This document shows, in pieces, positions 1 through 64,000 of a DNA stretch of 64,000 nt. A model generated the notes under the pieces. The model saw nothing but the letters and a program-made list of their open reading frames with translations. It searched no databases and was not told where the DNA came from. How positions within the stretch are numbered: the stretch's first letter is position 1; the number at the start of each line of letters is the position of its first letter. A program made the position numbers and the translations under genes. The stretch spans positions 375 to 64,374 of the forward strand of contig JALHYA010000010.1 in assembly GCA_022868165.1 (NCBI GenBank). The letters run 5' to 3'. This stretch comes from Patescibacteria group bacterium (GTDB taxonomy: Bacteria > Patescibacteriota > Microgenomatia > UBA8517).

Positions 1-3000
1 GTGCTGACGGTTCCGTACTGGGGAACCCTTTGGAGCATTACTCTCTGGTTCGTAGTTGCGGTTCCCAAGTTGGTATCATCGCTTGCCCCGTTTCCGTAGT
101 ATTTTTTCTTAGCAGTTGTAAAGGTAACCACATTACTTGAGACGGAGTAAATTTTCATAAATTCGTAATTTCCAGTATTTGTACTGTTTGTTGATATTCC
201 TTGTAGGTTACTCATAAGGGCGATGTCTCCCGCGGAAAGACAACCGGTTGCCGGGGTAGAGGAGAGGGTGGCGGTGGTTACCGTATGGCCGTGTATGTTT
301 GTGGTAGTACTAAGAGAGGATATATTGTAGTTGATAGCTTCGGCACAAGTATCACCGGCAGCGGTATTTATAAAGGTATTGAGATTCGTGTTGGTGGTAA
401 AGGTAATATTTCCGTCTCTGCCATCCCCGGTAATTGAGCCTATTGTTAAATACCTTCTTACCCACCCCGTTCCGGGAGTGTTGTTTTGTGCTTTTTGGCT
501 GGTTTCTGTTCCGAATATCCATCCGTCCCCGTCAGCATCCTGTACCCAGAGATTGGTTTCTTTTATCTGCCCTCCGTCTTCAAATCTCCACCAGGCGATG
601 GAGCCGTTTCCGGTGGGGTTGGGTGCATAGTTCATATCTTCGGCAATCTGAGTTACGGAGCGGGCATAGTTGTAGATACGAACATCGTCAAATACTCCTT
701 TTGCATAGGCACCTCCGCACGTTGCCGCTCTTCCAATATTCATGTCACTGGTATTGGTAGGTAAATCCATGTTAAATGAGCCAGGGGTTCCTTCTAATTG
801 GCCGTTTATGTATATATAAACTTTTTGCGCAGCTTTATCATAAACCCCGGCTAGGTGATACCATGTCCCAACCTGGGCCGTAGTGGTTGAAATAGTGCTT
901 GCCCCTTGGCCAGGAGTGTTGGTGGCAACTTGAGAAATGAATCTCTGTGAGCCTTCCACCCCGTTGTCCATATATAAACCCCAAAGGATCCAAGGATCTG
1001 CACAAGGACTAACCTCCTTAGCAATTAATCGAGTCCAGTCACTACCCTTTCCGTTATATTTGAACCATGTTTCAAGAGTCAATGAACCAGTAAGGTTTAG
1101 AGAGGAACTGGCAGGTACGGCTATATAATCACTCGTTCCATTGAAACTTCTGGCTCGAGAGTATTTTCCGGCAACAACTATAGCTCCATTTGCTCTGCCT
1201 TCATTGCTGGTACCTGAATAATCCCTAACATTTCCTCCGCTCCCTTGGGTTAAGTCGTTAATTGCGATTGAACCTCCGGTTTCAATTATTATTGAATAAT
1301 CGTCGTTTCTGACTATTTGCTGGTCTTTTTTAATAGTAAGAGTTTTATATTGTTTTATTGTGATATCACCGTGGTCGGCTCCGTCTATATTGGTTTCCGG
1401 AGATGAAAGAAGGGTATTGGGGAAGTAGCAATTTTCGGTAAGGGCAAAACTTCCTCCAAGAATCGGCTTACAGGAACTCCATGTTGAAGATATATTTGAG
1501 GTTGTTACCGTATAATTTATGGTGATGTCGTCTAATGTGGGAGTTGTTATCCCGTCTCCGGTAAAAACGACTTTGTAGTAGAAGTTTCCTCCCGTCCAAC
1601 CTAGAGGAGCTAGGCTTATGGTGTTATTGTAGCCGGTTGTTAAATTATCAGTTCCACCAACTGCGCCCGATGAGTTATACCAAACAGTTCCGTCGTTGGA
1701 GAAAGCTACCGTTGCCGTCGTGACGCCGGGTAGGGTAGCGAGGTTATATATAAAACTATTGATACTGCTTATATTTTGGATACCAGCGAGAAGGTTCGTC
1801 GAAATTATGGTGGAGGAGGTGAGGTAGGTAAAGTTATTCATATCGGCTTGAATTTCAGCCTGGGTGCGGGCGTAGTTGTAGATGCGAACATCGTCGATTT
1901 GGCCGTTGAAAAATCGACTTGCTGCATTTGGGTCATTCCCGATGATGAGAGTTGCTGTGGTTGAGGTTACAAAATTGCTTCCAGTGGGAGCGGTAGCACC
2001 TACATTTCCATCGACGTAGATTTTTGCAGTCGTACCGTCATAGGTAGCAGCAATGTGATGCCAAGCATTATCTTTTACATTTGTTGAGCTTGCGGGGCTA
2101 ATATATGTAGTGCCATTGTAGAAGTCGGCCCTAACGCCGCCACCAGTATGGATACTCATCTGATAGCCGTTATTTCCACTTACCTTATAAATTATTCCTG
2201 AATAATCATTGGTCGCTGCGGTCTTTATCCAGGCCTCCAACGTAATCGAGCCAGCGATGTTTAAGCTGGTAGACTGAGGTGCTGAAATATAATCGGTTGT
2301 TCCATTAAAACTTCTCGCGTTTACATATTTTCCTGCAACAATATTTGTTGGAGTTGGGTAACGTACAATGACGATGCCGGACCCGCCATCCCCACCCTTG
2401 TTAGTGGCATTATAGTGTGAACCTCCTCCGCCTCCGCCACCCGTATTTGCTCCAGCGTTACCTCCGGGCGTGTTAGTTTGAGCGTTGATAACACCTCCAC
2501 CACCGGGAGAACCATTATTTAAACCGGAACCCCCTGTTGTAGTGCAAACAGCACCACCTCCGCCCCCTCCCGCACCGCCATTTCCTCCACAGCTGGAGTA
2601 ACCACCGCCTCCACCTCCACCGCCCCAGTAGAGACTGGTACCGTTTATTGAGCTTTGAAAACCCGCACCTCCGTTTGCCTGATTATTTCCACTTGCTCCG
2701 ACGGCTCCGGCACCACCTCCACCACCCGAATAATACTGATTTCCTTGATTTCCTCCTGCATATCCTTGTCCGCCAGTTCCGGCTCCTCCAGTTACAGTCC
2801 CTGGGGCTACAGGCTGATTATTGTATCCTGATGCTCCTCCACCAGAACCTCCGGCCGCGCCCGCCGACCCTGGAGTATAGGTATTTGGGGAACTTCCGCC
2901 ACGTCCTCCGCCAACGGCGGTTAGGGTACCAAAGACGGAATCCTGACCATTTGTGGCAGAGAGAATAAATTGGTGGACTGTAGGGTTTCCGTTGGCACTC

Positions 3001-6000
3001 CCAGCCGGTGCACCAAAACCTCCCGCACCTACATTTACCGTGATCGGCGTATTGGCGGTACAAGCATATGTCGCATTGTAAATAACCCCACCGCCTCCAC
3101 CTCCGCCACCCATATCCATACCGCCTCCACCTCCGCCGGCAACTGCAAGGACTTCAACATTACCGCTTGATGTGCAGGTGAAAGACACGTTTTGAACGGG
3201 GGTGATAATGACTTTTCCGGGAGCACCATTGGTTGCGGCGGGTCCACCCGTCCCCGATCTGCCGTTATCTGTATCCGTTGCGTTTGCGGGAGTAGCGCCA
3301 CTTCCCGCGGTTGTTGTGGCATTAGTTACCCCGGTTCCTCCGATATATCCCGATCCACCACCTCCGCCTCCCATATCATTGGCTTCCTGGTAGCCTCCTG
3401 CACCTCCGCCGTACCATCCGCCTCCTCCGCCTCCGCCGTAAGAATAGGGTGAAGCGGGGTGTCCGCCTGTGGGTTGTACTCCGGCAGTACCGGGATAGGT
3501 GGCGCATGATCCTCCTGCGCCCCCGGAAGCCTGCCCACCGCCTTTACCCGCACACGATTGGGTATAGGAGATTCCATCAGCCCCTGTTGAACCTCCACCA
3601 GCACCACCCTGTTGTCCGTTTACTGCGCGGCTTGATCCGCCACCTCCACCACCGCCAGCAGTAAGGTAATCGACGCCACTATAACGAATAGCAGAACGAC
3701 CACCACCTTGACCACCATAACGGCAGTCCGTTCCACCACAAGAAAGACCGCCCCCGCCGTAACTATTGGCGGGATTTGAGACTGATCCATTACCTCCGCC
3801 AGCACCCACCATTACCGTTAGAACTTGGTCGGGTGTAACCGCTAGTGTGCCTGTGGTATATCCGCCACCTCCACCAGGAAAGCCGTAAGTCCAGCCACCG
3901 AGATTACCGCCTCCACCACCTCCACCCCACATTTTGACGGTAATCGACGTTACTCCAGCAGGTACTGTATATGATTGGTCTGCTCCGCTATAGAAGAAAG
4001 CGGACCTGCCACTTGAGGTAAATGTATGGATAGTGTATCCACCAGAATAGGTAATAACTCCGCCGGTGGCGCTTGTTGCATTATATGTCCCGTTATTTCC
4101 GTTTCCCGAAGAATCAGCAACTGAAACTCCTGATGTCTCATCTATTTTCCAGAATCCTGCATTTGGGACAAAAGTGTTTATTTTTACCTGACTGCCGGCG
4201 ACCTGATATCCGGATGAGGAACCTGTATTTATTTTGGATGTGTTATCGTATGGGTCGGTTCCGTTGGTTGAACTGTCGGTAAATCCAGTAACTGTGTAAC
4301 TTAAGCTTATATCATCCAAAACTGGGGTAAAGGAGCCGTTACCAGTAAATGCGATTTTGTAATAGAAGTTTGCCCCGGACCAGCCCAGATTGTGAACGTT
4401 TATTGTATTATTTTCCCCGGTTGTTAAATCGTCTGTTCCGTCCGTTCCTGCAGAGTTATACCAGCCAGTAGTACCATTTTGACTGAATTGGATGGTTGCG
4501 GTTGTTGTCCCTACGGGTTTTGAGGAGAGGTTATATGAAATAGTATCAATGCTGTCTATTCCGGTAAGACCAGTAAGGACATTTGTTGATTGGACAGTGG
4601 AGGATGTAACATAGGTTGGAGTCAGTTGGTTACTTGTCGCTGCGGGATTGGCACTACCCGAGGTTGTAGTAACGTAGGTTGTTGCGATTCTTCCTACCCC
4701 GCCATTTCCTCCGTTTGATGAAGCCGTTCCCCCGGTAGCAGCCACCAGGTTTGTGCCTAGGGTTAAGCTTGCGGCTGCTTCCAGTTTAACGCTACCTCCT
4801 GAACCTCCTCCGCCACCCTGAGCTCCCGTTCCGTTTGCACCGTTAGACTGGATACTGCCGGTAACACTGACTGTATCGGCAGCAACATAGACGATACCAC
4901 CACCTCTGCCTCCTATCCCGGGTGAGACTCCGTATGCCCCAGCTCCGCCGCCAGAACCCAACATCAAGTTGGAAAGATTGGCGACTCCGTATGTTCCACC
5001 TCCACCTCCACCACCACCATTGCCGTAAACAGAATCCGAACCACCATTACCTGAAGTGCCGGTTCCTCCGTCGACACCCGTGCAAGGGGAGCCCCAACAT
5101 ACACCTCCATAACCGAAAGTGCCGTGACCTGCGCCACCGCCGGTTCCGGTTACTCCGCCCCCACCACCACCAGCCCCTCCTTTGGTGGCGGATCCGTTTG
5201 CAATAACGCCGGCATTTCCTCCGGCTCCACCTCCCCCTCCACAATATCCATAACCGCCAACAGTCCACATATTTCCTGATCCCCCTCCTCCTGCTGCTCC
5301 ATTTTCCGGTGCATAAGTATTATCAACCGATCCATGGCCGCCCACACCGCAAAATGATTCTCCTCCTTCTCCTCCTGCCTTTGGGTCTATACCTCTAGTA
5401 TCTCCACCCCGGAAGGCGGTACCAGAAGTGCTTATGGTTCCCGCCACCGTTACCGCCCCTCTGGCCCTAAAGGCTAAAATTCCTCCCTTTCCACCATTCC
5501 AAGAGCCGGCAGAAAGTGTATATCCGCTGTTGACGGTTACATCTACATAATTTGGAACCCGCTGGACGGTTACTCTCTGTCCCGTAAGAGTTGAATTTGA
5601 ATCTGTTGCCCCGTAGATTTTTTGAACATTCGAAGTAAACGTGATTGTATTTCCCGAAACGCTCTGAACAGTCAAGAATTCATAATTTCCGACATTGCCA
5701 TTATTGGTCCCGTCTCCTTGTTGGCTAATTAGCATTACTTCATCTCCGGCTACGATTCCATTGGGGTCGGTGCTGCCCCTGACTTCCATTTCGGTAAAGT
5801 TAAGATAGTCAGAAACGGTCATTAGAAGTCTGACATACTTTCCAGAGGTGGGGGTGATATCCATGGTTGTAGGTCTGCCTGCCTGTGTATTGACAGCTGT
5901 ATAGACGTCAACCTGTTCTCCAGCAAAAGCCCCGGTTGTTGAGACCTGGATTTTGTAGTTGTCAACTCGATCTCGGCAGCAGGTGAACCTGTTCCAGAGC

Positions 6001-6512
6001 TTAATTTGAGTGATGGTTGAGGTAGCCCCAAGGTCAACTTTCCACCAGCCGACCTCACTATTAGTATGGCAAACATTAAGCAGGTCGCCATCGTTACAAA
6101 GATTGGCGCTTAAACCGCTATAAACACTGCTTTGGCTTGATGTTTTATTAAGAGCCAGTAAACTATTCCCTGTAGTTACACTGTTTGCTCCTATTGTGAG
6201 AACATCGTAATTTACTCCGTCTGCATAAGATCTTCCCGCGGCTATTATGTCTGTATTAATATTTTTGTTGGCTGAAATGGTTACCGACTCGTCAGCACCA
6301 TCTCCTGTGTCGAGATTGGCATACTTAAGTTTAAGTTGCCCGTTGGTAAGCTGGTAATTGGAAGAACTTCCGGTATTTATTTTTGAAAAGCCGGCAAACG
6401 AATCAGAAACCGTAGCAGCAAAAACAGGAGTTGGTCCCATACTCAAAGACACGGAAAACATTAAAAGTGCAAGTAGAATGGCTTTTTGAATTTTCTTTAT
6501 TCTTTTTTTCAT
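1..6512 (-). CDS. Giant secreted surface protein, partial. Starts with ATG at 6510-6512 and runs off the left edge with no stop. Signal peptide, discoidin (F5/8 type C)-like domain, Gly-rich repeat region, at least two LamG/concanavalin-A-like domains.
   Basis: Minus-strand frame open from ATG (plus 'cat' ~6510-6512) to position 1. N-term MKKRIKKIQKAILLALLMFSVSLSMG is signal-like. 'VGWWKVDLGATSTITQIKLWNR...YKIQVS' is a discoidin motif. 'FNGQIDDVRIYNYARTQAEI' (RC of ~1890-1960) and 'FDDVRIYNYARS' are LamG motifs. The ORF track omits it only because it lacks a stop in the window. The short ORFs in 1-6500 are antisense or alternate-frame artefacts of the Gly-rich GGN codons. Confidence 0.75.
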   Translation of the reverse strand, partial: MKKRIKKIQKAILLALLMFSVSLSMGPTPVFAATVSDSFAGFSKINTGSSSNYQLTNGQLKLKYANLDTGDGADESVTISANKNINTDIIAAGRSYADGVNYDVLTIGANSVTTGNSLLALNKTSSQSSVYSGLSANLCNDGDLLNVCHTNSEVGWWKVDLGATSTITQIKLWNRFTCCRDRVDNYKIQVSTTGAFAGEQVDVYTAVNTQAGRPTTMDITPTSGKYVRLLMTVSDYLNFTEMEVRGSTDPNGIVAGDEVMLISQQGDGTNNGNVGNYEFLTVQSVSGNTITFTSNVQKIYGATDSNSTLTGQRVTVQRVPNYVDVTVNSGYTLSAGSWNGGKGGILAFRARGAVTVAGTISTSGTAFRGGDTRGIDPKAGGEGGESFCGVGGHGSVDNTYAPENGAAGGGGSGNMWTVGGYGYCGGGGGAGGNAGVIANGSATKGGAGGGGGGVTGTGGGAGHGTFGYGGVCWGSPCTGVDGGTGTSGNGGSDSVYGNGGGGGGGGTYGVANLSNLMLGSGGGAGAYGVSPGIGGRGGGIVYVAADTVSVTGSIQSNGANGTGAQGGGGGSGGSVKLEAAASLTLGTNLVAATGGTASSNGGNGGVGRIATTYVTTTSGSANPAATSNQLTPTYVTSSTVQSTNVLTGLTGIDSIDTISYNLSSKPVGTTTATIQFSQNGTTGWYNSAGTDGTDDLTTGENNTINVHNLGWSGANFYYKIAFTGNGSFTPVLDDISLSYTVTGFTDSSTNGTDPYDNTSKINTGSSSGYQVAGSQVKINTFVPNAGFWKIDETSGVSVADSSGNGNNGTYNATSATGGVITYSGGYTIHTFTSSGRSAFFYSGADQSYTVPAGVTSITVKMWGGGGGGGNLGGWTYGFPGGGGGYTTGTLAVTPDQVLTVMVGAGGGNGSVSNPANSYGGGGLSCGGTDCRYGGQGGGRSAIRYSGVDYLTAGGGGGGGSSRAVNGQQGGAGGGSTGADGISYTQSCAGKGGGQASGGAGGSCATYPGTAGVQPTGGHPASPYSYGGGGGGGWYGGGAGGYQEANDMGGGGGGSGYIGGTGVTNATTTAGSGATPANATDTDNGRSGTGGPAATNGAPGKVIITPVQNVSFTCTSSGNVEVLAVAGGGGGGMDMGGGGGGGGVIYNATYACTANTPITVNVGAGGFGAPAGSANGNPTVHQFILSATNGQDSVFGTLTAVGGGRGGSSPNTYTPGSAGAAGGSGGGASGYNNQPVAPGTVTGGAGTGGQGYAGGNQGNQYYSGGGGGAGAVGASGNNQANGGAGFQSSINGTSLYWGGGGGGGGYSSCGGNGGAGGGGGGAVCTTTGGSGLNNGSPGGGGVINAQTNTPGGNAGANTGGGGGGGSHYNATNKGGDGGSGIVIVRYPTPTNIVAGKYVNARSFNGTTDYISAPQSTSLNIAGSITLEAWIKTAATNDYSGIIYKVSGNNGYQMSIHTGGGVRADFYNGTTYISPASSTNVKDNAWHHIAATYDGTTAKIYVDGNVGATAPTGSNFVTSTTATLIIGNDPNAASRFFNGQIDDVRIYNYARTQAEIQADMNNFTYLTSSTIISTNLLAGIQNISSINSFIYNLATLPGVTTATVAFSNDGTVWYNSSGAVGGTDNLTTGYNNTISLAPLGWTGGNFYYKVVFTGDGITTPTLDDITINYTVTTSNISSTWSSCKPILGGSFALTENCYFPNTLLSSPETNIDGADHGDITIKQYKTLTIKKDQQIVRNDDYSIIIETGGSIAINDLTQGSGGNVRDYSGTSNEGRANGAIVVAGKYSRARSFNGTSDYIAVPASSSLNLTGSLTLETWFKYNGKGSDWTRLIAKEVSPCADPWILWGLYMDNGVEGSQRFISQVATNTPGQGASTISTTTAQVGTWYHLAGVYDKAAQKVYIYINGQLEGTPGSFNMDLPTNTSDMNIGRAATCGGAYAKGVFDDVRIYNYARSVTQIAEDMNYAPNPTGNGSIAWWRFEDGGQIKETNLWVQDADGDGWIFGTETSQKAQNNTPGTGWVRRYLTIGSITGDGRDGNITFTTNTNLNTFINTAAGDTCAEAINYNISSLSTTTNIHGHTVTTATLSSTPATGCLSAGDIALMSNLQGISTNSTNTGNYEFMKIYSVSSNVVTFTTAKKKYYGNGASDDTNLGTATTNQRVMLQRVPQYGTVS

Positions 6513-7042
6513 CTTAAGGTGACTGTTGCGCTTTGAACGAGATTTTGTTCGTTTTTGACCTTCACCGTTACTCTGTAAATGTAGTTATACGAGTTTTCTA
6601 CTTTCCAAGTTCCTTTCCATTCCCCGTCGGTAGGAGTCCCGGATGATAATTGCAGGGGATAGGTGGTATCTTTGTAGTCGTCCGTGTGAAGAACAACTTC
6701 GACTCCCTTAATAGGACTTGTGTAGTTTGCCTTGACGATTATGGATTGGTTTGAACCCACTTCTGGATCTTCCGGGTCAAGTATCACCTCTGAAATTGTC
6801 GGAAGGCCTTGTACTCCTCCGCTAGTCCTATATAGCTGGGTTCCGTGGCCGATCGGGGGTGGGGTAGTGGTATAGGCGGACCAGATATTTTGTATAGGAG
6901 TTGGCGTGGGAAAGAGATTGGCGAGCTTGCCCGTGCGTAGCATATAGAAATAGACGCCCCCCAAAACCGCGGCGATAATGGCAACGATGATGAATATCCA
7001 GAAAATTAAAGGCGGCCGCTTTGTAGGCAGGTTGTTGTCCAT
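6509..7042 (-). CDS. Membrane-anchored protein: N-terminal TM helix plus an extracytoplasmic beta-rich domain.
   Basis: 177-aa ORF. Hydrophobic segment LIFWIFIIVAIIAAVLGGVYFYML. Its TGA stop overlaps the downstream ATG (ATGA), giving translational coupling to the partial giant gene. Confidence 0.6.
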   Translation of the reverse strand: MDNNLPTKRPPLIFWIFIIVAIIAAVLGGVYFYMLRTGKLANLFPTPTPIQNIWSAYTTTPPPIGHGTQLYRTSGGVQGLPTISEVILDPEDPEVGSNQSIIVKANYTSPIKGVEVVLHTDDYKDTTYPLQLSSGTPTDGEWKGTWKVENSYNYIYRVTVKVKNEQNLVQSATVTLR

Positions 7043-7112
7043 AACAAATTTAGTCCTCTTAAGGGCTGTTAATCTATTAAAGATAGTATGGGGGAGGAAG
7101 TCAAGCTCATTT

Positions 7113-7572
7113 TTAATCTACAAATCCGACAAATCTGCAAATCTACAAATCAATTGCAAATGTTAGAATTAATAAATGAATAAATATTCAAATACGGATA
7201 AAGATATTCACGCACGAATTTATAAATTTACAATAGAATGCTTTTGGGAAGTGGTAAGAAAGATTCCCAAATCTACAGAAAATATTCCGATTATAAGCCA
7301 GGTTTCTTCTTCTTTGACCTCTATCGGAGCTAATGATCAAGAGGCCGATGCTGCAAACTCGAAGAAGGATTTTATTGCAAAATATATGATTGTTAAGAAA
7401 GAAACTAAGGAGACTAAATATTGGCTTAGCTTTATTAAAGATTCTGCTCTAATTAAAGAGAATATTATTCAGCCCCACATAGACGAATGCCAGGAAATTC
7501 TTCTAATAGTAAGTAAAATTATCGAAAATACGAGGCGCTAATTTCACCATTAAACCATTTATTTGTAGATTA
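7113..7572. repeat. Cassette of about 460 bp bounded by perfect 12-bp inverted repeats, TAATCTACAAAT (7113-7124, plus a second direct copy ~7139-7150) and ATTTGTAGATTA (7561-7572). It encloses the four-helix-bundle gene.
   Basis: Direct reading of the sequence. The right repeat overlaps the arsR stop codon. Confidence 0.45.
7176..7541 (+). CDS. Four-helix-bundle protein (TIGR02436 family, formerly '23S rRNA intervening-sequence protein').
   Basis: 121 aa. 'SSLTSIGANDQEADAANSKKDFIAKYMIVKKETKETKYWLSFIKDSALI' matches the family core (SIGANIAEG...SKKDFI...ETEYWL). It is the only plus-strand gene inside a minus-strand operon. Confidence 0.7.
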   Translation: MNKYSNTDKDIHARIYKFTIECFWEVVRKIPKSTENIPIISQVSSSLTSIGANDQEADAANSKKDFIAKYMIVKKETKETKYWLSFIKDSALIKENIIQPHIDECQEILLIVSKIIENTRR

Positions 7573-7869
7573 GATGATGCCTTTAGCTCTGAGAGCTTCA
7601 ATAACATTGCAAGGTTCAACAATTCCGGGGTCAATGCATTTGTAAAATATCTTTTGGCCCTCTCGTCTGTGAGTAACAAGCTTGTTTAGCCTAAGGAGAG
7701 CCAGATGTTGTGAGAGATTGGCCTTGCGGATTCCTACTTCTTTTGCAATATCGTCAACCGAGCGCTCGCGGTCCTTAATACAATTCAGTACTTCCAACCG
7801 TTTGCCATTGGAAAGCACCTTATATATATCCGCATACATTTCATACATCTGTTTCGTCTGTTTGGTCAT
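7570..7869 (-). CDS. ArsR/SmtB-family transcriptional regulator. Likely start is the internal Met; the track ORF extends to 7908.
   Basis: 'GKRLEVLNCIKDRERSVDDIAKEVGIRKANLSQHLALLRLNKLVTHRREGQKIFY' is the winged-HTH ArsR signature. Confidence 0.7.
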   Translation of the reverse strand: MTKQTKQMYEMYADIYKVLSNGKRLEVLNCIKDRERSVDDIAKEVGIRKANLSQHLALLRLNKLVTHRREGQKIFYKCIDPGIVEPCNVIEALRAKGII

Positions 7870-7968
7870 TTGAAACCATATTAAAGAACTGCAAGAAAGC
7901 CGTGTCAAGTGGTATTTTAGCTTCGAGCTTATATTATTAGAAATTTTTGGGGTACGATGAAATTTCGG

Positions 7969-10900
7969 TTACTGCTTCACATCTATCACCCACCAATTGA
8001 AGGTCACATCAACATTAATTGGATTGGAAAAGCCCACGGTAAAGTAGCCCGCCCCCTTACTTTTTACATAAAGAACATTGTTGAGCGTAGAGGATGTTGG
8101 TGTTACATATACTAATGTATAGTCTGATATAGAAGGATTCTTTATGGTAATCTCCGAGACTCCTGCGTTGATTATTGCCTGTCCCGCGGTTGCGTTAGTT
8201 GTTATTGTCCCATTGATGTCAGCGGAGGCAGTTGCCGCTTGTACAGCCAAGATAAACTTATCGGCGGAAACGCTGTTAAATGTAGCCGAGCCGGAGGCGT
8301 CGATGGAAGCGGCCACGGGATTGTTGATAGACCGAACGGTCAGGCCGGAAGATTCGACTACGCCTGCAACATAGAGATTTCCTTCAATTTGAACGTCTCC
8401 GTTTGTTAAAACTTTGACTTTGCCGGCCATAATTTCGACAGGAGCCATTGCTAAAGATTGCAAAGAAAGAGGAGCGCTTAAGGAGTTTACAGTATTCAGT
8501 ATTCCGTATTGGGTATTTTGGGATTGAAAAACCAGGTCGGTACCGACAGAGATAGAAGTAGAAACAGAAAGCGAGTTTATCGCTGCCTGGTCTGTCACGA
8601 AGAGATTTTGGATATTAGCAATTGCCGACGACCCCGTCGCGGTGTTAGCGTTCCAAGTTGCGGCTTGGGCCAGAAGGTTTTGGTCTTGCTCGACTTGATG
8701 CAGGAGATTTTGGATATCATCGAGCGTGGTTGATTTAATATCATCGGCGTATAAAGTGCCGGCAATACTGGCACTACTTGTAACTTGTAACTTGTCACTA
8801 GTAACTTGCCCAGAGAAGCTGGCGTTCCCGGCAGTATCCACCGATGCCACTGCGCTTCCCGAAGCATTTTGTATTACCAATTGACCGGAGTCGGTACCTG
8901 CCCCTCCGATTTGTACGGCTACATCCGTCTGGTCAGGGAGCGGTGATATCAAACGGGTTCGAACTGTATCAATATCTGCAAGTGGGGAGATAATTTTATT
9001 AGCTGTTAGCAAGTTTGAGGTTACTTCCTGAACTTGAATAGCTCCAGCCAGAATATTTCCAGCTATCAGATTTCCGAAAGCACCCAACTCGTCGATTATT
9101 TGTCCGGCTTTTGTCCATATACTGTATACAATATTTTGTATACCGTATGCCTGCTGAGATACAATTTCAAAATCTGCTAAAGAAGGAATTACCGGCGGTT
9201 TAACATCCCCGTTTGGATTAACAGTCAAATTTTCATCCTTGATATCAAAACCGGTTGCGCTCGGGTTATCGTTGAGATTTGTCCAGGTCGTATAGTCAAA
9301 TCGTGGGGCGGTGAGCCTATATGAAACTGTTGTTGGCCTGGCAGTATATATAGATAGCAAGTAGTTTCGAGTATCGACATCGTACCAAGCCCTCGTATTG
9401 CCTGCGGGGGAGAGGAGAACAACCATTTTGCCCATGTTATTTTTAAGATTTGTGGTTTTTGAAAATAGCCACAAATCCGAGCCGTTCTGTGCGTCTTTGA
9501 AGTCAATTGAATGACGATATCCGACACCCGGCACAAATTCGTCTGTCGAAACATTTCCGGTAGTTTCCTCTTTGACTCCTGTCATTCCGGAAAGATAAGT
9601 AGCGTAGCGCGTGCCGCCGATATTATAGACAGGGTCAATAGTTCCTATATCAACTTTGCCGGTTCCACCGCCGATCGTAAGCATAGTTCCGGAGCCGGTT
9701 GCTGTTATGTTTCCGTTATTTGCAATTGTGAATTTGGTGCTGCCCGAAAACGAGGCTGTAAATATATCTCCGCCGGCTTGCTGATCGACAATTAATGCTG
9801 CTTGCCCGACGTTTCCAGTGTTAATAGGATTTGTAACCATCCAATTTCCGGCCGTCAGCTCGTGGGGAGTTGTTTTTTCATTGGCCGGAAAAATAATCGT
9901 TCCTGTGCCGGTATTGTCGGCTATTTGGGAAATCCCACCGCCGACTCCATCCGCACTATCGAGAAAAAGAGTGCCTCTGAATTCGGTATCGCCTGAGAAT
10001 ATTACCCAGTCTGTAGTGGAACCCCCAAAATGGTCGGGGATTGCACTGCCGAATCTAGAATAAGCCTGACTGGTGGCGGGGATTGTGCCCGGGGTCCAAG
10101 CGGCGCCAATCTGCAAAAATCCGGTTGCCGTTAAATCTCCGGCTTTGGAGACTACCATTTTTGTTACGGAAGAAGCAGAAGCGGTTAATATGTCTTGGCT
10201 TTCGGGCTGATTGAAAATTGCCAGAGCCTTGCCGGTAAGCGCACCGTCGTTGGTAACATAAAGTTTGGAAATAATGTCTGCCGTTGTCGTTGTGCCGATT
10301 CCGACTTGATAATCCGCATTGGTAGTATAAATAAAAGGATTAGATAGAGTCCAACCTGTTGCAGCACCTGCAGAAATACAATCTACCCAAGAGCCGCCCT
10401 GGTAGCAGCGGAATTTGGGCGTTCCCGATGAATTGTAGTAAACTGCTCCTGCCGTTCCTGCAGGGTCTCCCGCATCATTTTTAATATCCAAAGCTAGAAG
10501 GTCCGGATTGCTCGAACCCGCTCCGTCGCCGATTTGAATATGCCCCGTGTCTGCTCCGAATGACTCTAGAAAGATGTTGCCGGTTGTAAGGCCGCCTAGG
10601 GTTAAGCTTTGGTTGGCTGTTGTGGCCAGGTTTCCGTCGGCCGTTAGATAAGTTGCTCCTGCGGCCCCGGCAGAGATAGAAGCTGTCGGTGGGCTTGCTA
10701 AATCTACGTTTATGAAGGCAAACTTGGCCGAATCCGTAGAATTCCCGCCGATTAGAACATCTTCGGTAAGATTTTTGGGATAAATTACTCCGCCGTTGGT
10801 GGGAGCGGTTCCTTCCGCCCATAGACCGCTTGTAGTACAGCCGGCCCCCGAAGTATCGCAGACCTGGTTTGCGCCTTGATAAATCAATTGACCATGTATT

Positions 10901-13900
10901 TCTTTCCATTCAAGCCCGGAAAGTCCTAAATCCGTTACGTCGGTAGTAGAGGGGGTAACTGAACCCCCGGAAAGGGCATTAAGAGGATTTAGGATGATAT
11001 TTCCGGTTGTACTGCCTCCAATAGTCAAGTCATTCATAAGAGTGCCCTGAATGCTTCTGGCGCCGCCATAGAAGGTCAGGTTGCCCGATACGGTGGCATT
11101 GCCTGCAACAGCAAGTTTTTCTACCGGAGAAGTTGTCCCGATGCCGACGCCGCCGCTTTGATTGATATTTAATATGTCATCTGTACCGTAATGACCGAGA
11201 GATAAATTGTTTAGGTAAGCTGTGGCATTAGGAGTATAGGCCATATAACCTGCGGAATTGGCAGCAATAGATTTACCAATCCATTGCGTTAGTCGATTAC
11301 CATTAGCAAGGGCAGTTTCAAAGACACCCATCGCTCGATGGTTGACATCAGTTGAAACTACAACTAATGGATTTCCCGGCGTCGCCGTCCCGATGCCGAC
11401 GTTGCCGGCGTTGGTGATGACGAATCTTGGAGTTCCGGCTGCTGAGGCCGTAAAGATATCTTGGGATTCGGTCTGGTTAAATATGGCCAGGGCTTTGCCG
11501 GTTGCCGAATAATCGTTTGTGACATAAAGCCTTGAGGTGGCAGCGGTAACGGTGGTTGAGCCGATTCCTACATAACCCGAAGCGTTAACATACATATCTT
11601 CACCGTCATTACCCTCGTCAAAAATAATCGTTTCGCCGGACCCCAAAGTCACAAATTTCAGGTTTACCGTGCTTGGAGTCATGATGGATAGCGTGGGGCT
11701 GGTGTAATCGTAGGTGAGACGGGTAGTGCCGTCAAAGGAAATGTGAGTTTGATTAGCAGAGCCTATCGTGAATCCGAAACAGTCGGCACCACCTGAACGG
11801 GTTGAGTTCCCACAGATATATTTAATGCCATCGGTAGCATAGGCAGAAAGAACCTCAATCATATCAGTATATGTTTCTCTCTCAACACTTACAGAAAATT
11901 CTCCGGCGGTATCCGCTCCGGCAGTTACATTTCTTAAGATAAAGCCTGCTCTTCCGGCCTCAACCAAACTGCTCGCATTATCCTCAAGGTAGGATGATGT
12001 GTAAGAACCGATGTTGGTGGCCGCAGTACCGCCGCTTGTGGAGCGAGTAATTCTGGCAAGCTCTATCTGTGTATTTGTTGAGGCATCGTCTTTTACGATA
12101 TGGAAACCCGCAAGCGGGGAGGCCGTACCAATACCCACACGGTTGTTAAGCGCATCAATCGAAAGGGTATTGGAATCGAAGTTAAGGGCATTGGCAGCAT
12201 TATTCAGGGTTACTCCTACTATTTGGGTAGAAAGGTCAATGGTGGCAGCGTTGATGTCAACAATACCGCTGCCGTTAAGGGGAGAAAGAGTGATATTTCC
12301 GGTCGATGTACCTCCTATGGTCAGATTTGCCATATTGGTTGTAGCCAGATTTCCTTCTCCAGTTAGGTAGGTAGCCACATTGGCAGTAGTGCCCGAAATA
12401 GATGCTGTTGGAGAATTTGTGGAGTCAACATTCATAAATGCGAACTTGGCCGTGTCGGTGGCCGTTCCGCCGATTAGTACATCAACAGTAGAATTCATTG
12501 GGTAGAGGATTCCATTTGCATCATCCTGCGTCCAGAAACTGCTGCCGCCTCCGCCTGTTCCGCAAGCTCCCCAGCTACCGGCTTGTTTACAACGCATTTC
12601 GCCTGAATCGGAGTTGTAATACATTGCACCATCGGGTGCGGAAACAGGGTCACCGGCAGTATTTTTTATATCTAAGGCTAAAAGGTCAGGAGTCCCCGAG
12701 CCCGCACCGTTTCCTATTTGAATAAGACCTGTTGTTGAGGTACCGAACGCTTGAAGGTAAATATTGCCTGTATCAACTCCTCCTAAAGTGAGGCTTTGGT
12801 TGGCGGTTGTTGCGAGATTGCCATCAGCGGTAAGAAAGGTTGCACCGGCCGCTCCCGCCGAAACAGAAGCGGTTGGAGTCCCTGTGCCCACCATATTTAT
12901 AAATGCAAATTTTGCGGAATCGGTCGAAGTCCCCCCCAATAAGACATCAACCGTCGAATTTTTGGGATACAGAATTCCATTTACATCGTCTTGATTCCAA
13001 AGATCGGTTGCGCCCCCGAGACAATTTCCTGAAGTGTCGCAAACCTGATTGTTGCTTTGGTAGATTGTCTTTCCCCAGATATTCCTGAATTCCAAGGACG
13101 CGGATGTGCCCAAATCGGTAACATCAGTTGTATTTGGCTTGACAGCTCCACCGGCTATGGCATTGAGCGGATTGACAACTATATCTCCGGTTGTATCTCC
13201 GCCGATAGTTAGAATAGCCATTAGAGTTGCCCGAATATTTCTTGCGCCTCCGTAGAAAGTCAGGTTGCCCGAAACAGTGGCATTGCCGGCCACATCCAGC
13301 TTTTCTACGGGAGACGTCGTTCCCACGCCTACGTTTCCACCAGGCATAAGAGCCAGGTTCTGCGAAGCCGCGGTAATTATTTGATTCGGCCCTGTGCCGG
13401 CGAAGGTAATTCCGGCTCCAATTCCAGTTAGATTTATGGCGGCAGTATTTGCATAGGAGTTTGTAAGTTGGTTGCTCATTGAGAGCGTTGTCACGCCCGA
13501 TACCGCCCCGGCTGTAGTGACATTTAGAGCAGTCGAGGTTACGGCAAATGTTCCCGTTGCGTTGCCAATGGTAGTTGTGGCTCCGGCGCCGGAAGATAGA
13601 GTGGTATTACCACTAGAGTCTAGGGTAGTGAAAGCGCCCGTCGAGCGAATAGTTGCTCCGATTGCGGTTGAGTTAATGCCCGTAGCTGTTGTATTAAAGT
13701 TGCCGGCAGTAAAGAGGATATCGTTTGCTCCAAAGGAAACGGATGAGGCTCCCAATCCGGATAGAGTCAGAGCTCCAGACGTTCCGGTTAAGTTCAAAGC
13801 TCCGGTAGTTAACGTCAGGCCGTTACTGGCTGTAAGGGTGCTAGAGAACCTTCCTGTTCCAGTAACATCCAGTTGAGTGCTGGGTGCAGCGTTATTTATG

Positions 13901-16900
13901 CCGACTTGGCCGGCACTGTCAATATATATCCTACTGGTAAGAAATGAATCACCACCGACGGAGCCTTGGACATTAAAGCTACCACCGTTGTAGATATTCA
14001 AGAATGTTTGCGGAGCAGTTGTGGTGGTCTCGGCTCCAAGTGCAATATTGCCCGAGATTGAAGCAGTGGGATTGCCGGAATCGACATTTATAAATGCGAA
14101 CTTGGCCGTGTCGGTGGCAGTTCCGCCTATTAATACATCAACAGTTGAATTTTTGGGATACAAGATTCCCAGGGAATCATTTTGATTCCAATATCCTGTT
14201 GAAGCATTACAGTTTCCGCTTGCATCACAGACGGCATTACCACTTTGAAGCATTGCCTGGGCATAAAAATTGCGCCATTCTAGAGAGGCTGTTCCGAGGT
14301 CGGTTACATCTGTAGCTCCGGGTGTAACCGAACCACCGTCTACGGCATTTAAAGGATTAATTGTGATGTTTCCGGTTGTATCGCCCCCGATAGTTAAGTC
14401 ATTCATAAGAGTGCCCTGAATGCTTCTGGCGCCACCATAGAAGGTTAGATTGCCGGAAACGGTGGCATTTCCGGCTACATCAAGCATCTCCAGGGGAGTA
14501 GTAGTCCCAATTCCCAAGTTTCCGCTTGCGTCAATTCTGGCTTTTTCCGAAGAGGAGATATAAAACCGTATTGTGCCTCCTTGCACTAGGGTTCTTCCAG
14601 CTGAATCACCAAATGTTTGAATTCCTTGTTCGTTGGCGCTTATGCCATTTTGGCTGGACCAAACCAGCGCCTCGACTGTGCTTCCGGGATCGGTGACGTA
14701 CCCGGTGACCCAAGCAGGATCGTTGGGATCGGACGAAAGCGTTCCGATATTCCCATTTCCTGAAGAATCGGAGGTAGAAGTCCCTGTTCCCTCATCGAAA
14801 TGCCAAAGGGCTTTTGTATTGGCATCCGGAGAAAGTTTGGTTGTTTGAGGGGTAAAATTGGCGGTGTTACGAACAACGTTGGACATCTCAATCTCGTCAA
14901 TTTTCCCGTCAAAGTTGTCTTGAGGTGGCCAGTCACCGCCGTCCAGTCCGATTCGCATAAGTCCGTTAAAATAACTCGGCGTGCCAGGATCCCCTTGGAA
15001 CGGTTGGGATTCTATATTTCCATTGATAGCGAAATAAATGGTGTTTGTACCTGTATCTCTTGATACTTGGACGTGGGTCCATGTTCCTAAAGAAACTGTT
15101 CCCGTAGAGTTCATGAATCCAGCGGCATCCGACCAGAACCCAAAAGCTAGTTGACGGGAGGGGTTGATTCCAAAGTACCACTTTCTGGCGTAATCTGTTC
15201 CTTTCTTGTCGATTATGACTCGTGTAGATGCCGCGGTGGTGTCCAAATAAACCCAAGCTCTGATCGTCCAATCACTACCCATAAGGCGGTTAGTGGCGGA
15301 ATCGGGAACTGTAACTCCATCGTCCCCATCAAACTCTAGCGCATAGGGGTCGGACCCGGGTTTTGAAACCAGATTATACCGTGCTGCGTTGTTTGATGTT
15401 GTGGTTCTTGTAACTCTTGTGTATAGGCCGTCTCCGGAGGTAGTTAGCCTTATTTCTGGAGTTACCTTGGAAATTTCTAAATCAGATGCTGGGGCAGAAG
15501 TACCTATACCCACCCTAGAATTGGTGGTATCAAAAGTTGCAAATGCAGAGCCTGAATTATTAAGCACGCTTACATTTCCAGTAGTAGTTCCACCCAAAGA
15601 AAGAGTCTGTTTGGCTGTTGTGGCCAAGGTTCCATCAGCGGATAGATAAGTTGCGCCTGCAGCACCCGCAGAAATAGAAGCTGTGGGTGTACCTGAACCA
15701 ATTACATTTATAAATGCGAACTTGGCTGTGTCTGTGGCCGTTCCTCCGATAAGTACGTCCACAGTTGAGTTTTTGGGGTATATTGTTCCGTTTGTCTGGT
15801 TCCAAACATCATTTGCCCCAGCAAAACAGTTACCACTGACATCACAAACCTGATTACTGTTTTGATATAGCGTCTGGCCGTAAACGTTTCTCCAAGCAAG
15901 ACTCGAAATGCCCAGGTCGGTTACATCGGTTGCGCCGGGGGTAACCGAGCCTTCTGCGACGCCATTAAGAGGCGAAAGGATAATGCCTCCTGTAGAATCT
16001 CCTCCGATTGTTAAATTTCGATTGAGCGTGGTTTGAATTACTCCTGCACTATTAAGAGTTAGATTGCCTGCTATTGATGCAGTGGGTGTGCCAGAATCAA
16101 CATTGATAAACGCGAATTTGGCGGAAGAGGAAGAGGTGCCGCCTATCAACAAATCAACGGTAGAATTTTTAGGATTTAGAACCCCGTTTGCCTGGCCCCA
16201 CCAGTTTATTGCTGTAGCCGCAGTTGCAAAAGCCTGCCAAATTGTTCCATCCGAGAAATAAACCTGATTATCTGTTGAATTATATATAACCGAGCCTGTG
16301 CCGATAGCAGTTGGCAGAGCAACAAATCTTCCCAGCCTAATTTGGTCATTAAAAATTGCTGTTCCGTTTTTAACATATAAAGCTGCGCCTTCCCTTGGAG
16401 CGTTATAGCGGTTTAAGGTGAGGGTTGAGTATGTAGACATTGGTTTGTCGCGCTCATCAAGTGTCAAAGTTAATAGGTCGGCCAGAGCCGAACCGGTTTG
16501 AGTAATTGAGGCGAAATTGCCAGGACTTTGGGTTATTGTAAAATTTCCCGAAGTCTGGCTATAGCCTGTGACGTTGGAAAGTGCGCCGCCGGATGAGAGT
16601 CTTTGAGTTCCTCCCGTTGAAAGATTCCCGCCGATACCCGTATTGCCGAGCGCATCAACACTAAAACGGGTGATTGGTTGTGAGCCGCTTTGAAGCCTTA
16701 TGAGGTCATAACCAGTTGCTCCGTTAGCCACAATGCCATAAAAAAGCGAGCCGGAAGTCAAATTGGGTGCCTGGGCATTTAGGAAATTTTGGCCTGTGCC
16801 TTCAAAAAGAAAATGTGCATATCCGAAACCGTCTGGATTAATTTCAATATTTCCGTCCGAGCCGGTCGGAGTAGAAAGAGTCACTGTTTGGCCTTCAACC

Positions 16901-17745
16901 AAAAGATTTCCCTGTTTGGCGCGAATTGCGGGGGCCTGTGATGCCAAAAGAAGAGAACCGTCGTCGGCAATTACGGGAATTGTGCCCGGACCTGCCCCGA
17001 TTTCCGGGTTGGCGGGAGTGTAGCCTTGGAGATTGGAAGCGGAATTGGCGCTTGAAACCGGAATCCTGTCCTTGATTTCGGTTCCTCCTATGGTTGCGCC
17101 AAGATAAAGCTTATCGTTTCCGAAAAATACATTAGTTGGAACACTATCTAAAGCTATCGTAATATCACCATTTGTATCAGGAGTTTCTTGTTTTGTACCC
17201 GAAGTCCAGAGTGCGGTAGGGTCGTCGGGAGATTTATAAAGTTTGAAAGTTATGCTTTGGGCTCCAAGCGAGGCCGAACCGCTTGCGTCTTTGAGTGTCA
17301 TTTTGGCAAAAATTGTCCAGGGAGAAAGAAGTGTGGAAGTCGATGGTGCTTCGGACGTAGAGCCAGTTGTGGGTTGGCCGGGGCCACCGGTAGGCTGGGG
17401 AAGCTGAGTTACTCTGTTTTCGCTTGCGGGTGTAAACAGGAAGGGTATCGGAAGCTGAAGTTTTCGGGCAAGAAGAAACATAAGAACCAGTGATAAGGCC
17501 AATACGCCAAAACCGATGATTGTTTTTACTCCAGGCTTGCGGCGTTTGGGAGGTTCGAACGCTTCGCTTAAAGGTTGTGTTTGAACTAAGGGATTTTCTT
17601 TTATATGCCCCTTGTTGTGTGCCCAGCCGAAAAATTTATTCAGGCTGGCCATCTTGCGCTTGGCCGTAGTAAAACTTGTAGTTTTTGCAAGCTGGCCTTG
17701 ATATTGGGCTATTAAATCCGGTGATATGTAGGGTAGGTTAGGCAT
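7969..17745 (-). CDS. Giant (3258 aa) membrane-anchored surface protein. Short cytoplasmic N-terminus resembling the second half of an integrase SAM-like domain, one TM helix, a Thr/Pro/Gly-rich stalk, a LamG-like domain, at least five 330-aa repeats and a tail-fibre-like C-terminal region.
   Basis: Single uninterrupted ORF. TM TIIGFGVLALSLVLMFLLARKL. LamG-like 'WTIRAWVYLD...IYFAINGN'. Repeat unit 'NLTIGGDTTGNI..NPLN...VTPG.TDVTDLG.S.L.WRN.Y.Q.....N.VCD.SGNC....YPKNSTVDVLIGGTATDTAKFAFINV' recurs. Matching DNA repeats (ttataaatgcgaacttggc...) lie near 10695, 12430, 12895, 14085, 15705 and 16095. Confidence 0.85.
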   Translation of the reverse strand: MPNLPYISPDLIAQYQGQLAKTTSFTTAKRKMASLNKFFGWAHNKGHIKENPLVQTQPLSEAFEPPKRRKPGVKTIIGFGVLALSLVLMFLLARKLQLPIPFLFTPASENRVTQLPQPTGGPGQPTTGSTSEAPSTSTLLSPWTIFAKMTLKDASGSASLGAQSITFKLYKSPDDPTALWTSGTKQETPDTNGDITIALDSVPTNVFFGNDKLYLGATIGGTEIKDRIPVSSANSASNLQGYTPANPEIGAGPGTIPVIADDGSLLLASQAPAIRAKQGNLLVEGQTVTLSTPTGSDGNIEINPDGFGYAHFLFEGTGQNFLNAQAPNLTSGSLFYGIVANGATGYDLIRLQSGSQPITRFSVDALGNTGIGGNLSTGGTQRLSSGGALSNVTGYSQTSGNFTITQSPGNFASITQTGSALADLLTLTLDERDKPMSTYSTLTLNRYNAPREGAALYVKNGTAIFNDQIRLGRFVALPTAIGTGSVIYNSTDNQVYFSDGTIWQAFATAATAINWWGQANGVLNPKNSTVDLLIGGTSSSSAKFAFINVDSGTPTASIAGNLTLNSAGVIQTTLNRNLTIGGDSTGGIILSPLNGVAEGSVTPGATDVTDLGISSLAWRNVYGQTLYQNSNQVCDVSGNCFAGANDVWNQTNGTIYPKNSTVDVLIGGTATDTAKFAFINVIGSGTPTASISAGAAGATYLSADGTLATTAKQTLSLGGTTTGNVSVLNNSGSAFATFDTTNSRVGIGTSAPASDLEISKVTPEIRLTTSGDGLYTRVTRTTTSNNAARYNLVSKPGSDPYALEFDGDDGVTVPDSATNRLMGSDWTIRAWVYLDTTAASTRVIIDKKGTDYARKWYFGINPSRQLAFGFWSDAAGFMNSTGTVSLGTWTHVQVSRDTGTNTIYFAINGNIESQPFQGDPGTPSYFNGLMRIGLDGGDWPPQDNFDGKIDEIEMSNVVRNTANFTPQTTKLSPDANTKALWHFDEGTGTSTSDSSGNGNIGTLSSDPNDPAWVTGYVTDPGSTVEALVWSSQNGISANEQGIQTFGDSAGRTLVQGGTIRFYISSSEKARIDASGNLGIGTTTPLEMLDVAGNATVSGNLTFYGGARSIQGTLMNDLTIGGDTTGNITINPLNAVDGGSVTPGATDVTDLGTASLEWRNFYAQAMLQSGNAVCDASGNCNASTGYWNQNDSLGILYPKNSTVDVLIGGTATDTAKFAFINVDSGNPTASISGNIALGAETTTTAPQTFLNIYNGGSFNVQGSVGGDSFLTSRIYIDSAGQVGINNAAPSTQLDVTGTGRFSSTLTASNGLTLTTGALNLTGTSGALTLSGLGASSVSFGANDILFTAGNFNTTATGINSTAIGATIRSTGAFTTLDSSGNTTLSSGAGATTTIGNATGTFAVTSTALNVTTAGAVSGVTTLSMSNQLTNSYANTAAINLTGIGAGITFAGTGPNQIITAASQNLALMPGGNVGVGTTSPVEKLDVAGNATVSGNLTFYGGARNIRATLMAILTIGGDTTGDIVVNPLNAIAGGAVKPNTTDVTDLGTSASLEFRNIWGKTIYQSNNQVCDTSGNCLGGATDLWNQDDVNGILYPKNSTVDVLLGGTSTDSAKFAFINMVGTGTPTASVSAGAAGATFLTADGNLATTANQSLTLGGVDTGNIYLQAFGTSTTGLIQIGNGAGSGTPDLLALDIKNTAGDPVSAPDGAMYYNSDSGEMRCKQAGSWGACGTGGGGSSFWTQDDANGILYPMNSTVDVLIGGTATDTAKFAFMNVDSTNSPTASISGTTANVATYLTGEGNLATTNMANLTIGGTSTGNITLSPLNGSGIVDINAATIDLSTQIVGVTLNNAANALNFDSNTLSIDALNNRVGIGTASPLAGFHIVKDDASTNTQIELARITRSTSGGTAATNIGSYTSSYLEDNASSLVEAGRAGFILRNVTAGADTAGEFSVSVERETYTDMIEVLSAYATDGIKYICGNSTRSGGADCFGFTIGSANQTHISFDGTTRLTYDYTSPTLSIMTPSTVNLKFVTLGSGETIIFDEGNDGEDMYVNASGYVGIGSTTVTAATSRLYVTNDYSATGKALAIFNQTESQDIFTASAAGTPRFVITNAGNVGIGTATPGNPLVVVSTDVNHRAMGVFETALANGNRLTQWIGKSIAANSAGYMAYTPNATAYLNNLSLGHYGTDDILNINQSGGVGIGTTSPVEKLAVAGNATVSGNLTFYGGARSIQGTLMNDLTIGGSTTGNIILNPLNALSGGSVTPSTTDVTDLGLSGLEWKEIHGQLIYQGANQVCDTSGAGCTTSGLWAEGTAPTNGGVIYPKNLTEDVLIGGNSTDSAKFAFINVDLASPPTASISAGAAGATYLTADGNLATTANQSLTLGGLTTGNIFLESFGADTGHIQIGDGAGSSNPDLLALDIKNDAGDPAGTAGAVYYNSSGTPKFRCYQGGSWVDCISAGAATGWTLSNPFIYTTNADYQVGIGTTTTADIISKLYVTNDGALTGKALAIFNQPESQDILTASASSVTKMVVSKAGDLTATGFLQIGAAWTPGTIPATSQAYSRFGSAIPDHFGGSTTDWVIFSGDTEFRGTLFLDSADGVGGGISQIADNTGTGTIIFPANEKTTPHELTAGNWMVTNPINTGNVGQAALIVDQQAGGDIFTASFSGSTKFTIANNGNITATGSGTMLTIGGGTGKVDIGTIDPVYNIGGTRYATYLSGMTGVKEETTGNVSTDEFVPGVGYRHSIDFKDAQNGSDLWLFSKTTNLKNNMGKMVVLLSPAGNTRAWYDVDTRNYLLSIYTARPTTVSYRLTAPRFDYTTWTNLNDNPSATGFDIKDENLTVNPNGDVKPPVIPSLADFEIVSQQAYGIQNIVYSIWTKAGQIIDELGAFGNLIAGNILAGAIQVQEVTSNLLTANKIISPLADIDTVRTRLISPLPDQTDVAVQIGGAGTDSGQLVIQNASGSAVASVDTAGNASFSGQVTSDKLQVTSSASIAGTLYADDIKSTTLDDIQNLLHQVEQDQNLLAQAATWNANTATGSSAIANIQNLFVTDQAAINSLSVSTSISVGTDLVFQSQNTQYGILNTVNSLSAPLSLQSLAMAPVEIMAGKVKVLTNGDVQIEGNLYVAGVVESSGLTVRSINNPVAASIDASGSATFNSVSADKFILAVQAATASADINGTITTNATAGQAIINAGVSEITIKNPSISDYTLVYVTPTSSTLNNVLYVKSKGAGYFTVGFSNPINVDVTFNWWVIDVKQ

Positions 17746-17747
17746 GG

Positions 17748-18251
17748 CTAATGGTTAATAGCTGATGGGTGATTTTCGACCCATGAAATGAATTGTTTTA
17801 TATCGGAAAGATAGCTTTTGATAGTATTATTGGAAACCTTTTCTTGCTTTAGATATCGCTCAAATTCGTTTAATAAGGGATCGGATTCGTAAGAATCTCC
17901 GGTAATGTTAGACATTCCTTCCATAAAATCTGAATCTATAATTTGAGTGCCAACCAAAAAACGGGAGAGATTGCGCAGGGTAGAAAGGCGTCTGTTGGCC
18001 GTGAGTTTGGCAACTTTATTATCGAGAAGATATTTTTTGTATTCGCCCGCAATATTTTTGGAAAGAAAGGGAATAGATTCGGTTAAATTTTCTGCCTCCG
18101 AACCCAAAGAACGAATTCGCAAGAGAAGCCAAGCGGTAAAATGGGTGATATCCGACTTGTAAAATTTTATTGTGTTTGTGGAAACGCCTGACTCATCCAA
18201 ATGGGATAAGAACAAACTTATGATTTTATCGGCAAAACTGCTATCGTCCAT
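17748..18251 (-). CDS. Protein built from tyrosine-recombinase N-terminal (SAM-like/core-binding) domain repeats, with no catalytic domain.
   Basis: 167 aa. 'FADKIISLFLSHLDESGVSTNTIKFYKSDITHFTAWL', 'RLSTLRNLSRFLVGTQIIDSDF' and 'LLNEFERYLKQEKVSNNTIKSYLSDIKQFISWV' fit the Phage_integrase_N/SAM-like pattern. The stop is 2 nt before the start of the giant gene. Confidence 0.6.
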   Translation of the reverse strand: MDDSSFADKIISLFLSHLDESGVSTNTIKFYKSDITHFTAWLLLRIRSLGSEAENLTESIPFLSKNIAGEYKKYLLDNKVAKLTANRRLSTLRNLSRFLVGTQIIDSDFMEGMSNITGDSYESDPLLNEFERYLKQEKVSNNTIKSYLSDIKQFISWVENHPSAINH

Positions 18252-18839
18252 TTTGAGGCTAAATTATACTCGTTATACGAGTTATACCATTATTAAAGCG
18301 ATTTAGAAGCTTGTCAAGGAGCGTTTAATAGGCTAAACACAAATATACGTCTAAGTACTTTTCACTGACATCAATAGCGTATTTTCCGCATATCAAATTG
18401 CCTTAGACAATATATCAAAACATATATAAATTGATATCCGATAGTTAGGTTTTCCCGCGATATTTATATAACTCCCTGTGCCTATATATTTTACTGCGGA
18501 AATATGCGGGAATTATATATATTTGAGTTTCGATGAGGAAATAGTACCGTTTTGGGCTCAATCCGATAGCATAAAGGGGTTTTTTATGGTCGATTACTGT
18601 TTTGGCAAACCTTTCGTCCGAGTGCTATGAATTATTGTCTAATATTTTGCCCCGAATTCTTGATGATTATCGGACTTTTATTTCTTTTGTTTTTTTACTT
18701 TGTTTGTGAAGCTATTCTGTGTGAAATTCTAATTCCAATCGCAATTGCCGTCTCAATATAGCCAATAATTTCTAAAATCGCCTAGATTTATTATAATTCT
18801 TATGCGAGAATTCTGTATAATTCTCTGTATAATTCTATT

Positions 18840-21344
18840 ATGGCCAAGAAAAGCAAATATGATCATAGGTCCATAGAGGCCAAATGGCAAGAGGCTTGGG
18901 CGGGCGAGGGGATATATACTCCCGACGTAAACAAAGCCAAGAACCCTTTCTATAATCTGTGGATGTTTCCATACCCTTCTGCGGAGGGTCTTCATGCCGG
19001 GCATGCCTATGCCTCAACCGGAAGCGACATCTACGGTAGATTTATGAGAATGCAGGGAAAAGATGTTTTCCAGCCTATTGGATATGATTCTTTCGGAATC
19101 CACTCTGAAAATTACGCATTAAAAGTAGGGGAGAATCCGGAAACAATCGTACCTAAAACCAGCAAAAACTACGAAAGACAACTTAAGAGCTTGGGGCACG
19201 GCTACGATTGGACCAGGACCGTGACCACATCCGATATTGATTATTATGTTTGGACACAGTGGCTTTTTGTTCAGCTTTTTAAGGCCGGGTTGGCTTACCG
19301 CAAGGAAGCAAAAGTAAACTGGTGTCCTTCCTGTAAAACCGTGTTGGCAGACGAGCAAGTTATAAACGGAAAATGTGAGAGGTGTTCTACCGAGGTTCAA
19401 AAAAAGGACCTTGCCCAATGGTTTTTCAGGATTACGGATTATGCGGACAAGCTTCTGGCAAACCTTGAAAAAATCGATTGGCCCGGGCACATTAAGCTGT
19501 CGCAGAAAAATTGGATAGGGAAAAGCGAGGGCGAGAGCATCCGTTTTAGGCTTGTTGGCTCCTCGGAGTATATAGAAGTTTTTACAACCAGGCCGGATAC
19601 GCTTTACGGAGCCACTTTTTTGGTACTTTCGCCCCATAGCGCTTGGGTTGGGAAAGTCACAACTAAAGAAAACATGGGTAAAGTATCGGAATATGTCAAA
19701 AACCATCAGCAATCAGCAATTAACAATCAGCAATCCAAGCTTAAAACAGGAGTATTTACGGGCGGCTACACTATAAATCCGGCGACCGGGGAAGAAATCC
19801 CGATTTGGGTTTCCGATTATGTCTTGGAAGGCTACGGTTCGGGCGCGATAATGGGCGTTCCCAGCCACGACGAGAGGGATAAGGAATTTGCTTTGACACA
19901 CAAATTAGAAGTGAGACAGATTGTTCCGGATGAGGGGTTGTGGGATATAGTCGAACAAAAGGATTGGGGCCGGCGTGCGGTTAGTTTTCACTTAAGGGAT
20001 TGGCTTATCTCCCGTCAGCGCTATTGGGGACCTCCTATACCTGCGATTTACTGTCCGAGATGCGCCAAAGAAGGGAAATCGTACTTTTCGGAAGCTAAGG
20101 GGCAAATTCATGCCGACCAAAACGATTGGGAGCATACCGGCTGGTATCCTGTGGATGAAAATGAGCTTCCGGTGAAACTGCCGCACATTGAAGATTATCG
20201 TCCGGTAGGAACCGGAAAGGGTCCACTGGCCAACCATCCGGAGTTTTACGAGACTGTTTGCCCCGCCTGCGGCAGTAAAGCCATGCGTGAGACCGATGTT
20301 TCCGATACATTTCTTGATAGTTCGTGGTATTTCCTGCGTTACCCTTCGGTTGGCACAGAGTCGAAGTTAGAAGATAGAAGTTTGATGCTAGATGAGGATG
20401 TTAGAAGTGGGAAAGTCGGAAATAGGGTTTCCAACTTCAAGCTTCAAAATCCAGATTCACACATCCAACTTCCAACTTCTAGCCTTCCTTGGGATCCTGA
20501 GATCACAAGGCGATGGCTCCCGGTTGATTTGTATTTCGGAGGAGCCGAGCATGCCGTTTTGCATCTTATGTATTCCCGGTTTATGACAATGGTGCTTCAT
20601 GACATTGGAAAGGTGGACTTTGAGGAGCCTTTTCCGCGATTCTTTGCGCATGGACTCATGATTAAAGACAGCGCAAAGATGAGTAAATCCAAAGGCAATG
20701 TAGTCAATCCGGATCCGTATATCGAGAAGTTCGGAGCTGATGCACTGCGACTATATTTGATGTTCATTGGACCCATGGACGGCAGCCCCGTCTTTAGGGA
20801 TACGGGTATGGAAGGGATGAAGAGATTTGTCAATAGGCTCTGGGAGCTTTTTACAACAAAACCGGCCGAAAAAAGTAATAAAGAAGCTACTATCAAAATG
20901 CATCAAACCATAAACAAAGTGACGGAAGATATACAAAATTTCAGATATAACGTGGCCATAGCGGCAATTATGGAGTATGTAAATGTTCTTAAGGAGAATG
21001 GGGCATCGGCCGAGGCTTTAAAAAATCTTGCACTAATGCTTGCCCCGTTTGCTCCGCATATGACCGAAGAAGTTTGGCATATGATGGGCAATACATCATC
21101 GATTCATAAGGCTTCCTGGCCTCAATTTGATCCCGATTTGGCCAGAGAGAAGAGGGTGGTCGTGGTTGTACAGATTAACGGAAAACTTCGCGCAGAGCTT
21201 GAAGTAAACTCTCTGCAAGGCCAAAATCAGGAGGAAATCGAGAAACTTTCAAAATCCGATCCCAACATAGTTAAATGGTTAGAGGGGAAGAAGGTCAAAA
21301 AGGCCGTTTTCGTGCCCGGGCGATTAATTAATTTTGTAATTTAG
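18840..21344 (+). CDS. leuS: Leucyl-tRNA synthetase.
   Basis: 834 aa. 'PYPSAEGLHAGHAYASTGSDIYGRFMRM' is the HIGH-region; 'KMSKSKGNVVNP' is KMSKS. Typical LeuS architecture. Confidence 0.95.
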   Translation: MAKKSKYDHRSIEAKWQEAWAGEGIYTPDVNKAKNPFYNLWMFPYPSAEGLHAGHAYASTGSDIYGRFMRMQGKDVFQPIGYDSFGIHSENYALKVGENPETIVPKTSKNYERQLKSLGHGYDWTRTVTTSDIDYYVWTQWLFVQLFKAGLAYRKEAKVNWCPSCKTVLADEQVINGKCERCSTEVQKKDLAQWFFRITDYADKLLANLEKIDWPGHIKLSQKNWIGKSEGESIRFRLVGSSEYIEVFTTRPDTLYGATFLVLSPHSAWVGKVTTKENMGKVSEYVKNHQQSAINNQQSKLKTGVFTGGYTINPATGEEIPIWVSDYVLEGYGSGAIMGVPSHDERDKEFALTHKLEVRQIVPDEGLWDIVEQKDWGRRAVSFHLRDWLISRQRYWGPPIPAIYCPRCAKEGKSYFSEAKGQIHADQNDWEHTGWYPVDENELPVKLPHIEDYRPVGTGKGPLANHPEFYETVCPACGSKAMRETDVSDTFLDSSWYFLRYPSVGTESKLEDRSLMLDEDVRSGKVGNRVSNFKLQNPDSHIQLPTSSLPWDPEITRRWLPVDLYFGGAEHAVLHLMYSRFMTMVLHDIGKVDFEEPFPRFFAHGLMIKDSAKMSKSKGNVVNPDPYIEKFGADALRLYLMFIGPMDGSPVFRDTGMEGMKRFVNRLWELFTTKPAEKSNKEATIKMHQTINKVTEDIQNFRYNVAIAAIMEYVNVLKENGASAEALKNLALMLAPFAPHMTEEVWHMMGNTSSIHKASWPQFDPDLAREKRVVVVVQINGKLRAELEVNSLQGQNQEEIEKLSKSDPNIVKWLEGKKVKKAVFVPGRLINFVI

Positions 21345-21349
21345 CCTTA

Positions 21350-21928
21350 ATGCCTGCCTTAAATAAGCGTCAGGTAGCATTTGCCTTAGCTGGCTTAATC
21401 TTACTTTCTCTGGGGCTTCTTCAAGTCCGCAAGACAGTGCAACTATCTCCGGAGCGGGTAAGTGTCTTGGAAGCGACGACAGAGGCCCAAAAAACCCAAA
21501 CAGATATTGTCGTAGAAATTTCCGGACAAGTCGAAAAGCCCGGCGTTTATAAATTACAAAACGGGTCTCGGGTCGAGGATTTAATTGTTGCCGCGGGAGG
21601 AATTTCGGCGGAGGCCGACAGAGTTTGGTTGGATAAAACTCTAAACCGCGCGGCAAAACTTTTGGACGGACAGAAACTTTTTATCCCACCTAAAAATAGC
21701 GGGGATATCAAAGTGTATCAGCCGTCCAATGCCGTTCAGGGGAGTGGTTTGATAAATATCAACACCGCAGGGCTTTCCGACCTGGATACGCTACCGGGTA
21801 TTGGCCCTGTTTACGGCCAAAACATCATCGAACACAGACCTTACTCAAATATCGAGGAGTTGGTGTCAAAAGGGGCTCTAAAGGAGTTTGTCTTTGAAAA
21901 AATCAAAGACAAAATAACCGCTTACTAA
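21350..21928 (+). CDS. comEA: Competence protein ComEA: TM anchor, SLBB domain and C-terminal helix-hairpin-helix.
   Basis: 'INTAGLSDLDTLPGIGPVYGQNIIEHRPYSNIEEL' is the HhH motif. N-terminal hydrophobic segment. Confidence 0.8.
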   Translation: MPALNKRQVAFALAGLILLSLGLLQVRKTVQLSPERVSVLEATTEAQKTQTDIVVEISGQVEKPGVYKLQNGSRVEDLIVAAGGISAEADRVWLDKTLNRAAKLLDGQKLFIPPKNSGDIKVYQPSNAVQGSGLININTAGLSDLDTLPGIGPVYGQNIIEHRPYSNIEELVSKGALKEFVFEKIKDKITAY

Positions 21929-22798
21929 ATGCGAATATTGTTTTGGATTTTTCTAATTTCCTTTACAATTCTTCGTGTTATAACATCCGGCCCGACAAAA
22001 ATTACCGCCAATTTTCCTGAAGATACCAATCCTTTAAAAGAAAAAATTTCCTCTTTCTATAAAAAGACTTTGCCGGAACCGCATGCATCGCTCCTGAGCG
22101 GAATGGTGTTGGGGACAAAGACAGGTCTTCCTTATAATTTTTGGCAGTCACTAAAGATTACCGGGACCGCCCATGTTGTTGTGGCGTCGGGAATGAATGT
22201 CAGTCTTTTGGCAGGATTTTTGCTGGGCTTTTTGGCCTTGTTTTTCAAAAGGAAAACTGCGATACCAATTCTTTTGACTGCAATTTGGGGTTATGTATTT
22301 TTAGTCGGCTTTGAAGCGCCGATTGTACGGGCGGGGATAATGGGTAGCCTGGCGTTTGCCGGACAAACCCTAGGTAGGGTGGTATCGGTATGGCGTATTT
22401 TGGCCTTGACGGTTCTTGTCATGCTGGCGGTTAAGCCAACTTGGGCGTTTGAACTGGGTTTTATTCTTTCGTTTCTGGCCACAACGTCACTAATGCTCTT
22501 TGAGTCCCGAATAAGAACATATATCAAAGTTCTTCCGGAAGTGGTAAAGGAGGGCCTTTCTACATCTCTGGCTGCACAGGTTGGAGTTGCTCCGATACTG
22601 TTTGTTACATTTGGCCAGTTTAACCCGCTTTCCCCCGTGATAAACGCCTTGGTTCTCTGGACGGTACCCCTGATTACTATTATCGGGGCCTTGGCAGGCA
22701 TAATCGGAATGGCGGTACCGTTTCTGGGCAGCCTCGTACTTTATCTTTGTTATCCTCTTACAAGCTGGTTTATATGGGTAGTAACAAGCCTTTCGTAA
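21929..22798 (+). CDS. comEC: ComEC, polytopic competence-domain part.
   Basis: 289 aa, multi-TM. 'GTAHVVVASGMNVSLLAGFLLG' matches the Competence domain. Its last 52 nt overlap the next ORF in another frame. Confidence 0.7.
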   Translation: MRILFWIFLISFTILRVITSGPTKITANFPEDTNPLKEKISSFYKKTLPEPHASLLSGMVLGTKTGLPYNFWQSLKITGTAHVVVASGMNVSLLAGFLLGFLALFFKRKTAIPILLTAIWGYVFLVGFEAPIVRAGIMGSLAFAGQTLGRVVSVWRILALTVLVMLAVKPTWAFELGFILSFLATTSLMLFESRIRTYIKVLPEVVKEGLSTSLAAQVGVAPILFVTFGQFNPLSPVINALVLWTVPLITIIGALAGIIGMAVPFLGSLVLYLCYPLTSWFIWVVTSLS

Positions 22799-23616
22799 AG
22801 TATATTATCGGGGGAGTTGGGCTATTTTTTGTCAGCGTTTGGCTGGCAATTTGGGCCATTCCCGACTCTTCGCTGCATTTGATTGCTTGTGATGTTGGTC
22901 AGGGAGATGCAATTTTGGCAACTTGGGGTACTTTTCAAGTTTTAACCGACGCTGGTCCGGGAAAGCGGGTTTTGGATTGTTTATCAAAACATATGCCCTT
23001 TTGGGACAGGGAAATAGAGGTCGTAGTTTTGACCCATCCGCAGATAGACCACTTCGGGGGACTGGCTGAAGTAATCAGCCGATATAAAGTTGACACTTTT
23101 GTAAAAACACAAGCAAGCTCTGACACTGACGAGTATCGAGTGCTAGAAAATGCGGTGGGGGGTAGTAGGGCACGGGTAGTATATGCGGATGTTGGTACTC
23201 AGGTCAGAGCTGGGAAGATATATTTAGATATAGTTCACCCGCCGAAAGGCCTGACATCCTCCGACGATAACGATTTATCTATCGTTTCCATCCTTAAATT
23301 CGTCAATTTCGAGGCTCTTTTGACCGGCGACATAAGCCCCAAAGCAACCCAGCTGATTTTATCAAAAAACCTAATCGGACCTGTCGAATATATCAAAGTA
23401 CCTCATCATGGTTCGCGCTACGGATTGACAAAAAGCCTTTTGGAAGTCTCAAGGCCCCAGTTTGCGGTTATTTCTTTGAAGAGAGGCAACTCCTATGGCC
23501 ATCCGCACAAAGAGACTTTAGACCTGCTTGCGGAATTTGGCATCAAAGTTTACCGGACCGACGAAATTGGAGATGTTGAAATTATTTCCGACGGGGAAAG
23601 GTGGGGCCTGAAATAG
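22747..23616 (+). CDS. comEC: ComEC, metallo-beta-lactamase-fold domain part.
   Basis: 'LIACDVGQGDAIL', 'VVLTHPQIDHFGGL', 'KVPHHGSRYG' and 'SYGHPH' are MBL motifs, preceded by a TM helix. Confidence 0.75.
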   Translation: MLSSYKLVYMGSNKPFVKYIIGGVGLFFVSVWLAIWAIPDSSLHLIACDVGQGDAILATWGTFQVLTDAGPGKRVLDCLSKHMPFWDREIEVVVLTHPQIDHFGGLAEVISRYKVDTFVKTQASSDTDEYRVLENAVGGSRARVVYADVGTQVRAGKIYLDIVHPPKGLTSSDDNDLSIVSILKFVNFEALLTGDISPKATQLILSKNLIGPVEYIKVPHHGSRYGLTKSLLEVSRPQFAVISLKRGNSYGHPHKETLDLLAEFGIKVYRTDEIGDVEIISDGERWGLK

Positions 23617-23642
23617 TTAGTAGAGTATAGTATCATCAAAAC

Positions 23643-25313
23643 ATGAAGGATGTAGTCGAAAAAGCTGTCAAAAAGGCAATCGGAAGAAATGATGTTTTGG
23701 TTGAGTTTACGGAGAACGAAAACTTCGGAGATTTTTCAACAAATATTGCCCTGCATTTGGGCGGGAGTCCCAAAGAAGAAGCGGAAAAATTAGTCGATAT
23801 TCTTAAGAAAAGCCCGGAACTTACAAAAATTGTTTCGAAAATCGAGGTCGCCGGACCGGGATTTATTAATTTCCGGCTTTCAAAAGAAGCGCTTTTGGAA
23901 AATCTTGAAGAAATACTCAAAGTAAAAGAGTCATTCGGCGCTTCCGATATCGGAAAGAGGAAAACAACAATTGTGGAGTACTCTTCGCCGAATATAGCAA
24001 AACATTTCGCAATAGGTCATTTACGCTCGACAATTATCGGCAAAGCACTATTTAATATGTATGGTTTTCTGGGTTATAAGACCATTGGTGAGAATCATTT
24101 GGGAGATTGGGGAACGCAATTTGGTACTTTGCTGTACCAAATTAACAGTCAACATTTAACAGTTGACAAATTGACTCTCGACGAACTTCAAGACCTTTAT
24201 GTCGATTTCCACGAAAAAGCCGAAATAAATCCCGAGCTTTGGGATGAGGCCAGAACTTGGTTTAAGAAGCTCGAGGGGGGAGATGAGGAAGCCCGACATA
24301 TTTGGCGAAGCTTGGTAGAAAAATCCATGGTCGAATTCGAAAGAATTTACAATATTCTTGGAGTTAATATCGAAAATGCTCACGGAGAGAGCTTCTACGA
24401 AGGCATTATGCCTTCGGTCATCGAGGATATTCGAAAGCGTAAGCTTTCGAAAAAGAGTCTAGGAGCAGAAATAGTCGAGTTTAAGGATTTACCCCCGGCG
24501 ATGCTTATCAAAAGCGACGGGACAACGACCTATTACACAAGAGATTTGGCGGCTCTGGCTTACAGAATTAAAACTTGGGATCCGGCCTTGATTATATATG
24601 AGGTCGGAAGCGATCAAATACTTCATTTCAGACAGGTTTTTGAAACGGCAAAGTTTCTTGGCTGGTCCGAAGGCAGGGAATTTGTTCACATAGCTCATGG
24701 TTTGATACGGTTTGAACATGGCAAGATGTCTACCCGGAAAGGGCAGAGCATTAAACTCGAGGAAGTATTGGACGAGGCGATTAAAAGGGCAAGACAGATA
24801 ATCGAAAAATCCGAAACCGGTAGGGGTTTAGCGGAGGATGAGAAAGGTAAAGTTGCCAAAGCCGTTGGTATTGGGGCGGTTAAATATTTCGACCTTATGC
24901 ATCACCCGCAAACGGACATTGTTTTTGATTGGAATAAAGTATTCGTGCTCGAGGGGAATTCCGCTCCCTATTTGCAATATACCGTCGCTCGGACGAATTC
25001 AGTCCTCGCAAAAGCACAAAAAAGTTTCGAATTTCGAATTTCGAATTTCGAATTTAACTCCGAGGAACTTGGAGTTTTGAGGAGTTTAGCCCGATTTGGC
25101 GATGTAATCATCACCGCGGCCAAAAATTACTCACCAAATCTGCTCACGAACTATCTTTTCGACCTGGCTCAAAAGTTCAATGCTTTTTATAACTCAAATC
25201 GCATCATTGGTTCAGATTCTGAAGCTCTTAGGCTTAGACTAACCTCTGCCACCGGCCAGGTATTAAAAAATGGCCTAACACTTTTAGGGATTGAAACTCC
25301 GGAGAGGATGTAG
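23643..25313 (+). CDS. argS: Arginyl-tRNA synthetase.
   Basis: 556 aa. 'SSPNIAKHFAIGHLRSTIIG' is HIGH-like; the DALR anticodon-binding region is at the C-terminus. Contains an in-frame (TTTCGAA)x4 tandem repeat at 25025-25055. Confidence 0.9.
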   Translation: MKDVVEKAVKKAIGRNDVLVEFTENENFGDFSTNIALHLGGSPKEEAEKLVDILKKSPELTKIVSKIEVAGPGFINFRLSKEALLENLEEILKVKESFGASDIGKRKTTIVEYSSPNIAKHFAIGHLRSTIIGKALFNMYGFLGYKTIGENHLGDWGTQFGTLLYQINSQHLTVDKLTLDELQDLYVDFHEKAEINPELWDEARTWFKKLEGGDEEARHIWRSLVEKSMVEFERIYNILGVNIENAHGESFYEGIMPSVIEDIRKRKLSKKSLGAEIVEFKDLPPAMLIKSDGTTTYYTRDLAALAYRIKTWDPALIIYEVGSDQILHFRQVFETAKFLGWSEGREFVHIAHGLIRFEHGKMSTRKGQSIKLEEVLDEAIKRARQIIEKSETGRGLAEDEKGKVAKAVGIGAVKYFDLMHHPQTDIVFDWNKVFVLEGNSAPYLQYTVARTNSVLAKAQKSFEFRISNFEFNSEELGVLRSLARFGDVIITAAKNYSPNLLTNYLFDLAQKFNAFYNSNRIIGSDSEALRLRLTSATGQVLKNGLTLLGIETPERM

Positions 25314-25322
25314 CTTTGTAGA

Positions 25323-25901
25323 TTAGTTTTTGAGGGTTTCTTCTACTTTCTTCTCGATTTTGACAATCGGTTCCTCGATTATCTGCGCGACGGTTTCCGG
25401 CTTTGACATCTGCTCTTCAAGCTTTCTTTCGATATATGAGGTGTCAATCTGCTTTATCATCTCTTCAAGCTCGTCATCCTCAATTTTTATGCCTTGTTTG
25501 GAGGCAATATGTTTTAATATTTGCAGGATTTTGGTAATTTCCTTCTCCGCTATCAAATTTACCTGAAGCTGAAGCTCTTGGCGAATGCTTGCGATTTGGT
25601 TTTCGCGGTTCTGGCTGATAAGGACAATTATGGAAAGAAGTATCGCATATGTTGAGACGGCGACGGAGAGAAGCAGGAACGGAAACGGGTCGAATGGCTT
25701 AAAGGGGGTTTTGCCTGTATTGACAACGAGCCAGAAAATAAAGACCAAAAGGTTCACAATAAGAAAGAACATTGTGCCGAAAGAGGAAGTAAGAGCGTCG
25801 GCTATACGTACATAAAAAGGTCTTTTCTTTAGTTCCACCGATTCAAAGCTTCTTACAATGTGATGAGTCCTGTGATGGGGATGACCTGGCATTAGAAACA
25901 T
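25323..25901 (-). CDS. DUF1003-family membrane protein. Start placed at the internal Met; the track ORF extends to 26186 but would overlap the M16 gene.
   Basis: 'RPFYVRIADALTSSFGTMFFLIVNLLVFIFWLVVN...FDPFPFLLLSVAVSTYAILLSIIVLISQNRENQ' matches the DUF1003 core, followed by a coiled-coil tail. Confidence 0.6.
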   Translation of the reverse strand: MFLMPGHPHHRTHHIVRSFESVELKKRPFYVRIADALTSSFGTMFFLIVNLLVFIFWLVVNTGKTPFKPFDPFPFLLLSVAVSTYAILLSIIVLISQNRENQIASIRQELQLQVNLIAEKEITKILQILKHIASKQGIKIEDDELEEMIKQIDTSYIERKLEEQMSKPETVAQIIEEPIVKIEKKVEETLKN

Positions 25902-25938
25902 TGTATAATCGCAAACAGTCCAAGTCCAGTCGGAAGAG

Positions 25939-27210
25939 ATGAAATATACTAAAACTACTCTTAAAAACGGTTTGAGAGTGATAACCACTCCAATTGCGAC
26001 TCTTGAATCGGCCACAGTTACGGTTTGGGTTAAAACCGGCTCCCGCTTGGAAGAAAAAAGGGTGAACGGAATCTCACATTTTTTGGAACACATGGTTTTT
26101 AAGGGAAGCAAGAAGCGCCCTACGGCCAAAGATATTTCGGAAGCTGTCGATTCTTTCGGTGGCGAATTCAATGCGGGAACATCCAAAGAGTGGACGAACT
26201 TCTATATAAAGGCAACGGCAAAGCATCTGGAAGACGCTTTCGATATCTTAAGCGATATGGTTCTTAACCCCCTTCTTAGGGAAGAAGAGATAGAAAGAGA
26301 AAAAGGAGTGATAGTCGAAGAAATTAATATGTATGAAGATACTCCGATAATGAAAATCGGAGATATTTTTGAGGAGCTTGCATATTCGGGAAATTCACTC
26401 GGCTGGGATGCCGCGGGAAAGCCAAAAACAGTCAGAGCAATCAAAAGAGATGATTTCTTGCGATATAGAAAGAAGCATTATTATGCAGAAAATATGGTTG
26501 TAACTGTTGCAGGAGGAATAAAAGAGCAGGAAACGATTAATTTGGCCCAAAAATATTTTGGCGGTTTAAAATCTGGGTCAACGTCTGCATATAAAACCTT
26601 CGACAAAAGGCAAACTAAACCACAAGTACTTCTGAAGTCCAAGAAAAACGAGCAGGCACACTTTATTTTGGGCTTTTTGGGAGAACCCCGCGGGCATAAA
26701 GACCGGTTTGTCGAGGCAACGCTGGCTTCGATTTTGGGCGGGGGAATGAGCTCGAGACTTTTTATTGAAATTCGCGAAAGGCGAGGCTTGGCTTATTCCG
26801 TCAGAACCAGCGCGGACCATTACGGAGATACGGGTTCTTTTGCCACCTACGCAGGGGTTGATATAAATAAGGTCGATGAAGCAATAGCCGTAATGCTTCA
26901 ACAGCTTTACGGAATTTCCAATGGCCAATTTCCAATTTCCAATAAAGAACTCAAGAAGGCCAAGGAATTCATAAAAGGCCATATAGCGCTCGGACTCGAA
27001 GATACAAAGGCGGTAAATGACCTTTTTGGGGAAAATGAGCTCTTTTTGAACAAAGTTGAGACTCCGGAACAAATATTTGTCGGCATAGATAAAGTAAAAA
27101 CAGACGATGTGGTTGCTTTGGCCAAGAAGCTCTTCCTGCCGGAAAGGTTGAATTTGGCGATAATCGGACCCTATAAAGACCAAAAAAGATTCGAAAAACT
27201 TCTTGAATGA
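25939..27210 (+). CDS. M16-family (pitrilysin-like) zinc peptidase.
   Basis: 423 aa. 'GISHFLEHMVFKGS' is the inverted HxxEH zinc-binding motif. Confidence 0.85.
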   Translation: MKYTKTTLKNGLRVITTPIATLESATVTVWVKTGSRLEEKRVNGISHFLEHMVFKGSKKRPTAKDISEAVDSFGGEFNAGTSKEWTNFYIKATAKHLEDAFDILSDMVLNPLLREEEIEREKGVIVEEINMYEDTPIMKIGDIFEELAYSGNSLGWDAAGKPKTVRAIKRDDFLRYRKKHYYAENMVVTVAGGIKEQETINLAQKYFGGLKSGSTSAYKTFDKRQTKPQVLLKSKKNEQAHFILGFLGEPRGHKDRFVEATLASILGGGMSSRLFIEIRERRGLAYSVRTSADHYGDTGSFATYAGVDINKVDEAIAVMLQQLYGISNGQFPISNKELKKAKEFIKGHIALGLEDTKAVNDLFGENELFLNKVETPEQIFVGIDKVKTDDVVALAKKLFLPERLNLAIIGPYKDQKRFEKLLE

Positions 27211-27758
27211 AAGACGAAACAGTTGTTTTAATCAAACCCGACGGAGTCAGAAAGGGGATAATCGGGGAAATAATGGCCAGATTTGAGCGCGTAGGCTTAA
27301 AAATCGCAGCTGCGAAGATGATTTGGGTGGATAAAACTTTTGTGGGGAAGCACTATCAGGATAAAGATGCTTATCATAAGACGGTGGGGACAAAAATCCT
27401 CGAGAATTATCAAAAATTCGGATTGGACGCAAACGAAAGCCTGGGCACAAAAGATCCCGTCAAAATAGGCAGAATGGTAAGGAATTGGAATATGGAATTT
27501 TTGTCTTCGGGCCCGGTTTTTGCGATGCTTCTTGAAGGACCTGATGCCGTTTTAATCGTCAGAAAAATCGTAGGCAGCACTTTTCCCGCGGATGCCCTTC
27601 CGGGCACAATTCGCGGCGATTTTTCTCTGGATTCAGCTTACATATCAAATCTCCAAAGAAGGACTACTCAAAATGTGATTCACGCTTCAGGCTCCAAAGA
27701 AGAAGCGGAATTCGAAAAGAAGCTCTGGTTCAAAAACTCCGAGATATACAAGTATTAA
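27207..27758 (+). CDS. ndk: Nucleoside diphosphate kinase, with an internal insertion (183 aa).
   Basis: 'VVLIKPDGVRKGIIGEIMARFERVGLKIAAAKM' is the NDK N-terminal signature; 'NVIHASGS' is the active-site His region. ATGA overlap with the M16 gene. Confidence 0.85.
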   Translation: MKDETVVLIKPDGVRKGIIGEIMARFERVGLKIAAAKMIWVDKTFVGKHYQDKDAYHKTVGTKILENYQKFGLDANESLGTKDPVKIGRMVRNWNMEFLSSGPVFAMLLEGPDAVLIVRKIVGSTFPADALPGTIRGDFSLDSAYISNLQRRTTQNVIHASGSKEEAEFEKKLWFKNSEIYKY

Positions 27759-27832
27759 GTCGGGGTGCCCGGACTTGTGTGCATAACCATTTCTTGCACT
27801 ATCAAGGCCGGCACAAGTTTTAAGTCGGGGTG
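27756..27832. repeat. 22-nt direct repeat TAAGTCGGGGTGCCCGGACTTG at 27756-27777 and 27811-27832. The second copy is the 3' end of tRNA-Pro; the first overlaps the ndk stop.
   Basis: Exact duplication read directly from the sequence. Confidence 0.55.
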
Positions 27833-27886
27833 CCCGGACTTGAACCGGGAACCTCTCGCACCCGAAGCGAGCGCTCTACCATTGAG
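27815..27886 (-). tRNA. tRNA-Pro (anticodon CGG), C1:G72, no encoded CCA.
   Basis: RC folds as CGGGGTG-T-G-GCTC-AATGGTA-GAGC-G-CTCGC-TTCGGGT-GCGAG-AGGTT-CCCGG-TTCAAGT-CCGGG-CACCCCG-A. Confidence 0.75.
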
Positions 27887-27889
27887 CCA

Positions 27890-27964
27890 CACCCCGATTT
27901 GGTGCCCCTGGCAGGAGTCGAACTTGCATCACCCGCTTAGGACGCGGATGCTCTATCCGTTGAG
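27890..27964 (-). tRNA. tRNA-Arg (anticodon CCT), CCA encoded.
   Basis: RC folds as GCCCCTG-TA-GCTC-AACGGATA-GAGC-A-TCCGC-GTCCTAA-GCGGG-...-GCAAG-TTCGACT-CCTGC-CAGGGGC-A-CCA. Confidence 0.75.
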
Positions 27965-27965
27965 C

Positions 27966-28095
27966 TACAGGGGCTTACAGCGAAATTATAGCAGGATTCA
28001 AGAAAACTCTCGACTTTCAGTCGGGAGATGAATTGAACGCTGATATGTCATTCTCCTTTAGAGGAAACCCCGCTCTTCAGAGCGGGCAGGATGTC
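27966..28095 (-). promoter_or_regulatory. Conserved module of about 120 nt upstream of a tRNA gene. Extended -10 'TGCTATAAT' lies immediately 5' of tRNA-Arg, plus two hairpins. Hairpin 2 also works as a terminator for the upstream PEGA gene: GCCCGCTC-TGAA-GAGCGGG then a T-rich run.
   Basis: About 75 percent identical to 59697-59815, with compensatory stem changes. The core 'CTTGAATsCTGCTATAAT' also occurs at 34337-34359 on the plus strand. Confidence 0.45.
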
Positions 28096-28111
28096 ATAAC
28101 ACAAGACAAGA

Positions 28112-29287
28112 TTATCTGAGGCTAATCGAGTATAGGTTTGCGGTTGTAGAATCCGAGCCCAAGTTGGTTAGTATCAAGAGCCTATCAGCGGAAGCATAGG
28201 GGAATGCGTTGGGTGCAATATAACTTCCCGTATAAACCACCTGTCTGTTGGTTCCGTCATAATCCATTATCGTGATTTTTGCGTCCTCGGCCAAAACCAA
28301 ATTTTTGGAAGAGGGGAACCAAAACACATTTGCCCCAGATTCGGCGACAAAGAAATTTCTGTCCTCTTTGATATCGTACACATAGGTGCGACCTGGTTTA
28401 ATATCCCTTTCCTGCTTTTGGGTTGAAGAGCCGGGAATAGGGTTAATCAGCTTATCGGGAATTGTCGCCGACCCGCTGGCTGTAAAGAGAATTTTTGAAT
28501 CGTCCAGAGAGAAATTAATGCCGGTTGCATCCCTAGTTAATATATCCGTCAATTCTTGGGGAAGCGAGCGCATTTTGTCGCTTAGCCTTTTTTGTGCATC
28601 CTGAGCCCAAGAAGCCAGTATCTGCGGACTTCTTGCGGCCACATTTACTCGCCCGCTCTGCGCCGTAGATGAGCCCGTATCCAATAGATAAGTGCCTTTT
28701 GTTGTGGCCAAAAGGATTTGCCTGCCGTCAGGCGAGAATTGCCATGAGGCACCAGTTGAAAAATCTCCGTCCGTAATTTCTCTGGGACCCTGGGCAAACC
28801 CCAACGGCAAATTTACGTTTTCAATAATCCAGAGGCCGTTTTTGGTATTTCCCTGGTTATCCTGCGTTTGGGGAATTGCATAGGCTATTTTTGAGAAATC
28901 GGCCGACGCTTGCGGATTGATTACCCCCGAGAATGTCAAAGCCGAAAGCGAAGGGACGCTTCTAAAAAGGTACGCATCTATCTCCGTGACTACCTCTTTA
29001 TCGATCCCAATACGCTTATTCCAGCTCATATAGCCGTCTTTTCTGATGCTTAAATCATAGTTTCCCGGGCCAAGAGGAAAAGTGGTGTTGGTTGCGTTTT
29101 TCAGCTCCCCGTTTACGAAAATTTGAGCTCCGTCAGGCACGGATTTAACAACCATAATACCATTGGAAACAAAACGGAAAGTGCGGCTGTCGAATCTATA
29201 TCCCCGTGCGTAGAGTGAGACAAAATAGCCTAAAGTTCCCACAACAAGTATCGTAAGGCCAAAGAAAAACAAACGCAGTCTTGTCAT
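28112..29287 (-). CDS. PEGA-domain protein with N-terminal TM helix and C-terminal TolB-like beta-propeller. Start placed at the Met before the TM helix; the track ORF extends to 29368.
   Basis: 'IFVNGELKNATNTTFPLGPGNYDLSIRKDGYMSWNKRIGI' is the PEGA motif. TM 'LRLFFFGLTILVVGTLGYFVSL'. The C-terminal half has repeated beta-propeller-like segments. Confidence 0.6.
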   Translation of the reverse strand: MTRLRLFFFGLTILVVGTLGYFVSLYARGYRFDSRTFRFVSNGIMVVKSVPDGAQIFVNGELKNATNTTFPLGPGNYDLSIRKDGYMSWNKRIGIDKEVVTEIDAYLFRSVPSLSALTFSGVINPQASADFSKIAYAIPQTQDNQGNTKNGLWIIENVNLPLGFAQGPREITDGDFSTGASWQFSPDGRQILLATTKGTYLLDTGSSTAQSGRVNVAARSPQILASWAQDAQKRLSDKMRSLPQELTDILTRDATGINFSLDDSKILFTASGSATIPDKLINPIPGSSTQKQERDIKPGRTYVYDIKEDRNFFVAESGANVFWFPSSKNLVLAEDAKITIMDYDGTNRQVVYTGSYIAPNAFPYASADRLLILTNLGSDSTTANLYSISLR

Positions 29288-29303
29288 AACAGTTTCAAGG
29301 ATA

Positions 29304-29382
29304 CCACGAATTCCAATTCGTGGAGGAATTGAACCTGATATACCATCCTCTCTCAAGGGAAACCGCAAACTTTAGTTTGCGG
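29304..29382. promoter_or_regulatory. Two perfect 20-bp palindromes, CCACGAATT-CC-AATTCGTGG (29304-29323) and CCGCAAACT-TT-AGTTTGCGG (29363-29382), each followed by GAGGA. They sit in the divergent PEGA/mreB intergenic region and are candidate operators.
   Basis: Read directly. Similar architecture: 9-bp arms and a 2-nt centre. Confidence 0.35.
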
Positions 29383-29519
29383 AGGATGTTATAGATAGGT
29401 AAAATTATACCAGAAAGTCCTCTTGAAAGTCGGTTATTTAGTATATAATGCCTTGAGAACTTGAAGCTGCCCTTTCCGGACAGGTTTTTATATCTTAATA
29501 TCTTAAATCTATATCAATT

Positions 29520-30527
29520 ATGCTCAAGAAGAACATTGCCATAGACTTGGGCACTGCCAACACTCTTGTGTGGGTGGCAGGCGTAGGTTTGGTAGCCAAC
29601 GAGCCTACGGTTGTGGCCATTTCCGCCGACGACAGCAAGGTTGTTGCTGTAGGGGAAGAGGCCAAGCATATGCTTGGCCGTACTCCGGAAGCACTGATTG
29701 CCTCAAGACCGATGCGCGAAGGGGTTATTGCGGATTACCAAGTTACCGAGGCCATGCTTCGTTACTTCATCAACAAGGTTTTGGGCAGATTTTCCTTCAT
29801 TAAACCCGATGTTATGGTTTGCGTTCCGGCCGGGTGCACACAGGTTGAGCGCAGAGCAGCTTTGGATGCAACTTTGCAGGCTGGCGCGTCTCATGCCTAT
29901 CTAATTGACGGGCCTTTGGCGGCCGCAATAGGCGCCGGAATCCCGGTTTCCGCACCAAGCGGGCACATGATTGTAGATATTGGCGGAGGCGCAGCCGAGG
30001 CTGCGGTTATATCTCTTGGCGGAGTAGTTGTCCATAAAAGCGTGCGGATTGCAGGCAACAAGATTGACGAAGCTCTTCAGAATTATCTTAAAAAGAAATT
30101 TAACCTAGTTGTGGGAGATCAAACTGCGGAGGACATTAAAATTAAGATAGGTTCAGCCACAAAGCTGGCCAAGACCGAAAAACTGGAGATTTCGGGCAGG
30201 GATTTGGTTTTTGGACTTCCTAGAAGCGTTATTGTGACCTCGGATGACGTAACTGAGGCTATTAGACCGGTTCTTTTGCAAATAATAGGTGCGGTTAAGG
30301 CGGTTTTGGAGGATACGCCACCGGAACTGGCAGCGGATATAATAGATAAAGGAATAGTAATGAGCGGCGGAAGCAGTCTTCTTCGCAACTTTGACAAGCT
30401 TATGACCGAAGAAACCGGTGTTCCCAGCCACGTTGCGGAAGATGCGATGCTTTGCGTAGTTCGCGGTACCGGTTTGGTGCTGGAAAATATAGAATTATGG
30501 AAGAGAAGTGTGACGACAAAGAGATAA
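29520..30527 (+). CDS. mreB: Rod-shape-determining actin homolog MreB.
   Basis: 335 aa. 'IAIDLGTANTLV', 'MIVDIGGGAAEAAVISLGG' and 'GIVMSGGSSLLRNFDKLMTEETG' are actin-fold phosphate and adenosine motifs. Confidence 0.9.
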   Translation: MLKKNIAIDLGTANTLVWVAGVGLVANEPTVVAISADDSKVVAVGEEAKHMLGRTPEALIASRPMREGVIADYQVTEAMLRYFINKVLGRFSFIKPDVMVCVPAGCTQVERRAALDATLQAGASHAYLIDGPLAAAIGAGIPVSAPSGHMIVDIGGGAAEAAVISLGGVVVHKSVRIAGNKIDEALQNYLKKKFNLVVGDQTAEDIKIKIGSATKLAKTEKLEISGRDLVFGLPRSVIVTSDDVTEAIRPVLLQIIGAVKAVLEDTPPELAADIIDKGIVMSGGSSLLRNFDKLMTEETGVPSHVAEDAMLCVVRGTGLVLENIELWKRSVTTKR

Positions 30528-30971
30528 TAAAAATAGGGTATAGCGAATAACTTATAAGTTAGAGAAGACGTGAGAAATATTGGTAAATAGGGCGAATTAT
30601 TACTTAACCGGCGGCAATTAACAACCGGTCCTTAGTAATTTATAGGGTATCGAAAAATAACTATAGTAATGGAACCTTCGGGCATAGTTCGGTGGGGATA
30701 AAATGAGGATACAAACGGGTTCTACAAGGCAAGCAAACGAGGTAATATTTTATACAATAAATTTTAATACGTACACTAAGAAAAATAGTAAAAATATCCC
30801 TTAGTAAAAGAGAATATTGGCCAAAATGCCGAAAATATTCCGTAATCCGGTAAAAATAGAGCAAAGACCGATTTTACGGCTATAGGTTTCTGAAAAATTT
30901 GATATAATTATCTCGTAAGTGGAAAAAATTTGAGGTCATTTGGCCTTAAAAGGTAAATAACCATACTCAAC

Positions 30972-31769
30972 ATGCAAAAAGGGCTTTTTTACGCATATAA
31001 ATCAGGCCGAAAACAAGGGCAAATCTTAAATATAGAACTATCTAGCACTTTAAAGCTTCGAGTGCTAAGCTTTGTGCGTGATTCTATATCCCATAAGAGT
31101 AAGTTTCTTATCGTTACACCCAACCCCGAGATCATTTTGGAGGCCCAGGAGGATAAAAAACTGGCGAAAGTACTCAATTCGGCCGATTTGGCATTACCCG
31201 ATGGAGTTGGTCTGGTACTGGCGGCCAAAATTTTGGGTTTTCCGGCATTAAATTTGATAAAAGGCAGGGAAATGTTTCTTGATTTGGCCAAACTGGCGAA
31301 CAAAAAACACTGGAAAATTTTTCTTTTGGGAGGTAGAAAAGATGAAGCCGAAACTGCAGCCGAAATTCTCTCCCGCAGCCTCAAAGGTGTAAAAATTGCG
31401 TATTCGGCAGGTCCCGAACTAAATCAAGCAGGTGAACCGGCCGCCTTAAAAGATAGAGAACTTGAGAAAGATATTGTGGCTCAGATAAATAATTTTGCCC
31501 CGCAAATTCTTTTTGTCGGCTTTGGGGCTCCAAAACAGGAGAAATGGACGGCCAAGTGGCTGCCGAAGCTAAATATCGGGGGAGCAATGGTAGTCGGGGG
31601 AACTTTTAACTATATATCGGGCAAGGCCAGCCTGCCGCCGAGATGGATAGAGAACGCTGGCCTGGAATGGCTCTGGCGCTTAATTACCCAGCCTTGGCGA
31701 GCTGGAAGAATATTCAAAGCCGTTGTTGTATTTCCCCTAAAGGTCTTTCGGTATAAATTCTTCTTGTGA
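30972..31769 (+). CDS. WecB/TagA/CpsF-family glycosyltransferase.
   Basis: 'ALPDGVGLVLAAKILG' and 'ILFVGFGAPKQEKW' are family signatures. Confidence 0.8.
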   Translation: MQKGLFYAYKSGRKQGQILNIELSSTLKLRVLSFVRDSISHKSKFLIVTPNPEIILEAQEDKKLAKVLNSADLALPDGVGLVLAAKILGFPALNLIKGREMFLDLAKLANKKHWKIFLLGGRKDEAETAAEILSRSLKGVKIAYSAGPELNQAGEPAALKDRELEKDIVAQINNFAPQILFVGFGAPKQEKWTAKWLPKLNIGGAMVVGGTFNYISGKASLPPRWIENAGLEWLWRLITQPWRAGRIFKAVVVFPLKVFRYKFFL

Positions 31770-31782
31770 TATAATTTCTACC

Positions 31783-33060
31783 ATGTCCGGAGAAATCGAA
31801 CTTCCAAAGGGAACGGCAGTTCCCGACCACATTGCAATAATCCCCGACGGCAATAGGCGCTGGGCTCGTGCCAAAGGCTTGCCTACATTGGAAGGACATG
31901 CCCGCGGGTTTGACAGAGCAGTGGAAGTTTCGAGAGCGGCGCGAAATGCCGGCATTCATACGGTCACCCTTTGGGGTTTTTCGACCGAGAATTGGGAGAG
32001 AAGCAAGGAAGAAGTCGGCTATTTAATGAGACTTTACGAAAAATTGGTTGACGATTATTTAAAGGAAGCAAAGAAAGATAAGGTAAGAATAGTACATTTG
32101 GGACGAAAGGACCGAATTCCAAAGTCGCTTCTGGCCAAAATTGTAAAAGCCGAGACCGAAACTAAAGAAAACGACCGCTACATTATGAATGTCTGTATAG
32201 ATTATGGCGGACATGACGAGGTCCTAAGAGCAACCCAAAAGATGATTGCGGACGGCGTTTCCGCCGAAAACATTGATAAAAAGCTCTTCGAAAGCTATCT
32301 GGATACCGCCGGTCAGCCTTACCCCTATGTTGATTTGATTATAAGGACCTCTGGGGAGCAGCGCGTAAGCGGATTTCTGATTTGGCAGGCTGCATATGCC
32401 GAATACTATTGGGAAGATGTGCATTTTCCGGATTTTTCTCCCGAAAGGCTTAAATTGGCTATTTTGGATTATTCCAGGCGAAGGCGCAGATTTGGCGGAA
32501 ACGACGCCATGGAGCACTTTAGTTTTGACCCGGAAGTAGTGGCTAAACTCGAGCTGGCCTGGTGGAGGTTGAGCAAGATCCCCGAAGGAACAAGGTTCAG
32601 GGATTATGCAATGAAGCATCTCAGGGAACAATTCGGCCTATCCAAAACCCATGCCAAAGAAGCCGCGAAGTATATGATTGAGGCGGCCTTAGAGGAAAAT
32701 AACGGCAGAAATTGGGAAAAGGCCAAAAGAGAGCTTAAAAAGTTCTACAAACTTATTAAAAGTGAACTCAAACTGGCGTTTGAGCCCTCTATTGTTGCTT
32801 CTTTGGAAGTAAAACTTAGGCGAGGGCTGGAAGACAAGGATTCTGTTGAGGCGGCGGGGGAGCTTGAAGAAACAGCAAGAAGTCTTTATGCCGAAACATA
32901 CCGCATTTCGCTCCTGCAGGCCGCAAAGCTGGGACACTTAAGGATAATGGCGGCCGTTGAGAGAAATTTGGCCGAAGCTGGAATGGGCGACAAGCATTGG
33001 ATTCGCGCCCAAGACTATCTCGAGAGATTTTATCGGGCTCTGAAAGAGCGCGTAGCGTAA
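31783..33060 (+). CDS. uppS: Undecaprenyl-diphosphate synthase (cis-prenyltransferase) fused to a C-terminal alpha-helical extension of about 190 aa and unknown function.
   Basis: 'HIAIIPDGNRRWARAKG', 'TLWGFSTENWERSKEEV' and 'DLIIRTSGEQRVSGFLIWQAAYAEYYWEDVHFPDF' are UPPS motifs. Residues from about 235 to 425 have no recognisable motif. Confidence 0.85.
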   Translation: MSGEIELPKGTAVPDHIAIIPDGNRRWARAKGLPTLEGHARGFDRAVEVSRAARNAGIHTVTLWGFSTENWERSKEEVGYLMRLYEKLVDDYLKEAKKDKVRIVHLGRKDRIPKSLLAKIVKAETETKENDRYIMNVCIDYGGHDEVLRATQKMIADGVSAENIDKKLFESYLDTAGQPYPYVDLIIRTSGEQRVSGFLIWQAAYAEYYWEDVHFPDFSPERLKLAILDYSRRRRRFGGNDAMEHFSFDPEVVAKLELAWWRLSKIPEGTRFRDYAMKHLREQFGLSKTHAKEAAKYMIEAALEENNGRNWEKAKRELKKFYKLIKSELKLAFEPSIVASLEVKLRRGLEDKDSVEAAGELEETARSLYAETYRISLLQAAKLGHLRIMAAVERNLAEAGMGDKHWIRAQDYLERFYRALKERVA

Positions 33061-33089
33061 TTCCCCCCTTTTCTAGTACAAAAAGGTAC

Positions 33090-33118
33090 TTGACACACCT
33101 GAACGCCTTTGATATTGT
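33090..33118 (+). promoter_or_regulatory. Sigma-70-like promoter TTGACA-17 nt-TATTGT upstream of the HTH gene, overlapped by the inverted repeat AGTAC-N6-GTACT.
   Basis: TTGACA at 33090-33095. TATTGT at 33113-33118. Palindrome tagtacaaaaaggtact at 33075-33090. Confidence 0.5.
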
Positions 33119-33144
33119 CTGACTAAGATAGTTACAAGATAGGC

Positions 33145-33405
33145 TTGGAACTATATCATTTGGAGTACAACTACATTAAAACAATCATGGACGAGAGCAA
33201 AAAGAAAAAAGTCAGACTAGAAGACCTTCCGGATTTGCTCACCGTGCGTGAAGTAAGCGAACTTCTTAGAGTTTCGCCTTTAACAATCAAACGTTGGGGT
33301 AAGCGAGGCAAGCTTCCCGCAATCCGCATAAACTCTCGCGGCGACCGCCGCTACAAGAAAGAAGCTGTTTTATGGTTGTTGGGAATGCAAGAAAAGACAG
33401 AGTAA
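33145..33405 (+). CDS. Excisionase/MerR-type helix-turn-helix DNA-binding protein. The track start is TTG; an ATG at 33187 is an alternative start.
   Basis: 'LLTVREVSELLRVSPLTIKRWGKRGKLPAIRINSRGDRRYKKEAVLWL' is the HTH_17/excisionase-family pattern. Confidence 0.65.
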   Translation: MELYHLEYNYIKTIMDESKKKKVRLEDLPDLLTVREVSELLRVSPLTIKRWGKRGKLPAIRINSRGDRRYKKEAVLWLLGMQEKTE

Positions 33406-33471
33406 AAAGGAAGCCGTCCTCTGGCTCCTTGGGATGCAGGAAAAGACCGAATGAGGTAAAATAGCCTCGCA

Positions 33472-34269
33472 GTGCAAAAACTCACAATTGTTAAGCTTGG
33501 CGGAAGCCTTATTACGGATAAAAACCGGCCGTTAGTTTCCCGCGAGGCAGTTATTAAAAGACTTGCCGAAGAAATTAAATCTGCCTCCAAAAACTACAAA
33601 GGAAAACTGGTTATCGGTCACGGAAGCGGCTCTTTCGGCCACGCTTCAGCTGCAAAATACCAAACTCAAAAGGGCATAGTTAATCGAAACAGCATCAAAG
33701 GAGTCAGCGAAGTGGCGGATGTGGCCAGTCAGATTACCAAAATTGTTATAAAACAGCTTAGAAAAGCCGGTATTCCGGCTGTCGCTTTTGCCCCCGGAAG
33801 CTTTATCGTTTCAAGCGGCCAAAAACTTCAAGAGTTTTTCATCGAGCCCATCAAAGAGGCTCTTGGGTGTGGAGTTGCGCCTCTGGTTTATGGTGATGTG
33901 GTTTTTGACAAAAAACAAGGCTTTTGTATCTTTTCCACGGAGAAAGTAATTGGAGTGATAGTGGGTGAGCTTCACAACAAGTACAAAATCGAGCAAATTA
34001 TCTATTGCGGCATCACCGACGGCGTTTACGACGAGGATGGAGAGACGATTCCCCTTATCAACTCGAAAACTTTTGGCGCTTTCAAAAAAGCAATCGGAGT
34101 ATCCGGCGCCACAGACGTCACGGGTGGGATGATTCACAAAGTTCAGGAGAGCTTGGAGCTTGCCAAGAAATACAAAACGAGGGTTTTGATCATCAACGGA
34201 ATCAAGCCCGGCAATCTCAAAAAAGCAATTCTCAGCAAAAAAGTTGCCGGGACAAAGATATCAAAATAA
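33472..34269 (+). CDS. Isopentenyl phosphate kinase (amino-acid-kinase fold), GTG start.
   Basis: 'KLGGSLITDK', 'VIGHGSGSFGH' and 'GATDVTGGMIHK' align with archaeal isopentenyl phosphate kinase motifs (KLGGS, HGGGxFGH, DVTGGM). Confidence 0.75.
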   Translation: MQKLTIVKLGGSLITDKNRPLVSREAVIKRLAEEIKSASKNYKGKLVIGHGSGSFGHASAAKYQTQKGIVNRNSIKGVSEVADVASQITKIVIKQLRKAGIPAVAFAPGSFIVSSGQKLQEFFIEPIKEALGCGVAPLVYGDVVFDKKQGFCIFSTEKVIGVIVGELHNKYKIEQIIYCGITDGVYDEDGETIPLINSKTFGAFKKAIGVSGATDVTGGMIHKVQESLELAKKYKTRVLIINGIKPGNLKKAILSKKVAGTKISK

Positions 34270-34377
34270 TTCGTCGCTGAAAGCTGCGATTGAAGCTATC
34301 CCAATAATGGTTTCTTCCTCCCCAAATCAAATTGCAGCGTCTTCTTGAATGCTGATATAATTAGTGGTTGTATTCCC

Positions 34378-35244
34378 ATGCGTTACTTTTCGACAATTTC
34401 GATCTTTTTTATTGCCCTGGTTGCGAGTGTTGTTATCTCAACCGGAATCATTTTTGCGGCCTTTCCCACGCCTAGCCCGACGGCTACGCCCACTTCGGAG
34501 CCTACGGCCGCCCCGTTCAATCAGGTACCAACTTTAGGACCTTTGGAAACTATCCTAAAAGGACAGAATTTGGGCCCGGTCTGGCCAGTCAACCCCATTA
34601 AGTACGCTATTCGCGGTGCAGTGGCGGCCGGTGTTCCCGCAAATACTTTGGCCCTGCTTTTGCTTTTGCCCTTGGTTGCGATGGTTATTGCCGCAATCAG
34701 ACATCTGGTTGGTCTTAGGGGTTTCGGAATTTTCCTTCCGGCGGCTTTATCTGTCGTATTTTTGGCCATAGGGCCAATTTTGGGAATAGGGCTGTTTTTG
34801 GTCATTGTTTTGGTTTCGACCATAGTCAGAATAATTATGCGCACCCTTAAACTTAAGCTTCAATATCTTCCCAAAATGGCGTTAATTTTCTGGTTTGTTT
34901 CTTTTGCGGTATTGGGAGTGCTTTTTGCCGCCCCGTTAATCAGCTGGTTCGCCTTGCCCAATGTATCCATTTTCGCGGTGCTTTTTCTCACGCTTCTGGC
35001 CGAGGATTTTACCCGCGTCCAGCTTGGCAAAAGCTTCCACACCGCCATTAGTTTAACAACGGAAACTTTGATTCTGGCCTTAATCTCTTTTGCGGTTCTT
35101 ACGCTTAAGCCCGTTCAGGAATTTGCGATTCTCAAACCGGAAATTTACCTTTTGAGTATCTTTATCTTTGATTTCCTTCTGGGCAGATATGCGGGCTTGA
35201 GAGTCATGGAGCTTTGGAGATTCCGTAAATTAACCTCACAATGA
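34378..35244 (+). CDS. Polytopic membrane protein (about 7-8 TM), first gene of the ATP-grasp/peptidase operon. Start moved to the ATG at 34378; the track ORF starts at a TTG lying inside the promoter motif.
   Basis: Multiple hydrophobic helices. The promoter-like 'CTTGAATGCTGATATAAT' at 34342-34359 overlaps the track start. Stop overlaps the next ATG (ATGA). Confidence 0.6.
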   Translation: MRYFSTISIFFIALVASVVISTGIIFAAFPTPSPTATPTSEPTAAPFNQVPTLGPLETILKGQNLGPVWPVNPIKYAIRGAVAAGVPANTLALLLLLPLVAMVIAAIRHLVGLRGFGIFLPAALSVVFLAIGPILGIGLFLVIVLVSTIVRIIMRTLKLKLQYLPKMALIFWFVSFAVLGVLFAAPLISWFALPNVSIFAVLFLTLLAEDFTRVQLGKSFHTAISLTTETLILALISFAVLTLKPVQEFAILKPEIYLLSIFIFDFLLGRYAGLRVMELWRFRKLTSQ

Positions 35245-36521
35245 AGTTATCATCAATTTTGGGTTTAAATGCCCGCACGCAGCTTTTTTCCTACCGTTAT
35301 AACACCCGTAAGGGCAAAAAAATTGCCGACTCGAAGCTTCAAACCGCGAAGATATTGAAAGTAACCGGCATTCCGCACCCCGTCATCTATAAAAAATTTC
35401 ACAAACTTTCCGATATCAACGAATTTGGTTGGAATACTCTTCCGGATTCCTTTGCCCTAAAGCCTTCCCGTGGCTTGGGCGGCGAAGGAATTGTAGTTGT
35501 CAAAAAGCGCGCCGGGGACGGCAACGGCTGGATTACTACCCAGAGGGCGCGGGTGACGATTGACGATTTAAAGCTTCAGGCATTGGACATTTTGGAAGGT
35601 GCCTACAGCATGGGCAACGAGCCCGACGTTGCTTTTGTGCAGGAATACGTCGGCCGTCATAAAGCTTTTCGAAGATATGCATACCGGGGCACTCCGGATA
35701 TTAGAATTATCGTATTTAATAAAGTTCCTATTATGGCGATGCTTCGACTTCCCACAAAAGAATCCGGGGGCAGGGCAAACCTTCATCAGGGAGCCATCGG
35801 AGTAGGAGTGGATATTGCCACAGGAATTACCACCAAGGCTATTTGGCATGGAAATTTAATCAAATTTAAGCCCGGAACGGAAAGAAAGCTCAACGGGATA
35901 AAAGTTCCGGAATGGACCAAGATATTGGAAACCGCGGTTAGGGCCCAGATGGCTTCGGGCTTGGGATATTTGGGAGTAGATATTGTGTTGCATCCGGAAA
36001 AGGGACCGATGGTTTTGGAGCTTAATGCCCAGCCCGGACTTCAGATTCAGCTTGCCAATATGGCGGGACTTAAAAAAAGAGTAGAAAGGGTTGAAGATTT
36101 GGAAGTTCGGGACGCGGAGCACGGCGTAAGAATTGCCAAGGCTCTTTTTGCCGAACGCTTTTCCGACAGGGTGAAAGCGGAGGAAGGCATTAAAACCGTT
36201 AGCGTCTGGGAGACTATAAAAATTGTTTCCGCAAAAGGAGAAAAGGTTGAAGTTAAGGCCAAGATAGATACGGGGGCATGGAAAACTTCCATCGACGAAA
36301 CCCTGGCCAAAAACCTCGGCATTTTGGGAAAAAGCAATGTGCTATGGACGCAGCTATATAAAAGTGGTCTGGGACAGGAGAAAAGAAAAGTAATAAGTTT
36401 GACATTTTATTTGGCTGGTCGAAGAATCAATACTTTGGCAAACGTTGCCCATAGGGAGCACTTGCGCTCGCCGGTAATAATCGGGAGACGTGATTTGGTC
36501 GGATTTCTGGTAAAATCTTAA
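35241..36521 (+). CDS. RimK-like (alpha-L-glutamate-ligase-related) ATP-grasp enzyme fused to a C-terminal retropepsin-like aspartyl-protease domain (DUF785, 'putative ATP-dependent zinc protease' family).
   Basis: ATP-grasp: 'SFALKPSRGLGGEGIVVV', 'VAFVQEYV' and 'LGVDIVLHPEKGPMVLELNAQPGL'. C-terminal 'VKAKIDTGAWKTSIDETLAKNLGIL' carries the D-T-G-A motif. Confidence 0.75.
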   Translation: MKLSSILGLNARTQLFSYRYNTRKGKKIADSKLQTAKILKVTGIPHPVIYKKFHKLSDINEFGWNTLPDSFALKPSRGLGGEGIVVVKKRAGDGNGWITTQRARVTIDDLKLQALDILEGAYSMGNEPDVAFVQEYVGRHKAFRRYAYRGTPDIRIIVFNKVPIMAMLRLPTKESGGRANLHQGAIGVGVDIATGITTKAIWHGNLIKFKPGTERKLNGIKVPEWTKILETAVRAQMASGLGYLGVDIVLHPEKGPMVLELNAQPGLQIQLANMAGLKKRVERVEDLEVRDAEHGVRIAKALFAERFSDRVKAEEGIKTVSVWETIKIVSAKGEKVEVKAKIDTGAWKTSIDETLAKNLGILGKSNVLWTQLYKSGLGQEKRKVISLTFYLAGRRINTLANVAHREHLRSPVIIGRRDLVGFLVKS

Positions 36522-36524
36522 TAA

Positions 36525-37451
36525 ATGAACAAACTACTTATCCTGATGGATAGAATTGGGCCTACGACCGAAACGCTTGCCGAATATGTTGGGCGTAATC
36601 TCGGAACCGATTCGCAGCTGGTTTTGGCCCGTTTTTCGGATCTTTTATTCGAACTTCAAGTGGGTAAGTGTAATGTATGGGTTGACGGCACCGGTATTAG
36701 GGAATTTAATCTTGTTTACTTCCGTAGGGTGGGACACGGGTTTCTTTCCACGGCAGGAACTCTTGCTTTGTGTCTTGATAATTTGGGTATAAAATATTTT
36801 GATACGAAATTTAGAGATATAGGCCCTGCGGGAGATAAATTTACTGCACTTACAAAATTGGGAATCGGGGGAATTTCCGTTCCTCACACAATGTATTTGT
36901 GGAAAAAAAACATTTCGGAACACAAGGGAGAAATATTAAAAAGATTGGGAAGCCCGGTTATTGCCAAGGATTATGCAAGCCAAAGGAATACAAAGATATT
37001 TATCTTGAAGGACACAAAAGATTTTGAACAATTAAAATCGGTAAAAATGGAAGAGCGGGAGGCGCAATTTCTTTTCCAGGAATTTATCGATATTGATAAA
37101 GAATTCAGGCTTCTGGTCATGGGAGATAAGGTGGCGGTAGTTCATACAAAAGCGGTTAGAGATTATACGGGTTTCCAGGTAGTGGATAATACGCCTTCGG
37201 ATAATTATGTCTTTATTGACCCCAAAGAAATTCCGGACCAGCTCAAAAAGCTGGCCGTTGCGGCAGCAAAAACTTTGGGAGTGGAAGTGGCCGGCGTAGA
37301 TGCGGCTATAGAGAAAAAGACCGGTAAAAGCTATATTCTTGAGGATAACCGCGGTCCGGGTTTTTTGCACGATCCCGCCAGGTCTCCGGAATTACCCGAA
37401 CTCGCAAAATTTTTTGCGAAAGAGCTTCGAAGCCCAAAATGGTTAAAATAA
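36525..37451 (+). CDS. Second RimK-like ATP-grasp ligase.
   Basis: 'GSPVIAKDYASQRNTKIFIL', 'LFQEFID...FRLLVMGDKVAVV' and 'VAGVDAAIEKKTGKSYILEDNRGPGF' are ATP-grasp signatures. Confidence 0.75.
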   Translation: MNKLLILMDRIGPTTETLAEYVGRNLGTDSQLVLARFSDLLFELQVGKCNVWVDGTGIREFNLVYFRRVGHGFLSTAGTLALCLDNLGIKYFDTKFRDIGPAGDKFTALTKLGIGGISVPHTMYLWKKNISEHKGEILKRLGSPVIAKDYASQRNTKIFILKDTKDFEQLKSVKMEEREAQFLFQEFIDIDKEFRLLVMGDKVAVVHTKAVRDYTGFQVVDNTPSDNYVFIDPKEIPDQLKKLAVAAAKTLGVEVAGVDAAIEKKTGKSYILEDNRGPGFLHDPARSPELPELAKFFAKELRSPKWLK

Positions 37452-37921
37452 CCAAGCTTAAAGAGGAAGAAGCAGGTATTTTTAGAAAACTCCTTTTGAA
37501 GATATTTATTGAAAGCTTTAGTTACTATCCTTTACGGGCCCAAAAGTTCAACAAAAGATACTGGAGTGTCGGACGGCTTACCCAATATAGTCATAAAAAG
37601 ATCATTTTATTGCTTTTGGCAAGAGAAGCTTCCTTGCCGGTAGGGCTATTAATCGGGAAGTATTATTCCTCGGGAAAGTCTTCAATTCTTTGGTTGGGGG
37701 TATTAATTACCCATAGAGGAAAAGGGATTGGCGCAAAGTTGGTGAAGCACTGGGAGGAGTGGGCGAAGGCCAAAGGCGTACACACATTTAGGACTTCCAC
37801 GGCCGATTTTCAAAACGAAAAGTTTTATAGCAAACTCGGTTTTACAAAATCGCCGGGTTTCGAAATGGATGATTGGGGCATGAAGAAGATGGTTTTTATT
37901 AAAAAAGAATACCATGGATAA
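37439..37921 (+). CDS. GNAT-family N-acetyltransferase.
   Basis: 'LGVLITHRGKGIGAKLVKHWEEWAKAKGV' is motif A (R-x-x-G-x-G/A). Overlaps both neighbouring genes. Confidence 0.7.
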   Translation: MVKITKLKEEEAGIFRKLLLKIFIESFSYYPLRAQKFNKRYWSVGRLTQYSHKKIILLLLAREASLPVGLLIGKYYSSGKSSILWLGVLITHRGKGIGAKLVKHWEEWAKAKGVHTFRTSTADFQNEKFYSKLGFTKSPGFEMDDWGMKKMVFIKKEYHG

Positions 37922-39737
37922 TATGGAGCAAGAATTAACTCCGGCCTACCCTTATCCTTTAAGGTCATCTGAAATTATTAATCGGATAAACTTATCAAGT
38001 TTAACCCCCGAAGTAACCCTCTCAGATGGAGAAAGGAAGGGATTGTTCGATTTTGAGCAGCCGCTTTTTGAACAACTCAAAGCATTAAAAGATATATCCG
38101 TTTCGGGCCATGTTATCTACCCTGCCGCTTTTACAACCGAAAAAGGCAAAAGCTTATTTCAGGCCACATATTTGGATACTGGCCTGGAGCAAAAGATAAA
38201 AGATAAAGCGCAAAGCTTGGGTTTAAATTGGGATGATGAAAAAGAACAAAGGGTGGCTTGCGAACAATTCTTTGATGAACTAGAAAAAGATATTGAGACC
38301 GTGAGTGAAGGACCAAGACTTGGAGAGGTTGACGAAGAAAACATTAAGCTTTTATCTTCCGAAGCAGACTTAACGAAAATTCCCGAAAGAATCAGAGAAA
38401 GATTAGGTATTTGGAGTGCCAAGTGGGCAAAAAAAGAGTTTAAAAGGCGTTTTCTAGAGGCAGCCGGAAAATTGGAAGATTTACCCAATCCTGCCAGAAT
38501 CTCAAGGGCAGTTGAATTGGAAGATTTTAAGAAAAAAGAAGAGGGCCTGCGTAGGCTGAAAAAAGACATAAAGGGAATAAAATCTTCTAAGGAGGCCGGG
38601 TTGCCATTGGAAAAAGCGGAAGTCGAAGTATGCAATCTTTACATTCGATACATAAACGTTTTAATCGCCAGTTTATACCCCTATAAAAAAATTGAGAGCG
38701 GCATTACACCTCGCTCTATGGAAAGAATCGACCATTTTTTGAGCGGAGTCGGACTTCAGTTTGGAGAAAACGGTCTTTTACAAACTATTCCGGAGCATCT
38801 TGCAAATTATGCCAAAAAACGTTTGGCCGAAATGTCCGAGATTTCTGAGACAGCGGAATACCAAAAATACAACTCTTTTCGGCTTAACGCTCCGCAGGTT
38901 AAGATTTTGGCAGAAAAGATTCTTGACGGATATGGTCTGAAAAAAAAAGGTTGGGAGGCTGTTGTTCTGGAAAGACAGGGGGGGTTGGCAGTAGAATTTG
39001 ATTCGGAAAAGAATACCCGCGAGGTCAAAATTCCCAGAAGTTTCAAAAGCGGCCTGGCGCGCACTTTGCCGCTTTTGGCCCACGAAATTGAAGGACATGT
39101 TCTGCGATATGCGAATAAGGAAGATGCTGCCGGTGGGCTTCGAATCATCCAAGAATTATCTACCGGAAGAGGAAGTATTTTGTCCGAAGGAGCGGCAATG
39201 TGGATGGAAGATGCAACAAAAAAGGAAATGTTTGGGATGGCAGACCCCGCACTTCCTTATTATTGGCTTGCTTCGTCGATAAAAGCTAAGGGCGGAAGTT
39301 TTAAGGATTGTTTTTATGCCTCCCTTCAGGAAAGAGCAAAAGTCGTGCATAATATGACGGTTGAAGAACTGATGAAAGATAGGGAGAAATTTGACAAAGA
39401 ATTTAGTAAGGCTTATTCAAGTACCTTAAGAATTTTTGGAAGATTTACCGACCTTGACGATACCAGCGGATATATTGCCATATCCGACCCGCTGGATTAT
39501 TTGGAACAAGAATTGGTTGTAGAATTTTTAATGAGTCAAAATTCCGGGGATTTTCAAAAGCTTCTTTTTGTGGCCGGCATTGATTTATATTCTGTTGAAT
39601 CTCTGGCGAAAATAAACCTTTTGGATTTAAAAAACGTTAAACAGCCGCTAATGTTTGTTGCCCGGGATCTTTGGCCAAAAATTAAATCCCGCCTTGATGA
39701 GGGACAAAATTTAGAAACAGCAATCGCTTCGATCTAA
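37914..39737 (+). CDS. 607-aa putative zincin metallopeptidase, DUF1704/'QEGLA'-like.
   Basis: 'LPLLAHEIEGHVLRYAN' carries HExxH. 'ILSEGAAMWMED' resembles the QEGLA motif of TIGR02421-type proteins. That family is reported as the genomic partner of alpha-L-glutamate-ligase-like ATP-grasp genes. Confidence 0.55.
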   Translation: MDNMEQELTPAYPYPLRSSEIINRINLSSLTPEVTLSDGERKGLFDFEQPLFEQLKALKDISVSGHVIYPAAFTTEKGKSLFQATYLDTGLEQKIKDKAQSLGLNWDDEKEQRVACEQFFDELEKDIETVSEGPRLGEVDEENIKLLSSEADLTKIPERIRERLGIWSAKWAKKEFKRRFLEAAGKLEDLPNPARISRAVELEDFKKKEEGLRRLKKDIKGIKSSKEAGLPLEKAEVEVCNLYIRYINVLIASLYPYKKIESGITPRSMERIDHFLSGVGLQFGENGLLQTIPEHLANYAKKRLAEMSEISETAEYQKYNSFRLNAPQVKILAEKILDGYGLKKKGWEAVVLERQGGLAVEFDSEKNTREVKIPRSFKSGLARTLPLLAHEIEGHVLRYANKEDAAGGLRIIQELSTGRGSILSEGAAMWMEDATKKEMFGMADPALPYYWLASSIKAKGGSFKDCFYASLQERAKVVHNMTVEELMKDREKFDKEFSKAYSSTLRIFGRFTDLDDTSGYIAISDPLDYLEQELVVEFLMSQNSGDFQKLLFVAGIDLYSVESLAKINLLDLKNVKQPLMFVARDLWPKIKSRLDEGQNLETAIASI

Positions 39738-39820
39738 ATTGCCAACCAAGCTGATATAATACCCCTACTGGCTCTTTGGCAGACAAATCTCAATAACTCC
39801 ACTTAGAGAGGAGGAGTCTC

Positions 39821-40129
39821 ATGAATCGTGACGAAGAAGATCCCGTTCGGTACGTAGTGGACAATCGGCATGTCCGCCTTGCGGCGGTCCTTGTAGTTCT
39901 AGGGGCGCTGCTCTTGTCTATCGCTACCATCGCCTTTACCAATGGAAGGCCACTGGTGTAGGGATTTTTCTTTCTGGCCGGACTTTGCTTGGCTTCTCTG
40001 GGGCTGTTCTTCAGACCCGGGGAACATACTCGGAGAGCGAGTGGCTTCCTTTTCGGAACGTATCTTGCTTCCGGAGTGGGAGCTCTAGTTCTTCTGGTAT
40101 ATGCCGGAGTCCGAAATCTCCTTCACTGA
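39821..40129 (+). CDS. Small membrane-protein ORF (strong SD GAGGAGG, then ATG at 39821) interrupted by an in-frame TAG at 39959-39961. The same frame continues to TGA at 40127-40129, encoding two or three more hydrophobic helices.
   Basis: Manual translation: MNRDEEDPVRYVVDNRHVRLAAVLVVLGALLLSIATIAFTNGRPLV*GFFFLAGLCLASLGLFFRPGEHTRRASGFLFGTYLASGVGALVLLVYAGVRNLLH*. Confidence 0.3.
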
Positions 40130-40142
40130 TGGAGAAAGGAGC

Positions 40143-40188
40143 ACAAAAGGTGCGCGGAGAAATCCGTCAAAAGATTGCTTCGCGCACC
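40143..40188 (-). terminator. Rho-independent terminator downstream of rplL.
   Basis: Minus-strand RNA GGUGCGCG...CGCGCACC stem followed by UUUUGU. Confidence 0.55.
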
Positions 40189-40201
40189 AAGTTTTTTAAA
40201 A

Positions 40202-40627
40202 TTACTTCAATTCAACCGTTGCTCCGGCTGCCTTGAGTTTGTCGGCTGCCGACTTTGCATCTTCAGCTTTAGCGTCCTTTAGAATTTCTGCAGGAACCTG
40301 CTCTGTCATATCCTTAGCCTCTTTGAGTCCCAAATTGGGATTAATCTCGCGAAGCGCTTTAATAACTGCAATTTTATTTGCTCCGCCATTAGTCATAATA
40401 ACCGTCTGAACAGCGGCCCCACCTGCGGCTTGGCCGCCTGCTGCCGGTGTTTCTCCGGCTGCCGGTGCGGCTGTTGCTGGAGCTGCCACTGGGGCAACCG
40501 CGCTAACTCCGAGTTTTTCCTGGAGTGCACTTACCAAATCCGAAAGCTCCAAAACAGAGAGCTTGGAGATTTCTTCTACCAATTTTTCGACGCTGGCTGA
40601 TAATTTCTTTTCTGCCATTTTAATCAC
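40202..40627 (-). CDS. rplL: Ribosomal protein L7/L12.
   Basis: 'KLVEEISKLSVLELSDLVSALQEKLGV' and the C-terminal 'INPNLGLKEAKDMTEQVPAEILK'. Confidence 0.9.
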   Translation of the reverse strand: MIKMAEKKLSASVEKLVEEISKLSVLELSDLVSALQEKLGVSAVAPVAAPATAAPAAGETPAAGGQAAGGAAVQTVIMTNGGANKIAVIKALREINPNLGLKEAKDMTEQVPAEILKDAKAEDAKSAADKLKAAGATVELK

Positions 40628-41151
40628 CCCGCTTTCGCTTTGAGAACATAAAGAAGTTTCTGTAGATTTCCCTCTAAAACTCCGACCAAACCGTAAGAAG
40701 GGGACATAAGGGTTCCCAAAAGCTGACCCAAAAGAGCGTCCCTGCCGGGCAAAGTGGAAATTATTGCCAAAGATTCCGAGTCGTGGAAGCTTCCTTCTAA
40801 AATTCCGACTTTCATTTGTGGAACCTCAAATTCTTTTGCGAACTTGCCTATAACCTGAATCGGGGCGATTGGGTCCTGGCTGGCTATAACCAAGGCCGTT
40901 TGGCCGGTTAGAATGGAGTCTTTAAGAAGCTCCTCGTCGATTTCGGCTGCCTCACCGGCTCTTTTAAGAAGAGTATTTTTGACAACCAACATAGAAGCTC
41001 CGGCTTCCTTAAGGCGCTTTTTGAGCTCCTGCTGCATCTTAACTCCGAGCCCGGCATAGTTAACCAAGACGACCGACTTGGCGCCTTTCAGCTCCTCGGT
41101 TAGATTTTCTACAAATATTGCTTTTTCTGCCTTCTTCATGTTTTGTTTCAA
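40624..41151 (-). CDS. rplJ: Ribosomal protein L10.
   Basis: 175 aa. Position and L10-like sequence. ATGA overlap with rplL. Confidence 0.85.
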   Translation of the reverse strand: MKQNMKKAEKAIFVENLTEELKGAKSVVLVNYAGLGVKMQQELKKRLKEAGASMLVVKNTLLKRAGEAAEIDEELLKDSILTGQTALVIASQDPIAPIQVIGKFAKEFEVPQMKVGILEGSFHDSESLAIISTLPGRDALLGQLLGTLMSPSYGLVGVLEGNLQKLLYVLKAKAG

Positions 41152-41292
41152 TAAAAAAACGCCCCGAGGCGTTTTCTACTGTATGGCCTCGGCAAGACTT
41201 ACGCTGAAAGCGGCTTGCTGTCTTTGGACTTGTCCGTTACTCGGACGAAAGCGATTATAACAAAAAGACAAATGCGGAGTCAACGAGGAGAA

Positions 41293-41586
41293 TTACCTTC
41301 CTTCAACTATATCCTTAAGACTTCGTGTTTTTTTAAGCCTTTCTTGAATTTGTTGGGCTTGTTCGGCGGTTTGCTTCAAGGCAGTCTGCTCGGTCGTAAA
41401 CGGCTTTGTGGGCGCAGTACTTTCAAGCCTTTGTTGGGCTGCCCTTGCGGCCACTTGTTCTTGATAAGTAGGAGTTCTTTTTAGCGGCCCCGTCTTTACA
41501 CCGTGCTCTACATGTTTGGGCTCAAGTCTTGCTTGCTCGCGTTGCATCCAAGCCGGTTTTGGAATTTCGGCACCCGGTTCGCTCAT
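41293..41586 (-). CDS. Hypothetical Gln/Arg/Glu-rich protein.
   Basis: 97-aa ORF coupled (ATGA) to the upstream ORF. No recognisable motif. Confidence 0.4.
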   Translation of the reverse strand: MSEPGAEIPKPAWMQREQARLEPKHVEHGVKTGPLKRTPTYQEQVAARAAQQRLESTAPTKPFTTEQTALKQTAEQAQQIQERLKKTRSLKDIVEGR

Positions 41587-42029
41587 TTTGGTTGTCTCCT
41601 AAAAAGATTTCCTAAACGCTGAAGTAGTCCTTTTTTGGGCGCCTCCGGAGCGGAAAACCCGGCTGGCTGAGGCGGTCGAGAGAGGTTATACATAGTAGGC
41701 TCGGTGGCTTTTTGCTGCATGCGAACATCGACTTCTTCTTGAGCTTTAAGAATTCTTCTTAAAGGTTCGGCTCCGCCTTTAGCTTCAAGGTGCCCGACCG
41801 TAGTTACTTGAGGAGTAGTTGCAGGTTCCGGTACGGGTTGCCAATCCGGCTTGGGTGAAGGCTCGGTTATAAATGGCGGAACATGAGGGAGTTTGGCTTC
41901 ATCAAGAGCTTTTTTACGCGCTTCTTTGGTGGGATATTGTTTTTCGTTGGAAAGAAAACGCTCCTCGTAGGGGACTTCGTCTCCGGGGGCGGGTCCCGAA
42001 AGTTCGTTTGTATCTTGATCTTCGGCCAT
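41583..42029 (-). CDS. Hypothetical Pro-rich protein.
   Basis: 148-aa ORF with its own AT-rich promoter-like sequence (TAGAATATAGAATATAG) upstream. Low complexity. Confidence 0.45.
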   Translation of the reverse strand: MAEDQDTNELSGPAPGDEVPYEERFLSNEKQYPTKEARKKALDEAKLPHVPPFITEPSPKPDWQPVPEPATTPQVTTVGHLEAKGGAEPLRRILKAQEEVDVRMQQKATEPTMYNLSRPPQPAGFSAPEAPKKGLLQRLGNLFRRQPK

Positions 42030-42048
42030 AACTATATTCTATATTCTA

Positions 42049-42846
42049 TCAAACTTTGATTTTGATAGAAGGGCCCATCGAAGCTTTGACAAACGCTTTG
42101 ACAATTTGTTTACTTCCGCCAAAAGCCTTGAAAATCGCCTCGACATTTTCGGTTAGTTCGCTCTCTTTCTGACTTACCTTGCCGACGACGGTATGAATAA
42201 GCGGGGCTTCCTTTTCGGTTTTAATAGTTACACTATTCCTGGAAAATTCCTTGGCCTTTTTGATATCGGAAATTAATGTTCCGTTTTTGGGATTCGGCAT
42301 AAGCCCCTTGGGTCCCAAAATGCGGGCGAAAGGAACCAATTTCGGCATCATGTCCGCTGTTGCCAAAAGCACATCAAAGTCGATTTTACCTGCGGCGAGC
42401 TTTTTGACGGTATCTTCGTTAGCGACTTCGATTTTTTTCTCTTTTCCGGCGGAGTTGGGGAGAGCTACGTTGGCGCTGATTCCGATCTTTTTAACCAAGA
42501 GATGAAGCTCTACCGAGCCGTCAAACTTTGAATAAGAAGTTTCCTTTACAAGCTTAATTGCTTCTTCCAGTGGGTATAGGGAAGCGACTTTGACTTTGGC
42601 TTTTGCCTCCAAATATTTTTTGCCGCGGACTTTTGGCGCCTTTACCTTTTTTGCTTCTTCTTTTTCTGCTGGGGTTTCTTCGGGCAATGCTTCGGCCTCG
42701 ACTGTCTTTATTCTCTGGCCACCCTTAAGTCCGGCAAGATGAACCCGTTCGACTCGCTTCGCTCGCTCAGGGCCAAAGGCCTTCTTCCCGTGGAGTTTTT
42801 TCTCTTCGGCCTCCTCGCCTATAAAGGCTGTTTTAGTTTTTCCCAT
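42049..42846 (-). CDS. rplA: Ribosomal protein L1 with a Lys/Glu-rich N-terminal extension of about 60 aa.
   Basis: 'YSKFDGSVELHLLVKKIGISANVALPNSAGKEKKIEV' is an L1 signature. The extension 'KKVKAPKVRGKK' precedes the conserved core. Confidence 0.9.
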   Translation of the reverse strand: MGKTKTAFIGEEAEEKKLHGKKAFGPERAKRVERVHLAGLKGGQRIKTVEAEALPEETPAEKEEAKKVKAPKVRGKKYLEAKAKVKVASLYPLEEAIKLVKETSYSKFDGSVELHLLVKKIGISANVALPNSAGKEKKIEVANEDTVKKLAAGKIDFDVLLATADMMPKLVPFARILGPKGLMPNPKNGTLISDIKKAKEFSRNSVTIKTEKEAPLIHTVVGKVSQKESELTENVEAIFKAFGGSKQIVKAFVKASMGPSIKIKV

Positions 42847-43288
42847 TTTCTGTTTTTATTCCCATGGAGCGGGCTGTTCCGGCTACGATTTTCTTGGCTG
42901 CCTCCAAATCGGTGGTATTCAAATCCTTCATTTTCTCCTTGGCTATTTCGGTTACTTGCGCATCAGTGAGAGTTCCCGCCATCTCTTTGGGAGTATTTCC
43001 CGAGCCTTTTTCGAGCCCCAAAACTTTTTTAATCATGGCCGAAACCGGTGCCAGTTTCGTGACAAAATCGAACGTGCGGTCTTCATAAATGGTGATAACG
43101 GCCGGCACGATATTGCCCTTCATTTGTGCGGTTTTTTCGTTATATTGTTTAACGAAATCCATGATGGCAATTCCGTGCGGACCAAGAGCGGTTCCGACGG
43201 GCGGAGCCGGTGTTGCCTCTCCGGCGGGAAGATTAATTTTTATGACTGATTTAACCTTTTTAGCCATATCAATAACTAAATTGGTCAC
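42833..43288 (-). CDS. rplK: Ribosomal protein L11.
   Basis: 'KINLPAGEATPAPPVGTALGPHGIAIMDFVKQYN'. Confidence 0.9.
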   Translation of the reverse strand: MTNLVIDMAKKVKSVIKINLPAGEATPAPPVGTALGPHGIAIMDFVKQYNEKTAQMKGNIVPAVITIYEDRTFDFVTKLAPVSAMIKKVLGLEKGSGNTPKEMAGTLTDAQVTEIAKEKMKDLNTTDLEAAKKIVAGTARSMGIKTENGKN

Positions 43289-43416
43289 AAGGTTCTGCGC
43301 ACTTGGCGCAGGTTCTTATGATTGATTTTACTTTCTTTGTTGCCATATTAAACCTTTTGAATTTGTAGGAAGTCCAGCTCAACCGGTGTTTTCCGCCAGA
43401 GGCGGACAGGCGCGGC

Positions 43417-44031
43417 TTAGACTTTCTGTATTTGTAGAAAATCTAATTCTACAGGTGTTTCCCTTCCAAATATACTTACCAAGACTTTTACTTTACCCTT
43501 TTCGTCATCAAGCTCGTGAATTGTTCCCAAAAAGTCCGAGAAAGGACCGTCCGTAATTTTGACGGCTTCTCCCACCGAAAACTTTGTCTTAAATCTCGGA
43601 GCGGGGGAAGAAACGAATTTTTGAATATTTGTTACTTCCGCTTCCGAAAGTGGGGTAGGTTTATTTCCCGCCCCGACAAATCCGGTAATTCCGGGAGTTG
43701 TGCGCACGGCGAGCCATGTCGGGTCGTCCAAAATCATCTTAACCAGTAGGTATCCGGGGAATATTTTCTCTTTGACCGTGGCTTTTTTACCCCCGCGGAT
43801 TATAACTCTATCCTGTGTGGGAACGAGAAGTTCGAAAATCTTACCCGTAAGATTCATTGTTTCGACTCTCTGGCGAAGTGTCTCCGAAACACGGGCTTCG
43901 TGTCCGGAAGCCGTATGAACTACATACCATTGGGCTTTCGGATCACTGGTTTCGGAAATAACGATGTGGCCGGGAATTTTCTTTTTCCCGGTTCCTCTTT
44001 CGTCAACTGCGGCGGGTGCGGTGTTATCCAT
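43417..44031 (-). CDS. nusG: Transcription antitermination factor NusG.
   Basis: 'WYVVHTASGHEARVSETLRQR' is the NGN domain; C-terminal KOW 'FSVGEAVKITDGPFSDFLGTIHELD'. Confidence 0.9.
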   Translation of the reverse strand: MDNTAPAAVDERGTGKKKIPGHIVISETSDPKAQWYVVHTASGHEARVSETLRQRVETMNLTGKIFELLVPTQDRVIIRGGKKATVKEKIFPGYLLVKMILDDPTWLAVRTTPGITGFVGAGNKPTPLSEAEVTNIQKFVSSPAPRFKTKFSVGEAVKITDGPFSDFLGTIHELDDEKGKVKVLVSIFGRETPVELDFLQIQKV

Positions 44032-44034
44032 TTG

Positions 44035-44238
44035 TTAGTGGCCCAGTAGGGTACTAAGAAGCCTGGTAAAAATAAAGTCCAACCCTCCAACATAAAGACC
44101 CACAATGACGGAGATAATAATAACCATCAAAGTGAGCTTAATTACTTCCTGCCTTTTAGGCCAGACGACCTTGGAAAGCTCTGTTCTTACCTCGCTTAAG
44201 TATCTAACTACGGGTCCCACGAGCTGAAATTGTAACAA
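44035..44238 (-). CDS. secE: Preprotein translocase subunit SecE.
   Basis: 67 aa. 'VRTELSKVVWPKRQEV' followed by a single TM helix, immediately upstream of nusG. Confidence 0.8.
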   Translation of the reverse strand: MLQFQLVGPVVRYLSEVRTELSKVVWPKRQEVIKLTLMVIIISVIVGLYVGGLDFIFTRLLSTLLGH

Positions 44239-44292
44239 AAAATGGCCGAAGAAACAAGGAATTCGCGTATATAGGGTATAATATCAGCTACG

Positions 44293-45648
44293 ATGACGCC
44301 AGAAAATCCAAATTTGGAAAATATTCCGGGAGTTTCTCCTGAAAGACGCGATGAGGGCCAGTCGGTAGTCTTCCCGGAAGCGGTTGTTTCAAAGATAGTA
44401 ACTTTAAGGGAGACCATCGAAGAAAAAGGTGCGGAAAGGATAAGAGCCGGGCTTGATAGGGCGGTAATCATAGTCGAAGATACACCCAAATACGCTGAAT
44501 TTTTAACACGTAAAACTCTTTCAGGTTCAGCCAGGTCAGGTGATGTCAGGTACACCCCAGAGGGCGAAATTAAACTCCCAACATACCAGCCGGTAAAAAC
44601 TAGACTGGTGGAAGACCCCGAGGGAAGGGTTAAAAAAAGGTTTAGGGATAATTTGGGAGAAATAGTTGAGGGAATTTTTAGAAGAGAAATTGTAAACCCT
44701 AAAAGGCGTAGGTTTCTGGTAGAGTGGCCGCGTGGAAGAAGGGAGGACTATTTATATAACCTGCCTGCAGGAAGAGACGTAAGGAGAAAGACGATAAGCA
44801 CGCTAAAGACCATAGAGGATGCGATAGACCAGCAAAAAGACATTATTGCGTATTTAGGGTGGGGAGAAGTTGCAGGAGCTGAAGTTGAATTAGCAAAAAG
44901 AATAATTGAGTACACGGAAGGCATTGCATCCAGATTTTTACTAAGAAGAAGGGTTACGAAAGAAGACCTTGAGGTTTTAGCTGCCGAAACAGGGAGGTTT
45001 TTGGAAGGAGCTGGCCTTTATGATCCGAAAGACAAAAGAAAAAGTGAGGCTCAGGCTTTCCTAAGGGAAGCTTCACAGCTTGATATTAGAGGTCGAGCCA
45101 ATTGGTTAAAGTTAGTTTCCGAAATCCTGGCGGCCCGTGCTAGGGCGGTCTATCGTTTGACTGCAATGGGTAGAATGGTCGGGAAGTTTGATAGAAATCT
45201 TCGGGAAATGGCTAACAAAAGGGAACTTTGGCGGTGGGGATTTGAACTTGTGGCGAGACAGTTAGAATTTATTTTGGAAAACCACCCCGCGTTTAGTCGT
45301 CTAGGGGCGGTTGTCTCAATGCAGGAAAGACATGCGCTTGTTGAGGCCATGGGGTATCCTGTGAGAATGCACCTTTCAAAACCCAAGGTAAACCCTTACC
45401 TTCGAAGTGCACGCTGGGCCGCGATAAATATAGTCAGCTGTAAAGAGGAAAAGAAAGAAGAAAATAAAAAAATACTTGGAGAAGAGATAGCCCAAAAGCT
45501 TTTTTTACAACCTGAATTTACCCCCGTCACGGATTTAATTATGCAGGGAAAGTTTTTTGAGGCCAGGCGAAGAACCAGATTATCAATAAGACAACTAAGA
45601 AAAACAAACACCGATTATGAAGACATCAAAAGGACCGGAAAAGCCTGA
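44293..45648 (+). CDS. Hypothetical 451-aa protein, Arg/Glu-rich and alpha-helical.
   Basis: Long ORF with a -10 TATAAT upstream. Its last 32 nt overlap the rnhB start. No recognisable motif. Confidence 0.55.
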   Translation: MTPENPNLENIPGVSPERRDEGQSVVFPEAVVSKIVTLRETIEEKGAERIRAGLDRAVIIVEDTPKYAEFLTRKTLSGSARSGDVRYTPEGEIKLPTYQPVKTRLVEDPEGRVKKRFRDNLGEIVEGIFRREIVNPKRRRFLVEWPRGRREDYLYNLPAGRDVRRKTISTLKTIEDAIDQQKDIIAYLGWGEVAGAEVELAKRIIEYTEGIASRFLLRRRVTKEDLEVLAAETGRFLEGAGLYDPKDKRKSEAQAFLREASQLDIRGRANWLKLVSEILAARARAVYRLTAMGRMVGKFDRNLREMANKRELWRWGFELVARQLEFILENHPAFSRLGAVVSMQERHALVEAMGYPVRMHLSKPKVNPYLRSARWAAINIVSCKEEKKEENKKILGEEIAQKLFLQPEFTPVTDLIMQGKFFEARRRTRLSIRQLRKTNTDYEDIKRTGKA

Positions 45649-46360
45649 TTTTAGATACGAGAGTAAGTTTTGGAAGAGGGGCTATAAATTCGTGGCTGGT
45701 GTAGATGAGGTCGGCCGGGGCTGCTTTGCCGGGCCTGTCGTTGTAGGATGTGTCATTTTCTCCAAAGATACGATATACAATACAAAAGACTCCGAAATTA
45801 AAATAGACGACTCCAAAAGATTAACACCCAAACAAAGAGAAGAGGCGGATGATTGGATAAAAAAGAATGTTGCATCCTGGGGAATAGGGGAAACTCCAGC
45901 CAGTTTAATCAATCGAATCGGTATGGCCAAGGCAACAAAAAAGGCCTTCAGGCGTTCCATCTCGGATGCAAGAAAAAGACTAAACGGACGAATCGATTTT
46001 CTCCTGGCAGATGCATTTTTTATCTCCTTTGTTCCCGGCCTTCCCACCAAGAGAAGAAAAGACAATAAAGGCCGATTTAGGAAAAATCCCAAGGGTAGGC
46101 AATTGCCCATTATCGACGGTGACCAGAAGTCCACTTCAATTGCCGCGGCGTCGATTATTGCCAAAGTTTATAGAGATAAGATTATGACCAGTCTAAGTAA
46201 ACAGTCTAAATATAGGAAATACGGGTGGGGAAGAAACAAAGGATACGGTACCAAAGAACATCAGGAGGCCATAAAGAAGTACGGAATTACCCGTTACCAC
46301 AGAAAAGCCTTTGTGGAAACTTTCCTGGAAAAAAGAACTGCCACTGGCAAAGAGGATTAG
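45617..46360 (+). CDS. rnhB: Ribonuclease HII.
   Basis: 'FVAGVDEVGRGCFAGPVVVGCVIF' and 'DDSKRLTPKQRE' are the RNase HII catalytic DEDD region. Confidence 0.85.
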   Translation: MKTSKGPEKPDFRYESKFWKRGYKFVAGVDEVGRGCFAGPVVVGCVIFSKDTIYNTKDSEIKIDDSKRLTPKQREEADDWIKKNVASWGIGETPASLINRIGMAKATKKAFRRSISDARKRLNGRIDFLLADAFFISFVPGLPTKRRKDNKGRFRKNPKGRQLPIIDGDQKSTSIAAASIIAKVYRDKIMTSLSKQSKYRKYGWGRNKGYGTKEHQEAIKKYGITRYHRKAFVETFLEKRTATGKED

Positions 46361-46416
46361 GTTGCCCCAATCATTCGCCAGTGGCGTGTGTGTCGTGTCT
46401 GTCGCGCTAGTGCCCC

Positions 46417-46845
46417 CTAGCGGTTCCCGTAGTCAGTTGCCTCCTCGAGGCATTCGTAGCTCTTAAGACGAAATACAGCCTTTCGGATTTTCTTAAAGAG
46501 CCCGAGGTCGAACCCAAAGCGATTTCGATGTATTGTTACCCCCGACCAAAGGTCCTCTGTGTTGATGATGGTGAAAAGCTCGACGGCCGCTCCTGGCACT
46601 GGAAAGTAGTCATCATAGACCGGTTTTCCAGCGTCGAGAAAGAAGCCGTATTGCTTTATCAGGATTGGGTTGTGGCGAAGAACGGCAAGGTGGGCAATGT
46701 TCCGCAGATCGTAGTGGACTGCGAGCTTCAAACCTTGGCGATTGAGCCACCACCATAGAAAGAACCTGAACCAACCCAGCTGCTTACTTTTCTGTGCATC
46801 TTTTCTCGAACCCTTCTTAAGTGCAAATACAGTTTGCTTGGACAT
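46417..46845 (-). CDS. Hypothetical Trp-rich 142-aa protein inside a GC-rich cassette flanked by imperfect inverted repeats.
   Basis: ORF only. Flanks ~46385-46415 'GTCGTGTCTGTCGCGC...GCGGTTCCC' and ~46862-46905, whose reverse complement reads 'GTCGTGTCGTTCGTCTGTCGCAC...CCGTTCCC'. Confidence 0.45.
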   Translation of the reverse strand: MSKQTVFALKKGSRKDAQKSKQLGWFRFFLWWWLNRQGLKLAVHYDLRNIAHLAVLRHNPILIKQYGFFLDAGKPVYDDYFPVPGAAVELFTIINTEDLWSGVTIHRNRFGFDLGLFKKIRKAVFRLKSYECLEEATDYGNR

Positions 46846-46962
46846 TTTCCCATCTCCTTTTGTGAGTTAGGGAACGGATGTGAACGTGCGACAGACGAAC
46901 GACACGACGAACACGATATCACACTATAGGCCAGAAGTCAAGTTAATGGAGCTTGCCAAAAA

Positions 46963-47229
46963 TTAAAAGTTCCTCTTCTTCTCCATCTCCCGAAGGTATT
47001 CGAGGCGGTATTTCTTTTCTTTTCTTCGTTCTGCCGGCTTTTTGTAGCGCTCTCTGTCTCTTAACTCCAGCAAAATTCCCTCGTTAAGGACTTTCTTCCT
47101 AAAACGAGCAATAAGTCTATCTTCGGATTCGCCTTTTTTCTTTTTAACAACAAACAAGGTGAATTCGCCCCCTTCCCAGTTTGGAAAACATTCCTCATAT
47201 GAATCACCAGCCAATATTGTAACAGACAA
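46963..47229 (-). CDS. rpsU: Ribosomal protein S21 with an N-terminal extension, or an alternative downstream start.
   Basis: 'DRLIARFRKKVLNEGILLELRDRERYKKPAERRKEKK' parallels S21 '[31 protein letters not shown]'. Confidence 0.6.
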   Translation of the reverse strand: MSVTILAGDSYEECFPNWEGGEFTLFVVKKKKGESEDRLIARFRKKVLNEGILLELRDRERYKKPAERRKEKKYRLEYLREMEKKRNF

Positions 47230-47253
47230 GTAAAGCCTTTTAAACGGCCAAAT

Positions 47254-48126
47254 TTAGTGGTATTTGACTACAAGCTGAGGTTTGTTTCCGTCATAGCCAG
47301 AATTTGAGGAATCAAAGAAGGCCTGGTCTGCATTGCCGTTTCCGTCGGTTTCGTTGGCAAATCGGAGTCTAAATTGGGAACGGCCCTTTCCGCTTGAAAT
47401 GTCATTTTTGACAGATTCGGTTACTTCGAGATCTTTCCATTCGACAGACGAATTTTTAGTGAGCGTTCCAATATTTGAAAAAATTGGCGATCTGGCGAAG
47501 TCATCCGAAGCTAGTTCGCCCCCATAATCGATGCTATCAATAATTAGATTATTTTCACCGACATATGGTGTTCCGCTAACACTTCTTTGATACATTCTTA
47601 GAGTGGCCTTTTCTATAGTTACACCCGATGGAATGGAAGAGAGGCTAAAACTTACAAAACCCCTTAATACGAGTTCATATGAAGGGACTCCAACAAAAGC
47701 TCCGTTTCCGACGCGAATATCAACGTTGTTGTTTCCTCCGTTATTGTTCGCTCTAAAGCCGTCAAGGCCGCTTGTTGAAGACAAAACAAGTGTTATGGTT
47801 GTTGGTGTTGGGGTGGGCGTCGGTGTATGAGTAGGAGTTACAACGCCAGTTGGAGTTGCAACAGCGGAAATTGTCGCGGAGAGAGAAGCTTCCTGTGTCG
47901 GGGTCGGGGTGGGCGTGGGTGTTGGGGAAGTTCGCTGTTTTGAGCCGAAAATGAAAGCTGCGCCTCCGATTACCAAAAGAGCCAATATTACCAAGATTCC
48001 AAGAAGAGTTTTGTTGATTTGTGCAGGTGAATCTGGCGAAGGCTTGGAGGCTTCCGGTTCTGAGGCAGGGATGACTTGCTCGTCTTCCACTCCCGACATA
48101 ATAGACAAGTGTTTATCCCAAGTCAA
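47254..48126 (-). CDS. Secreted or membrane-anchored protein with a signal-anchor, (TP)n linkers and a C-terminal beta-rich domain.
   Basis: TM 'LLGILVILALLVIGGAAFIF'. TPTPTPTPT and HTPTPTPTPT linkers. Confidence 0.55.
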   Translation of the reverse strand: MTWDKHLSIMSGVEDEQVIPASEPEASKPSPDSPAQINKTLLGILVILALLVIGGAAFIFGSKQRTSPTPTPTPTPTQEASLSATISAVATPTGVVTPTHTPTPTPTPTTITLVLSSTSGLDGFRANNNGGNNNVDIRVGNGAFVGVPSYELVLRGFVSFSLSSIPSGVTIEKATLRMYQRSVSGTPYVGENNLIIDSIDYGGELASDDFARSPIFSNIGTLTKNSSVEWKDLEVTESVKNDISSGKGRSQFRLRFANETDGNGNADQAFFDSSNSGYDGNKPQLVVKYH

Positions 48127-48147
48127 GTTTGGGATACGATATAAATA

Positions 48148-49389
48148 ATGTTCCGAAGAAAATATTTGGAGCTTATTAAAGACCCAGTTTGGTCAAGAGT
48201 TTATTCCCTTTCCCTGACTCTCTTTTTTGTAATGCTCGCGGATGCCATTGTTAGCTTTTGGGTACCTAATCTTTTGGAAGATACTTTTAAGAGTCCGATA
48301 ATGATGGGTCTTGTAATAAGTTTCCAATCCATAGTGGGTTTAGGCGCAGACATAATTTTCCCTACTCTTTTGCGGGCGGCAACAGTCAAGCGTTTTGTCG
48401 CCTGGGGCATAGTGGCAAGTATTTGTACTTCTTTAGCGCTTTTGGGAGCTACTTTTAGACCTTGGGTAGCAGTCTTTTTGATTGCAATGACTCTGTGGGG
48501 AATTTATTACGAATTTTTGGCTTTCGCCAAACACCAATTTGTAGCAGATGCGGTGCCGATTAAAGACAGGGCAGGAGCCTGGGGAATTCTGGGAGTTTTT
48601 ACAAATCTGGCTTATTTTTTGGGTCCGATGATTGGTGTCTGGATTTTGCTGATGGGAGTAAGGGCACCTTCATATGTTGCTATCTTTTTGACTTTAATTT
48701 CATTGGCAATTCTATTTCTTTCGGGCAAGACTCACGACAGGCCGATGAGTTTAAATATTGCGGAAGTAAATCTGGTTGCGGAATTGGATCATTGGAGAGC
48801 ACTTTTTGTCAGAGTATGGCCGATTATTATTTTGAGTTTGCTGTTGGGTTTTATAGACGCAACATATTGGACAATCGGCGCGGTTTTTTCCGTCAGTCTT
48901 GCCGAAAAGGGCATTTGGGGAGGGCTTTTTCTCCCCATGTATGCGTTGCCGTCGCTATTTATGGGATTTATTTTTGTTAAATGGGGAATTTATTCAGGTA
49001 AAAAGAAAATGGCAGAAAAATTCTTGCTGGCATCGGGTATTTTTTTGGCGGGAATTGCTGCAAGCAAGAATGTGATATGGCTATTAATTATGGTATTCCT
49101 CTCAAGCACAATGCTGGCGATTGTTTATCCTCTTGTCGACGGAGTTTATTCCGACATTGTTGCCAGAATGGGAAGAGAGAGAAAGCACCTGATTGGTTTA
49201 ACTTCCTCTACAATTAATCTTTCCTATGTTATTGCTCCAATAGTGGCCGGGCTTATTGCCTCGAAGGTTGGTGAGCAGATGACCTTTTCGGTTTTGGGTG
49301 GACTTACCATTTTTATTTCACTGGCACTTCTAGTTGTTACGCCCCGAAAGCTGAAACTGCCGCAAGAAGAAATCAAGACTTGGAATTAA
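48148..49389 (+). CDS. Major-facilitator-superfamily transporter.
   Basis: 413 aa, about 12 predicted TM helices, MFS-like loop motifs. Confidence 0.8.
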   Translation: MFRRKYLELIKDPVWSRVYSLSLTLFFVMLADAIVSFWVPNLLEDTFKSPIMMGLVISFQSIVGLGADIIFPTLLRAATVKRFVAWGIVASICTSLALLGATFRPWVAVFLIAMTLWGIYYEFLAFAKHQFVADAVPIKDRAGAWGILGVFTNLAYFLGPMIGVWILLMGVRAPSYVAIFLTLISLAILFLSGKTHDRPMSLNIAEVNLVAELDHWRALFVRVWPIIILSLLLGFIDATYWTIGAVFSVSLAEKGIWGGLFLPMYALPSLFMGFIFVKWGIYSGKKKMAEKFLLASGIFLAGIAASKNVIWLLIMVFLSSTMLAIVYPLVDGVYSDIVARMGRERKHLIGLTSSTINLSYVIAPIVAGLIASKVGEQMTFSVLGGLTIFISLALLVVTPRKLKLPQEEIKTWN

Positions 49390-49535
49390 AGTTGGCGGCT
49401 TGAAATTTAGGCTCGTGCGTGCTATATTAACCTATAGCAATCGCTAGGCACTACTAATCACATGCGATTAAGGAGGCAAACGGAGAGCGAGCTAGCACAT
49501 TTTTAACGATCACGCCCGTACGATTCAATCCGCCC

Positions 49536-49796
49536 ATGAACAAGGAGGGTATTGAAATGCCAATGCAGTTGAAATCGTACCCGTTGGTTCATCCGCCCAG
49601 TCAGTCGACGGAAAAAGCAATCCTAGAAATGATTGCCTATCAGACCGATATGAACTGGGGAAAAGCCCCGATCAAGATTCGCGTTAACGCGAACGCTTTT
49701 CCAAATGGAGCACCGGACAAAATCGGCGACTTGCCGGTTGAGGTCAACTGTTCCGTACGGCCGGGCTGGCTCGAGCTGGTTGAAGCCGAGTATTAG
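49536..49796 (+). CDS. Small hypothetical protein (86 aa) directly upstream of the ATP-grasp/C39 pair.
   Basis: ORF preceded by a 'TGCTATATTAAC' -10-like sequence. No motif. Confidence 0.35.
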   Translation: MNKEGIEMPMQLKSYPLVHPPSQSTEKAILEMIAYQTDMNWGKAPIKIRVNANAFPNGAPDKIGDLPVEVNCSVRPGWLELVEAEY

Positions 49797-49921
49797 GGTG
49801 TGATCAAGGAATGATCGTTTGGGGGGATGACCTGCCACAAGCAATTTTTCGCAGGCTTCCCCCCTTAGTTCTTCTTTTTCCCCGCCACTTGTATTTCCGA
49901 CCTCACTTTAGTTAAATTAAA

Positions 49922-50977
49922 GTGCGTTATTTCATGGCTACAAAGGACATCCCGAAAAAGGTAAGGCTTCAAAGCGATAAGGAAGCGCTCAAAAAGTTCA
50001 AACTGGTTGTTGTTGCCTATTCGCATGTGGAGCGGGAATGGTTTCCCACGGAAGATGCTTACTACGCCGAAGTTGAAGTGGAAGAAAGGGCGCAGGATGT
50101 TGTCGAAAAAATAAAGGATTTGGGGATTGAAGCCAAGGGGCTTCCCGGAGACCAATATTTTTTGACAAATCTTCTGGTCGATAAACCCGACCTTGTTCTT
50201 AATTTAGTCGACACCTTAAGGGGCAAGGACCGCCTTCAGACCTCCGTGCCTGCCGCTTTGGAGCTTTCAAACATTCCCTATACGGGTGCGAGCATGGAGG
50301 GAATGATAATCGGAAATGACAGGAATTTGACCAAAAGGCTTCTGGTTGCCTATGACATTCCCACTCCGCCGTTTCAATTCAGAAGAAGAGTCGGCAAGGC
50401 AATTGATGAAACTATTGGGCTTCCCTTAATAGTCAAACTCAATGCAAGCGGGGGAAGTGTCGGAATAGACAACCACGCAGTTAAAGAAACCGTTAAAGAG
50501 GCCGAAAGAAAAGCGGACCAAATGATAGAGCTATACAAACTGCCGGTGGTTGTCGAGAGATTTGTAGACGGGCCAGAAATCACCGTTGTGGTTTTTGATG
50601 ACGGAAGCAAAAAACATGTTTTTATGGGAGAGAAAATATTTAAGAAAAAACCTGACGGAAAACACTTTTTCACCTCAATTGAATCATATGACGACGAGGA
50701 TGCCTACCACTACAAATTTGTTCCGGAACCCCTGTGCTCAAAAATAGCAAAACTGGCAGTTCGTGCTTTTAACGGTCTTCATCACAACGACTACGCAAAG
50801 TTTGATATAAGAATAGAGGATTCTACAAACACTCCATATTTCACCGACTCCAATCCCAACACCGCTTTTGGCCCCGATTTGGGCCTTCCCTTTACGGAGG
50901 TATTAAAATTACACGATATCTCTTTTGAGGAAGTTTTGACAAGCTTGCTCTCTAAGTATGCAAAGAACCTTCCTTAA
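49922..50977 (+). CDS. D-Ala-D-Ala-ligase-like ATP-grasp enzyme.
   Basis: 'LPLIVKLNASGGSVGIDNHAV', 'VVERFVDGPEITVVVF' and 'YAKFDIRIED' fit the Ddl-family three-domain ATP-grasp layout. Confidence 0.75.
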   Translation: MRYFMATKDIPKKVRLQSDKEALKKFKLVVVAYSHVEREWFPTEDAYYAEVEVEERAQDVVEKIKDLGIEAKGLPGDQYFLTNLLVDKPDLVLNLVDTLRGKDRLQTSVPAALELSNIPYTGASMEGMIIGNDRNLTKRLLVAYDIPTPPFQFRRRVGKAIDETIGLPLIVKLNASGGSVGIDNHAVKETVKEAERKADQMIELYKLPVVVERFVDGPEITVVVFDDGSKKHVFMGEKIFKKKPDGKHFFTSIESYDDEDAYHYKFVPEPLCSKIAKLAVRAFNGLHHNDYAKFDIRIEDSTNTPYFTDSNPNTAFGPDLGLPFTEVLKLHDISFEEVLTSLLSKYAKNLP

Positions 50978-51557
50978 TCCGTACTTTCCGACGATGCGAA
51001 GGGTGAGGCAAAAAACTTCATCCCATTGTGCGCCGGCGGTTCTCGAGATGCTGGCAAGCTATGTTGGGAAGGATGTAGACCAAGACGCTTTTGTGGAAGC
51101 GGCCGAAGCTACCGAAAAACTTCGTGTTTACGGTATGACAGTGGATGAAATGGGAAGGGCGGTAACGCGGCTTGTGCCCGACGTCCAGTTTTGGTACAAG
51201 CATCACGGCACGCTTTCGGAACTAACCGAAATTGTCAGAATACATAAATATCCGGTCGGAATTGAATGGCAGGGAGTTTTTTATGAAGATGCAGACGAAG
51301 ACAACGGCCACTACAGTATTGTTACTCACATTGACACGGTTAATAACATCATAGTTTTGGCCGACCCCTACAAGCGTTTTGCCGGGTCCGACAGGAGCTT
51401 CCATGTTTTGGAATTTGAAGAACGCTGGTGGGACGAAAACGAAATCATAGATACTTGGAGCCGGAAACACAATATAGTTAGAGACGAACACACAATGTTT
51501 ATAATTACTCCCAAAGACGTTTTCTTTCCCGAATATTTGGGAATGTATCGGGGATAG
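50958..51557 (+). CDS. Papain-fold C39-like / BtrH-like cysteine peptidase or transferase domain protein.
   Basis: Cys in 'SSHCAPAVLEMLASYVG', His in 'NGHYSIVTHID' and Asp in 'IVLADPYK' reproduce the C39 Cys-His-Asp spacing and contexts. 20-nt overlap with the ATP-grasp gene. Confidence 0.6.
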   Translation: MQRTFLNPYFPTMRRVRQKTSSHCAPAVLEMLASYVGKDVDQDAFVEAAEATEKLRVYGMTVDEMGRAVTRLVPDVQFWYKHHGTLSELTEIVRIHKYPVGIEWQGVFYEDADEDNGHYSIVTHIDTVNNIIVLADPYKRFAGSDRSFHVLEFEERWWDENEIIDTWSRKHNIVRDEHTMFIITPKDVFFPEYLGMYRG

Positions 51558-51597
51558 TCGATGTTTCGAAAAAACAAAATTTTGGATTAGCGTGGGC

Positions 51598-51939
51598 TCA
51601 CCTAAAAAAGAAGACTCCGAGGATAACCAAGATGACAAAAAATGCCAACCAGCCCGTAGTGTAGATTATTAAATTGATTGCTTTCTTCGTTTGCTTGTTT
51701 TCCCACCACAAAATAAACGGGCAGTAGCCGAAGATGAGTGCGCAAATTATTGCGGAGATGACGAAAAGAAGAAGGAAGAGCGTGGGGCCGAGAAAGGTAA
51801 CTACCGGTCCGAAAAACCGCGCGCCTTTCCAAAAGATTAGTCCGATTAAGCTTGAATAAAGGGTAAGCCCGAGAGCTTGAAGGAAAGCAATAAATCCGAG
51901 CGAAAGTTTCTTCATAAAATATATTGTAGCATTTAGCAT
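51598..51939 (-). CDS. Small membrane protein (3 TM).
   Basis: Hydrophobic 113-aa ORF. Confidence 0.45.
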   Translation of the reverse strand: MLNATIYFMKKLSLGFIAFLQALGLTLYSSLIGLIFWKGARFFGPVVTFLGPTLFLLLFVISAIICALIFGYCPFILWWENKQTKKAINLIIYTTGWLAFFVILVILGVFFFR

Positions 51940-52074
51940 AATTAATATTTATAAACAATGAATAAACAAAATGCCGACGGAAGCGTTACAGCCCAAAATA
52001 TTCAACTTAATCCTATCCGGCGAGACGGGGTTACAGCGACGCCTACGCCGATGTAAAATCTATTACCAACAAAA

Positions 52075-53046
52075 TTGCTGGGAAAAAATTCTTACACTAG
52101 TAATGGGAGAAGTAAGGCACAAAATAGGTGGCTAATATATTTATTGGTGCTTGATATTGCGGTATTAACCACCGTTTCTGTTCTATTCAAAAGATATCTA
52201 GACAATAGAAATATATCTCCGCCCGCATCTATTCTTCCCACGCCTACACCTATATCTTCGCCTCAAATTTCAGAGGGAACACAAAATACTAATTCTTTGG
52301 GAAACGTAATTCAAAATTCTCTTGGAGACGCCGATGTAGTATATGGGGTGGTAGTAAAAAATCTCAAGAGCTCCGAGGCCTCTTATATCAATGAGCATAG
52401 AAACTTCAACGCGGCAAGCCTCTACAAATTATGGGTGATGGCCACGGTTTACAAGCAGATTCAAGACGGCAAATTGAAAGAAGATGATATTTTGAGCGAA
52501 GATGTCAGTGTATTAAACAACATTTTTAATATCGATACCCAATTCGAAACTTCCACCGGGACGATTACGCTTACTGTTCGCGAGGCGTTAGATGAGATGA
52601 TTACCGTTTCAGACAATTATTCTGCACTTTTGCTTTCTGAAAAGATTGGTCTTTCCGCAATTTCATCCTTCTTGAACGAAAATGGATTTAACGAATCGAG
52701 TATAGGCTCTAGTGGAGGTTCGCCAACGACAACCGCATACGACACAGCGCTCTTTTTTGAAAAACTTTATAAAGGAGACCTCGCAAACGATAAATACACG
52801 AACGAGATGCTTGCTTTGTTAAAATCCCAGCAACTAAACGACGAAATACCCAAATACCTTCCACCCGAGGTAACCGTAGCCCACAAGACGGGGATGATAG
52901 ACAACTCTCTTCACGATGCGGGAATAGTATATTCGCCGAAAGGAGATTATATAATTGCAATCCTTTCCGAAGGTACCTCTTCAGAAGACTTTTCCGAGAA
53001 AATAGCCCAATTATCGAAAGTTGTTTACGATTACTTCAGCTCCTAG
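52075..53046 (+). CDS. Class A beta-lactamase-like serine hydrolase with an N-terminal TM/signal anchor.
   Basis: SxxK 'AASLYKLW', SDN 'VSDNYSA' and KTG 'AHKTGMIDN' occur in the canonical order. Confidence 0.75.
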   Translation: MLGKNSYTSNGRSKAQNRWLIYLLVLDIAVLTTVSVLFKRYLDNRNISPPASILPTPTPISSPQISEGTQNTNSLGNVIQNSLGDADVVYGVVVKNLKSSEASYINEHRNFNAASLYKLWVMATVYKQIQDGKLKEDDILSEDVSVLNNIFNIDTQFETSTGTITLTVREALDEMITVSDNYSALLLSEKIGLSAISSFLNENGFNESSIGSSGGSPTTTAYDTALFFEKLYKGDLANDKYTNEMLALLKSQQLNDEIPKYLPPEVTVAHKTGMIDNSLHDAGIVYSPKGDYIIAILSEGTSSEDFSEKIAQLSKVVYDYFSS

Positions 53047-53239
53047 GAGCATCGCCACCGCGCAGGTCTATCGTCTGGAGCACTTGGGGAGTAATTTCTT
53101 CTCCGGCCTTGAATTTCTCGACGCCAACCTTCATCCAGTCCGGAACAGAAGGGTCGGTCATATCGAAGTTATTCTCGGCAGCGTGCTCGATGCAATATCG
53201 GCGTGCCTGAAAAAATTTGTCTTCGAGTTCTACTCCCAT
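53036..53239 (-). CDS. Small hypothetical protein downstream of the CN hydrolase.
   Basis: 67-aa ORF only. Confidence 0.3.
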   Translation of the reverse strand: MGVELEDKFFQARRYCIEHAAENNFDMTDPSVPDWMKVGVEKFKAGEEITPQVLQTIDLRGGDAPRS

Positions 53240-53292
53240 TGTGGCGTTAGTATAGCAACGAAGAATTTGTCAATCAAGCAAGCCTTTGTATA

Positions 53293-54045
53293 TTAACTTC
53301 GAACAATTTTTACCAAATCAGTCCGCTCTTGTTGGAGATAGTGATTAGACGTGGACGATAAATCAATGTTTTCTGTGTGTACTTCTTCTTTTTGGGGTGT
53401 TGATTGCCAGACGATTTTTCCATAAGGGTCAATAATCATTGAGCACATTGTTTGTGGAGATGCTGCGTTATTTACGCTGCAAACCCAAAATTGATTTTCA
53501 AATGCGCGAGCAACTAATATTTGTTCCCATATCTTATCGCTTTCTTTTATGGCATTGTTTACATGAAAGATGACTTGGGCTCCGTTCTTTTTAAGAATCT
53601 TCCATTGTTCTGGAAAAATAAGCTCTCTGCACATTTGGATTCCAAAACTGACATTCTCTTCTTTGTAGGTTTTCAATTCGTTCCCGGCAGAAAAGTGATT
53701 TCTATCTGGAATACTCAAATTATTTTTTCGATAAATTATTTTTTGATTGGGGTTTATAAAGATAGTACAGTTATACCAGTTATTATCCAATTTTAAGGCT
53801 GAACCAACTAGACAATTTATATTTTTTTCCTTAGTTATTTTGTCAACTTTGTCGAGGGCTTGTTCAATAGCATTTGAGTTAAGTTGAGACAAAAAAGTTT
53901 CTTCTTCTGGATAGTATCCAGAAATCATTCCTTCCGGGAAAAGGACCCATTCATTAGAAGAAGAGTTTTGCAAAATCGAAATGACCTTGTCTAAATTAGT
54001 ATGAATATCCTTTGATACGGAGACTTGTGCAATGCGTACTTTCAC
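53293..54045 (-). CDS. Carbon-nitrogen hydrolase (nitrilase superfamily).
   Basis: 'WVLFPEGMISGY' supplies the Glu, and 'QMCRELIFPE' the Cys, of the E-K-C triad. Confidence 0.8.
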   Translation of the reverse strand: MKVRIAQVSVSKDIHTNLDKVISILQNSSSNEWVLFPEGMISGYYPEEETFLSQLNSNAIEQALDKVDKITKEKNINCLVGSALKLDNNWYNCTIFINPNQKIIYRKNNLSIPDRNHFSAGNELKTYKEENVSFGIQMCRELIFPEQWKILKKNGAQVIFHVNNAIKESDKIWEQILVARAFENQFWVCSVNNAASPQTMCSMIIDPYGKIVWQSTPQKEEVHTENIDLSSTSNHYLQQERTDLVKIVRS

Positions 54046-54126
54046 ACACAGATTATAGCAACTTTAGTAAAAAGGTCGACCAGAGTATGCAGGGGCTAGT
54101 AAACTATGTCAGGAACTTCTTTTTAT

Positions 54127-54456
54127 CTAATTGGACAAACTTTCAAGATATTTCTTTATTGCAACTGCGGTAATACCCCATGCCAGTGGAAGCCAGTAAG
54201 GAATACCAAAAATAGTTACTCCATGATAAGTCCATAAACCACTTTTTGAAACAATTGCTTCGCCTAGTGGACCAAAAACTGCAGCAACAATGAAGTAATA
54301 GATTTCCTTGTCTTTTTTCAGGAATGCACAATAAATAATGCTAATTAAAAGTAGTATGACAAAAAGATGAATAGGGTATTCCCAAAGATAAGAGATAGAT
54401 ACTATCCAGGTAATAAAGAATGTAACAAACAGAAGATGAACTTTTATCTTTTTCAT
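54127..54456 (-). CDS. Small membrane protein (3-4 TM).
   Basis: Hydrophobic 109-aa ORF in the low-GC region. Confidence 0.45.
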   Translation of the reverse strand: MKKIKVHLLFVTFFITWIVSISYLWEYPIHLFVILLLISIIYCAFLKKDKEIYYFIVAAVFGPLGEAIVSKSGLWTYHGVTIFGIPYWLPLAWGITAVAIKKYLESLSN

Positions 54457-54603
54457 CTAATTAAAGTATATCACTCGAGGCTATTTTGCAGGCATTAGTA
54501 CACGACCTTCGAACGATTTGGCATAAAATCAGTTCTTTCGAGCTGGGTAAAATGGCTCAGTTTATCAATCCTTCTGTGAACTTGGCTTATTGATACAATA
54601 TAC

Positions 54604-56205
54604 TTGATGAAACTATTCAATTTAGACTTAGTTAAGGGTGAGTTTTACTCTGAACTAAATCCTGAAATTACATTTGAAACGCTTACTCAAGGAGGTAGGC
54701 AGATTATTACTTGGAAGTGTTCTAAGGGCGATGATCATATTTGGGAAGCAAGCTTAAATCAGAGAACAAGCGGAAATAAACTAAGAGGTTGTCCAGTTTG
54801 TGCTGGGAAAAAAGTAGTAACAAGCAATTCTCTTTTAACAACTAATCCTGAAATCGCAAAGGAATGGAATTATGAAAGAAATAAAACCATTACTCCTTCA
54901 ACCATAACTTATGGTAGCAATAAGAAGGTGTGGTGGCAGTGCTTAGTTAATGAATCGCATGTTTGGTTAGCCTCACCAAAGCAAAGAGTTAACAATAATA
55001 CTTGTCCGCATTGCGACTCGTTACAGGTTAAATATCCAGATATTGCAAGAGAATGGCATCCGACTAAAAATAACTCGTTAAGACCGCAAGATATTGCTTC
55101 TTCATCCCATACCAAAGTTTGGTGGAAATGTGAGAAAGGAGTAGATCATGTGTGGCTATCATCGCCTAATACACGAGTTTCTAATAAAAGTGGTTGTCCC
55201 ATCTGTTCAGGATATAAAGTTGTAAAGAGTAATTGTTTAGCAATAACACATCCAGAACTGTCATCTCAGTGGGATTATGTTAAAAACGCGAATAATCTTA
55301 CTCCCGAAAATGTACATGCAGGTAGTCATAAAAAGGTGTGGTGGAGATGTCCTAAGGGGGATGATCATAATTGGGAATCTGTAGTTAAAACACGAGCAAA
55401 ACAAGGAGTTGGATGTCCGATCTGTAGTGGTCGAAAAGTAAGCCTAAGTAATTCATTGGCCACAAAAGAACCTGTCATTGCCTCTCTTTGGCATCCTACA
55501 AAGAATGAACCATTGAACGCTTACCAAGTAACTCCGTATTCAGGTCAATTGGTTTGGTGGAAGTGTCCAGAAGGTGAAGATCATGAGTGGAAAAGTACTG
55601 TTGCTAACCTTGTAAATGGAAGCTCTTGTCCTGTGTGCATGAATAGAAAAATTACAAAGAATAATAATCTTTTTGCTCTATTCCCTGATTTGAAAGATGA
55701 GTGGGATTTCGAAAAGAATAAGGATGTCAACCCAGTCACATTATCTGCTGGTAGCAGGATGAAGGTGTGGTGGGTTTGTAAACGAGATCCTGAACATATG
55801 TGGTTCTCTACAATCAAAGACAGAACAGCAAAAGAAAGTGGCTGTCCTTACTGCTCCATAAAACTCAATGTCTCAGAGCTGAAAATGTTAGGAATAATCA
55901 AACAACTATTTGAAGGAAAAGAAATACTATATAGATATAAACCAAAATGGCTAAACAGAATGGAACTGGATGTGTATGTCCCTGAACTGAAATTAGCTTT
56001 CGAATATCAAGGAGCTCAGCATATCAGGCCGATTGATTTCTTTGGAGGTGAGATGGTTTATATCGAACAGGTAAAAAGGGATCAATTAAAAAAGAATATC
56101 TGCCACGAAAGAAATGTAACGCTTCTATATTGTTACTTTGACGAAAAATTGAGCTTAGGTTTGATTAAATCTAAAATAGATGATTCAGGCATTACTCTTA
56201 TTTGA
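54604..56205 (+). CDS. Protein with about 8 tandem zinc-ribbon repeats (DUF4379-like treble-clef, 'WW.C..G..H.W.......G..CP.C') and a C-terminal Vsr/DUF559-like PD-(D/E)xK endonuclease domain.
   Basis: Repeats such as 'KVWWKCEKGVDHVWLSSPNTRVSNKSGCPICSG'. C-terminal 'MELDVYVPELKLAFEYQGAQH' matches the DUF559 core (D..lP...laiE.DG.qH). Confidence 0.65.
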   Translation: MMKLFNLDLVKGEFYSELNPEITFETLTQGGRQIITWKCSKGDDHIWEASLNQRTSGNKLRGCPVCAGKKVVTSNSLLTTNPEIAKEWNYERNKTITPSTITYGSNKKVWWQCLVNESHVWLASPKQRVNNNTCPHCDSLQVKYPDIAREWHPTKNNSLRPQDIASSSHTKVWWKCEKGVDHVWLSSPNTRVSNKSGCPICSGYKVVKSNCLAITHPELSSQWDYVKNANNLTPENVHAGSHKKVWWRCPKGDDHNWESVVKTRAKQGVGCPICSGRKVSLSNSLATKEPVIASLWHPTKNEPLNAYQVTPYSGQLVWWKCPEGEDHEWKSTVANLVNGSSCPVCMNRKITKNNNLFALFPDLKDEWDFEKNKDVNPVTLSAGSRMKVWWVCKRDPEHMWFSTIKDRTAKESGCPYCSIKLNVSELKMLGIIKQLFEGKEILYRYKPKWLNRMELDVYVPELKLAFEYQGAQHIRPIDFFGGEMVYIEQVKRDQLKKNICHERNVTLLYCYFDEKLSLGLIKSKIDDSGITLI

Positions 56206-58375
56206 GGTAATGACATTTTTTATATTTTTTTCCACTTCCACAATAGCATGGGTCATTTCTACCAATCTTCCTGGAGATCATTTGTCCAGGTTTAATCATC
56301 ACATCAGCAAGTTTTTGGAGTTTTGGGTCTTCATGCCATGGTTCATTAGAATACACGACTGAATCGATTATATTGGGACTTTCGGCATAGCTACCTAATC
56401 CTAACCACTCATCAGCTTTTGTAATGTACTTCCTGGAAACTGAATAAGCCATAATATGCTCATGCAGACCCTTCCTTCTCTCATATTCCACAACATATGT
56501 GATACCTCCTTTACCATGATCCAAAGGCATTGCCATGGAATGTGGGCCATGGTCACTTAAAGCTTTTGTTTTAGCAGACTCCATCATTTTGATAAGAGTA
56601 TCTGCTGTCTTGCTGGAAAGGGTATATAAAAAGAAAATTGCATCAGTTAATCCTGGCTCTTTTGAAGCTTTGATCTGCGTTATGAGCTTAGTAAAGCTTT
56701 CATTCTTCCATTTTTGTCTGATCTTACTTTTTTTCTTATCTTCCTCTGATCCATACCTTTGTCTCATGACATCATCATCAATTACTTGTCCAAAATCTTG
56801 AACAAGAGCTATATGGGTAGCGTCAGAAGCAGGGTCGATATACAGTTTTTGATCTAAGTGATAGCCAAGACTTGTAATTTCAGTACCACCCATAATTTTA
56901 TCAGCAAGTTTTACTCTCTGATTAACGTAATAGAGAAAATCATATGGGTCTGGTAAATACGTAGTTAGTAAATCCAAATCAAATATGTTCATCGCAATTG
57001 GCCATGGATCACTTTCTTTTCTTTCTAAAAAAGCGTGCACCTGCATATAAAGAGCAGGGTAATTGTCAGTTGTAACGGAAACGATATAAGCTTCGTTGAT
57101 AGACTCGTGTAGCTTGATTTCATTGCCATTTGCATCGATAAACACCGCATCACGAGCTAAAATGTGCTGTTTTGATTCAAGGCCTTGTTCATAGGCCTCT
57201 TGTACAGCCTTTCGAAAGTCAATTCCTAATTGGTTGAGATCACCTTTTCGAGATAGAAAAGTCATTTTTTTGGATTTTGCTTGGACTGCAATTGCTTTGT
57301 TACCAAGTAGAACCAGGACATCAACATCTGTAAAGACTAATCCTTTCTTTTTTATACCTTCACCTTTTTGTCTTTGGATTTTTGCACCTTTATAGACATT
57401 AGATTCACCAAAAACTCGTTTAAGTTTTTGAAAAGCTACTTCTTCGGTATATTCACCTCTATGCTTCTGTGCTGTTGGAAAGTATTTTTCATCAAGCTCC
57501 TTTACCCAATAAAAAGGGCTTTCATCGATTGCCCTGGATAAGTCAAAGGAAACAGGAAGCAAATAGTTTGTATCTGAAATCCTTATTAGTGGCTTAGTTT
57601 CTATCTCATTAGAATCAGATGGGGCTCTAAACGATTTGTTGCTTTTTCCTGGTACAACTGAGAAACGAGTAGCAATTTTTTGAGCAACGGTCTTATCGAA
57701 ACCTATCTCATCAGTGTTAACGGTAAATATACTCAAAACCCACTCACAAAAAGATCGAAAATCACTTTTTTCTGGAGGTTCAGGTCGTATCCTTTCAGCA
57801 GATTCTTTTACTGTTTTAGAAAACAAAACCGCATCTTCAATTGAAAAACCAAGATGCTCGATAATCCACTCCTTATCTTTGGCGTATCTTACTGGTGCAG
57901 ATTCCCAATACTGGAAGTCGTACGCACCTGAATCTCCATAAAATACAGATTCCACAATTGCTTCTGATGATGTGAATATACCCGGACGGGGAGGTATCGG
58001 TAGGCCTTGCTCCTTACGTTTCATTGTTTTTTCAATCATAGAGCTGAAAGCTGTTAGGCTATAATAATCATGCACTTTTTGGAGTAGAGGATATGTCTGA
58101 TCAATGTACTTTTTAGCAGTTTCTTCGTCTGGTACAGTTTCCAAATCTAAGGGTCTTTTGATTACGAGACCAAAAAGTAGTCCTACTTCTTGGTAACTTA
58201 CTCTGTCCCACCAATTTACATTTAGGTATTGGTCTAATGGAATGAATAAGTCATGAAGCGTAATTATCAAAAGTGAGTACAAATAACCAGGTTTACTCAC
58301 AAGCTCTTCCAGCTCTTTAAGTGTCGTTTCTAAGTTAGGTATTTTCCCTGCATCATCTTTATCTTTTTTTGCCAT
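56198..58375 (-). CDS. 725-aa protein with a central NERD/PD-(D/E)xK-like segment (tentative) and a C-terminal SEC-C zinc-binding motif.
   Basis: C-terminal 'RNDPCYCGSGKKYKKCH'. Central 'GEYTEEVAFQKLKRVFGE...LVFTDVDVLVLLGNKAIAVQAKSKK' resembles the NERD layout. Confidence 0.55.
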   Translation of the reverse strand: MAKKDKDDAGKIPNLETTLKELEELVSKPGYLYSLLIITLHDLFIPLDQYLNVNWWDRVSYQEVGLLFGLVIKRPLDLETVPDEETAKKYIDQTYPLLQKVHDYYSLTAFSSMIEKTMKRKEQGLPIPPRPGIFTSSEAIVESVFYGDSGAYDFQYWESAPVRYAKDKEWIIEHLGFSIEDAVLFSKTVKESAERIRPEPPEKSDFRSFCEWVLSIFTVNTDEIGFDKTVAQKIATRFSVVPGKSNKSFRAPSDSNEIETKPLIRISDTNYLLPVSFDLSRAIDESPFYWVKELDEKYFPTAQKHRGEYTEEVAFQKLKRVFGESNVYKGAKIQRQKGEGIKKKGLVFTDVDVLVLLGNKAIAVQAKSKKMTFLSRKGDLNQLGIDFRKAVQEAYEQGLESKQHILARDAVFIDANGNEIKLHESINEAYIVSVTTDNYPALYMQVHAFLERKESDPWPIAMNIFDLDLLTTYLPDPYDFLYYVNQRVKLADKIMGGTEITSLGYHLDQKLYIDPASDATHIALVQDFGQVIDDDVMRQRYGSEEDKKKSKIRQKWKNESFTKLITQIKASKEPGLTDAIFFLYTLSSKTADTLIKMMESAKTKALSDHGPHSMAMPLDHGKGGITYVVEYERRKGLHEHIMAYSVSRKYITKADEWLGLGSYAESPNIIDSVVYSNEPWHEDPKLQKLADVMIKPGQMISRKIGRNDPCYCGSGKKYKKCHYLK

Positions 58376-58780
58376 ATTATCAAGCTAATTTGTGCTTCTA
58401 TTTTATCACAAGAGTTGAGTAAGAGATGACCCATAGTTGCTTTTTCAAGGACGATTTAGTAGTATTTTATTAGGCTAAACATTTAGCTTTTTCGACAGCT
58501 TTTGTCGAAACGGAAATAGGTTTCGTATACATACGAACCAGAGCTGGTAAACTCTGAAATAGCCAAGCACAAGACTGCTGATAGAGCTTATAAGCAGGAG
58601 ATTGAAGGGTTTTTGACCTTCTGCAATCTAGTTCCGAAGCTATTTGCAAGTTCGAGACCGGCCTTACAAAGGGAGTTACTTAGATTCGTTGTCTCGAACG
58701 TTTCTGTGAGGGATAAAAAGGTCGAATATACGCTTAAAACACCCTTTGACCTAGTAGCCAAGTACTCTCAAAGTGAGAAT

Positions 58781-58854
58781 TGGCAGGGGTGGTAGGAATC
58801 GAACCTACGTTCGAGGTTTTGGAGACCTCCGGCCTACCACTGACCGACACCCCT
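58781..58854 (-). tRNA. tRNA-Trp (anticodon CCA), CCA encoded.
   Basis: RC folds as AGGGGTG-TC-GGTC-AGTGGTA-GGCC-G-GAGGT-CTCCAAA-ACCTC-GAAC-GTAGG-TTCGATT-CCTAC-CACCCCT-G-CCA. Closely parallels E. coli tRNA-Trp. Confidence 0.8.
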
Positions 58855-58945
58855 AAGTTTATACTGATTTTCTCTTGAATCTCCCTTGTATTTTATCCTA
58901 AGTGGCTAGTAAGCTCAAATATAGCTTGTATGATATATCATTATA

Positions 58946-59350
58946 TCATCCAAGGTTTTGGAGCGTTCGGAGGATATCTTTCCTGGGGGAAACATCTAGA
59001 ATTTTCTTAACGGCTTCCTTTAAAGCCTTCAAATTTTGCCACTTAGCGAGCTTGGAAATAACAAAACTTTTGTCGCTTGCCGGTATTTCGAGAAGTTGTA
59101 GTTTGATTCTGGATACCGTTTGTCTGGTTGTGTTTGTAAATTCGGCAATTTTATCTTGATTTACCCCTTCAGATAAGAGAAGCATGATTATTGCCCTTTT
59201 TCGAAGCATTTCCTGCTCGGTTTTTGTTAGAAGTGTAGAGAAAGTTTTTATGACTTTTTGACGCTCCAGGCTGGTAAAAATTGTCAATAATGCTTCTTGA
59301 AAAAGCTCGTTATTTTTAGAAGAAAGTTTTTTTCTGGAAACGTGAGTCAT
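58946..59350 (-). CDS. Small helix-turn-helix DNA-binding protein, TrpR/YerC-like or sigma-region-4-like.
   Basis: 'SEGVNQDKIAEFTNTTRQTVSRIKLQLLE' is a C-terminal HTH. Confidence 0.55.
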   Translation of the reverse strand: MTHVSRKKLSSKNNELFQEALLTIFTSLERQKVIKTFSTLLTKTEQEMLRKRAIIMLLLSEGVNQDKIAEFTNTTRQTVSRIKLQLLEIPASDKSFVISKLAKWQNLKALKEAVKKILDVSPRKDILRTLQNLG

Positions 59351-59622
59351 GTATCATATAATGATATATCATCAATAAGCGGATTGGCAAGGCTGGTGGG
59401 TTTTTAAACTTTTATTTAAGCTTGGAAGTTTCCTTGTGAGGCGTAACCTTTCTGCAGGTTCTGCAGTACTTATTTAATACCAGTTTTCCCTCCATATTAA
59501 TCTTATTCCGCTCTGTTATGTAGTTTTGGCTCTTGCAGACGGAACAAATCAAAGCAACCAGCTCTCTTGCACCTTTTTTTGCCATACGTTGGATATTCTA
59601 TCACACCTTGAGCTCGAACGAG

Positions 59623-59694
59623 AGCCGAGGGTGGGAATCGGACCCACGACCTAGTCATTACCAATGACTTGCTCTGCCACTGAGCCACCTCGGC
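59623..59694 (-). tRNA. tRNA-Thr (anticodon GGT), no encoded CCA, atypical T-loop TCCGATT.
   Basis: RC folds as GCCGAGG-TG-GCTC-AGTGGCA-GAGC-A-AGTCA-TTGGTAA-TGACT-AGGTC-GTGGG-TCCGATT-CCCAC-CCTCGGC-T. The 61-aa ORF 59503-59688 ('WVRFPPSAL') is its antisense shadow. Confidence 0.6.
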
Positions 59695-59696
59695 GC

Positions 59697-59815
59697 AAGG
59701 GAATTATAGCAGCATTCAAGAAGACGCTGCAATTTGATTGCGGCGATGAATTGACGCTGATATGTCATTCTCACTTAGGTGCGAAGCCGCGAAAGCGGAG
59801 AATGCCATAACAAAT
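59697..59815 (-). promoter_or_regulatory. Second copy of the conserved tRNA-upstream module: extended -10 'TGCTATAAT' directly 5' of tRNA-Thr(GGT), plus two hairpins.
   Basis: Aligned with 27966-28095. Shared blocks 'GAGAATGACATATCAGCGT', 'CAATTCATC' and 'TCTTGAATsCTGCTATAAT', with stem covariation between them. Confidence 0.45.
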
Positions 59816-59945
59816 GCTGTTATACTTAGATATGATTCGATGGCAGGCTCTGTTCTTGATTTTAGCCGGGATTATACTAATTCTTCTTATCTATATCCTC
59901 AAAATCCACCCACCAAAGATGTAGCAGGCACGAACGAATGTGAGT

Positions 59946-60030
59946 GCCAAGGCTAGGATTCGAACCTAGGTAGGCCTTTCGACCGCCAGATTTACAGTCT
60001 GGTGCGATTGTCCGCTCCGCCACCTTGGCC
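59946..60030 (-). tRNA. tRNA-Tyr (anticodon GTA), class II long variable arm, no encoded CCA.
   Basis: RC folds as GCCAAGG-TG-GCGG-AGCGGACAA-TCGC-A-CCAGA-CTGTAAA-TCTGG-CGGTCGAAAGGCCTAC-CTAGG-TTCGAAT-CCTAG-CCTTGGC-A. Confidence 0.75.
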
Positions 60031-60105
60031 TGGAGCCGACGAGAGGATTCGAACCTCTGACTTGCTGTTTACAAAACAGCTACTCTACCGCTGAGTTACG
60101 CCGGC
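60031..60105 (-). tRNA. tRNA-Thr (anticodon TGT), CCA encoded, abutting tRNA-Tyr.
   Basis: RC folds as GCCGGCG-TA-ACTC-AGCGGTA-GAGT-A-GCTGT-TTTGTAA-ACAGC-AAGTC-AGAGG-TTCGAAT-CCTCT-CGTCGGC-T-CCA. Confidence 0.8.
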
Positions 60106-60317
60106 TGGGAACATACGAATTATACCAAAAAATGACCCTGCTTCGGAGGTTGGGCTAAATTTTCCTGGAAAATCCAGGTGGGTAAGCTGCTTCCAAGCCC
60201 AAGGGCTTGGAAGACTCCGCCTTCCCTAAATCAGTAAGTGGTCAGGAAAGTTTAACCTTCAACCCCCTCAATCAGGGTCAATTCTATTTTAGCAAACTAG
60301 TCAAGCCCAAGTAAGGC

Positions 60318-60968
60318 CTAAATAACGGGGTTTCCGGGGATGAATAGCCTCAAAATTACATTTATAATCGGGTAAATAACGATAGAAATAAGCGAATTCC
60401 CTCCGAAAAGAGGGAAGAGAAGAAAAAGAAGAAGGACCAGTCCGTAGCGTCTCAGGAAAATATCCAATTCATAGGCCTCTTTTTTGGGAAGAAGTCCAAT
60501 TAAAATTTTTCCTCCATCCAATGGATGAACGGGGATCAAGTTAAAAATAGCCAGACCCACATTTACAAGAATTAAGGCATAAAAAAGTCCGGAGAGAGCA
60601 ATTGCCGAGGAAAAAGGAGCCAGGGTTAAGCGCAAGAATAGAGCGCTCAAAGTGGCAATGATTAGGTTGGATGCCGGCCCCGCAAGCGAGATAAGTGCCG
60701 CATCCCGCTTGGGATTGGCCAGATTATATGGGTCGTATTCCACGGGTTTTGCCCAGCCGACCACTATAGGGGAGCCTAAAAAGATTAAGATTAACGGAAT
60801 AAGTACCGTGCCGTAGATATCCAAGTGTGCCAGGGGATTTAAGGTTAGCCTTCCCATAGCTCTGGCGGTTGGGTCGCCGAGCCTATCCGCCATCCAAGCG
60901 TGCGATGCCTCGTGGACGGTTATGGCGACCAAAAACCCAAGAATTAGATAGACTACTGATATTTGCAT
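60318..60968 (-). CDS. M50-family (site-2-protease-like) intramembrane metalloprotease.
   Basis: 'ITVHEASHAWMA' puts HExxH in a TM helix; 'HPLDGGKIL' is the LDG motif. About 6 TM. Confidence 0.7.
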   Translation of the reverse strand: MQISVVYLILGFLVAITVHEASHAWMADRLGDPTARAMGRLTLNPLAHLDIYGTVLIPLILIFLGSPIVVGWAKPVEYDPYNLANPKRDAALISLAGPASNLIIATLSALFLRLTLAPFSSAIALSGLFYALILVNVGLAIFNLIPVHPLDGGKILIGLLPKKEAYELDIFLRRYGLVLLLFLLFPLFGGNSLISIVIYPIINVILRLFIPGNPVI

Positions 60969-61032
60969 GCTTTACTCTGCCTGCGTGCTAATAGTATAAT
61001 ACCTACGCTCGACTCCATAAAGTCGAATTCAT

Positions 61033-61284
61033 ATGGCATACATCTGCGACATTTGCGGCAAAACCTCAGTCTACGGACGCTCACAGCGCCACGGCCGCGG
61101 TGTGGCGGGAAAGCGATGGAGCAAAAGGGCCCAGGTCACACCGAGGCTTTTTAAGCCTAATCTTCAAAAGGCCAGCGTTATTGTGAACGGTGTCAAAAAG
61201 CAAATGCGCATCTGCGCCAAAGATTTGAAGAAATTAAGAAGTGTGGAAAAGGGAAAGTCTTACAAGGGTATGGCGCTTGCGTAG
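61033..61284 (+). CDS. rpmB: Ribosomal protein L28.
   Basis: 'MAYICDICGKTSVYGRSQRHGRGVAGKRWSKRAQVTPRLFKPNLQKASVIVNGVKKQMRICAKDLK' parallels L28 'CQVTGKRPVTGNNRSHA...RRFLPNL...V.VSAKG'. Confidence 0.8.
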   Translation: MAYICDICGKTSVYGRSQRHGRGVAGKRWSKRAQVTPRLFKPNLQKASVIVNGVKKQMRICAKDLKKLRSVEKGKSYKGMALA

Positions 61285-62144
61285 GCATCAAGAAATTGCT
61301 TCCAGCTGACAGGAGTTTTTCCTTCCAATTGAACTTCATTCGGAACAAGTTTTTCTCCTTCCAGGTGTGCTTTGAGTATTTTAATCCTTAATTCTTTATT
61401 CATGATTTTTATCTTGCTCCATGCTCCGGGCCAGGGGAACATTGCGCGGATAAAGCGCTCCACAACCTGGGGAGATGATTTGCCTTCCAGGGCTGCTTTT
61501 AAATATTCAAAGGGGATAAAGCCATGCTCTTTATCGGCCCTGATTGTAAAGGTTGCTTCACTATCGTCCTGTTTCCTTGGATGAATTTTTCCGGCCAAAT
61601 AAGCCGGCATAAGCGCAACCAATATATCCGCACTTCTTTCAAACAACCTTTTTCTTAGAGACTCGGTGGTGTCGTCTTTCAAAATTTCTTCTTTAAATTG
61701 CGCATAAATATCTCCATGGTCGAGTTTGTCGTCAAGTTTAATTATGCTTACCCCGGTTTCTGCCTCGCCTGCGGCAATAGCTGCCTGCACGGGAGATGCT
61801 CCGCGATATTTGGGCAAAAGCGAAGGGTGGATATTTAGAATTCCTTTGGGGAAAAGTTTGATTACTTCCGGCGGAATAATTTCTCCGTATGCCGCCAAAA
61901 CTCCCAAATCGGCTTCCACGCCCTTTTCAATAAGCTCGCGCGAAGAGTGAAAGATGGAAATTTTTCTTTTGTATGCAAAGTTATCCACGGGTGAATAGGT
62001 AAGTAGCTGTTTTCTTCCGGTTGGCTGGGGTGCTTGGGTGATAACTGCAATAACCGCCTTATCTTTGGGTGAATCAAACTCTTTGCGCAAGGCGTCCAAA
62101 ATCGGAATAACATACTCGGGTGTACCGAAAAATACGATTTTCAT
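61260..62144 (-). CDS. fmt: Methionyl-tRNA formyltransferase.
   Basis: 'MKIVFFGTPEYVIPIL' and 'LNIHPSLLPKYRGASPVQAAI' are Fmt signatures. Confidence 0.9.
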   Translation of the reverse strand: MKIVFFGTPEYVIPILDALRKEFDSPKDKAVIAVITQAPQPTGRKQLLTYSPVDNFAYKRKISIFHSSRELIEKGVEADLGVLAAYGEIIPPEVIKLFPKGILNIHPSLLPKYRGASPVQAAIAAGEAETGVSIIKLDDKLDHGDIYAQFKEEILKDDTTESLRKRLFERSADILVALMPAYLAGKIHPRKQDDSEATFTIRADKEHGFIPFEYLKAALEGKSSPQVVERFIRAMFPWPGAWSKIKIMNKELRIKILKAHLEGEKLVPNEVQLEGKTPVSWKQFLDAYASAIPL

Positions 62145-62196
62145 AATAATTTAATGATATCCTTCGACTCCTTTCAGTCGCTCAGGATGTCGCTCG

Positions 62197-62730
62197 TTAC
62201 ACGAGCTCCACCTCCTCCCATTCGCTGTTTTTATCTAGCTTATAGAGCGGTTTTTTGTCCTCTAGAAGCCTGTCGATAAAAAGCTTTCCATTTAAATGGT
62301 CGACCTCATGCAGAACTATTTGCGCATAGAAATCTTTAAACTCCTCGACTTTTTCGCTGCCCTTTTCATCCGTATATTTAAGTTTAACGACGGCCGAACG
62401 CTTTAAGGGGCCGTAATAGTTGGGGAGAGAAAGACAGCCCTCCATGATTGACTTGTTACTAGTGACTTGTGGCTTGTGACTGGTTTTTGAAAGCGCAAGG
62501 ATTTCGGGATTGATGCACACGCGGCTAACGTTTTTAAAGCTAAACACGAAAATCCTCAAGTTTTTACCGATTTGCGGCGCGGCAAGACCGACTCCCTCCG
62601 GCTCTTTCTGAATAGCCAGAGTGTCAACAAGGTCGCGTACTATCTGTTCGACCTTCTTGTCCATGCCGATTACCGGTTTGGAAGGCTCGCGCAAACCAGG
62701 GTCACGAATATTGAGAATTTTCCGTATCAT
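62197..62730 (-). CDS. def: Peptide deformylase.
   Basis: 'GVGLAAPQIG', 'EGCLSLP' and 'HEVDHLNG' are PDF motifs 1-3. Confidence 0.9.
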   Translation of the reverse strand: MIRKILNIRDPGLREPSKPVIGMDKKVEQIVRDLVDTLAIQKEPEGVGLAAPQIGKNLRIFVFSFKNVSRVCINPEILALSKTSHKPQVTSNKSIMEGCLSLPNYYGPLKRSAVVKLKYTDEKGSEKVEEFKDFYAQIVLHEVDHLNGKLFIDRLLEDKKPLYKLDKNSEWEEVELV

Positions 62731-62754
62731 TGGCCTAGTATATCAGAATTGAGG

Positions 62755-64000
62755 CTACTTTCCGACTTCCTCGAGTTGCTGCTTTGTAATCGAGTCGTTC
62801 GGGTCGATATATTTCAGAATATATTCAAGCTGGGCTCTTGCCTCTTTTTTGTCGCCCCTATCGTTTAAGAGAATCGCAAGGGCGAGTCTGGCTTCTTTAT
62901 AGTTGGCTTTAATATCAACCGTGTGCTGCAAAGTCTGTAAGGCCTCGTCGTTTTGGCCCAGGCGGGAATAGATAAGTCCCAGGTTGTAGTAAAGCTTGGC
63001 GTCGGTCGGGGCCAGTTTTATCGCATCCAACAGAACCGCCAGCGCGTCGTTTAAATAACTGGGGTTTATTATTGCCAGTTTAATAAACATGCTAACCCTG
63101 CTTCGCCTCAAATTTACATTTGCGGGTGAAAGTTTTACTGCACCATCCGATTCGATAGTTGCGGCGTCCGCAAACTGCTGGGCTTTGTCTTTCTGATGGT
63201 CCTGTGCAAGTGTAACCGCAATCGAGGAATAACTGCTGGAAATTTCGTTGTGGAAAATCGCCTCATTGGGGGATAACCTTTCGGCTTGAATGAGATATTG
63301 CGCGCCTTTCGCAAATTGGGACGAATCGTCGTAAAGTTTCCCTTTTGCGTAAAGAAGGTCGGCATACCAATATCTGCCGATAACTATCAACAGCCAGCTT
63401 CCAACTAACAACAGGATAACTATTGCAGCTTTTTGTCCGCTTGAAAGTTTTTTGAGTTGGAAATCGTTTGTCATCAGTTGGTTGTTCGCCAGTGCTATAG
63501 CGATTGCGGGAAAAAGAAAAAACTGCAAATTTACAGGAACTACGGAAAATCCGAAAAAGTTTGAAACCAAAATGCTTATATATCCGGCGGCAAATGCTGA
63601 CTGCCTTTTCTTATAAAAGAGAACAAGCGTAGATACTATTAATATAAGGTAGGAGACAATTCCGACGGTTCCCGTATTGGCCATAAAGTTGAGGTATTCG
63701 TTGTGTGCCTTGTTATAAAGAAAATCCCACTCCGAAACCAAGTTGTGTTCAACCGGACGAAAGTTGTAGTAGGAATAGGCGAATGTTTCTACGCCGGTTC
63801 CTAAGATAGGATAGTGTTTCCAGATTTCTATTGCGCCTTTCCAAACAATTCTTCTTATTGTTCCCGAGTCTGTTCCACCGACCTCTAAGGCCGGACCGCT
63901 TGAAGAAGTTGTGGTCGGAACATTAATAATTAGGGTTTTATTTTTAATGAAATCCGGTAGTGAAGGGGTAAGCTGTGTGCCAAAAGCAAGCGCCAATATA
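62755..64000 (-). CDS. O-antigen-ligase (Wzy_C)-like polytopic membrane protein with C-terminal TPR repeats. The N-terminus lies beyond the right edge.
   Basis: C-terminal TPR 'AKLYYNLGLIYSRLGQNDEALQTLQHTVDIKANYKEARLALA'. Upstream region is multi-TM with a Wzy_C-like loop. The frame is open to position 64000. Confidence 0.65.
   Translation of the reverse strand, partial: ILALAFGTQLTPSLPDFIKNKTLIINVPTTTSSSGPALEVGGTDSGTIRRIVWKGAIEIWKHYPILGTGVETFAYSYYNFRPVEHNLVSEWDFLYNKAHNEYLNFMANTGTVGIVSYLILIVSTLVLFYKKRQSAFAAGYISILVSNFFGFSVVPVNLQFFLFPAIAIALANNQLMTNDFQLKKLSSGQKAAIVILLLVGSWLLIVIGRYWYADLLYAKGKLYDDSSQFAKGAQYLIQAERLSPNEAIFHNEISSSYSSIAVTLAQDHQKDKAQQFADAATIESDGAVKLSPANVNLRRSRVSMFIKLAIINPSYLNDALAVLLDAIKLAPTDAKLYYNLGLIYSRLGQNDEALQTLQHTVDIKANYKEARLALAILLNDRGDKKEARAQLEYILKYIDPNDSITKQQLEEVGK

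What the first reader, a model, noticed from the sequence alone, without database searches (positions are those of the whole stretch)
1..17745. Two consecutive giant secreted proteins, over 2100 aa (partial) and 3258 aa, in one minus-strand operon with modular lectin-like architecture.
The partial ORF (1-6512) carries a signal peptide, a discoidin/F5-8-C domain (WWKVDLG...IQVS), extensive GGxGGxGG glycine tracts and repeated LamG modules. The LamG modules end in the diagnostic 'F(N/D)G.IDDVRIYNYAR' motif. The 3258-aa protein has a LamG-like domain plus at least five repeats of about 330 aa. The repeats share a conserved Cys pair (CDxSGNC) and a 'YPKNSTVDVLIGGTATDTAKFAFINV' block, also visible as near-identical DNA repeats of 40-60 nt. 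Its C-terminal region is tail-fibre-like. Such giant adhesin or fibre proteins are typical of episymbiotic CPR cells and are candidates for host attachment. The DNA-level repeats make the locus prone to recombinational length variation.
Basis: partly seen in the sequence, partly recalled or inferred. Interest (0 to 1): 0.55.

Follow-up and report, generated by a model that had tools for sequence, protein, structure and literature searches.

The report
Membrane-anchored tail-fibre-like giant surface proteins
Two giant surface-protein genes of an uncultivated ultrasmall (Patescibacteria) bacterium are real; the larger belongs to a big unnamed family of membrane-anchored fibres resembling phage tail fibres, with a DNA-binding-type domain on the inside of the cell, and is a reasonable candidate for attachment to other cells.

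Summary
Both giant ORFs exist as described: a partial ORF of 2170 codons and a complete 3258-aa ORF. Several details are wrong. The DNA repeats are not near-identical; the longest exact match is 38 nt. The repeat is a ~215-aa module in 4 full and 2 partial copies at irregular spacing. The two genes are 1.46 kb apart, with an opposite-strand gene between them. P2 has no signal peptide.

P2 belongs to a large family, and every named member is from Patescibacteria or Microgenomates. Its conserved C-terminal profile finds 2646 representatives, 700-5657 aa long. The architecture is a cytoplasmic half of an integrase-type SAM-like domain, one TM helix, a conserved base, a shuffled variable shaft and a conserved ~400-aa C-terminus. 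The shaft carries LamG and beta-helix segments homologous to Bdellovibrio MAT fibres. The C-terminus ends in a tailspike-like beta-sandwich.

The upstream 167-aa "integrase" supplies the missing half of the SAM-like domain, and the two genes are fused in some genomes. The gene pair sits next to leuS-comEA-comEC in all nine loci examined, so it is chromosomal and not a prophage.

P1 is a Sec-exported mosaic of an F-type lectin, glycine-rich domains and LamG domains. Adhesion to a host is inferred, not shown.

The parts
17748..18251 (-). 167-aa cytoplasmic protein. It has one complete integrase-type SAM-like (core-binding) domain at aa 12-100 and the first half of a second at aa 126-165. It has no recombinase catalytic domain. 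NCBI names it 'site-specific integrase'.
   Evidence: Pfam hits. NCBIfam XerC/D models match only their first ~95 positions, at about 50 bits against cut-offs of about 330. A homologous gene of 162-173 aa precedes the fibre gene in all 8 related loci.
7969..17745 (-). P2: 3258-aa membrane-anchored fibre-like protein (NCBI MCJ7805610.1, 'LamG domain-containing protein').
   Evidence: ORF. Exact match in NCBI. Family homologs.
17566..17745 (-). P2 aa 1-60: the second half of a SAM-like domain. It is completed by the C-terminus of the upstream 167-aa protein.
   Evidence: Alone it matches Phage_int_SAM_1 profile positions 43-82 of 83 (E 0.021). Joining the two ORFs in silico gives a full-length match at aa 127-212 (profile 1-82 of 83), and the score rises from 54.8 to 70.9 bits. 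Natural fusions exist: P0317, P0353 and P0373.
17458..17523 (-). P2 aa ~75-96: single TM helix (IIGFGVLALSLVLMFLLARKL), preceded by the basic stretch PPKRRKPGVK. The N-terminus is inferred to be cytoplasmic.
   Evidence: Hydropathy maximum of 2.58 at aa 75. Sequence. Orientation follows the positive-inside rule and is an inference.
16216..17328 (-). P2 aa ~140-510: conserved extracellular base region of the family.
   Evidence: 44-54% identity over aa 1-~510 to ten homologs. Alignment A4 has 63% mean column identity. A profile of it finds no relative of solved structure.
15472..16080 (-). Repeat module copy 1 (aa 556-758), preceded by a partial copy at aa 480-559 (16069-16308).
14863..15330 (-). 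P2 LamG / concanavalin-A-like lectin domain (aa 806-961).
   Evidence: Pfam Laminin_G_3, E 4.5e-19, 69.5 bits against a cut-off of 27.6.
13864..14523 (-). Repeat module copy 2 (aa 1075-1294).
12241..13338 (-). Repeat module copy 3 (aa 1470-1690) and a partial copy (aa 1727-1835).
   Evidence: The AF2 monomer model of copy 3 has low confidence (pLDDT 58.9).
10492..11553 (-). A segment homologous to the MAT-fibre beta-helix (aa 2065-2260, with GNVGIGTTxP motifs) that runs into repeat module copy 4 (aa 2198-2418).
   Evidence: phmmer against PDB: 8OND Bd2133 at E 1.2e-8 and 8OL4 Bd2439 at E 8.8e-5. Module coordinates.
7972..9168 (-). Conserved ~400-aa C-terminal region (aa 2860-3258) that defines the family. 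Its last 80 aa (7972-8211) form a beta-sandwich. A further domain at aa 2729-2814 (9304-9561) is conserved in only some members.
   Evidence: Profile A1 finds 2646 representatives at E<=1e-3, and in every one of the 150 best hits listed the match ends at or close to the protein's C-terminus. AF2 is confident only for aa 2729-2814 and 3179-3258. The fold matches tailspike C-terminal domains.
7570..7908 (-). ArsR/HTH_5-type small regulator ORF downstream of P2. The probable start is at 7848, giving 92 aa.
   Evidence: Pfam HTH_5, E 3e-8. The Logan gene call is 92 aa.
7176..7541 (+). Opposite-strand gene of the 23S_rRNA_IVP family. It is not part of the system, but it interrupts the supposed operon.
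   Evidence: Pfam PF05635, 57.3 bits against a cut-off of 33.8.
6509..7042 (-). 177-aa protein with an N-terminal TM helix and a C-terminal ~110-aa domain. Its stop overlaps the P1 start (ATGA). It is conserved next to the fibre gene in relatives.
   Evidence: 35-39% identical to the 196-aa protein of L004 and to the 198-aa and 194-aa proteins of L003, which follow the fibre gene there. No Pfam or NCBIfam hit.
1..6512 (-). P1 (partial; the C-terminus lies beyond the window). Signal peptide aa 1-32 (6417-6512). F-type lectin aa 125-252 (5757-6140). Gly-rich solenoid-like unit aa 253-625 (4638-5756). Beta-sandwich aa 633-749 (4266-4616), repeated at aa 1562-1677 (1482-1829). Glycine-rich domains aa 838-1391 (2340-4001). 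LamG aa 1403-1555 (1848-2306) and aa 1789-1961 (630-1148). A second Gly-rich unit starts at aa 2092 (3-239).
   Evidence: A 2012-aa ortholog occupies the same position in L004, 46% identical over 618 aa.
18252..18839 (-). 588-nt leuS/SAM-gene intergenic region. It holds a conserved TTGACA box, three GTATAA(C/T) boxes just before the start codon, and three TTYCCGCA sites: two in tandem 10 nt apart and one inverted about 112 nt away.
   Evidence: Alignment of 7 loci. Three of the window's 13 TTYCCGCA sites lie at 18383-18512, and L003 and L004 show the same arrangement.

Best explanation
P2 is a member of a large, so far unnamed family of cell-surface fibres in Patescibacteria (Microgenomates-type).

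SHOWN. The protein begins with ~70 cytoplasmic residues that form only the second half of an integrase-type SAM-like (core-binding) four-helix domain. The first half is the C-terminus of the 167-aa protein encoded 2 nt upstream. One TM helix follows. Then come a conserved ~370-aa base, a ~2350-aa shaft and a conserved ~400-aa C-terminus ending in a tailspike-like beta-sandwich. The shaft is built from shuffled cassettes: a ~215-aa Cys-pair module in 4 full and 2 partial copies, one LamG lectin domain, and GNVGIGT-type beta-helix segments homologous to Bdellovibrio MAT fibres. Other family members keep both ends and replace or resize the shaft, so total length runs from 761 to 5657 aa.

INFERRED. 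The chain is exported through Sec as a signal-anchored protein. It trimerises from the conserved C-terminal region, as phage fibres and MAT fibres do. It then stands on the cell as a fibre on the order of 100 nm long, scaling from Bd2133 (370 aa, about 145 A). It would display LamG and other binding modules to bind glycans on a partner cell or surface. The small SAM-like protein would dock on the cytoplasmic stub by completing the split domain.

P1 is a separate, Sec-exported giant mosaic of an F-type fucose-lectin-like domain, glycine-rich domains and two LamG domains. It is co-transcribed with a 177-aa TM protein and is likely a second glycan-binding surface component of the same conserved locus.
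For: Family and architecture. 28 homologs share the N-terminus (aa 1-~510) and C-terminus (aa ~2860-3258) but not the middle. The shortest, P0020 (761 aa), is essentially N-terminus plus S74 plus C-terminus. Profile A1 finds 2646, 1640 and 799 representatives at E<=1e-3, 1e-10 and 1e-30; in the 150 best hits listed the match ends at or close to the protein's C-terminus. 75 of 171 retrieved members start with the SAM-like motif followed by a TM helix, and most of the rest are N-terminally truncated fragments.

Split domain.; fused natural versions.

Fibre nature. Homology to Bd2133 and Bd2439, whose crystal structures are trimeric beta-helix fibres (PMC10769870). The homologs P0020, P0010 and P0006 carry Peptidase_S74, the trimer-specific intramolecular chaperone, directly before the conserved C-terminus. 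The C-terminal beta-sandwich is closest to phage tailspike C-termini. Both AF2 monomer models are extended and of low confidence outside small domains, as expected for chains that fold only as oligomers.

Chromosomal core gene. The order comEC-comEA-leuS, then divergently SAM gene and fibre gene, holds in the window and in 8 other loci, down to ~30% N-terminal identity.

Lectin content..

P1 ortholog and the 177-aa partner occupy the same position in L004.

Taxonomy..

Context from the literature. Lectin-like surface proteins are essential for epibiotic growth of a cultured Saccharibacterium (PMC10633639).
Against: No experiment or expression data exist for any member.

Trimerisation is not shown. 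The two structure predictions were monomeric and mostly of low confidence (mean pLDDT 49.7 and 58.9).

The distal C-terminus is conserved rather than variable. That fits an assembly or anchoring role better than a host-specific receptor-binding tip.

P2 itself lacks Peptidase_S74.

P2's own N-terminus hits SAM-like models only weakly (E 0.01-0.02). The assignment rests on its homologs, on the in-silico join and on natural fusions.

Microgenomates have no cultured representative here, and an epibiotic lifestyle is not established for this lineage.

The centre of the repeat array has no independent assembly support.
Confidence: 0.6

Rival explanations
1. The fibre is mainly a structural or self-directed envelope component rather than a host adhesin. 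It could be a spacer, or a tether for the S-layer or cell wall. In that case the conserved C-terminus would bind a conserved element of the cell's own envelope, and the shaft would vary under phage or grazer pressure.
For: Both termini are conserved across thousands of representatives and only the middle varies. There is one syntenic copy, next to housekeeping genes, in every locus examined. The C-terminal beta-sandwich also resembles generic carbohydrate- and collagen-binding sandwiches.
Against: The shaft carries lectin-type (LamG) and MAT-like modules typical of binding to foreign surfaces. Shuffling of cassettes and lengths of 761-5657 aa are hard to reconcile with a spacer of fixed geometry.
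Confidence: 0.2
2. The fibre is a trans-envelope signalling or DNA-linked device. The cytoplasmic head is a DNA-binding-type domain: a SAM-like core-binding domain, or in paralogous members one or two excisionase-type HTH_17/MerR domains. The protein would then couple surface contact to DNA binding, as ToxR does, or to DNA handling near the adjacent comEA-comEC genes.
For: Two unrelated families of DNA-binding fold occupy the same cytoplasmic position in front of the TM helix in proteins that share the C-terminal domain. Linkage to leuS-comEA-comEC is invariant in 9 loci. Conserved TTYCCGCA repeats lie in the upstream intergenic region.
Against: No DNA binding has been shown. Core-binding domains on their own bind DNA weakly. 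The synteny may simply be inherited gene order. No release mechanism or partner is evident.
Confidence: 0.1
3. P2 is a prophage or phage-derived virion tail fibre. One Woesebacteria homolog is annotated 'Virion structural protein'.
For: Tail-fibre and tailspike-like features. Peptidase_S74 in homologs. The source name of P0014.
Against: The protein has an N-terminal TM anchor and a cytoplasmic domain. It has no PHROG hit except a weak integrase-N match. Its neighbours are leuS, comEA, comEC, argS, ndk and mreB, with no phage genes. The chromosomal position is identical in 9 divergent genomes.
Confidence: 0.04
4. The giant ORFs are assembly artefacts, either collapsed or chimeric repeat arrays.
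For: The independent short-read assembly breaks inside P2 module 4 and inside the P1 glycine-rich region. This shows that the repeats hamper assembly.
Against: That assembly is 100% identical over 7.3 kb spanning both gene ends. The repeat copies are only 61-81% identical at the DNA level and share at most 38 nt exactly, so they are too divergent to collapse. The reading frames stay open over 9.8 and 6.5 kb. Dozens of relatives of 2-5.6 kaa have the same ends.
Confidence: 0.05

Closest known systems
Bdellovibrio bacteriovorus MAT (mosaic adhesive trimer) fibres, e.g. Bd2133 (PDB 8OND) and Bd2439 (8OL4); Caulton et al. 2024, PMC10769870
   Same: P2 aa 2065-2260 is homologous in sequence to the GNVGIGT-type beta-helix shaft (E 1e-8 and 9e-5). 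Both are cell-encoded (not viral), phage-tail-fibre-like and chimeric in construction. Both families have S74 and non-S74 variants. Both carry lectin-type binding modules and belong to small bacteria that live on other cells.
   Different: MATs are ~1000 aa. They have a conserved soluble N-terminal domain presumed to bind the predator surface, and a variable C-terminal tip. P2 is 3258 aa, is anchored by a TM helix with a cytoplasmic split SAM-like domain, has a conserved C-terminus, and varies in the middle. The organism is a monoderm Patescibacterium.
Phage tail fibres and tailspikes with a C-terminal intramolecular chaperone (Peptidase_S74; endosialidase type) and a C-terminal beta-sandwich (K1 lyase, Pam1, LKA1 gp49 tailspikes)
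   Different: P2 has no S74 domain, no phage context, no virion-attachment N-terminus, and a membrane anchor instead.
ToxR/CadC-type bitopic regulators (cytoplasmic DNA-binding domain, TM helix, external domain)
   Same: The topology is the same: an N-terminal DNA-binding-type fold, one TM helix and a large external part.
   Different: The head is a split tyrosine-recombinase core-binding domain (or a Xis-type HTH in paralogs) rather than an OmpR-type winged helix. The external part is a 3000-aa fibre. A regulatory function is untested.
F-type lectins (eel agglutinin AAA 1K12, FBP32 3CQO, Streptococcus Sm-hPAF 3LE0 and SpGH98 fucolectin modules) and LamG/ConA-like lectin modules of giant bacterial adhesins
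   Same: P1 aa 125-252 aligns with these lectins at E 1e-18 to 2e-5, with the fucose-binding His and both Arg residues in register. Both giants have LamG domains above the Pfam gathering score.
   Different: The Asp of the HX24RXDX4R motif is Thr in P1. Sugar specificity is unknown. The lectins sit in a far larger mosaic with glycine-rich domains.

Membership tests
Bdellovibrio MAT fibre superfamily | Sequence or structural homology to the trimeric beta-helix fibre region | tested here: met
   P2 aa 2065-2260 against 8OND Bd2133 (E 1.2e-8) and 8OL4 Bd2439 (E 8.8e-5).
Bdellovibrio MAT fibre superfamily | Invariant MAT N-terminal domain (soluble; proximal to the predator surface) | not testable with these tools
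   No MAT N-terminal sequence or structure was available. P2's N-terminus is a SAM-like half-domain plus a TM helix, which is not described for MATs.
Bdellovibrio MAT fibre superfamily | Variable, exchangeable C-terminal tip domain | tested here: not met
   P2's C-terminal ~400 aa are the most conserved part of the family (2646 representatives). Variation lies in the middle.
Bdellovibrio MAT fibre superfamily | Trimeric assembly | not testable with these tools
   Only monomer AF2 was available, and both models are extended and of low confidence.
S74-type phage tail fibre / tailspike | Peptidase_S74 intramolecular chaperone domain with the autocleavage Ser-Lys site | tested here: not met
   P2 has no PF13884 hit, even at E<=1 in the C-terminal 443 aa. 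It is present in the homologs P0020, P0010 and P0006 and in a paralog in L003.
S74-type phage tail fibre / tailspike | Phage or prophage genomic context | tested here: not met
   The neighbours are housekeeping genes, and synteny is conserved in 9 loci.
LamG / concanavalin-A-like lectin domain (Pfam Laminin_G_3) | Pfam score above the gathering threshold | tested here: met
   P1: 198.5 bits over two stretches. P2: 69.5 bits. The cut-off is 27.6.
F-type lectin (fucolectin) domain | F5/8-C fold match plus the His...Arg...Arg fucose-binding triad | tested here: met
   F5_F8_type_C at 42.5 bits and F5_F8_type_C_2 at 60.2 bits, both above their cut-offs. FBP32 matches at E 1e-18 and AAA at 8e-8. 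H (CHTNSE) and both R (NRFTCCRDR) align with H52, R79 and R86 of AAA, but the motif Asp is Thr (residue numbering from my own knowledge).
F-type lectin (fucolectin) domain | Fucose binding | not testable with these tools
   Requires a glycan array or ITC.
Tyrosine recombinase / 'site-specific integrase' (NCBI name of the 167-aa ORF) | C-terminal catalytic domain with the RHRY active site | tested here: not met
   Only SAM-like N-terminal domains are present. XerC/D models are matched over positions ~3-96 of 290-295, at 45-51 bits against cut-offs of 330-335.
Glycine-rich domain (Pfam Gly_rich_2, PF21722) | Pfam score above the gathering threshold | tested here: met
   P1 aa 1108-1341, 34 bits against a cut-off of 24.3. 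Also phrog_2295 at E 1e-40 and phrog_1589 at E 8e-19.
Classical giant adhesins (RTX/T1SS Bap-like, trimeric autotransporters, LPXTG-anchored) | Family-specific domains such as a T1SS signal with RTX repeats, a YadA anchor or a sortase motif | tested here: not met
   No such Pfam or NCBIfam domains were found in either protein.

The most novel reading that the evidence does not exclude
This would be an undescribed class of trans-envelope fibre in Patescibacteria. A phage-fibre-like surface filament would be physically coupled, through one TM helix, to a cytoplasmic DNA-binding-type head. That head is a tyrosine-recombinase core-binding domain reconstituted from two polypeptides, or Xis-type HTH domains in paralogs. 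Contact at the fibre would then be communicated to DNA, as gene regulation at the conserved TTYCCGCA sites or as a link to DNA uptake with the invariably adjacent comEA-comEC genes.
Probability: 0.12. Interest if true: 0.85.

Novelty: new variant of a known kind. Interest (0 to 1): 0.6.

Why it matters
How ultrasmall Patescibacteria recognise and hold on to partner cells is largely unknown outside a few cultured Saccharibacteria. This locus points to a very large family of surface fibres (at least 2600 clusters at 50% identity) that sits in the core genome. The family has a constant anchor and a constant end, with a cassette-shuffled middle of up to ~5000 aa. It is related in part to the prey-recognition fibres of Bdellovibrio and to phage receptor-binding proteins. 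That gives a concrete, widely distributed candidate for attachment and specificity, and a sequence profile to find it. The split integrase-type domain shared between the fibre's cytoplasmic stub and a small partner protein is unusual and easily testable. It also shows that the current annotations 'site-specific integrase' and 'LamG domain-containing protein' are misleading.

Tried and rejected
SEARCHES THAT FAILED OR FOUND NOTHING.
- The full-length P2 homolog search timed out; a 1200-aa query worked.
- The source NCBI contig (103 kb) could not be retrieved to finish P1. Look-ups by LeuRS and by P2 found no record. The 177-aa protein led only to a 7.3-kb Logan contig. P1's C-terminus is therefore unknown. 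By analogy with the 2012-aa L004 ortholog, about 300 aa may be missing.
- PDB profile searches with the C-terminal region (A1), the repeat module (A2) and the N-terminal base (A4) found nothing, apart from the GNVGIGT motif hit for the module.
- BLASTP of the P2 N-terminus against the 167-aa protein gave no alignment, so the halves are not simple duplicates.
- Rfam finds only tRNAs in the window.
- No terminator-like sites were found between the genes.
- The literature searches found no paper describing this family or linking MAT fibres to Patescibacteria. The library lacks most subscription journals.

INCONCLUSIVE.
- AF2 of the repeat module gave no usable fold (pLDDT 58.9). 'Beta-helix versus Ig-like' is unresolved. 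The only conclusion is that the module does not behave as a self-contained globular domain in a monomer prediction.

HYPOTHESES REJECTED.
- Programmed frameshift fusing the 167-aa ORF to P2. The junction is TAG-CC-ATG, with a stop in the P2 frame 9 nt upstream and no slippery heptamer. In relatives the junction varies from a 17-nt overlap to a 127-nt gap.
- Alternative genetic code. Long ORFs are read with table 11 throughout.
- Prophage origin and assembly artefact: see the rival explanations.

CAVEAT. The only genome-contig hit, L001, is titled 'uncultured Gammaproteobacteria bacterium'. It has the Patescibacteria-type synteny, so I treat that title as unreliable.
Full report
GENE LAYOUT. 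On the minus strand the window holds, in order of transcription:
- a 167-aa ORF (17748-18251);
- the 3258-aa ORF P2 (7969-17745);
- an ArsR-type HTH ORF (7570-7908);
- a 177-aa ORF (6509-7042);
- a giant ORF, P1, open from 6512 to the window edge (2170 codons, no stop).

Between the ArsR ORF and the 177-aa ORF lies a plus-strand gene of the 23S_rRNA_IVP family (7176-7541; 57 bits against a cut-off of 33.8). P1 and P2 are therefore on the same strand but not adjacent, and not in one uninterrupted operon. In the relative L004 the fibre gene, a 196-aa gene and a 2012-aa giant gene are contiguous. The interruption here looks secondary.

CHECK OF THE OBSERVATION. The domain calls hold:
- P1 has an F5/8-C domain (aa 125-233), Gly_rich_2 (aa 1108-1341) and two Laminin_G_3 domains.
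- P2 has one Laminin_G_3 domain (aa 806-961).
- The 'YPKNSTVDVLIGG..AKFAFINV' block occurs six times and 'CDxSG' four times.
- All 14 cysteines of P2 form seven local pairs.

The repeat description does not hold. Self-comparison gives four full copies of a ~205-220-aa module (53-66% identical) plus two partial copies, at irregular spacing. At the DNA level the copies are 61-81% identical, and the longest exact repeats are 38, 29 and 23 nt. That is poor substrate for homologous recombination in this genome. The homologous gene in L001, by contrast, carries exact intragenic repeats of 436, 388 and 185 nt, so cassette duplication is active in the family.

An independent Logan assembly of SRR19116065 is 100% identical to window 3758-11056. 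It ends inside P2 module 4 and inside the P1 glycine-rich region.

ORGANISM AND CONTEXT. The neighbouring LeuRS is 100% identical to an NCBI 'Patescibacteria group bacterium' protein on a 103-kb contig. The next named hits are Amesbacteria and Woesebacteria at 55-58% identity. P2 is MCJ7805610.1 ('LamG domain-containing protein'), the 167-aa ORF is MCJ7805611.1 ('site-specific integrase') and the 177-aa ORF is MCJ7805607.1. The surrounding genes are housekeeping: leuS, comEA, a split comEC, argS, an M16 peptidase, ndk, mreB, uppS, L1 and tRNAs.

P2 BELONGS TO A LARGE FAMILY WITH CONSTANT ENDS AND A VARIABLE MIDDLE. Searching with the first 1200 aa returned 28 proteins. Every one that carries an organism name is from Patescibacteria, Woesebacteria or Blackburnbacteria. 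They align with P2 at aa 1-~510 and aa ~2860-3258 but not in between. The shortest (P0020, 761 aa) is little more than the two ends.

A profile of the C-terminal region (A1) found 2646 representatives at E<=1e-3, 1640 at 1e-10 and 799 at 1e-30 among 1.84 billion cluster representatives. In the 150 best hits listed, the match ends at or close to the protein's C-terminus, and lengths reach 5657 aa. Members with names are 'Candidatus Microgenomates bacterium' or 'Patescibacteria group bacterium'.

The ~215-aa module recurs in 26 of the family proteins retrieved here, at 1-11 copies each. It is a shuffled cassette, not something peculiar to this gene.

THE CYTOPLASMIC HEAD IS A SPLIT DOMAIN. P2 has no signal peptide. 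A TM helix lies at aa ~75-96, preceded by a basic stretch. Full-length relatives start with the same ~60-aa motif and then a TM helix: 75 of the 171 sequences retrieved do so, and most of the others are N-terminal fragments.

In homologs this motif matches Pfam Phage_int_SAM_1, but only profile positions ~38-83. The upstream 167-aa protein has one complete SAM-like domain (aa 12-100) and then only the first half of a second (aa 126-165; profile 1-41 of 85). Joining the two ORFs in silico yields a full-length Phage_int_SAM_1 match across the junction (aa 127-212; profile 1-82 of 83), and the score rises from 54.8 to 70.9 bits.

Three family representatives (P0317, P0353, P0373) are natural fusions with the complete domain.

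The split is not an error or a frameshift site. The junction is TAG-CC-ATG with no slippery sequence. In relatives the two genes are separated by anything from a 17-nt overlap to a 127-nt gap. The 167-aa protein has no recombinase catalytic domain, so 'integrase' is a misannotation.

A second class of proteins carries one or two MerR/HTH_17 (excisionase-type) domains in front of the TM helix instead of the SAM-like motif, yet shares the same C-terminal region (examples beside the fibre locus).

FIBRE CHARACTER. P2 aa 2065-2260 is homologous to the beta-helix shaft of the Bdellovibrio MAT fibres Bd2133 (E 1.2e-8) and Bd2439 (E 8.8e-5). These are trimeric, phage-fibre-like prey-recognition proteins (PMC10769870). 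Three homologs carry Peptidase_S74 immediately before the conserved C-terminal region. P2 does not.

AF2 on aa 2690-3258 with 13 sequences gave mean pLDDT 49.7. Confidence was good only for aa ~2729-2814 and the last ~80 residues. The model's best matches were:
- phage tailspike and depolymerase C-terminal regions in the PDB by Foldseek (E 2e-3 to 0.1 over 70-90 columns);
- 51 hits at E<=1e-3 in BFVD, mostly Caudovirales proteins that are unnamed or annotated as tail fibre, tail protein or K1-lyase C-terminal domain.

The repeat module modelled poorly (pLDDT 58.9, almost no secondary structure). That is compatible with a segment that folds only in an oligomer, but it does not settle beta-helix versus Ig-like. 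The N-terminal base and the C-terminal region have no relatives of solved structure by sequence. P2 matches no NCBIfam model.

CONSERVED LOCUS. The same order holds in the window and in eight other loci (L001, L003, L004, L005/L006, L007, L008, L009), including members only ~30% identical at the N-terminus. The order is (comEC)-comEA-leuS on one strand and, divergently, the small SAM-like gene followed by the fibre gene. This is a chromosomal core locus, not a prophage.

Homologs of the 177-aa TM protein follow the fibre gene in L003 and L004. In L004 a 2012-aa protein orthologous to P1 comes next, 46% identical over 618 aa.

The 460-680-nt intergenic region upstream of the SAM-like gene has three conserved features:
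- an invariant TTGACA box;
- three GTATAA(C/T) boxes;
- in the closest relatives, two tandem TTYCCGCA sites and one inverted site.

P1. It has a Sec-type leader (by inspection). Its F5/8-C domain is specifically F-type-lectin-like: FBP32 at E 1e-18, eel agglutinin at 8e-8, and the Streptococcus fucolectin modules. The His and both Arg residues are aligned, and the motif Asp is replaced by Thr.

The glycine-rich parts (30-35% Gly) match Gly_rich_2 and two phage protein families of unknown function, phrog_2295 (E 1e-40) and phrog_1589 (E 8e-19). Similar modules occur in many phyla.

A ~115-aa beta-sandwich-like unit and the LamG domain are each duplicated. The sequence at the window edge restarts the first glycine-rich unit, so the protein continues beyond the window.

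INTERPRETATION. Shown: the architecture, the family, the split domain, the synteny and the partial homology to MAT and phage fibres. Inferred: trimeric assembly nucleated at the conserved C-terminus, a surface location, a length on the order of 100 nm (scaled from Bd2133) and glycan-mediated adhesion.

The conserved distal end argues that specificity, if any, lies in the shaft cassettes and the LamG domain rather than in a tip. A self-directed envelope role remains a serious rival. The DNA-binding-type cytoplasmic heads are unexplained, and they are the most novel aspect.

I found no paper describing this family. The general idea that lectin-like surface proteins are needed for the epibiotic growth of Patescibacteria has experimental support in Saccharibacteria (PMC10633639; PMC11665869).

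Noticed in passing
window 18252-18839; L003 7216-7345; L004 7215-7343: The long leuS/SAM-gene intergenic region carries an invariant TTGACA box, three GTATAA(C/T) boxes spaced 9-10 nt apart just before the start codon, and a cluster of TTYCCGCA sites. Two sites are in tandem 10 nt apart and one is inverted about 112 nt away. The arrangement is conserved in L003 and L004. It looks like an operator; the binding protein is unknown (candidates: the ArsR-type ORF or the SAM-like protein).
   Followed up: partly
L003 1-1780; L006 18368-19483; L007 1-2866: Other large fibre-type genes lie near the locus in relatives. They start with MerR/HTH_17 (excisionase-type) domains. One ends with Peptidase_S74 and then a distant version of the same terminal '...F(D/N)WWII' beta-sandwich. 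Genomes therefore carry several paralogs with different cytoplasmic heads.
   Followed up: partly
L001 (CAZOVJ010000001.1, 484.8-kb contig): The record title says 'uncultured Gammaproteobacteria bacterium', but the locus has the Patescibacteria-type leuS-comEA-comEC / SAM gene / fibre gene synteny and a 2593-aa family member. The taxonomic label is probably wrong.
   Followed up: partly
L001 11583-13937: The homologous fibre gene contains exact internal DNA duplications of 436, 388 and 185 nt. These are recent cassette duplications, or possibly an assembly artefact in that MAG.
   Followed up: no
window 7176-7541 (+): A 23S_rRNA_IVP-family (four-helix bundle) gene sits on the opposite strand between the two giant genes. 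A paralogous gene appears in L005 and L006 at 17102-17440.
   Followed up: no
window 21929-23616 (+): ComEC is encoded as two overlapping ORFs: the Competence domain at 21929-22798 and the metallo-beta-lactamase domain at 22747-23616. The same split is seen in L003, L004, L005, L008 and L009, so it appears to be a lineage feature rather than an error.
   Followed up: partly
window 2001-6000: GC content rises locally to 0.50-0.54 with strongly negative GC skew. This is explained by the dense GGN glycine codons of P1 on the minus strand. It is not a sign of foreign DNA.
   Followed up: partly
window 34345-37451 (+): A cluster of a 7TM_transglut protein, an ATPgrasp_ST protein and a RimK-like ATP-grasp protein.
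   Followed up: no
window 37914-39737 (+), 44293-45648 (+): Two sizeable ORFs (607 and 451 aa) have no Pfam match at E<=0.01.
   Followed up: no
window 56198-58375 (-): A 725-aa ORF whose only Pfam hit at E<=1e-5 is the 18-residue SEC-C motif at its very C-terminus.
   Followed up: no

What the first reader, a model, noticed from the sequence alone, without database searches (positions are those of the whole stretch)
7106..7572. Four-helix-bundle (TIGR02436, '23S rRNA IVS protein') gene inside a cassette of about 460 bp bounded by perfect 12-bp terminal inverted repeats, inserted on the opposite strand of the giant-protein operon.
TAATCTACAAAT occurs at 7113-7124 with a second direct copy (AATCTACAAATC) at 7139-7150. 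Its exact inverse ATTTGTAGATTA is at 7561-7572 and overlaps the arsR stop codon. The enclosed gene is the only plus-strand ORF in an 18-kb minus-strand block. This protein family was first noticed inside 23S rRNA intervening sequences and often looks like a hitch-hiking selfish gene. TIRs of this quality suggest a miniature mobile cassette. The alternative is a pair of operator sites for the adjacent ArsR regulator.
Basis: seen in the sequence. Interest (0 to 1): 0.5.

Follow-up and report, generated by a model that had tools for sequence, protein, structure and literature searches.

The report
Repeat-bracketed four-helix-bundle gene cassette
The small gene is a real, self-contained 459-bp cassette whose ends are mirror-image arrays of short tandem repeats, and the same design brackets this orphan protein family in at least five bacterial phyla, linking it to equally unexplained repeats.

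Summary
TAATCTACAAAT (7114-7125) and its exact inverse (7561-7572, overlapping the arsR stop) enclose a PF05635/TIGR02436 gene (7176-7541).

The 12-bp pair is only the visible tip. The left end is an array of four 8-9-bp units (CTACAAAT, CCGACAAAT, CTGCAAAT, CTACAAAT). The right end is the inverse array, eroded here to one unit; the closest relative keeps three.

In 68 of 73 related Patescibacteria loci the gene has inverse arrays on both sides, usually 4-5 units. They lie in unrelated contexts, in opposite orientations at the same site, next to empty sites, and as gene-less inverse pairs.

ArsR is adjacent only in this lineage, so the operator idea fails. The gene is under purifying selection (dN/dS about 0.1). 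No transposase, target duplication, reverse transcriptase or rRNA is present.

Eleven of 12 family genes on cyanobacterial, Bacteroidota, Chloroflexota and Bacillota plasmids are bracketed by inverse 7-bp arrays of the type known as orphan heptamer repeats.

My best reading is a non-rRNA counterpart of the 23S rRNA intervening sequence. The arrays would be its ends, probably bound by the pentameric protein. How it moves is unproven.

The parts
7114..7572 (+). Whole cassette (459 bp): left array, promoter-like motif, four-helix-bundle gene, spacer and right array. GC is about 0.29-0.35 against about 0.44-0.54 in the flanks.
   Evidence: The ends read TAAT...ATTA, as in most related loci, whose median element length is 480 bp. 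The same unit is found in other contexts and orientations.
7114..7151 (+). Left arm. TAAT is followed by four tandem units: CTACAAAT (7118-7125), CCGACAAAT (7126-7134), CTGCAAAT (7135-7142) and CTACAAAT (7143-7150). A degenerate fifth unit, CAATTGCAAAT, follows at 7151-7161.
   Evidence: family D1. This is the only array of 3 or more units in the 64-kb window, against 0.12 in shuffles. The 62 nt upstream of the ATG are 93.5% identical to L003, although CDS third positions are only 45% identical.
7161..7169 (+). TGTTAGAAT, an extended -10-like motif (TGnTAnAAT) ending 6 nt before the ATG. There is no Shine-Dalgarno sequence. This suggests the cassette has its own promoter and a leaderless or near-leaderless mRNA (inferred).
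   Evidence: The consensus scan lists TCTACA-16-TAGAAT with TG. TGnTAnnnT lies within 30 nt of the ATG in 21 of 73 loci, at a distance of 6 nt in 16 of them, against 3 of 73 in a control window. SD-like motifs occur in 3 of 73 loci. The motif could also be just two degenerate repeat units.
7176..7541 (+). Four-helix-bundle protein gene (121 aa; PF05635 / TIGR02436, the 'S23p / 23S rRNA IVS protein / Avd' family).
   Evidence: Pfam 57.3 bits, TIGR02436 70.3 bits. PDB 2RLD matches at E = 2.3e-9. The AF2 model has pLDDT 94.4 and four helices; Foldseek gives TM 0.80-0.89 to 2RLD, about 0.8 to 2GSC and 0.7-0.8 to the Avd of a diversity-generating retroelement. dN/dS is 0.075 against L001, with a median of 0.11.
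7542..7560 (+). Spacer between the stop codon and the right arm (AATTTCACCATTAAACCATTT). Its reverse complement, AAATGGTTTAATGG, loosely mirrors the inner left-end motif AAATGTTAGAAT.
   Evidence: It is conserved in L001 and L003. The gene-less derivative L062 5769-5887 keeps both inner motifs.
7561..7572 (-). Right arm, reduced to one inverse unit (ATTTGTAG plus ATTA). It is the exact inverse of 7114-7125. Its last three bases are the arsR stop codon.
   Evidence: (I4). The syntenic relative L001 has three inverse units here (ATTTGTAGATTAAGTTATTTGTATATTTGTAGATTG) and its arsR stop lies beyond the arm. The window copy is therefore about 30 bp shorter.

Best explanation
The feature is one copy of a discrete cassette of about 480 bp. 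It carries a single gene for a PF05635 four-helix-bundle protein, bracketed by two mirror-image arrays of short tandem repeats. In this bacterium (a Patescibacteria / Microgenomates-type genome) the units are 8-9 bp and usually number 4-5 per arm. It is the non-rRNA counterpart of the ORF-bearing 23S rRNA intervening sequence.

**Shown**
- Gene and arrays travel together.
- The arrays are almost confined to these genes.
- The gene is under purifying selection, and the left arm is conserved far beyond synonymous sites.
- The cassette is present or absent at orthologous sites and occurs in either orientation at the same site.
- It leaves gene-less inverse array pairs.
- It lacks a transposase, a target-site duplication, a reverse transcriptase and an rRNA context.
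- Genes of the same family in four other phyla are bracketed by inverse 7-bp arrays.

**Inferred mechanism**
- The arrays are the cassette's cis-acting ends.
- They are probably binding sites for the encoded protein. Its solved relatives are homopentamers, and its one characterised relative (DGR Avd) binds nucleic acid. That would give roughly one unit per subunit and one ring per arm.
- Because the two ends mirror each other, the cassette can be inserted, flipped or lost by recombination at the arrays without classical transposition.
- In transcripts that read through the cassette, the two arms can also pair into a terminal stem, as in the rRNA version.

In the window the cassette sits antisense inside a giant-surface-protein operon, between arsR and a small membrane-protein gene. 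It is intact apart from an eroded right arm.
For: **Family**.

**Architecture**
- Upstream forward and downstream inverse unit arrays appear in loci L001-L086.
- In 68 of 73 loci the left 120 nt and the reverse complement of the right 120 nt share 5 or more 7-mers (mean 13.6). The direct comparison gives 2.5 and control windows 1.57.
- Local complementarity of a locus's own arms averages 17.5, against 12.6 across loci and 8.7 when shuffled.
- The modal number of units per arm is 4, the maximum is 6, and the modal spacing is 8 bp.

**Specific link to the gene**
- The window has one array in 64 kb.
- In 552 kb of related loci, 105 of 127 arrays lie within 250 bp of a family gene.

**Behaviour as a unit**
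- Syntenic flanks with the cassette reversed: window/L001 versus L003, and L011 versus L029 (both flanks). L025 versus L031, and L028 versus L074/L086, show it on one flank.
- Cassettes lie on either side of the same gene.
- Empty sites L089/L091, and L088 with a solo unit.
- Gene-less inverse pairs: L027 4899-4960, L062 5769-5887, L012, L070 and L009.
- Some MAGs hold several copies.

**Constraint**
- dN/dS is 0.075 and the median is 0.11.
- Window versus L003: 93.5% identity upstream against 45% at third codon positions.
- Element GC is 30.8% against 41.8% in the flanks, and it is lower in 74 of 74 loci.

**Generality**
- 11 of 12 plasmid loci in Cyanobacteriota, Bacteroidota, Chloroflexota and Bacillota are bracketed. 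Examples are Nostoc (AATTCAA)x4.4, 31/31 complementary, and (TAATTCG)x4.7.
- Control: 1 of 51 CDS in 50 kb of a Nostoc plasmid is bracketed, and that CDS is the family gene.

**Literature**
- The rRNA intervening sequences are 428-444 nt, carry an S23p ORF and have a 28-bp terminal stem cut by RNase III. An old hypothesis held that the ORF serves mobility (PMC4990558).
- The same protein family occurs in CPR rRNA insertions (PMC11270868).
Against: - No biochemical activity is known for the non-DGR members of this family. The protein has no recognisable catalytic motif and is only mildly basic (pI 8.5; family median 9.1).
- Copies are old. Synonymous sites are saturated between most pairs, and no near-identical copies at different sites were seen.
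- One clade keeps the cassette stably upstream of mreB. Long residence plus occasional recombination could explain much of the pattern without dedicated mobility.
- I found no syntenic pair of 'gene-less array pair versus full cassette'.
- The L014 evidence for both orientations in one population may be an assembly artefact.
- The promoter assignment is only a consensus match, found in 21 of 73 loci.
- Protein-array binding is an inference from stoichiometry and analogy alone.
- The cross-phylum sample is 12 plasmid loci.
Confidence: 0.55

Rival explanations
1. RNA-level device only. The two arms exist to pair in transcripts that read through the cassette. They form a stem that RNase III cuts, as in 23S rRNA intervening sequences. 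This releases the small mRNA and limits damage to the host operon. On this reading the arrays have no role at the DNA level, and the cassette spreads only by ordinary recombination of its flanks.
For: - The known rRNA versions work this way (PMC4990558).
- The terminal stem appears in the MFE and centroid folds of 7105-7585.
- No terminator-like site lies in or around the cassette.
- In the mreB clade a host promoter (TTGGCA-17-TGATAGAAT) lies outside the left arm, so both arms are transcribed together in the mreB leader.
- The cyanobacterial arms are perfectly complementary.
- 29 of 67 cassettes are co-oriented with both neighbours.
Against: - In Patescibacteria the order of units is not mirrored between the arms. 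Only 12-20 contiguous pairs form, interrupted by mismatches.
- The window's stem is 12 bp.
- The overall fold is no better than shuffles (z = 0.10).
- If the promoter-like motif is real, the gene's own mRNA lacks the left arm.
- This reading does not explain gene-less pairs, the limit of 4-5 units, or arrays in both orientations at one site.
Confidence: 0.22
2. Cis-regulatory repeats of the gene itself. The upstream array is an operator, an UP element or a translation leader, as proposed for TAACTGA heptamers placed just before start codons. The downstream array is a second operator or a roadblock. The cassette is then an ordinary autoregulated gene that is often transferred.
For: - Arrays abut the start codon and SD motifs are rare, seen in 3 of 73 loci. 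This matches MacGregor 2015 (PMC4679880).
- The left arm and promoter are more conserved than synonymous sites.
- The copy number of units differs between close relatives, as for phase-variable simple repeats.
Against: - The inverse copy downstream of the stop codon is as regular as the upstream one.
- Gene-less inverse pairs persist without anything to regulate.
- The whole unit, arms included, changes orientation and site.
Confidence: 0.12
3. Programmed invertible switch (inverton). The inverted arms are sites for a recombinase that flips the segment. Flipping redirects an outward-reading promoter and so changes expression of the neighbouring giant surface proteins.
For: - Opposite orientations occur at the same site in four independent comparisons.
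- The L014 contig carries both junction types, joined at a shared unit.
- No terminator follows the gene.
- The window copy sits inside a giant-surface-protein operon.
Against: - No invertase or recombinase was found. The 30 ORFs scanned elsewhere in the window (21.3-64 kb) gave none, and the five ORFs scanned next to the cassette gave none. The 167-aa neighbour at 17748-18251 has only integrase N-terminal SAM-like domains.
- The orientation differences are between species whose flanks are 66-93% identical, not shown within one population.
- The cassette occurs beside unrelated housekeeping genes and in four other phyla.
Confidence: 0.07
4. Operator sites for the adjacent ArsR regulator.
For: The right repeat overlaps the arsR stop codon, and repeats lie on both sides of a neighbouring gene.
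Against: - An ArsR homologue (tblastn E <= 1e-5) is present only in the window (L007 is a contig of the same DNA) and in its close relative L001/L002. It is absent from all other loci that carry the same repeats.
- L003 has the same arms at the same site without arsR.
- arsR has its own promoter on its far side.
Confidence: 0.01
5. Accessory protein (Avd) of a diversity-generating retroelement that targets the giant proteins.
For: The fold and family are shared with Avd (TM 0.7-0.8 to 4DWL/8UB7; PMC10053308). DGRs are common in this group of bacteria (my own knowledge).
Against: - No reverse transcriptase was found among the 30 ORFs scanned further along the window or the five scanned next to the cassette.
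- There is no template/variable repeat pair. The long repeats in the window are internal repeats of the giant protein, and no inverted pair of 45 nt or more exists.
- The cassette recurs beside unrelated housekeeping genes.
Confidence: 0.02

Closest known systems
ORF-bearing intervening sequences (IVS) of 23S rRNA genes (Leptospira, Coxiella burnetii, Brucella; also insertions in CPR rRNA genes)
   Same: Similar size (428-444 nt in Coxiella against 459 here). A single ORF of the same protein family (PF05635 / S23p). Terminal inverted repeats that can form a stem. GC lower than the host. A patchy distribution that suggests horizontal spread (PMC4990558, PMC11270868).
   Different: This cassette is not in an rRNA gene. 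No rRNA signatures occur in any of 87 loci, and Rfam finds nothing at the cassette. It sits antisense in a protein-coding operon. Its arms are arrays of short tandem units rather than one unique stem, and the perfect stem here is 12 bp against 28 bp. The ORF is under purifying selection, whereas the Coxiella ORF is reported to be decaying.
REP / REPIN sequences and their RAYT genes (REPtrons)
   Same: A single small gene is bracketed by inverted copies of a short repeat that also occurs elsewhere as gene-less inverted doublets. Copies are old and often at fixed sites. There is no target duplication. (The RAYT side of this comparison is my own knowledge.)
   Different: The protein is a four-helix bundle, not an HUH/Y1 transposase. 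The repeats are tandem arrays of 7-9-bp units, not single 20-40-bp palindromes. In Patescibacteria the gene-less copies are few.
Orphan heptamer tandem repeats: cyanobacterial STRR (my recollection of Mazel et al. 1990), TAACTGA repeats of Beggiatoaceae, Cyanobacteria and Bacteroidetes (PMC4679880), and GGGAATC / GGGGATT repeats of Xanthomonas and Nostoc (PMC4692102)
   Same: Short tandem units of 7 bp (8-9 bp here), 2-16 copies, intergenic, often ending just before a start codon that lacks an RBS, and often in convergent inverted pairs. The Planktothrix arms are (AATCCCC)n and (AATCGTA)n, and the Chondrinema arms contain TAACTGA-like units. An AAATC/AATC core is shared with the window units.
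   Different: Those papers do not connect the repeats with any protein family and do not mention S23p or four-helix-bundle genes. In the window genome the array is unique to the cassette rather than dispersed.
Avd, the accessory variability determinant of diversity-generating retroelements
   Same: Same fold and superfamily (PMC10053308). It is a homopentamer that binds nucleic acid and is the only characterised member of the family.
   Different: No reverse transcriptase or template/variable repeats are present here. Avd genes are not known to me to be bracketed by tandem-repeat arrays.
MITEs and foldback-type transposons
   Same: Small size, terminal inverted repeats and internally deleted gene-less derivatives (L062). 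Foldback elements also have arms built of short tandem repeats (my own knowledge).
   Different: There is no target-site duplication, no transposase anywhere nearby and no bursts of near-identical copies.

Membership tests
PF05635 / TIGR02436 four-helix-bundle ('23S rRNA IVS protein', S23p, Avd-like) proteins | Profile match above the curated cut-offs | tested here: met
   PF05635 57.3 bits (cut-off 33.8). TIGR02436 70.3 bits (cut-off 24).
PF05635 / TIGR02436 four-helix-bundle ('23S rRNA IVS protein', S23p, Avd-like) proteins | Up-and-down four-helix bundle resembling solved members | tested here: met
   AF2 pLDDT 94.4, helices at 11-25, 37-58, 63-89 and 95-120. Foldseek gives TM 0.80-0.89 to 2RLD and about 0.8 to 2GSC. 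Sequence match to 2RLD at E = 2.3e-9.
PF05635 / TIGR02436 four-helix-bundle ('23S rRNA IVS protein', S23p, Avd-like) proteins | Conserved S-x3-N-x2-E motif (the GxxRxxxSxxxNxxE motif quoted in PMC3936711) | tested here: met
   S49-x3-N53-x2-E56 is invariant in 34 aligned relatives. The upstream G/R part of the motif is not kept.
PF05635 / TIGR02436 four-helix-bundle ('23S rRNA IVS protein', S23p, Avd-like) proteins | Homopentameric ring | not testable with these tools
   Only a monomer was modelled. The pentamer is inferred from 2RLD (five chains), 2GSC and Avd.
23S rRNA intervening sequence (IVS) element | Inserted in a helix of the 23S (or 16S) rRNA gene | tested here: not met
   The window holds no rRNA; Rfam at gathering threshold finds only 6 tRNAs. 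Nothing is found at 6400-8400. No universal rRNA motif occurs in 87 loci.
23S rRNA intervening sequence (IVS) element | About 400-760 nt with terminal inverted repeats enclosing an S23p-family ORF | tested here: met
   459 bp, a 12-bp perfect inverted repeat and longer imperfect arrays, enclosing a PF05635 ORF.
23S rRNA intervening sequence (IVS) element | Excised from the transcript by RNase III at the terminal stem | not testable with these tools
   The terminal stem is present in the predicted fold, but the whole fold is no better than shuffles.
Classical IS / MITE-type DNA transposon | Target-site duplication flanking the inverted repeats | tested here: not met
   No direct repeat was seen outside the TAAT...ATTA ends in the 48 loci where both arm boundaries could be called.
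Classical IS / MITE-type DNA transposon | Transposase, in the element or elsewhere, matching the ends | tested here: not met
   The cassette encodes only the 121-aa protein. No transposase or recombinase domain was found in the 30 ORFs scanned elsewhere in the window or the five scanned next to the cassette. The rest of the genome was not available.
Classical IS / MITE-type DNA transposon | Several near-identical copies within a genome | tested here: inconclusive
   The window holds one copy. Some MAGs hold 2-3 diverged copies. No complete genome was examined.
DGR (Avd accessory gene) | Reverse transcriptase and a template/variable repeat pair nearby | tested here: not met
Inverton (phase-variable invertible segment) | Inverted repeats, with both orientations present in one population | tested here: inconclusive
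   Opposite orientations occur between related genomes. One contig (L014) holds both junction types, but this may be an assembly artefact. No reads were available.
Inverton (phase-variable invertible segment) | Dedicated invertase encoded nearby | tested here: not met
   None was found in the window.
ArsR/SmtB operator | The repeat co-occurs with the regulator gene across relatives | tested here: not met
   ArsR is present only in the window lineage, while the repeats follow the four-helix-bundle gene everywhere.
STRR-type short tandem (heptamer) repeats | Tandem units of 7 bp, intergenic, often in convergent pairs | tested here: inconclusive
   The window units are 8-9 bp; across Patescibacteria the modal spacing is 8, with 7 also seen. 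True 7-bp arrays bracket family genes in four other phyla. The equivalence is by resemblance.

The most novel reading that the evidence does not exclude
PF05635 four-helix-bundle proteins and short tandem-repeat arrays form one system found across bacteria, comparable to RAYT/REPIN. The arrays would include STRR, TAACTGA and GGGAATC-type heptamers and the 8-9-mers seen here. The pentameric protein would bind an array at roughly one unit per subunit. The gene bracketed by inverse arrays would be the autonomous unit. The gene-less inverse array pairs scattered through cyanobacterial, Xanthomonas, Beggiatoa and Bacteroidota genomes would be its non-autonomous derivatives. The 23S rRNA intervening sequence would be just one landing place of the same element. 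This would give a function both to a large orphan protein family (7381 clusters at 50% identity) and to repeats that have been unexplained, to my knowledge, since 1990.
Probability: 0.3. Interest if true: 0.9.

Novelty: new variant of a known kind. Interest (0 to 1): 0.68.

Why it matters
Genes of this family have been noted for thirty years as 'hitch-hikers'. They turn up inside 23S rRNA genes, between cas1 and cas2, and between subunits of restriction, efflux and other operons. No function or means of spread is known.

This work shows that the gene comes as a defined cassette whose ends are mirror-image arrays of short tandem repeats. The rule holds from Patescibacteria to Cyanobacteria, Bacteroidota, Chloroflexota and Bacillota. 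That gives the family a testable cis-element and a candidate ligand.

It also ties the family to the heptamer repeats of cyanobacteria, Xanthomonas and Beggiatoaceae, whose origin and function are also open. None of the papers I could search makes this link.

For annotation, it explains an odd antisense gene inside a giant-protein operon. It also warns that such cassettes can flip, and can confuse assemblies.

Tried and rejected
- **Metagenome scan for empty sites.** A scan of metagenome contigs with the 177-aa neighbour found only the contig already known. Empty sites came instead from a protein search plus contig look-ups.
- **Target-site duplications.** None at the array boundaries.
- **Gene-less pair versus full cassette at the same site.** No such syntenic pair in my sample.
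- **RNA families.** Rfam found nothing at the cassette and only tRNAs in the whole window.
- **RNA structure.** The fold of the whole cassette is not more stable than shuffles (z = 0.10), although the terminal stem is predicted.
- **Defence-system models.** PADLOC gave no hit for the protein.
- **DGR.** No RT and no TR/VR pair.
- **rRNA context.** No universal rRNA motifs in 87 loci.
- **Own right arm as best partner of the left arm.** This is true for only 5 of 73 loci, because many loci share the same unit vocabulary. Locus-specific covariation of the arms is therefore weak, and I do not claim it.
- **Internal AATCTACAG at 7270-7278.** It lies in coding sequence and is not conserved at the DNA level in L001, so I treat it as chance.
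- **ArsR operator.** Rejected.
- **Literature.** Searches combining the protein family names with heptamer/STRR terms returned no paper that links them. Subscription-only papers could not be searched.
Full report
**1. What is in the window**

- TAATCTACAAAT lies at 7114-7125, one base to the right of the stated position.
- AATCTACAAATC recurs at 7140-7151, again one base to the right.
- The exact inverse ATTTGTAGATTA lies at 7561-7572. Its last three bases are the stop codon of the minus-strand arsR gene (7570-7908).

The enclosed ORF (7176-7541, 121 aa) matches PF05635 (57.3 bits) and TIGR02436 (70.3 bits). It matches the solved family member 2RLD at E = 2.3e-9. It is predicted with high confidence (pLDDT 94.4) to be a four-helix bundle. 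That model superposes on 2RLD (TM 0.80-0.89), on Xanthomonas Xcc0516 (about 0.8) and on the Avd protein of diversity-generating retroelements (0.7-0.8).

It is the only plus-strand gene in a minus-strand block. The block consists of:
- a giant protein, open for 2172 aa up to the window edge;
- a 177-aa membrane protein;
- ArsR;
- a 3258-aa giant protein;
- a small protein with integrase N-terminal SAM-like domains.

The segment is AT-rich, with GC 0.29-0.35 against 0.44-0.54 on either side.

Taken alone, a perfect 12-bp inverted repeat in this AT-rich segment is only modestly unlikely, at about 2% of simulations.

**2. The '12-bp TIR' is the tip of two inverse arrays of short tandem repeats**

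Upstream of the gene the sequence reads TAAT-CTACAAAT-CCGACAAAT-CTGCAAAT-CTACAAAT. These are four head-to-tail units of 8-9 bp, each with a variable 4-5 nt part and a constant C(A/C)AAT end (7114-7150). This is the only array of that kind in the 64-kb window, against 0.12 expected.

Downstream, the window keeps just one inverse unit. Its closest relative is L001/L002, a syntenic metagenome contig whose protein is 95% identical. There the right side reads ATTTGTAGATTAAGTTATTTGTATATTTGTAGATTG, and the arsR stop codon lies just beyond it. The window copy therefore has a right arm about 30 bp shorter.

**3. Gene and arrays go together**

The protein has hundreds of close relatives (67-95% identity) in Patescibacteria of the Microgenomates type: Gottesman-, Roizman-, Woese-, Levy-, Curtiss- and Shapirobacteria. 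I collected 79 genome loci plus metagenome loci. In almost all of them the gene is preceded by forward units and followed by inverse units.

| Measure | Result |
|---|---|
| Loci where the 120 nt before the start and the reverse complement of the 120 nt after the stop share 5 or more 7-mers | 68 of 73 (mean 13.6) |
| Same comparison without reverse complement | mean 2.5 |
| Same geometry in control windows | mean 1.57 |
| Arrays of 3 or more units within 250 bp of a family gene, in 552 kb of loci | 105 of 127 |
| Units per arm | mode 4, then 5, maximum 6 |
| Spacing between units | mode 8 bp |
| Element length | median 480 bp |

The elements begin with TAAT and end with ATTA, and no target-site duplication is seen.

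The unit 'vocabulary' (CTAC-, CCGAC-, ACTAC-, AAGC-, AAAC-, AACC-, TTC-) is shared among loci and between the two arms of a locus. The order of units is not mirrored. Contiguous complementarity is therefore usually only 12-25 bp.

More distant paralogues in the same genomes (31-48% identity) have arms built of other units, such as ATTCAGA, AATACCAAT and 7-bp NNNCAAT.

**4. The cassette behaves as a unit that has been gained, lost and turned round**

*(a) Same site, opposite orientation.*
- L003 is syntenic with the window and L001. The flanks of L001 and L003 are up to 93% identical. L003 carries the cassette between the first giant gene and the membrane-protein promoter, but reversed and without arsR.
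- L011 and L029 show the same thing with both flanks matched.
- L025 versus L031, and L028 versus L074/L086, show it on one flank.

*(b) Empty sites.* More distant relatives of this operon (L089/L090, L091/L092) run directly from the giant gene's stop codon to the membrane-protein promoter (AAGAGCCTTGACT...). L088 does so too, except for a single leftover unit, TTTGCAGATTA.

*(c) Different sites.* Most close homologues lie beside unrelated genes. Some lie on either side of the same gene, for example next to tRNA-Ala(CGC) in L025 and L039.

*(d) Gene-less derivatives.* Inverse array pairs without a gene occur at L027 4899-4960, L012, L070 and L009. L062 5769-5887 still keeps both inner end motifs.

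*(e) Arrays inside coding sequence.* Single arrays also occur within ORFs (L010, and a penicillin-binding-protein-like gene in L049/L072).

*(f) Both junctions on one contig.* L014 carries both junction types, joined at a shared CCGACAAAT unit. This could reflect a population with both orientations, or it could be an assembly artefact.

Some evidence points against high mobility.
- Synonymous sites are saturated between most copies, and no near-identical copies at different sites were seen.
- A whole clade keeps the cassette in one place, between the mreB promoter and mreB.
- Among 67 loci, 29 cassettes are co-oriented with both neighbours and 9 oppose both, as in the window.

**5. Both the gene and the arm are constrained**

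dN/dS is 0.075 between the window and L001, and the median over 35 usable pairs is 0.11. The gene is therefore functional, unlike the decaying ORF reported for the Coxiella intervening sequence (PMC4990558).

Between the window and L003 the coding sequence is 75% identical, with third codon positions at 45%. The 62 nt upstream (left arm plus promoter-like motif) are 93.5% identical. Either the arm sequence itself is under strong selection, or the cargo has been exchanged between conserved arms.

Element GC is lower than flank GC in 74 of 74 loci (30.8% against 41.8%), yet it tracks host GC (r = 0.69).

Directly before the ATG the close subfamily carries TGnTAnAAT ending 6 nt upstream, and almost never a Shine-Dalgarno motif. 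I read this as an internal promoter giving a leaderless mRNA. It is only a consensus match and could be two degenerate units.

**6. Rival readings tested**

- **ArsR operators.** An ArsR homologue is adjacent only in the window lineage. The repeats follow the four-helix-bundle gene everywhere else. Rejected.
- **DGR accessory gene.** No reverse transcriptase was found among the 30 ORFs scanned further along the window or the five scanned next to the cassette, and there is no template/variable repeat pair. Rejected.
- **Classical transposon.** No transposase, no target duplication. Not met.
- **rRNA intervening sequence proper.** No rRNA in the window or in any of 87 loci. Not met, although the anatomy is the same.
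- **RNA stem only.** The terminal stem is predicted, but the fold as a whole is unremarkable and the unit order is not mirrored. On the other hand, both arms are co-transcribed in the mreB clade, and the cyanobacterial arms are perfectly complementary. This stays a serious, non-exclusive rival.
- **Programmed inverton.** Orientation differences exist, but no invertase was found and no within-population evidence could be obtained.

**7. The same design in other phyla**

A translated search of plasmids found family genes in Cyanobacteriota, Bacteroidota, Chloroflexota and Bacillota. They typically sit in the gaps inside operons:
- between cas2 and cas1, on the opposite strand;
- between the two subunits of an RND pump;
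- between drmD and pglX;
- between hsdS and hsdR;
- between DUF1156 and a Swt1-HEPN gene.

In 11 of the 12 loci examined the gene is bracketed by inverse arrays of 7-bp tandem repeats. Examples:
- (AATTCAA)x4.4 against (AATTTTG)x4.6, 31 of 31 bases complementary, in Nostoc flagelliforme;
- (TAATTCG)x4.7 abutting both the start and the stop codon in Nostoc sp. C052;
- (AATCCCC)n and (AATCGTA)n in Planktothrix;
- CAGTNNN / TAACTGA-like units in Chondrinema;
- (CCAGTTA)x6.4 against (ACTGGTC)x12.6 in Euhalothece.

The twelfth locus (Bernardetia) has the arrays in direct orientation.

As a control I examined a 50-kb stretch of a Nostoc plasmid. It holds 19 period-7 arrays and five gene-less inverse pairs. 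Only one of its 51 annotated genes is bracketed by inverse arrays, and that gene is the family member.

**8. Relation to what is known**

Three literatures touch this cassette.
- The ORF-bearing 23S rRNA intervening sequences: a same-family ORF, terminal inverted repeats, RNase III excision, and a 1993 suggestion that the ORF serves mobility (PMC4990558). The family is also found in CPR rRNA insertions (PMC11270868).
- The DGR accessory protein Avd, which shares the superfamily (PMC10053308).
- The unexplained heptamer tandem repeats: TAACTGA in Beggiatoaceae, Cyanobacteria and Bacteroidetes, placed mostly just before start codons that lack a ribosome-binding site (PMC4679880); GGGAATC and GGGGATT in Xanthomonas and Nostoc, often in convergent pairs (PMC4692102); and the cyanobacterial STRR sequences, which I recall from Mazel et al. 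1990.

Neither of the two heptamer papers that I read mentions this protein family. Searches combining the two vocabularies found no paper that does. Subscription-only literature could not be searched, so I cannot claim the link is unpublished.

In design, the closest analogue is the RAYT/REPIN arrangement: a single gene bracketed by the inverted repeats that also occur gene-less. The protein fold and the repeat type are entirely different.

**9. Verdict**

The finding is a real and intact cassette, apart from its eroded right arm. The ends are inverse tandem-repeat arrays, not a simple TIR, and movement is documented only over evolutionary time and without any classical transposition signature.

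My best-supported explanation (confidence about 0.55) has three parts:
- The arrays are the cassette's cis-acting ends.
- They are probably bound by the encoded pentameric nucleic-acid-binding protein.
- They allow insertion, inversion and loss by recombination at mirror-image ends, with arm pairing in read-through transcripts as a second, IVS-like property.

**Shown:** the architecture, its specific link to the gene, selective constraint, presence/absence and orientation changes, gene-less derivatives, and cross-phylum recurrence.

**Inferred:** protein-array binding, the recombination mechanism, the internal promoter, and any effect on the neighbouring giant-protein genes.

The family is large, with 7381 clusters at 50% identity at E <= 1e-3. 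A rule that ties it to a repeat class would therefore have wide reach.

Noticed in passing
L014 (JAMDAL010000044.1) 1977-4451, especially 2604-2702 and 3159-3257: A 1203-bp tandem duplication (99.9% identical) of flank plus cassette. The two copies are joined through a 99-bp perfect inverted copy of the left arm and left flank, with the junction at a shared CCGACAAAT unit. This is either a real rearrangement or an assembly of a population that holds both orientations.
   Followed up: partly
L049 8233-8258, L072 7532-7566, L010 2283-2316: Arrays of the same units (ACTACCAAT, CCGACCAAT and others) lie inside coding sequence. In a penicillin-binding-protein-like gene they encode an N/T-rich insert (NTTNTTN...) whose copy number differs between orthologues.
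   Followed up: partly
window 29494-29519 (just before the mreB start at 29520): Three unit-like 8-10-mers ending in AAT (ATATCTTAAT ATCTTAAAT CTATATCAAT) sit directly before the mreB ATG, with no obvious Shine-Dalgarno motif. In a Levybacteria-type clade a complete cassette occupies the mreB leader, between the promoter and the gene. This could be a remnant or a landing site.
   Followed up: partly
window 17748-18251 (-) and the N-terminus of the giant protein at 17745 downward: The 167-aa ORF consists only of phage-integrase N-terminal SAM-like domains and has no catalytic domain. By eye, the first ~50 residues of the adjacent 3258-aa giant protein (…KRKMASLNKFFGWAHNKGHIKENPL) look like the same kind of domain.
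   Followed up: no
window 27984-28036 and 59702-59754: A 53-nt repeat (79% identical) lies immediately upstream, on the minus strand, of two tRNA clusters (Arg/Pro, and a Thr gene). It reads like a shared promoter, with TTGAAT...TATAAT on the minus strand, plus a small hairpin.
   Followed up: no
L003 5012-5419 and L093 166-558: Related giant-protein operons carry further small helical genes in their intergenic gaps. L003 has a second PF05635 gene of 135 aa, with only a right-hand array (ATTTGCG ATTTGCC ATTTTAG). L093 has a 130-aa ORF without a Pfam hit at the position equivalent to the window cassette.
   Followed up: partly
L098 (Chlorohelix plasmid NZ_CP128402.1) 1068-1179 and 1565-1676: A 112-nt direct repeat (97% identical) flanks the four-helix-bundle gene. 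Each copy contains a forward and a reverse heptamer array. This is a different and more complex end structure than in the window.
   Followed up: no
L094 (Anabaena cylindrica pANACY.01) and L100 (Nostoc sp. TCL26-01 plasmid): In both, the four-helix-bundle gene lies between cas2 and cas1 on the opposite strand. This matches the old report of this family inside cas loci (PMC3936711) and resembles the antisense placement in the window.
   Followed up: no
window 54604-56205 (+): A 533-aa protein made of six DUF4379 treble-clef zinc-finger repeats (E = 6e-103). Three internal 47-nt repeats at 54890, 55298 and 55727 reflect this.
   Followed up: no
loci L009, L012, L015 and others (record titles): Many MAG records that carry these Patescibacteria-type cassettes are titled 'uncultured Gammaproteobacteria bacterium', and one 'Methanosarcinales archaeon'. 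This looks like placeholder or wrong taxonomy in the deposited records.
   Followed up: no

What the first reader, a model, noticed from the sequence alone, without database searches (positions are those of the whole stretch)
7969..18251. Giant 3258-aa surface protein whose cytoplasmic N-terminus completes a tyrosine-recombinase SAM-like (core-binding) domain begun in the upstream 167-aa gene.
The 167-aa ORF (17748-18251) holds one full SAM-like core-binding domain plus the first half of a second (YLKQEKVSNNTIKSYLSDIKQFISWV). It stops, and 2 nt later the giant ORF starts with what looks like the matching second half (ISPDLIAQYQGQLAKTTSFTTAKRKMASLNKFFGWAHNKGHIKENPL). A TM helix and about 3100 extracytoplasmic residues follow. 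No recombinase catalytic domain is present anywhere nearby. A DNA-binding-type domain split across a gene boundary, and tethered to a giant adhesin-like protein, is unusual. It suggests either a recently split gene (stop plus frameshift between 17745 and 17750) or a cytoplasmic regulatory or anchoring module for the surface fibre.
Basis: partly seen in the sequence, partly recalled or inferred. Interest (0 to 1): 0.6.

Follow-up and report, generated by a model that had tools for sequence, protein, structure and literature searches.

The report
Split integrase-like head on giant fibre
A giant membrane-anchored surface fibre of a candidate-phyla-radiation (CPR) bacterium has a cytoplasmic head made of two integrase-type DNA-binding domains with no recombinase enzyme. 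In this lineage the second domain has long been cut in two between a small upstream gene and the giant gene.

Summary
ORF1 (17748-18251, minus strand, 167 aa) holds one complete XerD-type core-binding (CB, SAM-like) domain and helices A-B of a second. After TAG and 2 nt, the 3258-aa ORF starts with helices C-D, then one N-in transmembrane helix and about 3160 external residues. No recombinase catalytic domain occurs in the 64 kb.

The "recent split or frameshift" reading is refuted.
- 44 of 80 species-level CPR (Microgenomates) genomes show the same cut, and 7 more probably do.
- Each confirmed giant gene has its own ATG, 17 nt of overlap to 15 nt away, in any frame. Some junctions hold 110-577 nt inserts.
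- Both half-domains are conserved (about 50% identity). The ORF1 tail is not (19%).
- 21 other genomes carry the two-domain head and the membrane or fibre part in one ORF, and one (L007) is a re-fusion.

Best reading: an old gene fission whose products, made from one coupled operon, reassemble into a membrane-tethered, probably DNA-binding head. Reassembly and DNA binding are inferred, not shown. I found no description of this architecture, so I rate it a new variant of a known kind, of moderate interest.

The parts
18289..18317 (-). Sigma-70-like promoter TTGACA-17-AATAAT, about 38 nt upstream of the ORF1 ATG. It probably drives ORF1 and the giant gene as one operon.
   Evidence: 11 of 12 consensus matches. 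No terminator-like site in 17300-18900, and apart from one weak 9-of-12 match at the very start of ORF1, no promoter-like site on this strand inside ORF1 upstream of the giant ATG. This is a consensus match only.
17748..18251 (-). ORF1, 167 aa: a soluble protein with 1.5 core-binding (SAM-like) domains.
   Evidence: There are 54 stand-alone homologues of 158-180 aa, down to 43% identity. dN/dS is 0.16-0.18 against a 93%-identical relative.
17952..18218 (-). Complete CB (SAM-like) domain 1, ORF1 residues 12-100.
   Evidence: Phage_int_SAM_1 positions 2-80 of 83. (Xer profile positions 2-99). AlphaFold pLDDT 95-98.
17757..17876 (-). First half (helices A-B) of CB domain 2, ORF1 residues 126-165.
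   Evidence: Phage_int_SAM_4 positions 1-41 of 85. (Xer profile positions 3-41). Mean identity 0.51 across 43 split loci, against 0.19 for the nine-residue tail after it.
17743..17750 (-). Junction: TAG stop, CC, ATG start. The giant ORF is in the -1 frame. There is no slippery heptamer, and a TAA lies in the -1 frame four codons upstream of the ATG.
   Evidence: read directly from the sequence. Identical in the independent assembly L089. Close relatives L086-L088 have a rewritten ORF1 tail and a 3-nt gap.
7969..17745 (-). Giant ORF, 3258 aa: a type II (N-in) membrane-anchored fibre-like surface protein.
   Evidence: The family has 281 cluster representatives at E<=1e-3, with lengths up to 5818 aa.
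17590..17727 (-). Second half (helices C-D) of CB domain 2, giant residues 7-52.
   Evidence: Mean identity 0.48 across 43 split loci. 99-100% nucleotide identity with L086, while the ORF1 tail next to it is 53-67%. AlphaFold pLDDT 92-95 in the concatenated model.
17467..17523 (-). Single transmembrane helix, giant residues 75-93 (TIIGFGVLALSLVLMFLLA), preceded by PPKRRKPGVK.
   Evidence: Kyte-Doolittle mean 2.58. It is the only such segment. 5 K/R in the 21 residues before it and 1 after.
14863..15330 (-). Laminin_G_3 (concanavalin A-like lectin) domain in the ectodomain, residues 806-961.
   Evidence: E 4.5e-19, 69.5 bits against a cut-off of 27.6.
7972..8688 (-). Conserved C-terminal module (about residues 3020-3258) ending ...FNWWVID. 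It is shared by split and fused family members.
   Evidence: alignment of 13 complete C-termini. L024 is the exception and does not share the module. The extent is approximate.

Best explanation
The locus encodes the two-piece form of a CPR-wide family of giant surface fibres.

Family plan. The common plan, probably the older one, is a single polypeptide: two tandem XerD-type core-binding (CB, SAM-like) domains in the cytoplasm with no catalytic domain, a basic linker, one N-in transmembrane helix, a long variable ectodomain, and a conserved C-terminal module ending FNWW[IV][IV]N.

Shown. In the window's lineage (Woesebacteria and related Microgenomates) the gene is cut in the loop between helices B and C of the second CB domain. 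ORF1 carries 1.5 domains. The giant gene begins with the missing two helices. The cut is old. Both halves are under purifying selection. The two genes are always adjacent, and the giant gene has its own ATG.

Inferred. The pair is transcribed from one promoter and translated in a coupled way (2-nt gap, no Shine-Dalgarno-like sequence that I can see before the giant ATG). The ORF1 C-terminal half-domain and the giant's N-terminal half-domain then reassemble without a covalent link, probably as they are made, into a normal four-helix CB domain. This docks ORF1 on the cytoplasmic tail of the fibre.

Inferred more weakly. The reassembled head binds nucleic acid, most likely double-stranded DNA. 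It would then act as a membrane-tethered DNA-binding module that links the surface fibre to the chromosome or to gene control.
For: - Complementary halves. Three profiles place ORF1 126-165 on positions 1-41 and giant 7-52 on positions 43-99 of the same domain.
- Fused relatives. 26 of 80 loci are single ORFs and 21 of them carry both CB domains; the protein searches add P0032 and cut-off fragments such as P0074. The loop length is the same as in the split pair.
- Age and adjacency. 44 of 80 loci are split with the second half found within 600 nt, and 7 more are weaker cases. About 101 of the 150 best cluster representatives start with the half-domain at residues 1-20, against 10 with it at residues 164-183.
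- Real start codons. Every confirmed split giant starts with ATG, from 17 nt of overlap to 15 nt away, in all frames.
- Selection. The half-domains show 0.51 and 0.48 identity, against 0.19-0.24 for the tail and linker. ORF1 dN/dS is 0.16. Giant codons 1-55 carry 1 change against a 93%-identical relative, while the ORF1 tail is rewritten with indels.
- Reversibility. L007 is a re-fusion by deletion nested among split loci.
- DNA-binding hints. The reassembled domain 2 has pI 9.6 and the giant's half pI 10.0. R87 and R197 are invariant and K198 is nearly so; they lie in the NRRLS and KRK motifs of the two repeats. Structural neighbours include CB-type proteins used only for DNA binding: MrpR, Phi3T SroF bound to DNA, the ALOG domain bound to DNA, and Ndc10.
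- Neighbourhood. The gene keeps leuS-comEA-comEC next to it across very divergent lineages and in two orientations.
Against: - Non-covalent assembly was not tested. The AlphaFold model is of a covalent concatenation, which favours a joined fold.
Only 7 rows of the alignment that was used cover the second half.
- ORF1 as a whole is acidic (pI 5.8), and domain 1 is only mildly basic (pI 8.0).
- Nothing here shows DNA binding or any regulatory output.
- The neighbour-joining tree of a short domain is weak. The number and direction of fission and fusion events is therefore uncertain.
- The comEA-comEC-leuS neighbourhood may be inherited gene order rather than a functional link.
Confidence: 0.65

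Rival explanations
1. The two products do not reassemble. ORF1 is an independent soluble DNA-binding protein that uses domain 1. Its truncated second domain and the giant's N-terminal 50 residues have each taken on unrelated roles, for example a membrane-targeting or retention signal for the giant.
For: ORF1 domain 1 is complete on its own. In some lineages the two genes are separated by 110-577 nt that may hold a separate promoter. No assembly test was possible.
Against: - Both halves keep the CB-domain sequence pattern and are equally conserved.
- Adjacency holds in every locus that could be judged.
- Fused forms and a re-fusion show that the joined state works.
- Half of a four-helix bundle is unlikely to be stable alone (general knowledge of protein folding, not tested here).
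Confidence: 0.15
2. The head is a CB fold reused for protein-protein work rather than nucleic-acid binding. It could be a cytoplasmic platform that helps oligomerise, export or anchor the fibre.
Against: The closest sequence and fold matches are DNA-binding CB domains. The conserved basic motifs NRRLS and KRK are kept in both repeats. The giant's half is strongly basic.
Confidence: 0.25
3. Programmed recoding (a -1 frameshift or stop bypass) joins ORF1 and the giant into one polypeptide.
For: In the window the stop and the start are only 2 nt apart, and the giant ORF is in the -1 frame.
Against: - There is no X XXY YYZ slippery site.
- A TAA in the -1 frame leaves only two codons in which a shift could occur.
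- Orthologues have gaps from -17 to +15 nt in every frame, always with an ATG.
- Some junctions hold whole genes or 110-577 nt inserts.
Confidence: 0.03
4. Recent pseudogenisation or a sequencing or assembly error split one gene.
For: None beyond the bare appearance of a stop plus a frame change.
Against: - An independent assembly has the identical junction.
- Three further assemblies of a 93%-identical relative are also split, with a different tail.
- The split is conserved in 44 or more species-level genomes.
- Purifying selection acts on both sides.
Confidence: 0.01

Closest known systems
Core-binding (N-terminal SAM-like) domain of XerC/XerD-type tyrosine recombinases and phage integrases (Pfam PF02899, PF13495, PF13102)
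   Different: No catalytic domain in the protein or anywhere in the window. The domain is duplicated in tandem. It is tethered by a transmembrane helix to a surface protein of over 3000 residues. The second copy is divided between two genes.
CB or recombinase-fold proteins reused purely as DNA binders: SPbeta master repressor MrpR, Phi3T SroF, plant ALOG domains, yeast Ndc10
   Different: Those are soluble proteins. MrpR and SroF keep a recombinase-like C-terminal domain (my own knowledge, plus chain lengths of 317-320). None is membrane-anchored or split.
Membrane-tethered signalling proteins with a cytoplasmic N-terminal module, one transmembrane helix and an external sensor (ToxR/CadC one-component regulators; RsgI anti-sigma factors with SigI encoded just upstream)
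   Same: N-in topology with a small cytoplasmic head and a large external part. As with sigI-rsgI, a small soluble DNA-binding partner is encoded immediately upstream of, and coupled to, the membrane protein. This is an analogy from my own knowledge.
   Different: A different DNA-binding fold (not winged helix, not sigma). The ectodomain is a giant fibre rather than a compact sensor. No regulatory function is shown.
Natural gene fissions that are rescued by fragment complementation, and operon-encoded subunits that assemble during translation (for example LuxA/LuxB)
   Same: Two adjacent, coupled genes whose products must associate. Here the interface would be the hydrophobic core of one small domain.
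   Different: The cut lies inside a domain of about 85 residues rather than between domains or subunits. It has been kept across a large clade, with occasional re-fusion.

Membership tests
Tyrosine-recombinase core-binding (Phage_int_SAM) domain | Profile match above the curated threshold | tested here: met
   ORF1 scores 54.8 bits against 22.3 for PF02899 and also passes PF13495 and PF13102. The giant's N-terminus alone scores 13.9 bits, below threshold. The concatenation scores 66.5 bits over positions 1-82 of 83.
Tyrosine-recombinase core-binding (Phage_int_SAM) domain | Four-helix CB fold superimposable on solved CB domains | tested here: met
Tyrosine-recombinase core-binding (Phage_int_SAM) domain | Domain contained in one polypeptide | tested here: not met
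   The second copy is split: ORF1 covers profile positions 1-41 and the giant covers 43-99.
Tyrosine recombinase (XerC/XerD, integrase) | C-terminal catalytic domain (PF00589) with the R-K-H-R-H/W-Y active site | tested here: not met
   A profile of 22 XerC/D proteins matches only its positions 2-99 anywhere in the six-frame translation of the 64 kb. NCBIfam XerD scores 50.7 bits against a cut-off of 329.6.
Programmed -1 ribosomal frameshift | Slippery heptamer in the overlap, and a frame relation conserved among orthologues | tested here: not met
   No slippery site, and a -1 frame TAA four codons before the ATG. Gaps range from -17 to +15 nt in all frames, plus inserts.
Pseudogene or assembly artefact | Lesion private to this assembly, with relaxed selection on the pieces | tested here: not met
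   Same junction in L089. Split in L086-L088 and in 44 or more species-level genomes. dN/dS 0.16.
ToxR/CadC-type membrane-bound one-component regulator | Cytoplasmic N-terminal DNA-binding domain, one transmembrane helix, external domain | tested here: inconclusive
   The topology fits. The DNA-binding domain is not the OmpR-type winged helix that defines this family. DNA binding and regulation cannot be tested with these tools.
Diversity-generating retroelement target | Template and variable repeat pair, reverse transcriptase, Avd | tested here: not met
   No near-identical repeat pair in 1-22000. The four-helix-bundle gene of the same family at the L001 junction scores below the Avd cut-off (31.6 against 80). 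The window's own copy (7176-7541) gives no Avd match at E<=0.01. No full search for a reverse transcriptase was made.
Known structured RNA or intron at the junction (Rfam) | Match to an Rfam family at the gathering score | tested here: not met
   The window gives only six tRNAs. Twelve loci with junction inserts give no hits.

The most novel reading that the evidence does not exclude
The split CB domain works as a natural split-protein switch. ORF1, a soluble DNA-binding factor with half of a domain missing, is held at the membrane and made foldable only by complementing the cytoplasmic tail of a giant host-contact fibre. Host contact, tension or proteolysis of the fibre changes this complex and alters gene expression or DNA handling. 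A candidate target is the comEA-comEC DNA-uptake genes that stay next to this locus across CPR lineages. This would couple attachment to a host with DNA acquisition in episymbiotic bacteria.
Probability: 0.1. Interest if true: 0.85.

Novelty: new variant of a known kind. Interest (0 to 1): 0.55.

Why it matters
- CPR (Patescibacteria) bacteria depend on other cells, and how they sense or exploit attachment is poorly understood. A large family of giant surface fibres that all carry a cytoplasmic integrase-type DNA-binding head suggests a direct link between the cell surface and DNA. That idea can be tested with small recombinant fragments, without growing the organism. The family has 281 clusters at 50% identity and members of up to about 5800 residues.
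- The conserved cut through the middle of a domain of about 85 residues, with occasional re-fusion and with mobile cassettes landing at the same point, is a clean natural case of gene fission rescued by fragment complementation. This is useful for protein-evolution studies and for split-protein engineering.
- On the practical side, public sources name some of these 160-180 aa proteins "site-specific recombinase XerD" or "site-specific integrase". They have no catalytic domain, so those names are misleading.

Tried and rejected
- Paired alignment for AlphaFold. 
- Alignment of giant N-termini. Rows P0055, P0098 and P0099 aligned to helices C-D of domain 1 rather than domain 2, because the two repeats are homologous. 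I removed them.
- AlphaFold-database fold search. The library was not available.
- Recoding, recent lesion and assembly error were considered and rejected (see the rival explanations).
- Intron or known RNA at the junction. No Rfam family was found.
- Diversity-generating retroelement targeting of the giant. No template and variable repeats were found.
- Literature. Three full-text searches for this architecture found nothing relevant. One search failed on a format error. One search, on the four-helix-bundle cassettes, gave only tangential papers.
- Junction element. RNAalifold on the Blackburnbacteria-type element gave a poor alignment and only 5 pairs. Folding each sequence alone was more informative.
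- Self-BLAST of the giant protein returned no internal repeats at the protein level. DNA-level repeats were found instead.
- Zero synonymous changes in giant codons 1-55. I first saw this as a nucleotide-level constraint. I then toned it down because the relatives are mosaics with 97%-identical flanks.
Full report
**What is in the window**

On the minus strand, a 167-aa ORF (17748-18251) ends with TAG. Two bases later (CC) a 3258-aa ORF (7969-17745) starts with ATG, in the -1 frame.

Pfam places ORF1 residues 12-100 on the whole Phage_int_SAM_1 model (the protein scores 54.8 bits, cut-off 22.3). It places residues 126-165 on only the first half of the SAM-like models (positions 1-41 of 85). 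Giant residues 7-45 fall on the second half (positions 43-82 of 83), which is weak alone (E 0.066). Joining the two sequences artificially gives one match over positions 1-82 of 83.

Two independent profiles agree:
- A PHROG integrase family hits giant residues 7-68.
- A profile I built from 22 genuine XerC/D recombinases hits ORF1 at positions 2-99 and 3-41, and the giant at positions 49-99 (E 1.3e-5). It finds nothing else in the six-frame translation of all 64 kb.

So the window holds no recombinase catalytic domain.

The giant has one hydrophobic segment (residues 75-93), preceded by PPKRRKPGVK. That fits an N-in, type II anchor. The rest is rich in T, G, A, S and N. It has a Laminin_G_3 lectin domain and diverged internal repeats.

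**The split is old and maintained**

A protein search returned 54 stand-alone homologues of ORF1. All are 158-180 aa, identity goes down to 43%, and all end a few residues after the conserved W-x-E of helix B of the second domain.

I fetched 80 species-level genome loci. All are CPR bacteria, mostly Microgenomates: Woese-, Blackburn-, Gottesman-, Shapiro-, Ames- and Levybacteria, with a few Saccharimonadales and Paceibacterota. A half-domain profile and ORF tracing sorted them as follows:
- 44 are split, with the second half found at the start of the next gene. In 31 of these the giant ATG lies between 17 nt of overlap and 15 nt after the ORF1 stop. In 13 there are 110-577 nt in between.
- 7 more are probably split, with a weaker match to the second half.
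- 26 have the head and the membrane or fibre part in one ORF. Of these, 21 carry both CB domains. L062, L072, L074 and L085 have only one, and L065 was not aligned.
- 3 are cut by contig ends.

Every confirmed split giant begins with ATG. Spacing and frame vary freely (-17, -14, -11, -8, -4, -1, 0, 1, 3, 5, 6, 7, 8, 9, 10, 15 nt). This rules out programmed frameshifting as a general mechanism. In the window itself there is no slippery site, and a TAA in the -1 frame lies four codons before the ATG.

A profile of the giant's N-terminus was searched against 1.84 billion cluster representatives:
- It found 281 proteins at E<=1e-3, of which 71 are at E<=1e-30.
- Among the best 150, about 101 start with the half-domain at residues 1-20. 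Their lengths reach 5818 aa.
- Ten have the half-domain at residues 164-183, which is the fused type.

Selection acts on both pieces:
- Across 43 split loci, identity to the window is 0.51 for ORF1's half-domain and 0.48 for the giant's half-domain.
- The same measure is 0.19 for the ORF1 tail and 0.24 for the linker before the membrane helix.
- Three independent assemblies of a 93%-identical relative (L086-L088) are also split, with a 3-nt gap. Their ORF1 tail is rewritten with indels.
- In that comparison the giant's first 55 codons carry a single change, and ORF1 has dN/dS of about 0.16.
- An independent assembly (L089) is identical to the window over 4298 nt, junction included.

A recent lesion or an assembly error is excluded.

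**The joined state is the family plan, and the two states interconvert**

Fused relatives have this layout: CB domain 1, CB domain 2, a basic linker, one transmembrane helix, then the giant ectodomain. Their B-C loop is about as long as the window's ORF1 tail plus the giant's first six residues.

Split and fused members share a C-terminal module of about 200 residues ending FNWW[IV][IV]N.

L007 lies among split loci in a neighbour-joining tree. Its junction looks like a deletion that re-fused the two genes. That tree rests on a short domain and is weak, so I do not claim a number of events.

The same junction has also received other DNA:
- Four-helix-bundle (TIGR02436/PF05635) gene cassettes sit there in L001/L002, L008 and L026, and a different subtype in L055.
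- A conserved hairpin element sits there in a Blackburnbacteria-type clade.

One possible origin of the split is a cassette insertion into the loop-coding DNA. This is only an inference.

**Fold**

Domain 2 consists of helices 125-136 and 141-159 from ORF1, a lower-confidence junction loop (160-175), and helices 176-189 and 192-211 from the giant.

**How it most likely works**

Shown: a conserved two-gene arrangement in which the pieces of one domain are both kept.

Inferred: one promoter-like site lies upstream of ORF1 (TTGACA-17-AATAAT), with no terminator-like site and only one weak 9-of-12 promoter-like match at the very start of ORF1 before the giant. The 2-nt gap suggests coupled translation. 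The two halves would then reassemble into a four-helix CB domain, so that ORF1 sits on the cytoplasmic tail of the fibre.

Function is the weakest step. I favour nucleic-acid binding for these reasons:
- The closest sequence and fold relatives are DNA-binding CB domains.
- The conserved basic motifs (NRRLS in domain 1, KRK in the giant's half) are kept in both repeats.
- The reassembled domain 2 is basic, with pI 9.6.

Against this, ORF1 is acidic overall (pI 5.8), and nothing was tested directly.

One suggestive but unproven clue is gene neighbourhood. leuS-comEA-comEC-MBL lies beside the locus in the window, and parts of that block lie within 6 kb in many of the fetched loci:
- leuS is present in 35 of 57 split and 11 of 26 fused loci.
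- comEA is present in 29 of 57 split and 8 of 26 fused loci.
- Some lineages keep comEA-comEC without leuS, or in the opposite relative orientation.

This may still be inherited gene order.

**Comparison with what is known**

The domains belong to the recombinase CB (SAM-like) family by sequence and fold. The proteins are not tyrosine recombinases, because the defining catalytic domain is absent.

The topology resembles membrane-tethered regulators such as ToxR/CadC. The gene pair resembles sigI-rsgI. The DNA-binding fold differs from both, and no regulation is shown.

I found no description of this architecture in three full-text searches. Some sources label the small proteins "site-specific recombinase XerD" or "site-specific integrase".

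**Verdict**

This is a new variant of a known kind: a catalytic-domain-free tandem CB head on a giant CPR surface fibre, with a long-conserved cut through the middle of a domain. Interest is moderate (0.55). The feature is surprising in structure and evolution and easy to test with small fragments, but its function is unknown.

Noticed in passing
L035, L036, L037, L039, L041, L042, L048, L049, L054 (junction between the ORF1 stop and the giant ATG, e.g. L039:2187-2250, L036:6503-6580): A conserved hairpin element occurs once per locus, exactly at the split junction. An outer stem (GGGUGGUCGC / GCGACCACCC) shows compensatory variants. An inner A/U-rich hairpin is capped by UCU-GGGGG-AGAC. The 5' arm can lie inside the end of ORF1. 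Eight of nine sequences fold to the same plan on their own (z -3.2 to -5.8). There is no Rfam match. A -10-like GTATAGCAC follows 15-25 nt later. It could be a terminator, a processing site or a leader.
   Followed up: partly
L001:10534-10926, L008:2869-3258, L026 (about 6458-6855), L055:6409-6981: Four-helix-bundle genes (TIGR02436 / PF05635, the '23S rRNA intervening sequence protein' family, related to bAvd) sit exactly between the two half-domain genes. In L001, L008 and L026 they are flanked by imperfect inverted repeats. L055 carries a different subtype with a suffix domain, so there were at least two independent insertions at the same spot.
   Followed up: partly
window 7176-7541 (+): The window has its own four-helix-bundle (TIGR02436/PF05635) gene just downstream of the giant gene (Pfam E 2e-15). 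An ArsR-family regulator gene lies next to it at 7570-7908 (-).
   Followed up: partly
window 1-6512 (-): A second giant ORF of at least 2170 aa runs off the left end of the window. It has a classical signal peptide instead of the CB head, and carries F5/8 type C, Gly_rich_2 and two Laminin_G_3 domains. The ORF lister does not show it because it is cut by the window edge.
   Followed up: partly
window 18840-25313 (+) and loci L001-L085: leuS, comEA, comEC (Competence domain), a separate metallo-beta-lactamase gene and argS lie divergent from ORF1. Within 6 kb, leuS is kept in 35 of 57 split and 11 of 26 fused loci, and comEA in 29 of 57 and 8 of 26. L058 and L059 keep comEA-comEC without leuS. 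L072 and L074 have comEA-comEC, and L085 comEC, upstream on the same strand as the giant. This may be a functional link to DNA uptake or merely inherited gene order.
   Followed up: partly
window 21929-23616 (+): The ComEC Competence domain (21929-22798) and the metallo-beta-lactamase domain (22747-23616) are separate, overlapping ORFs here. They are also called as separate genes in L001-L003. These two domains usually lie in one ComEC protein (my own knowledge), so this may be another conserved gene fission.
   Followed up: no
L007 and L034 (both from assembly CAYITS01): One metagenome-assembled genome carries both a fused (L007) and a split (L034) member of the family, so paralogues in both states can coexist.
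   Followed up: no
window 17573-17745 against L086: The first 55 codons of the giant have no synonymous change and one non-synonymous change against a relative, while the adjacent ORF1 has dS of about 0.23. The relatives are mosaics: flanks are 97% identical and ORF1 plus the giant start about 83%. Recombination may therefore explain this as well as a nucleotide-level constraint.
   Followed up: partly
window 27825-27974 and 58784-60105 (-): Six tRNA genes lie in two clusters. No rRNA genes were found in the window.
   Followed up: no
Record titles of L007, L011, L020-L023 and many others: Many CPR genome assemblies in the species collection carry the title 'uncultured Gammaproteobacteria' or 'Pseudomonadales'. 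Their gene content and homologies are those of Microgenomates, so these look like mislabels.
   Followed up: no
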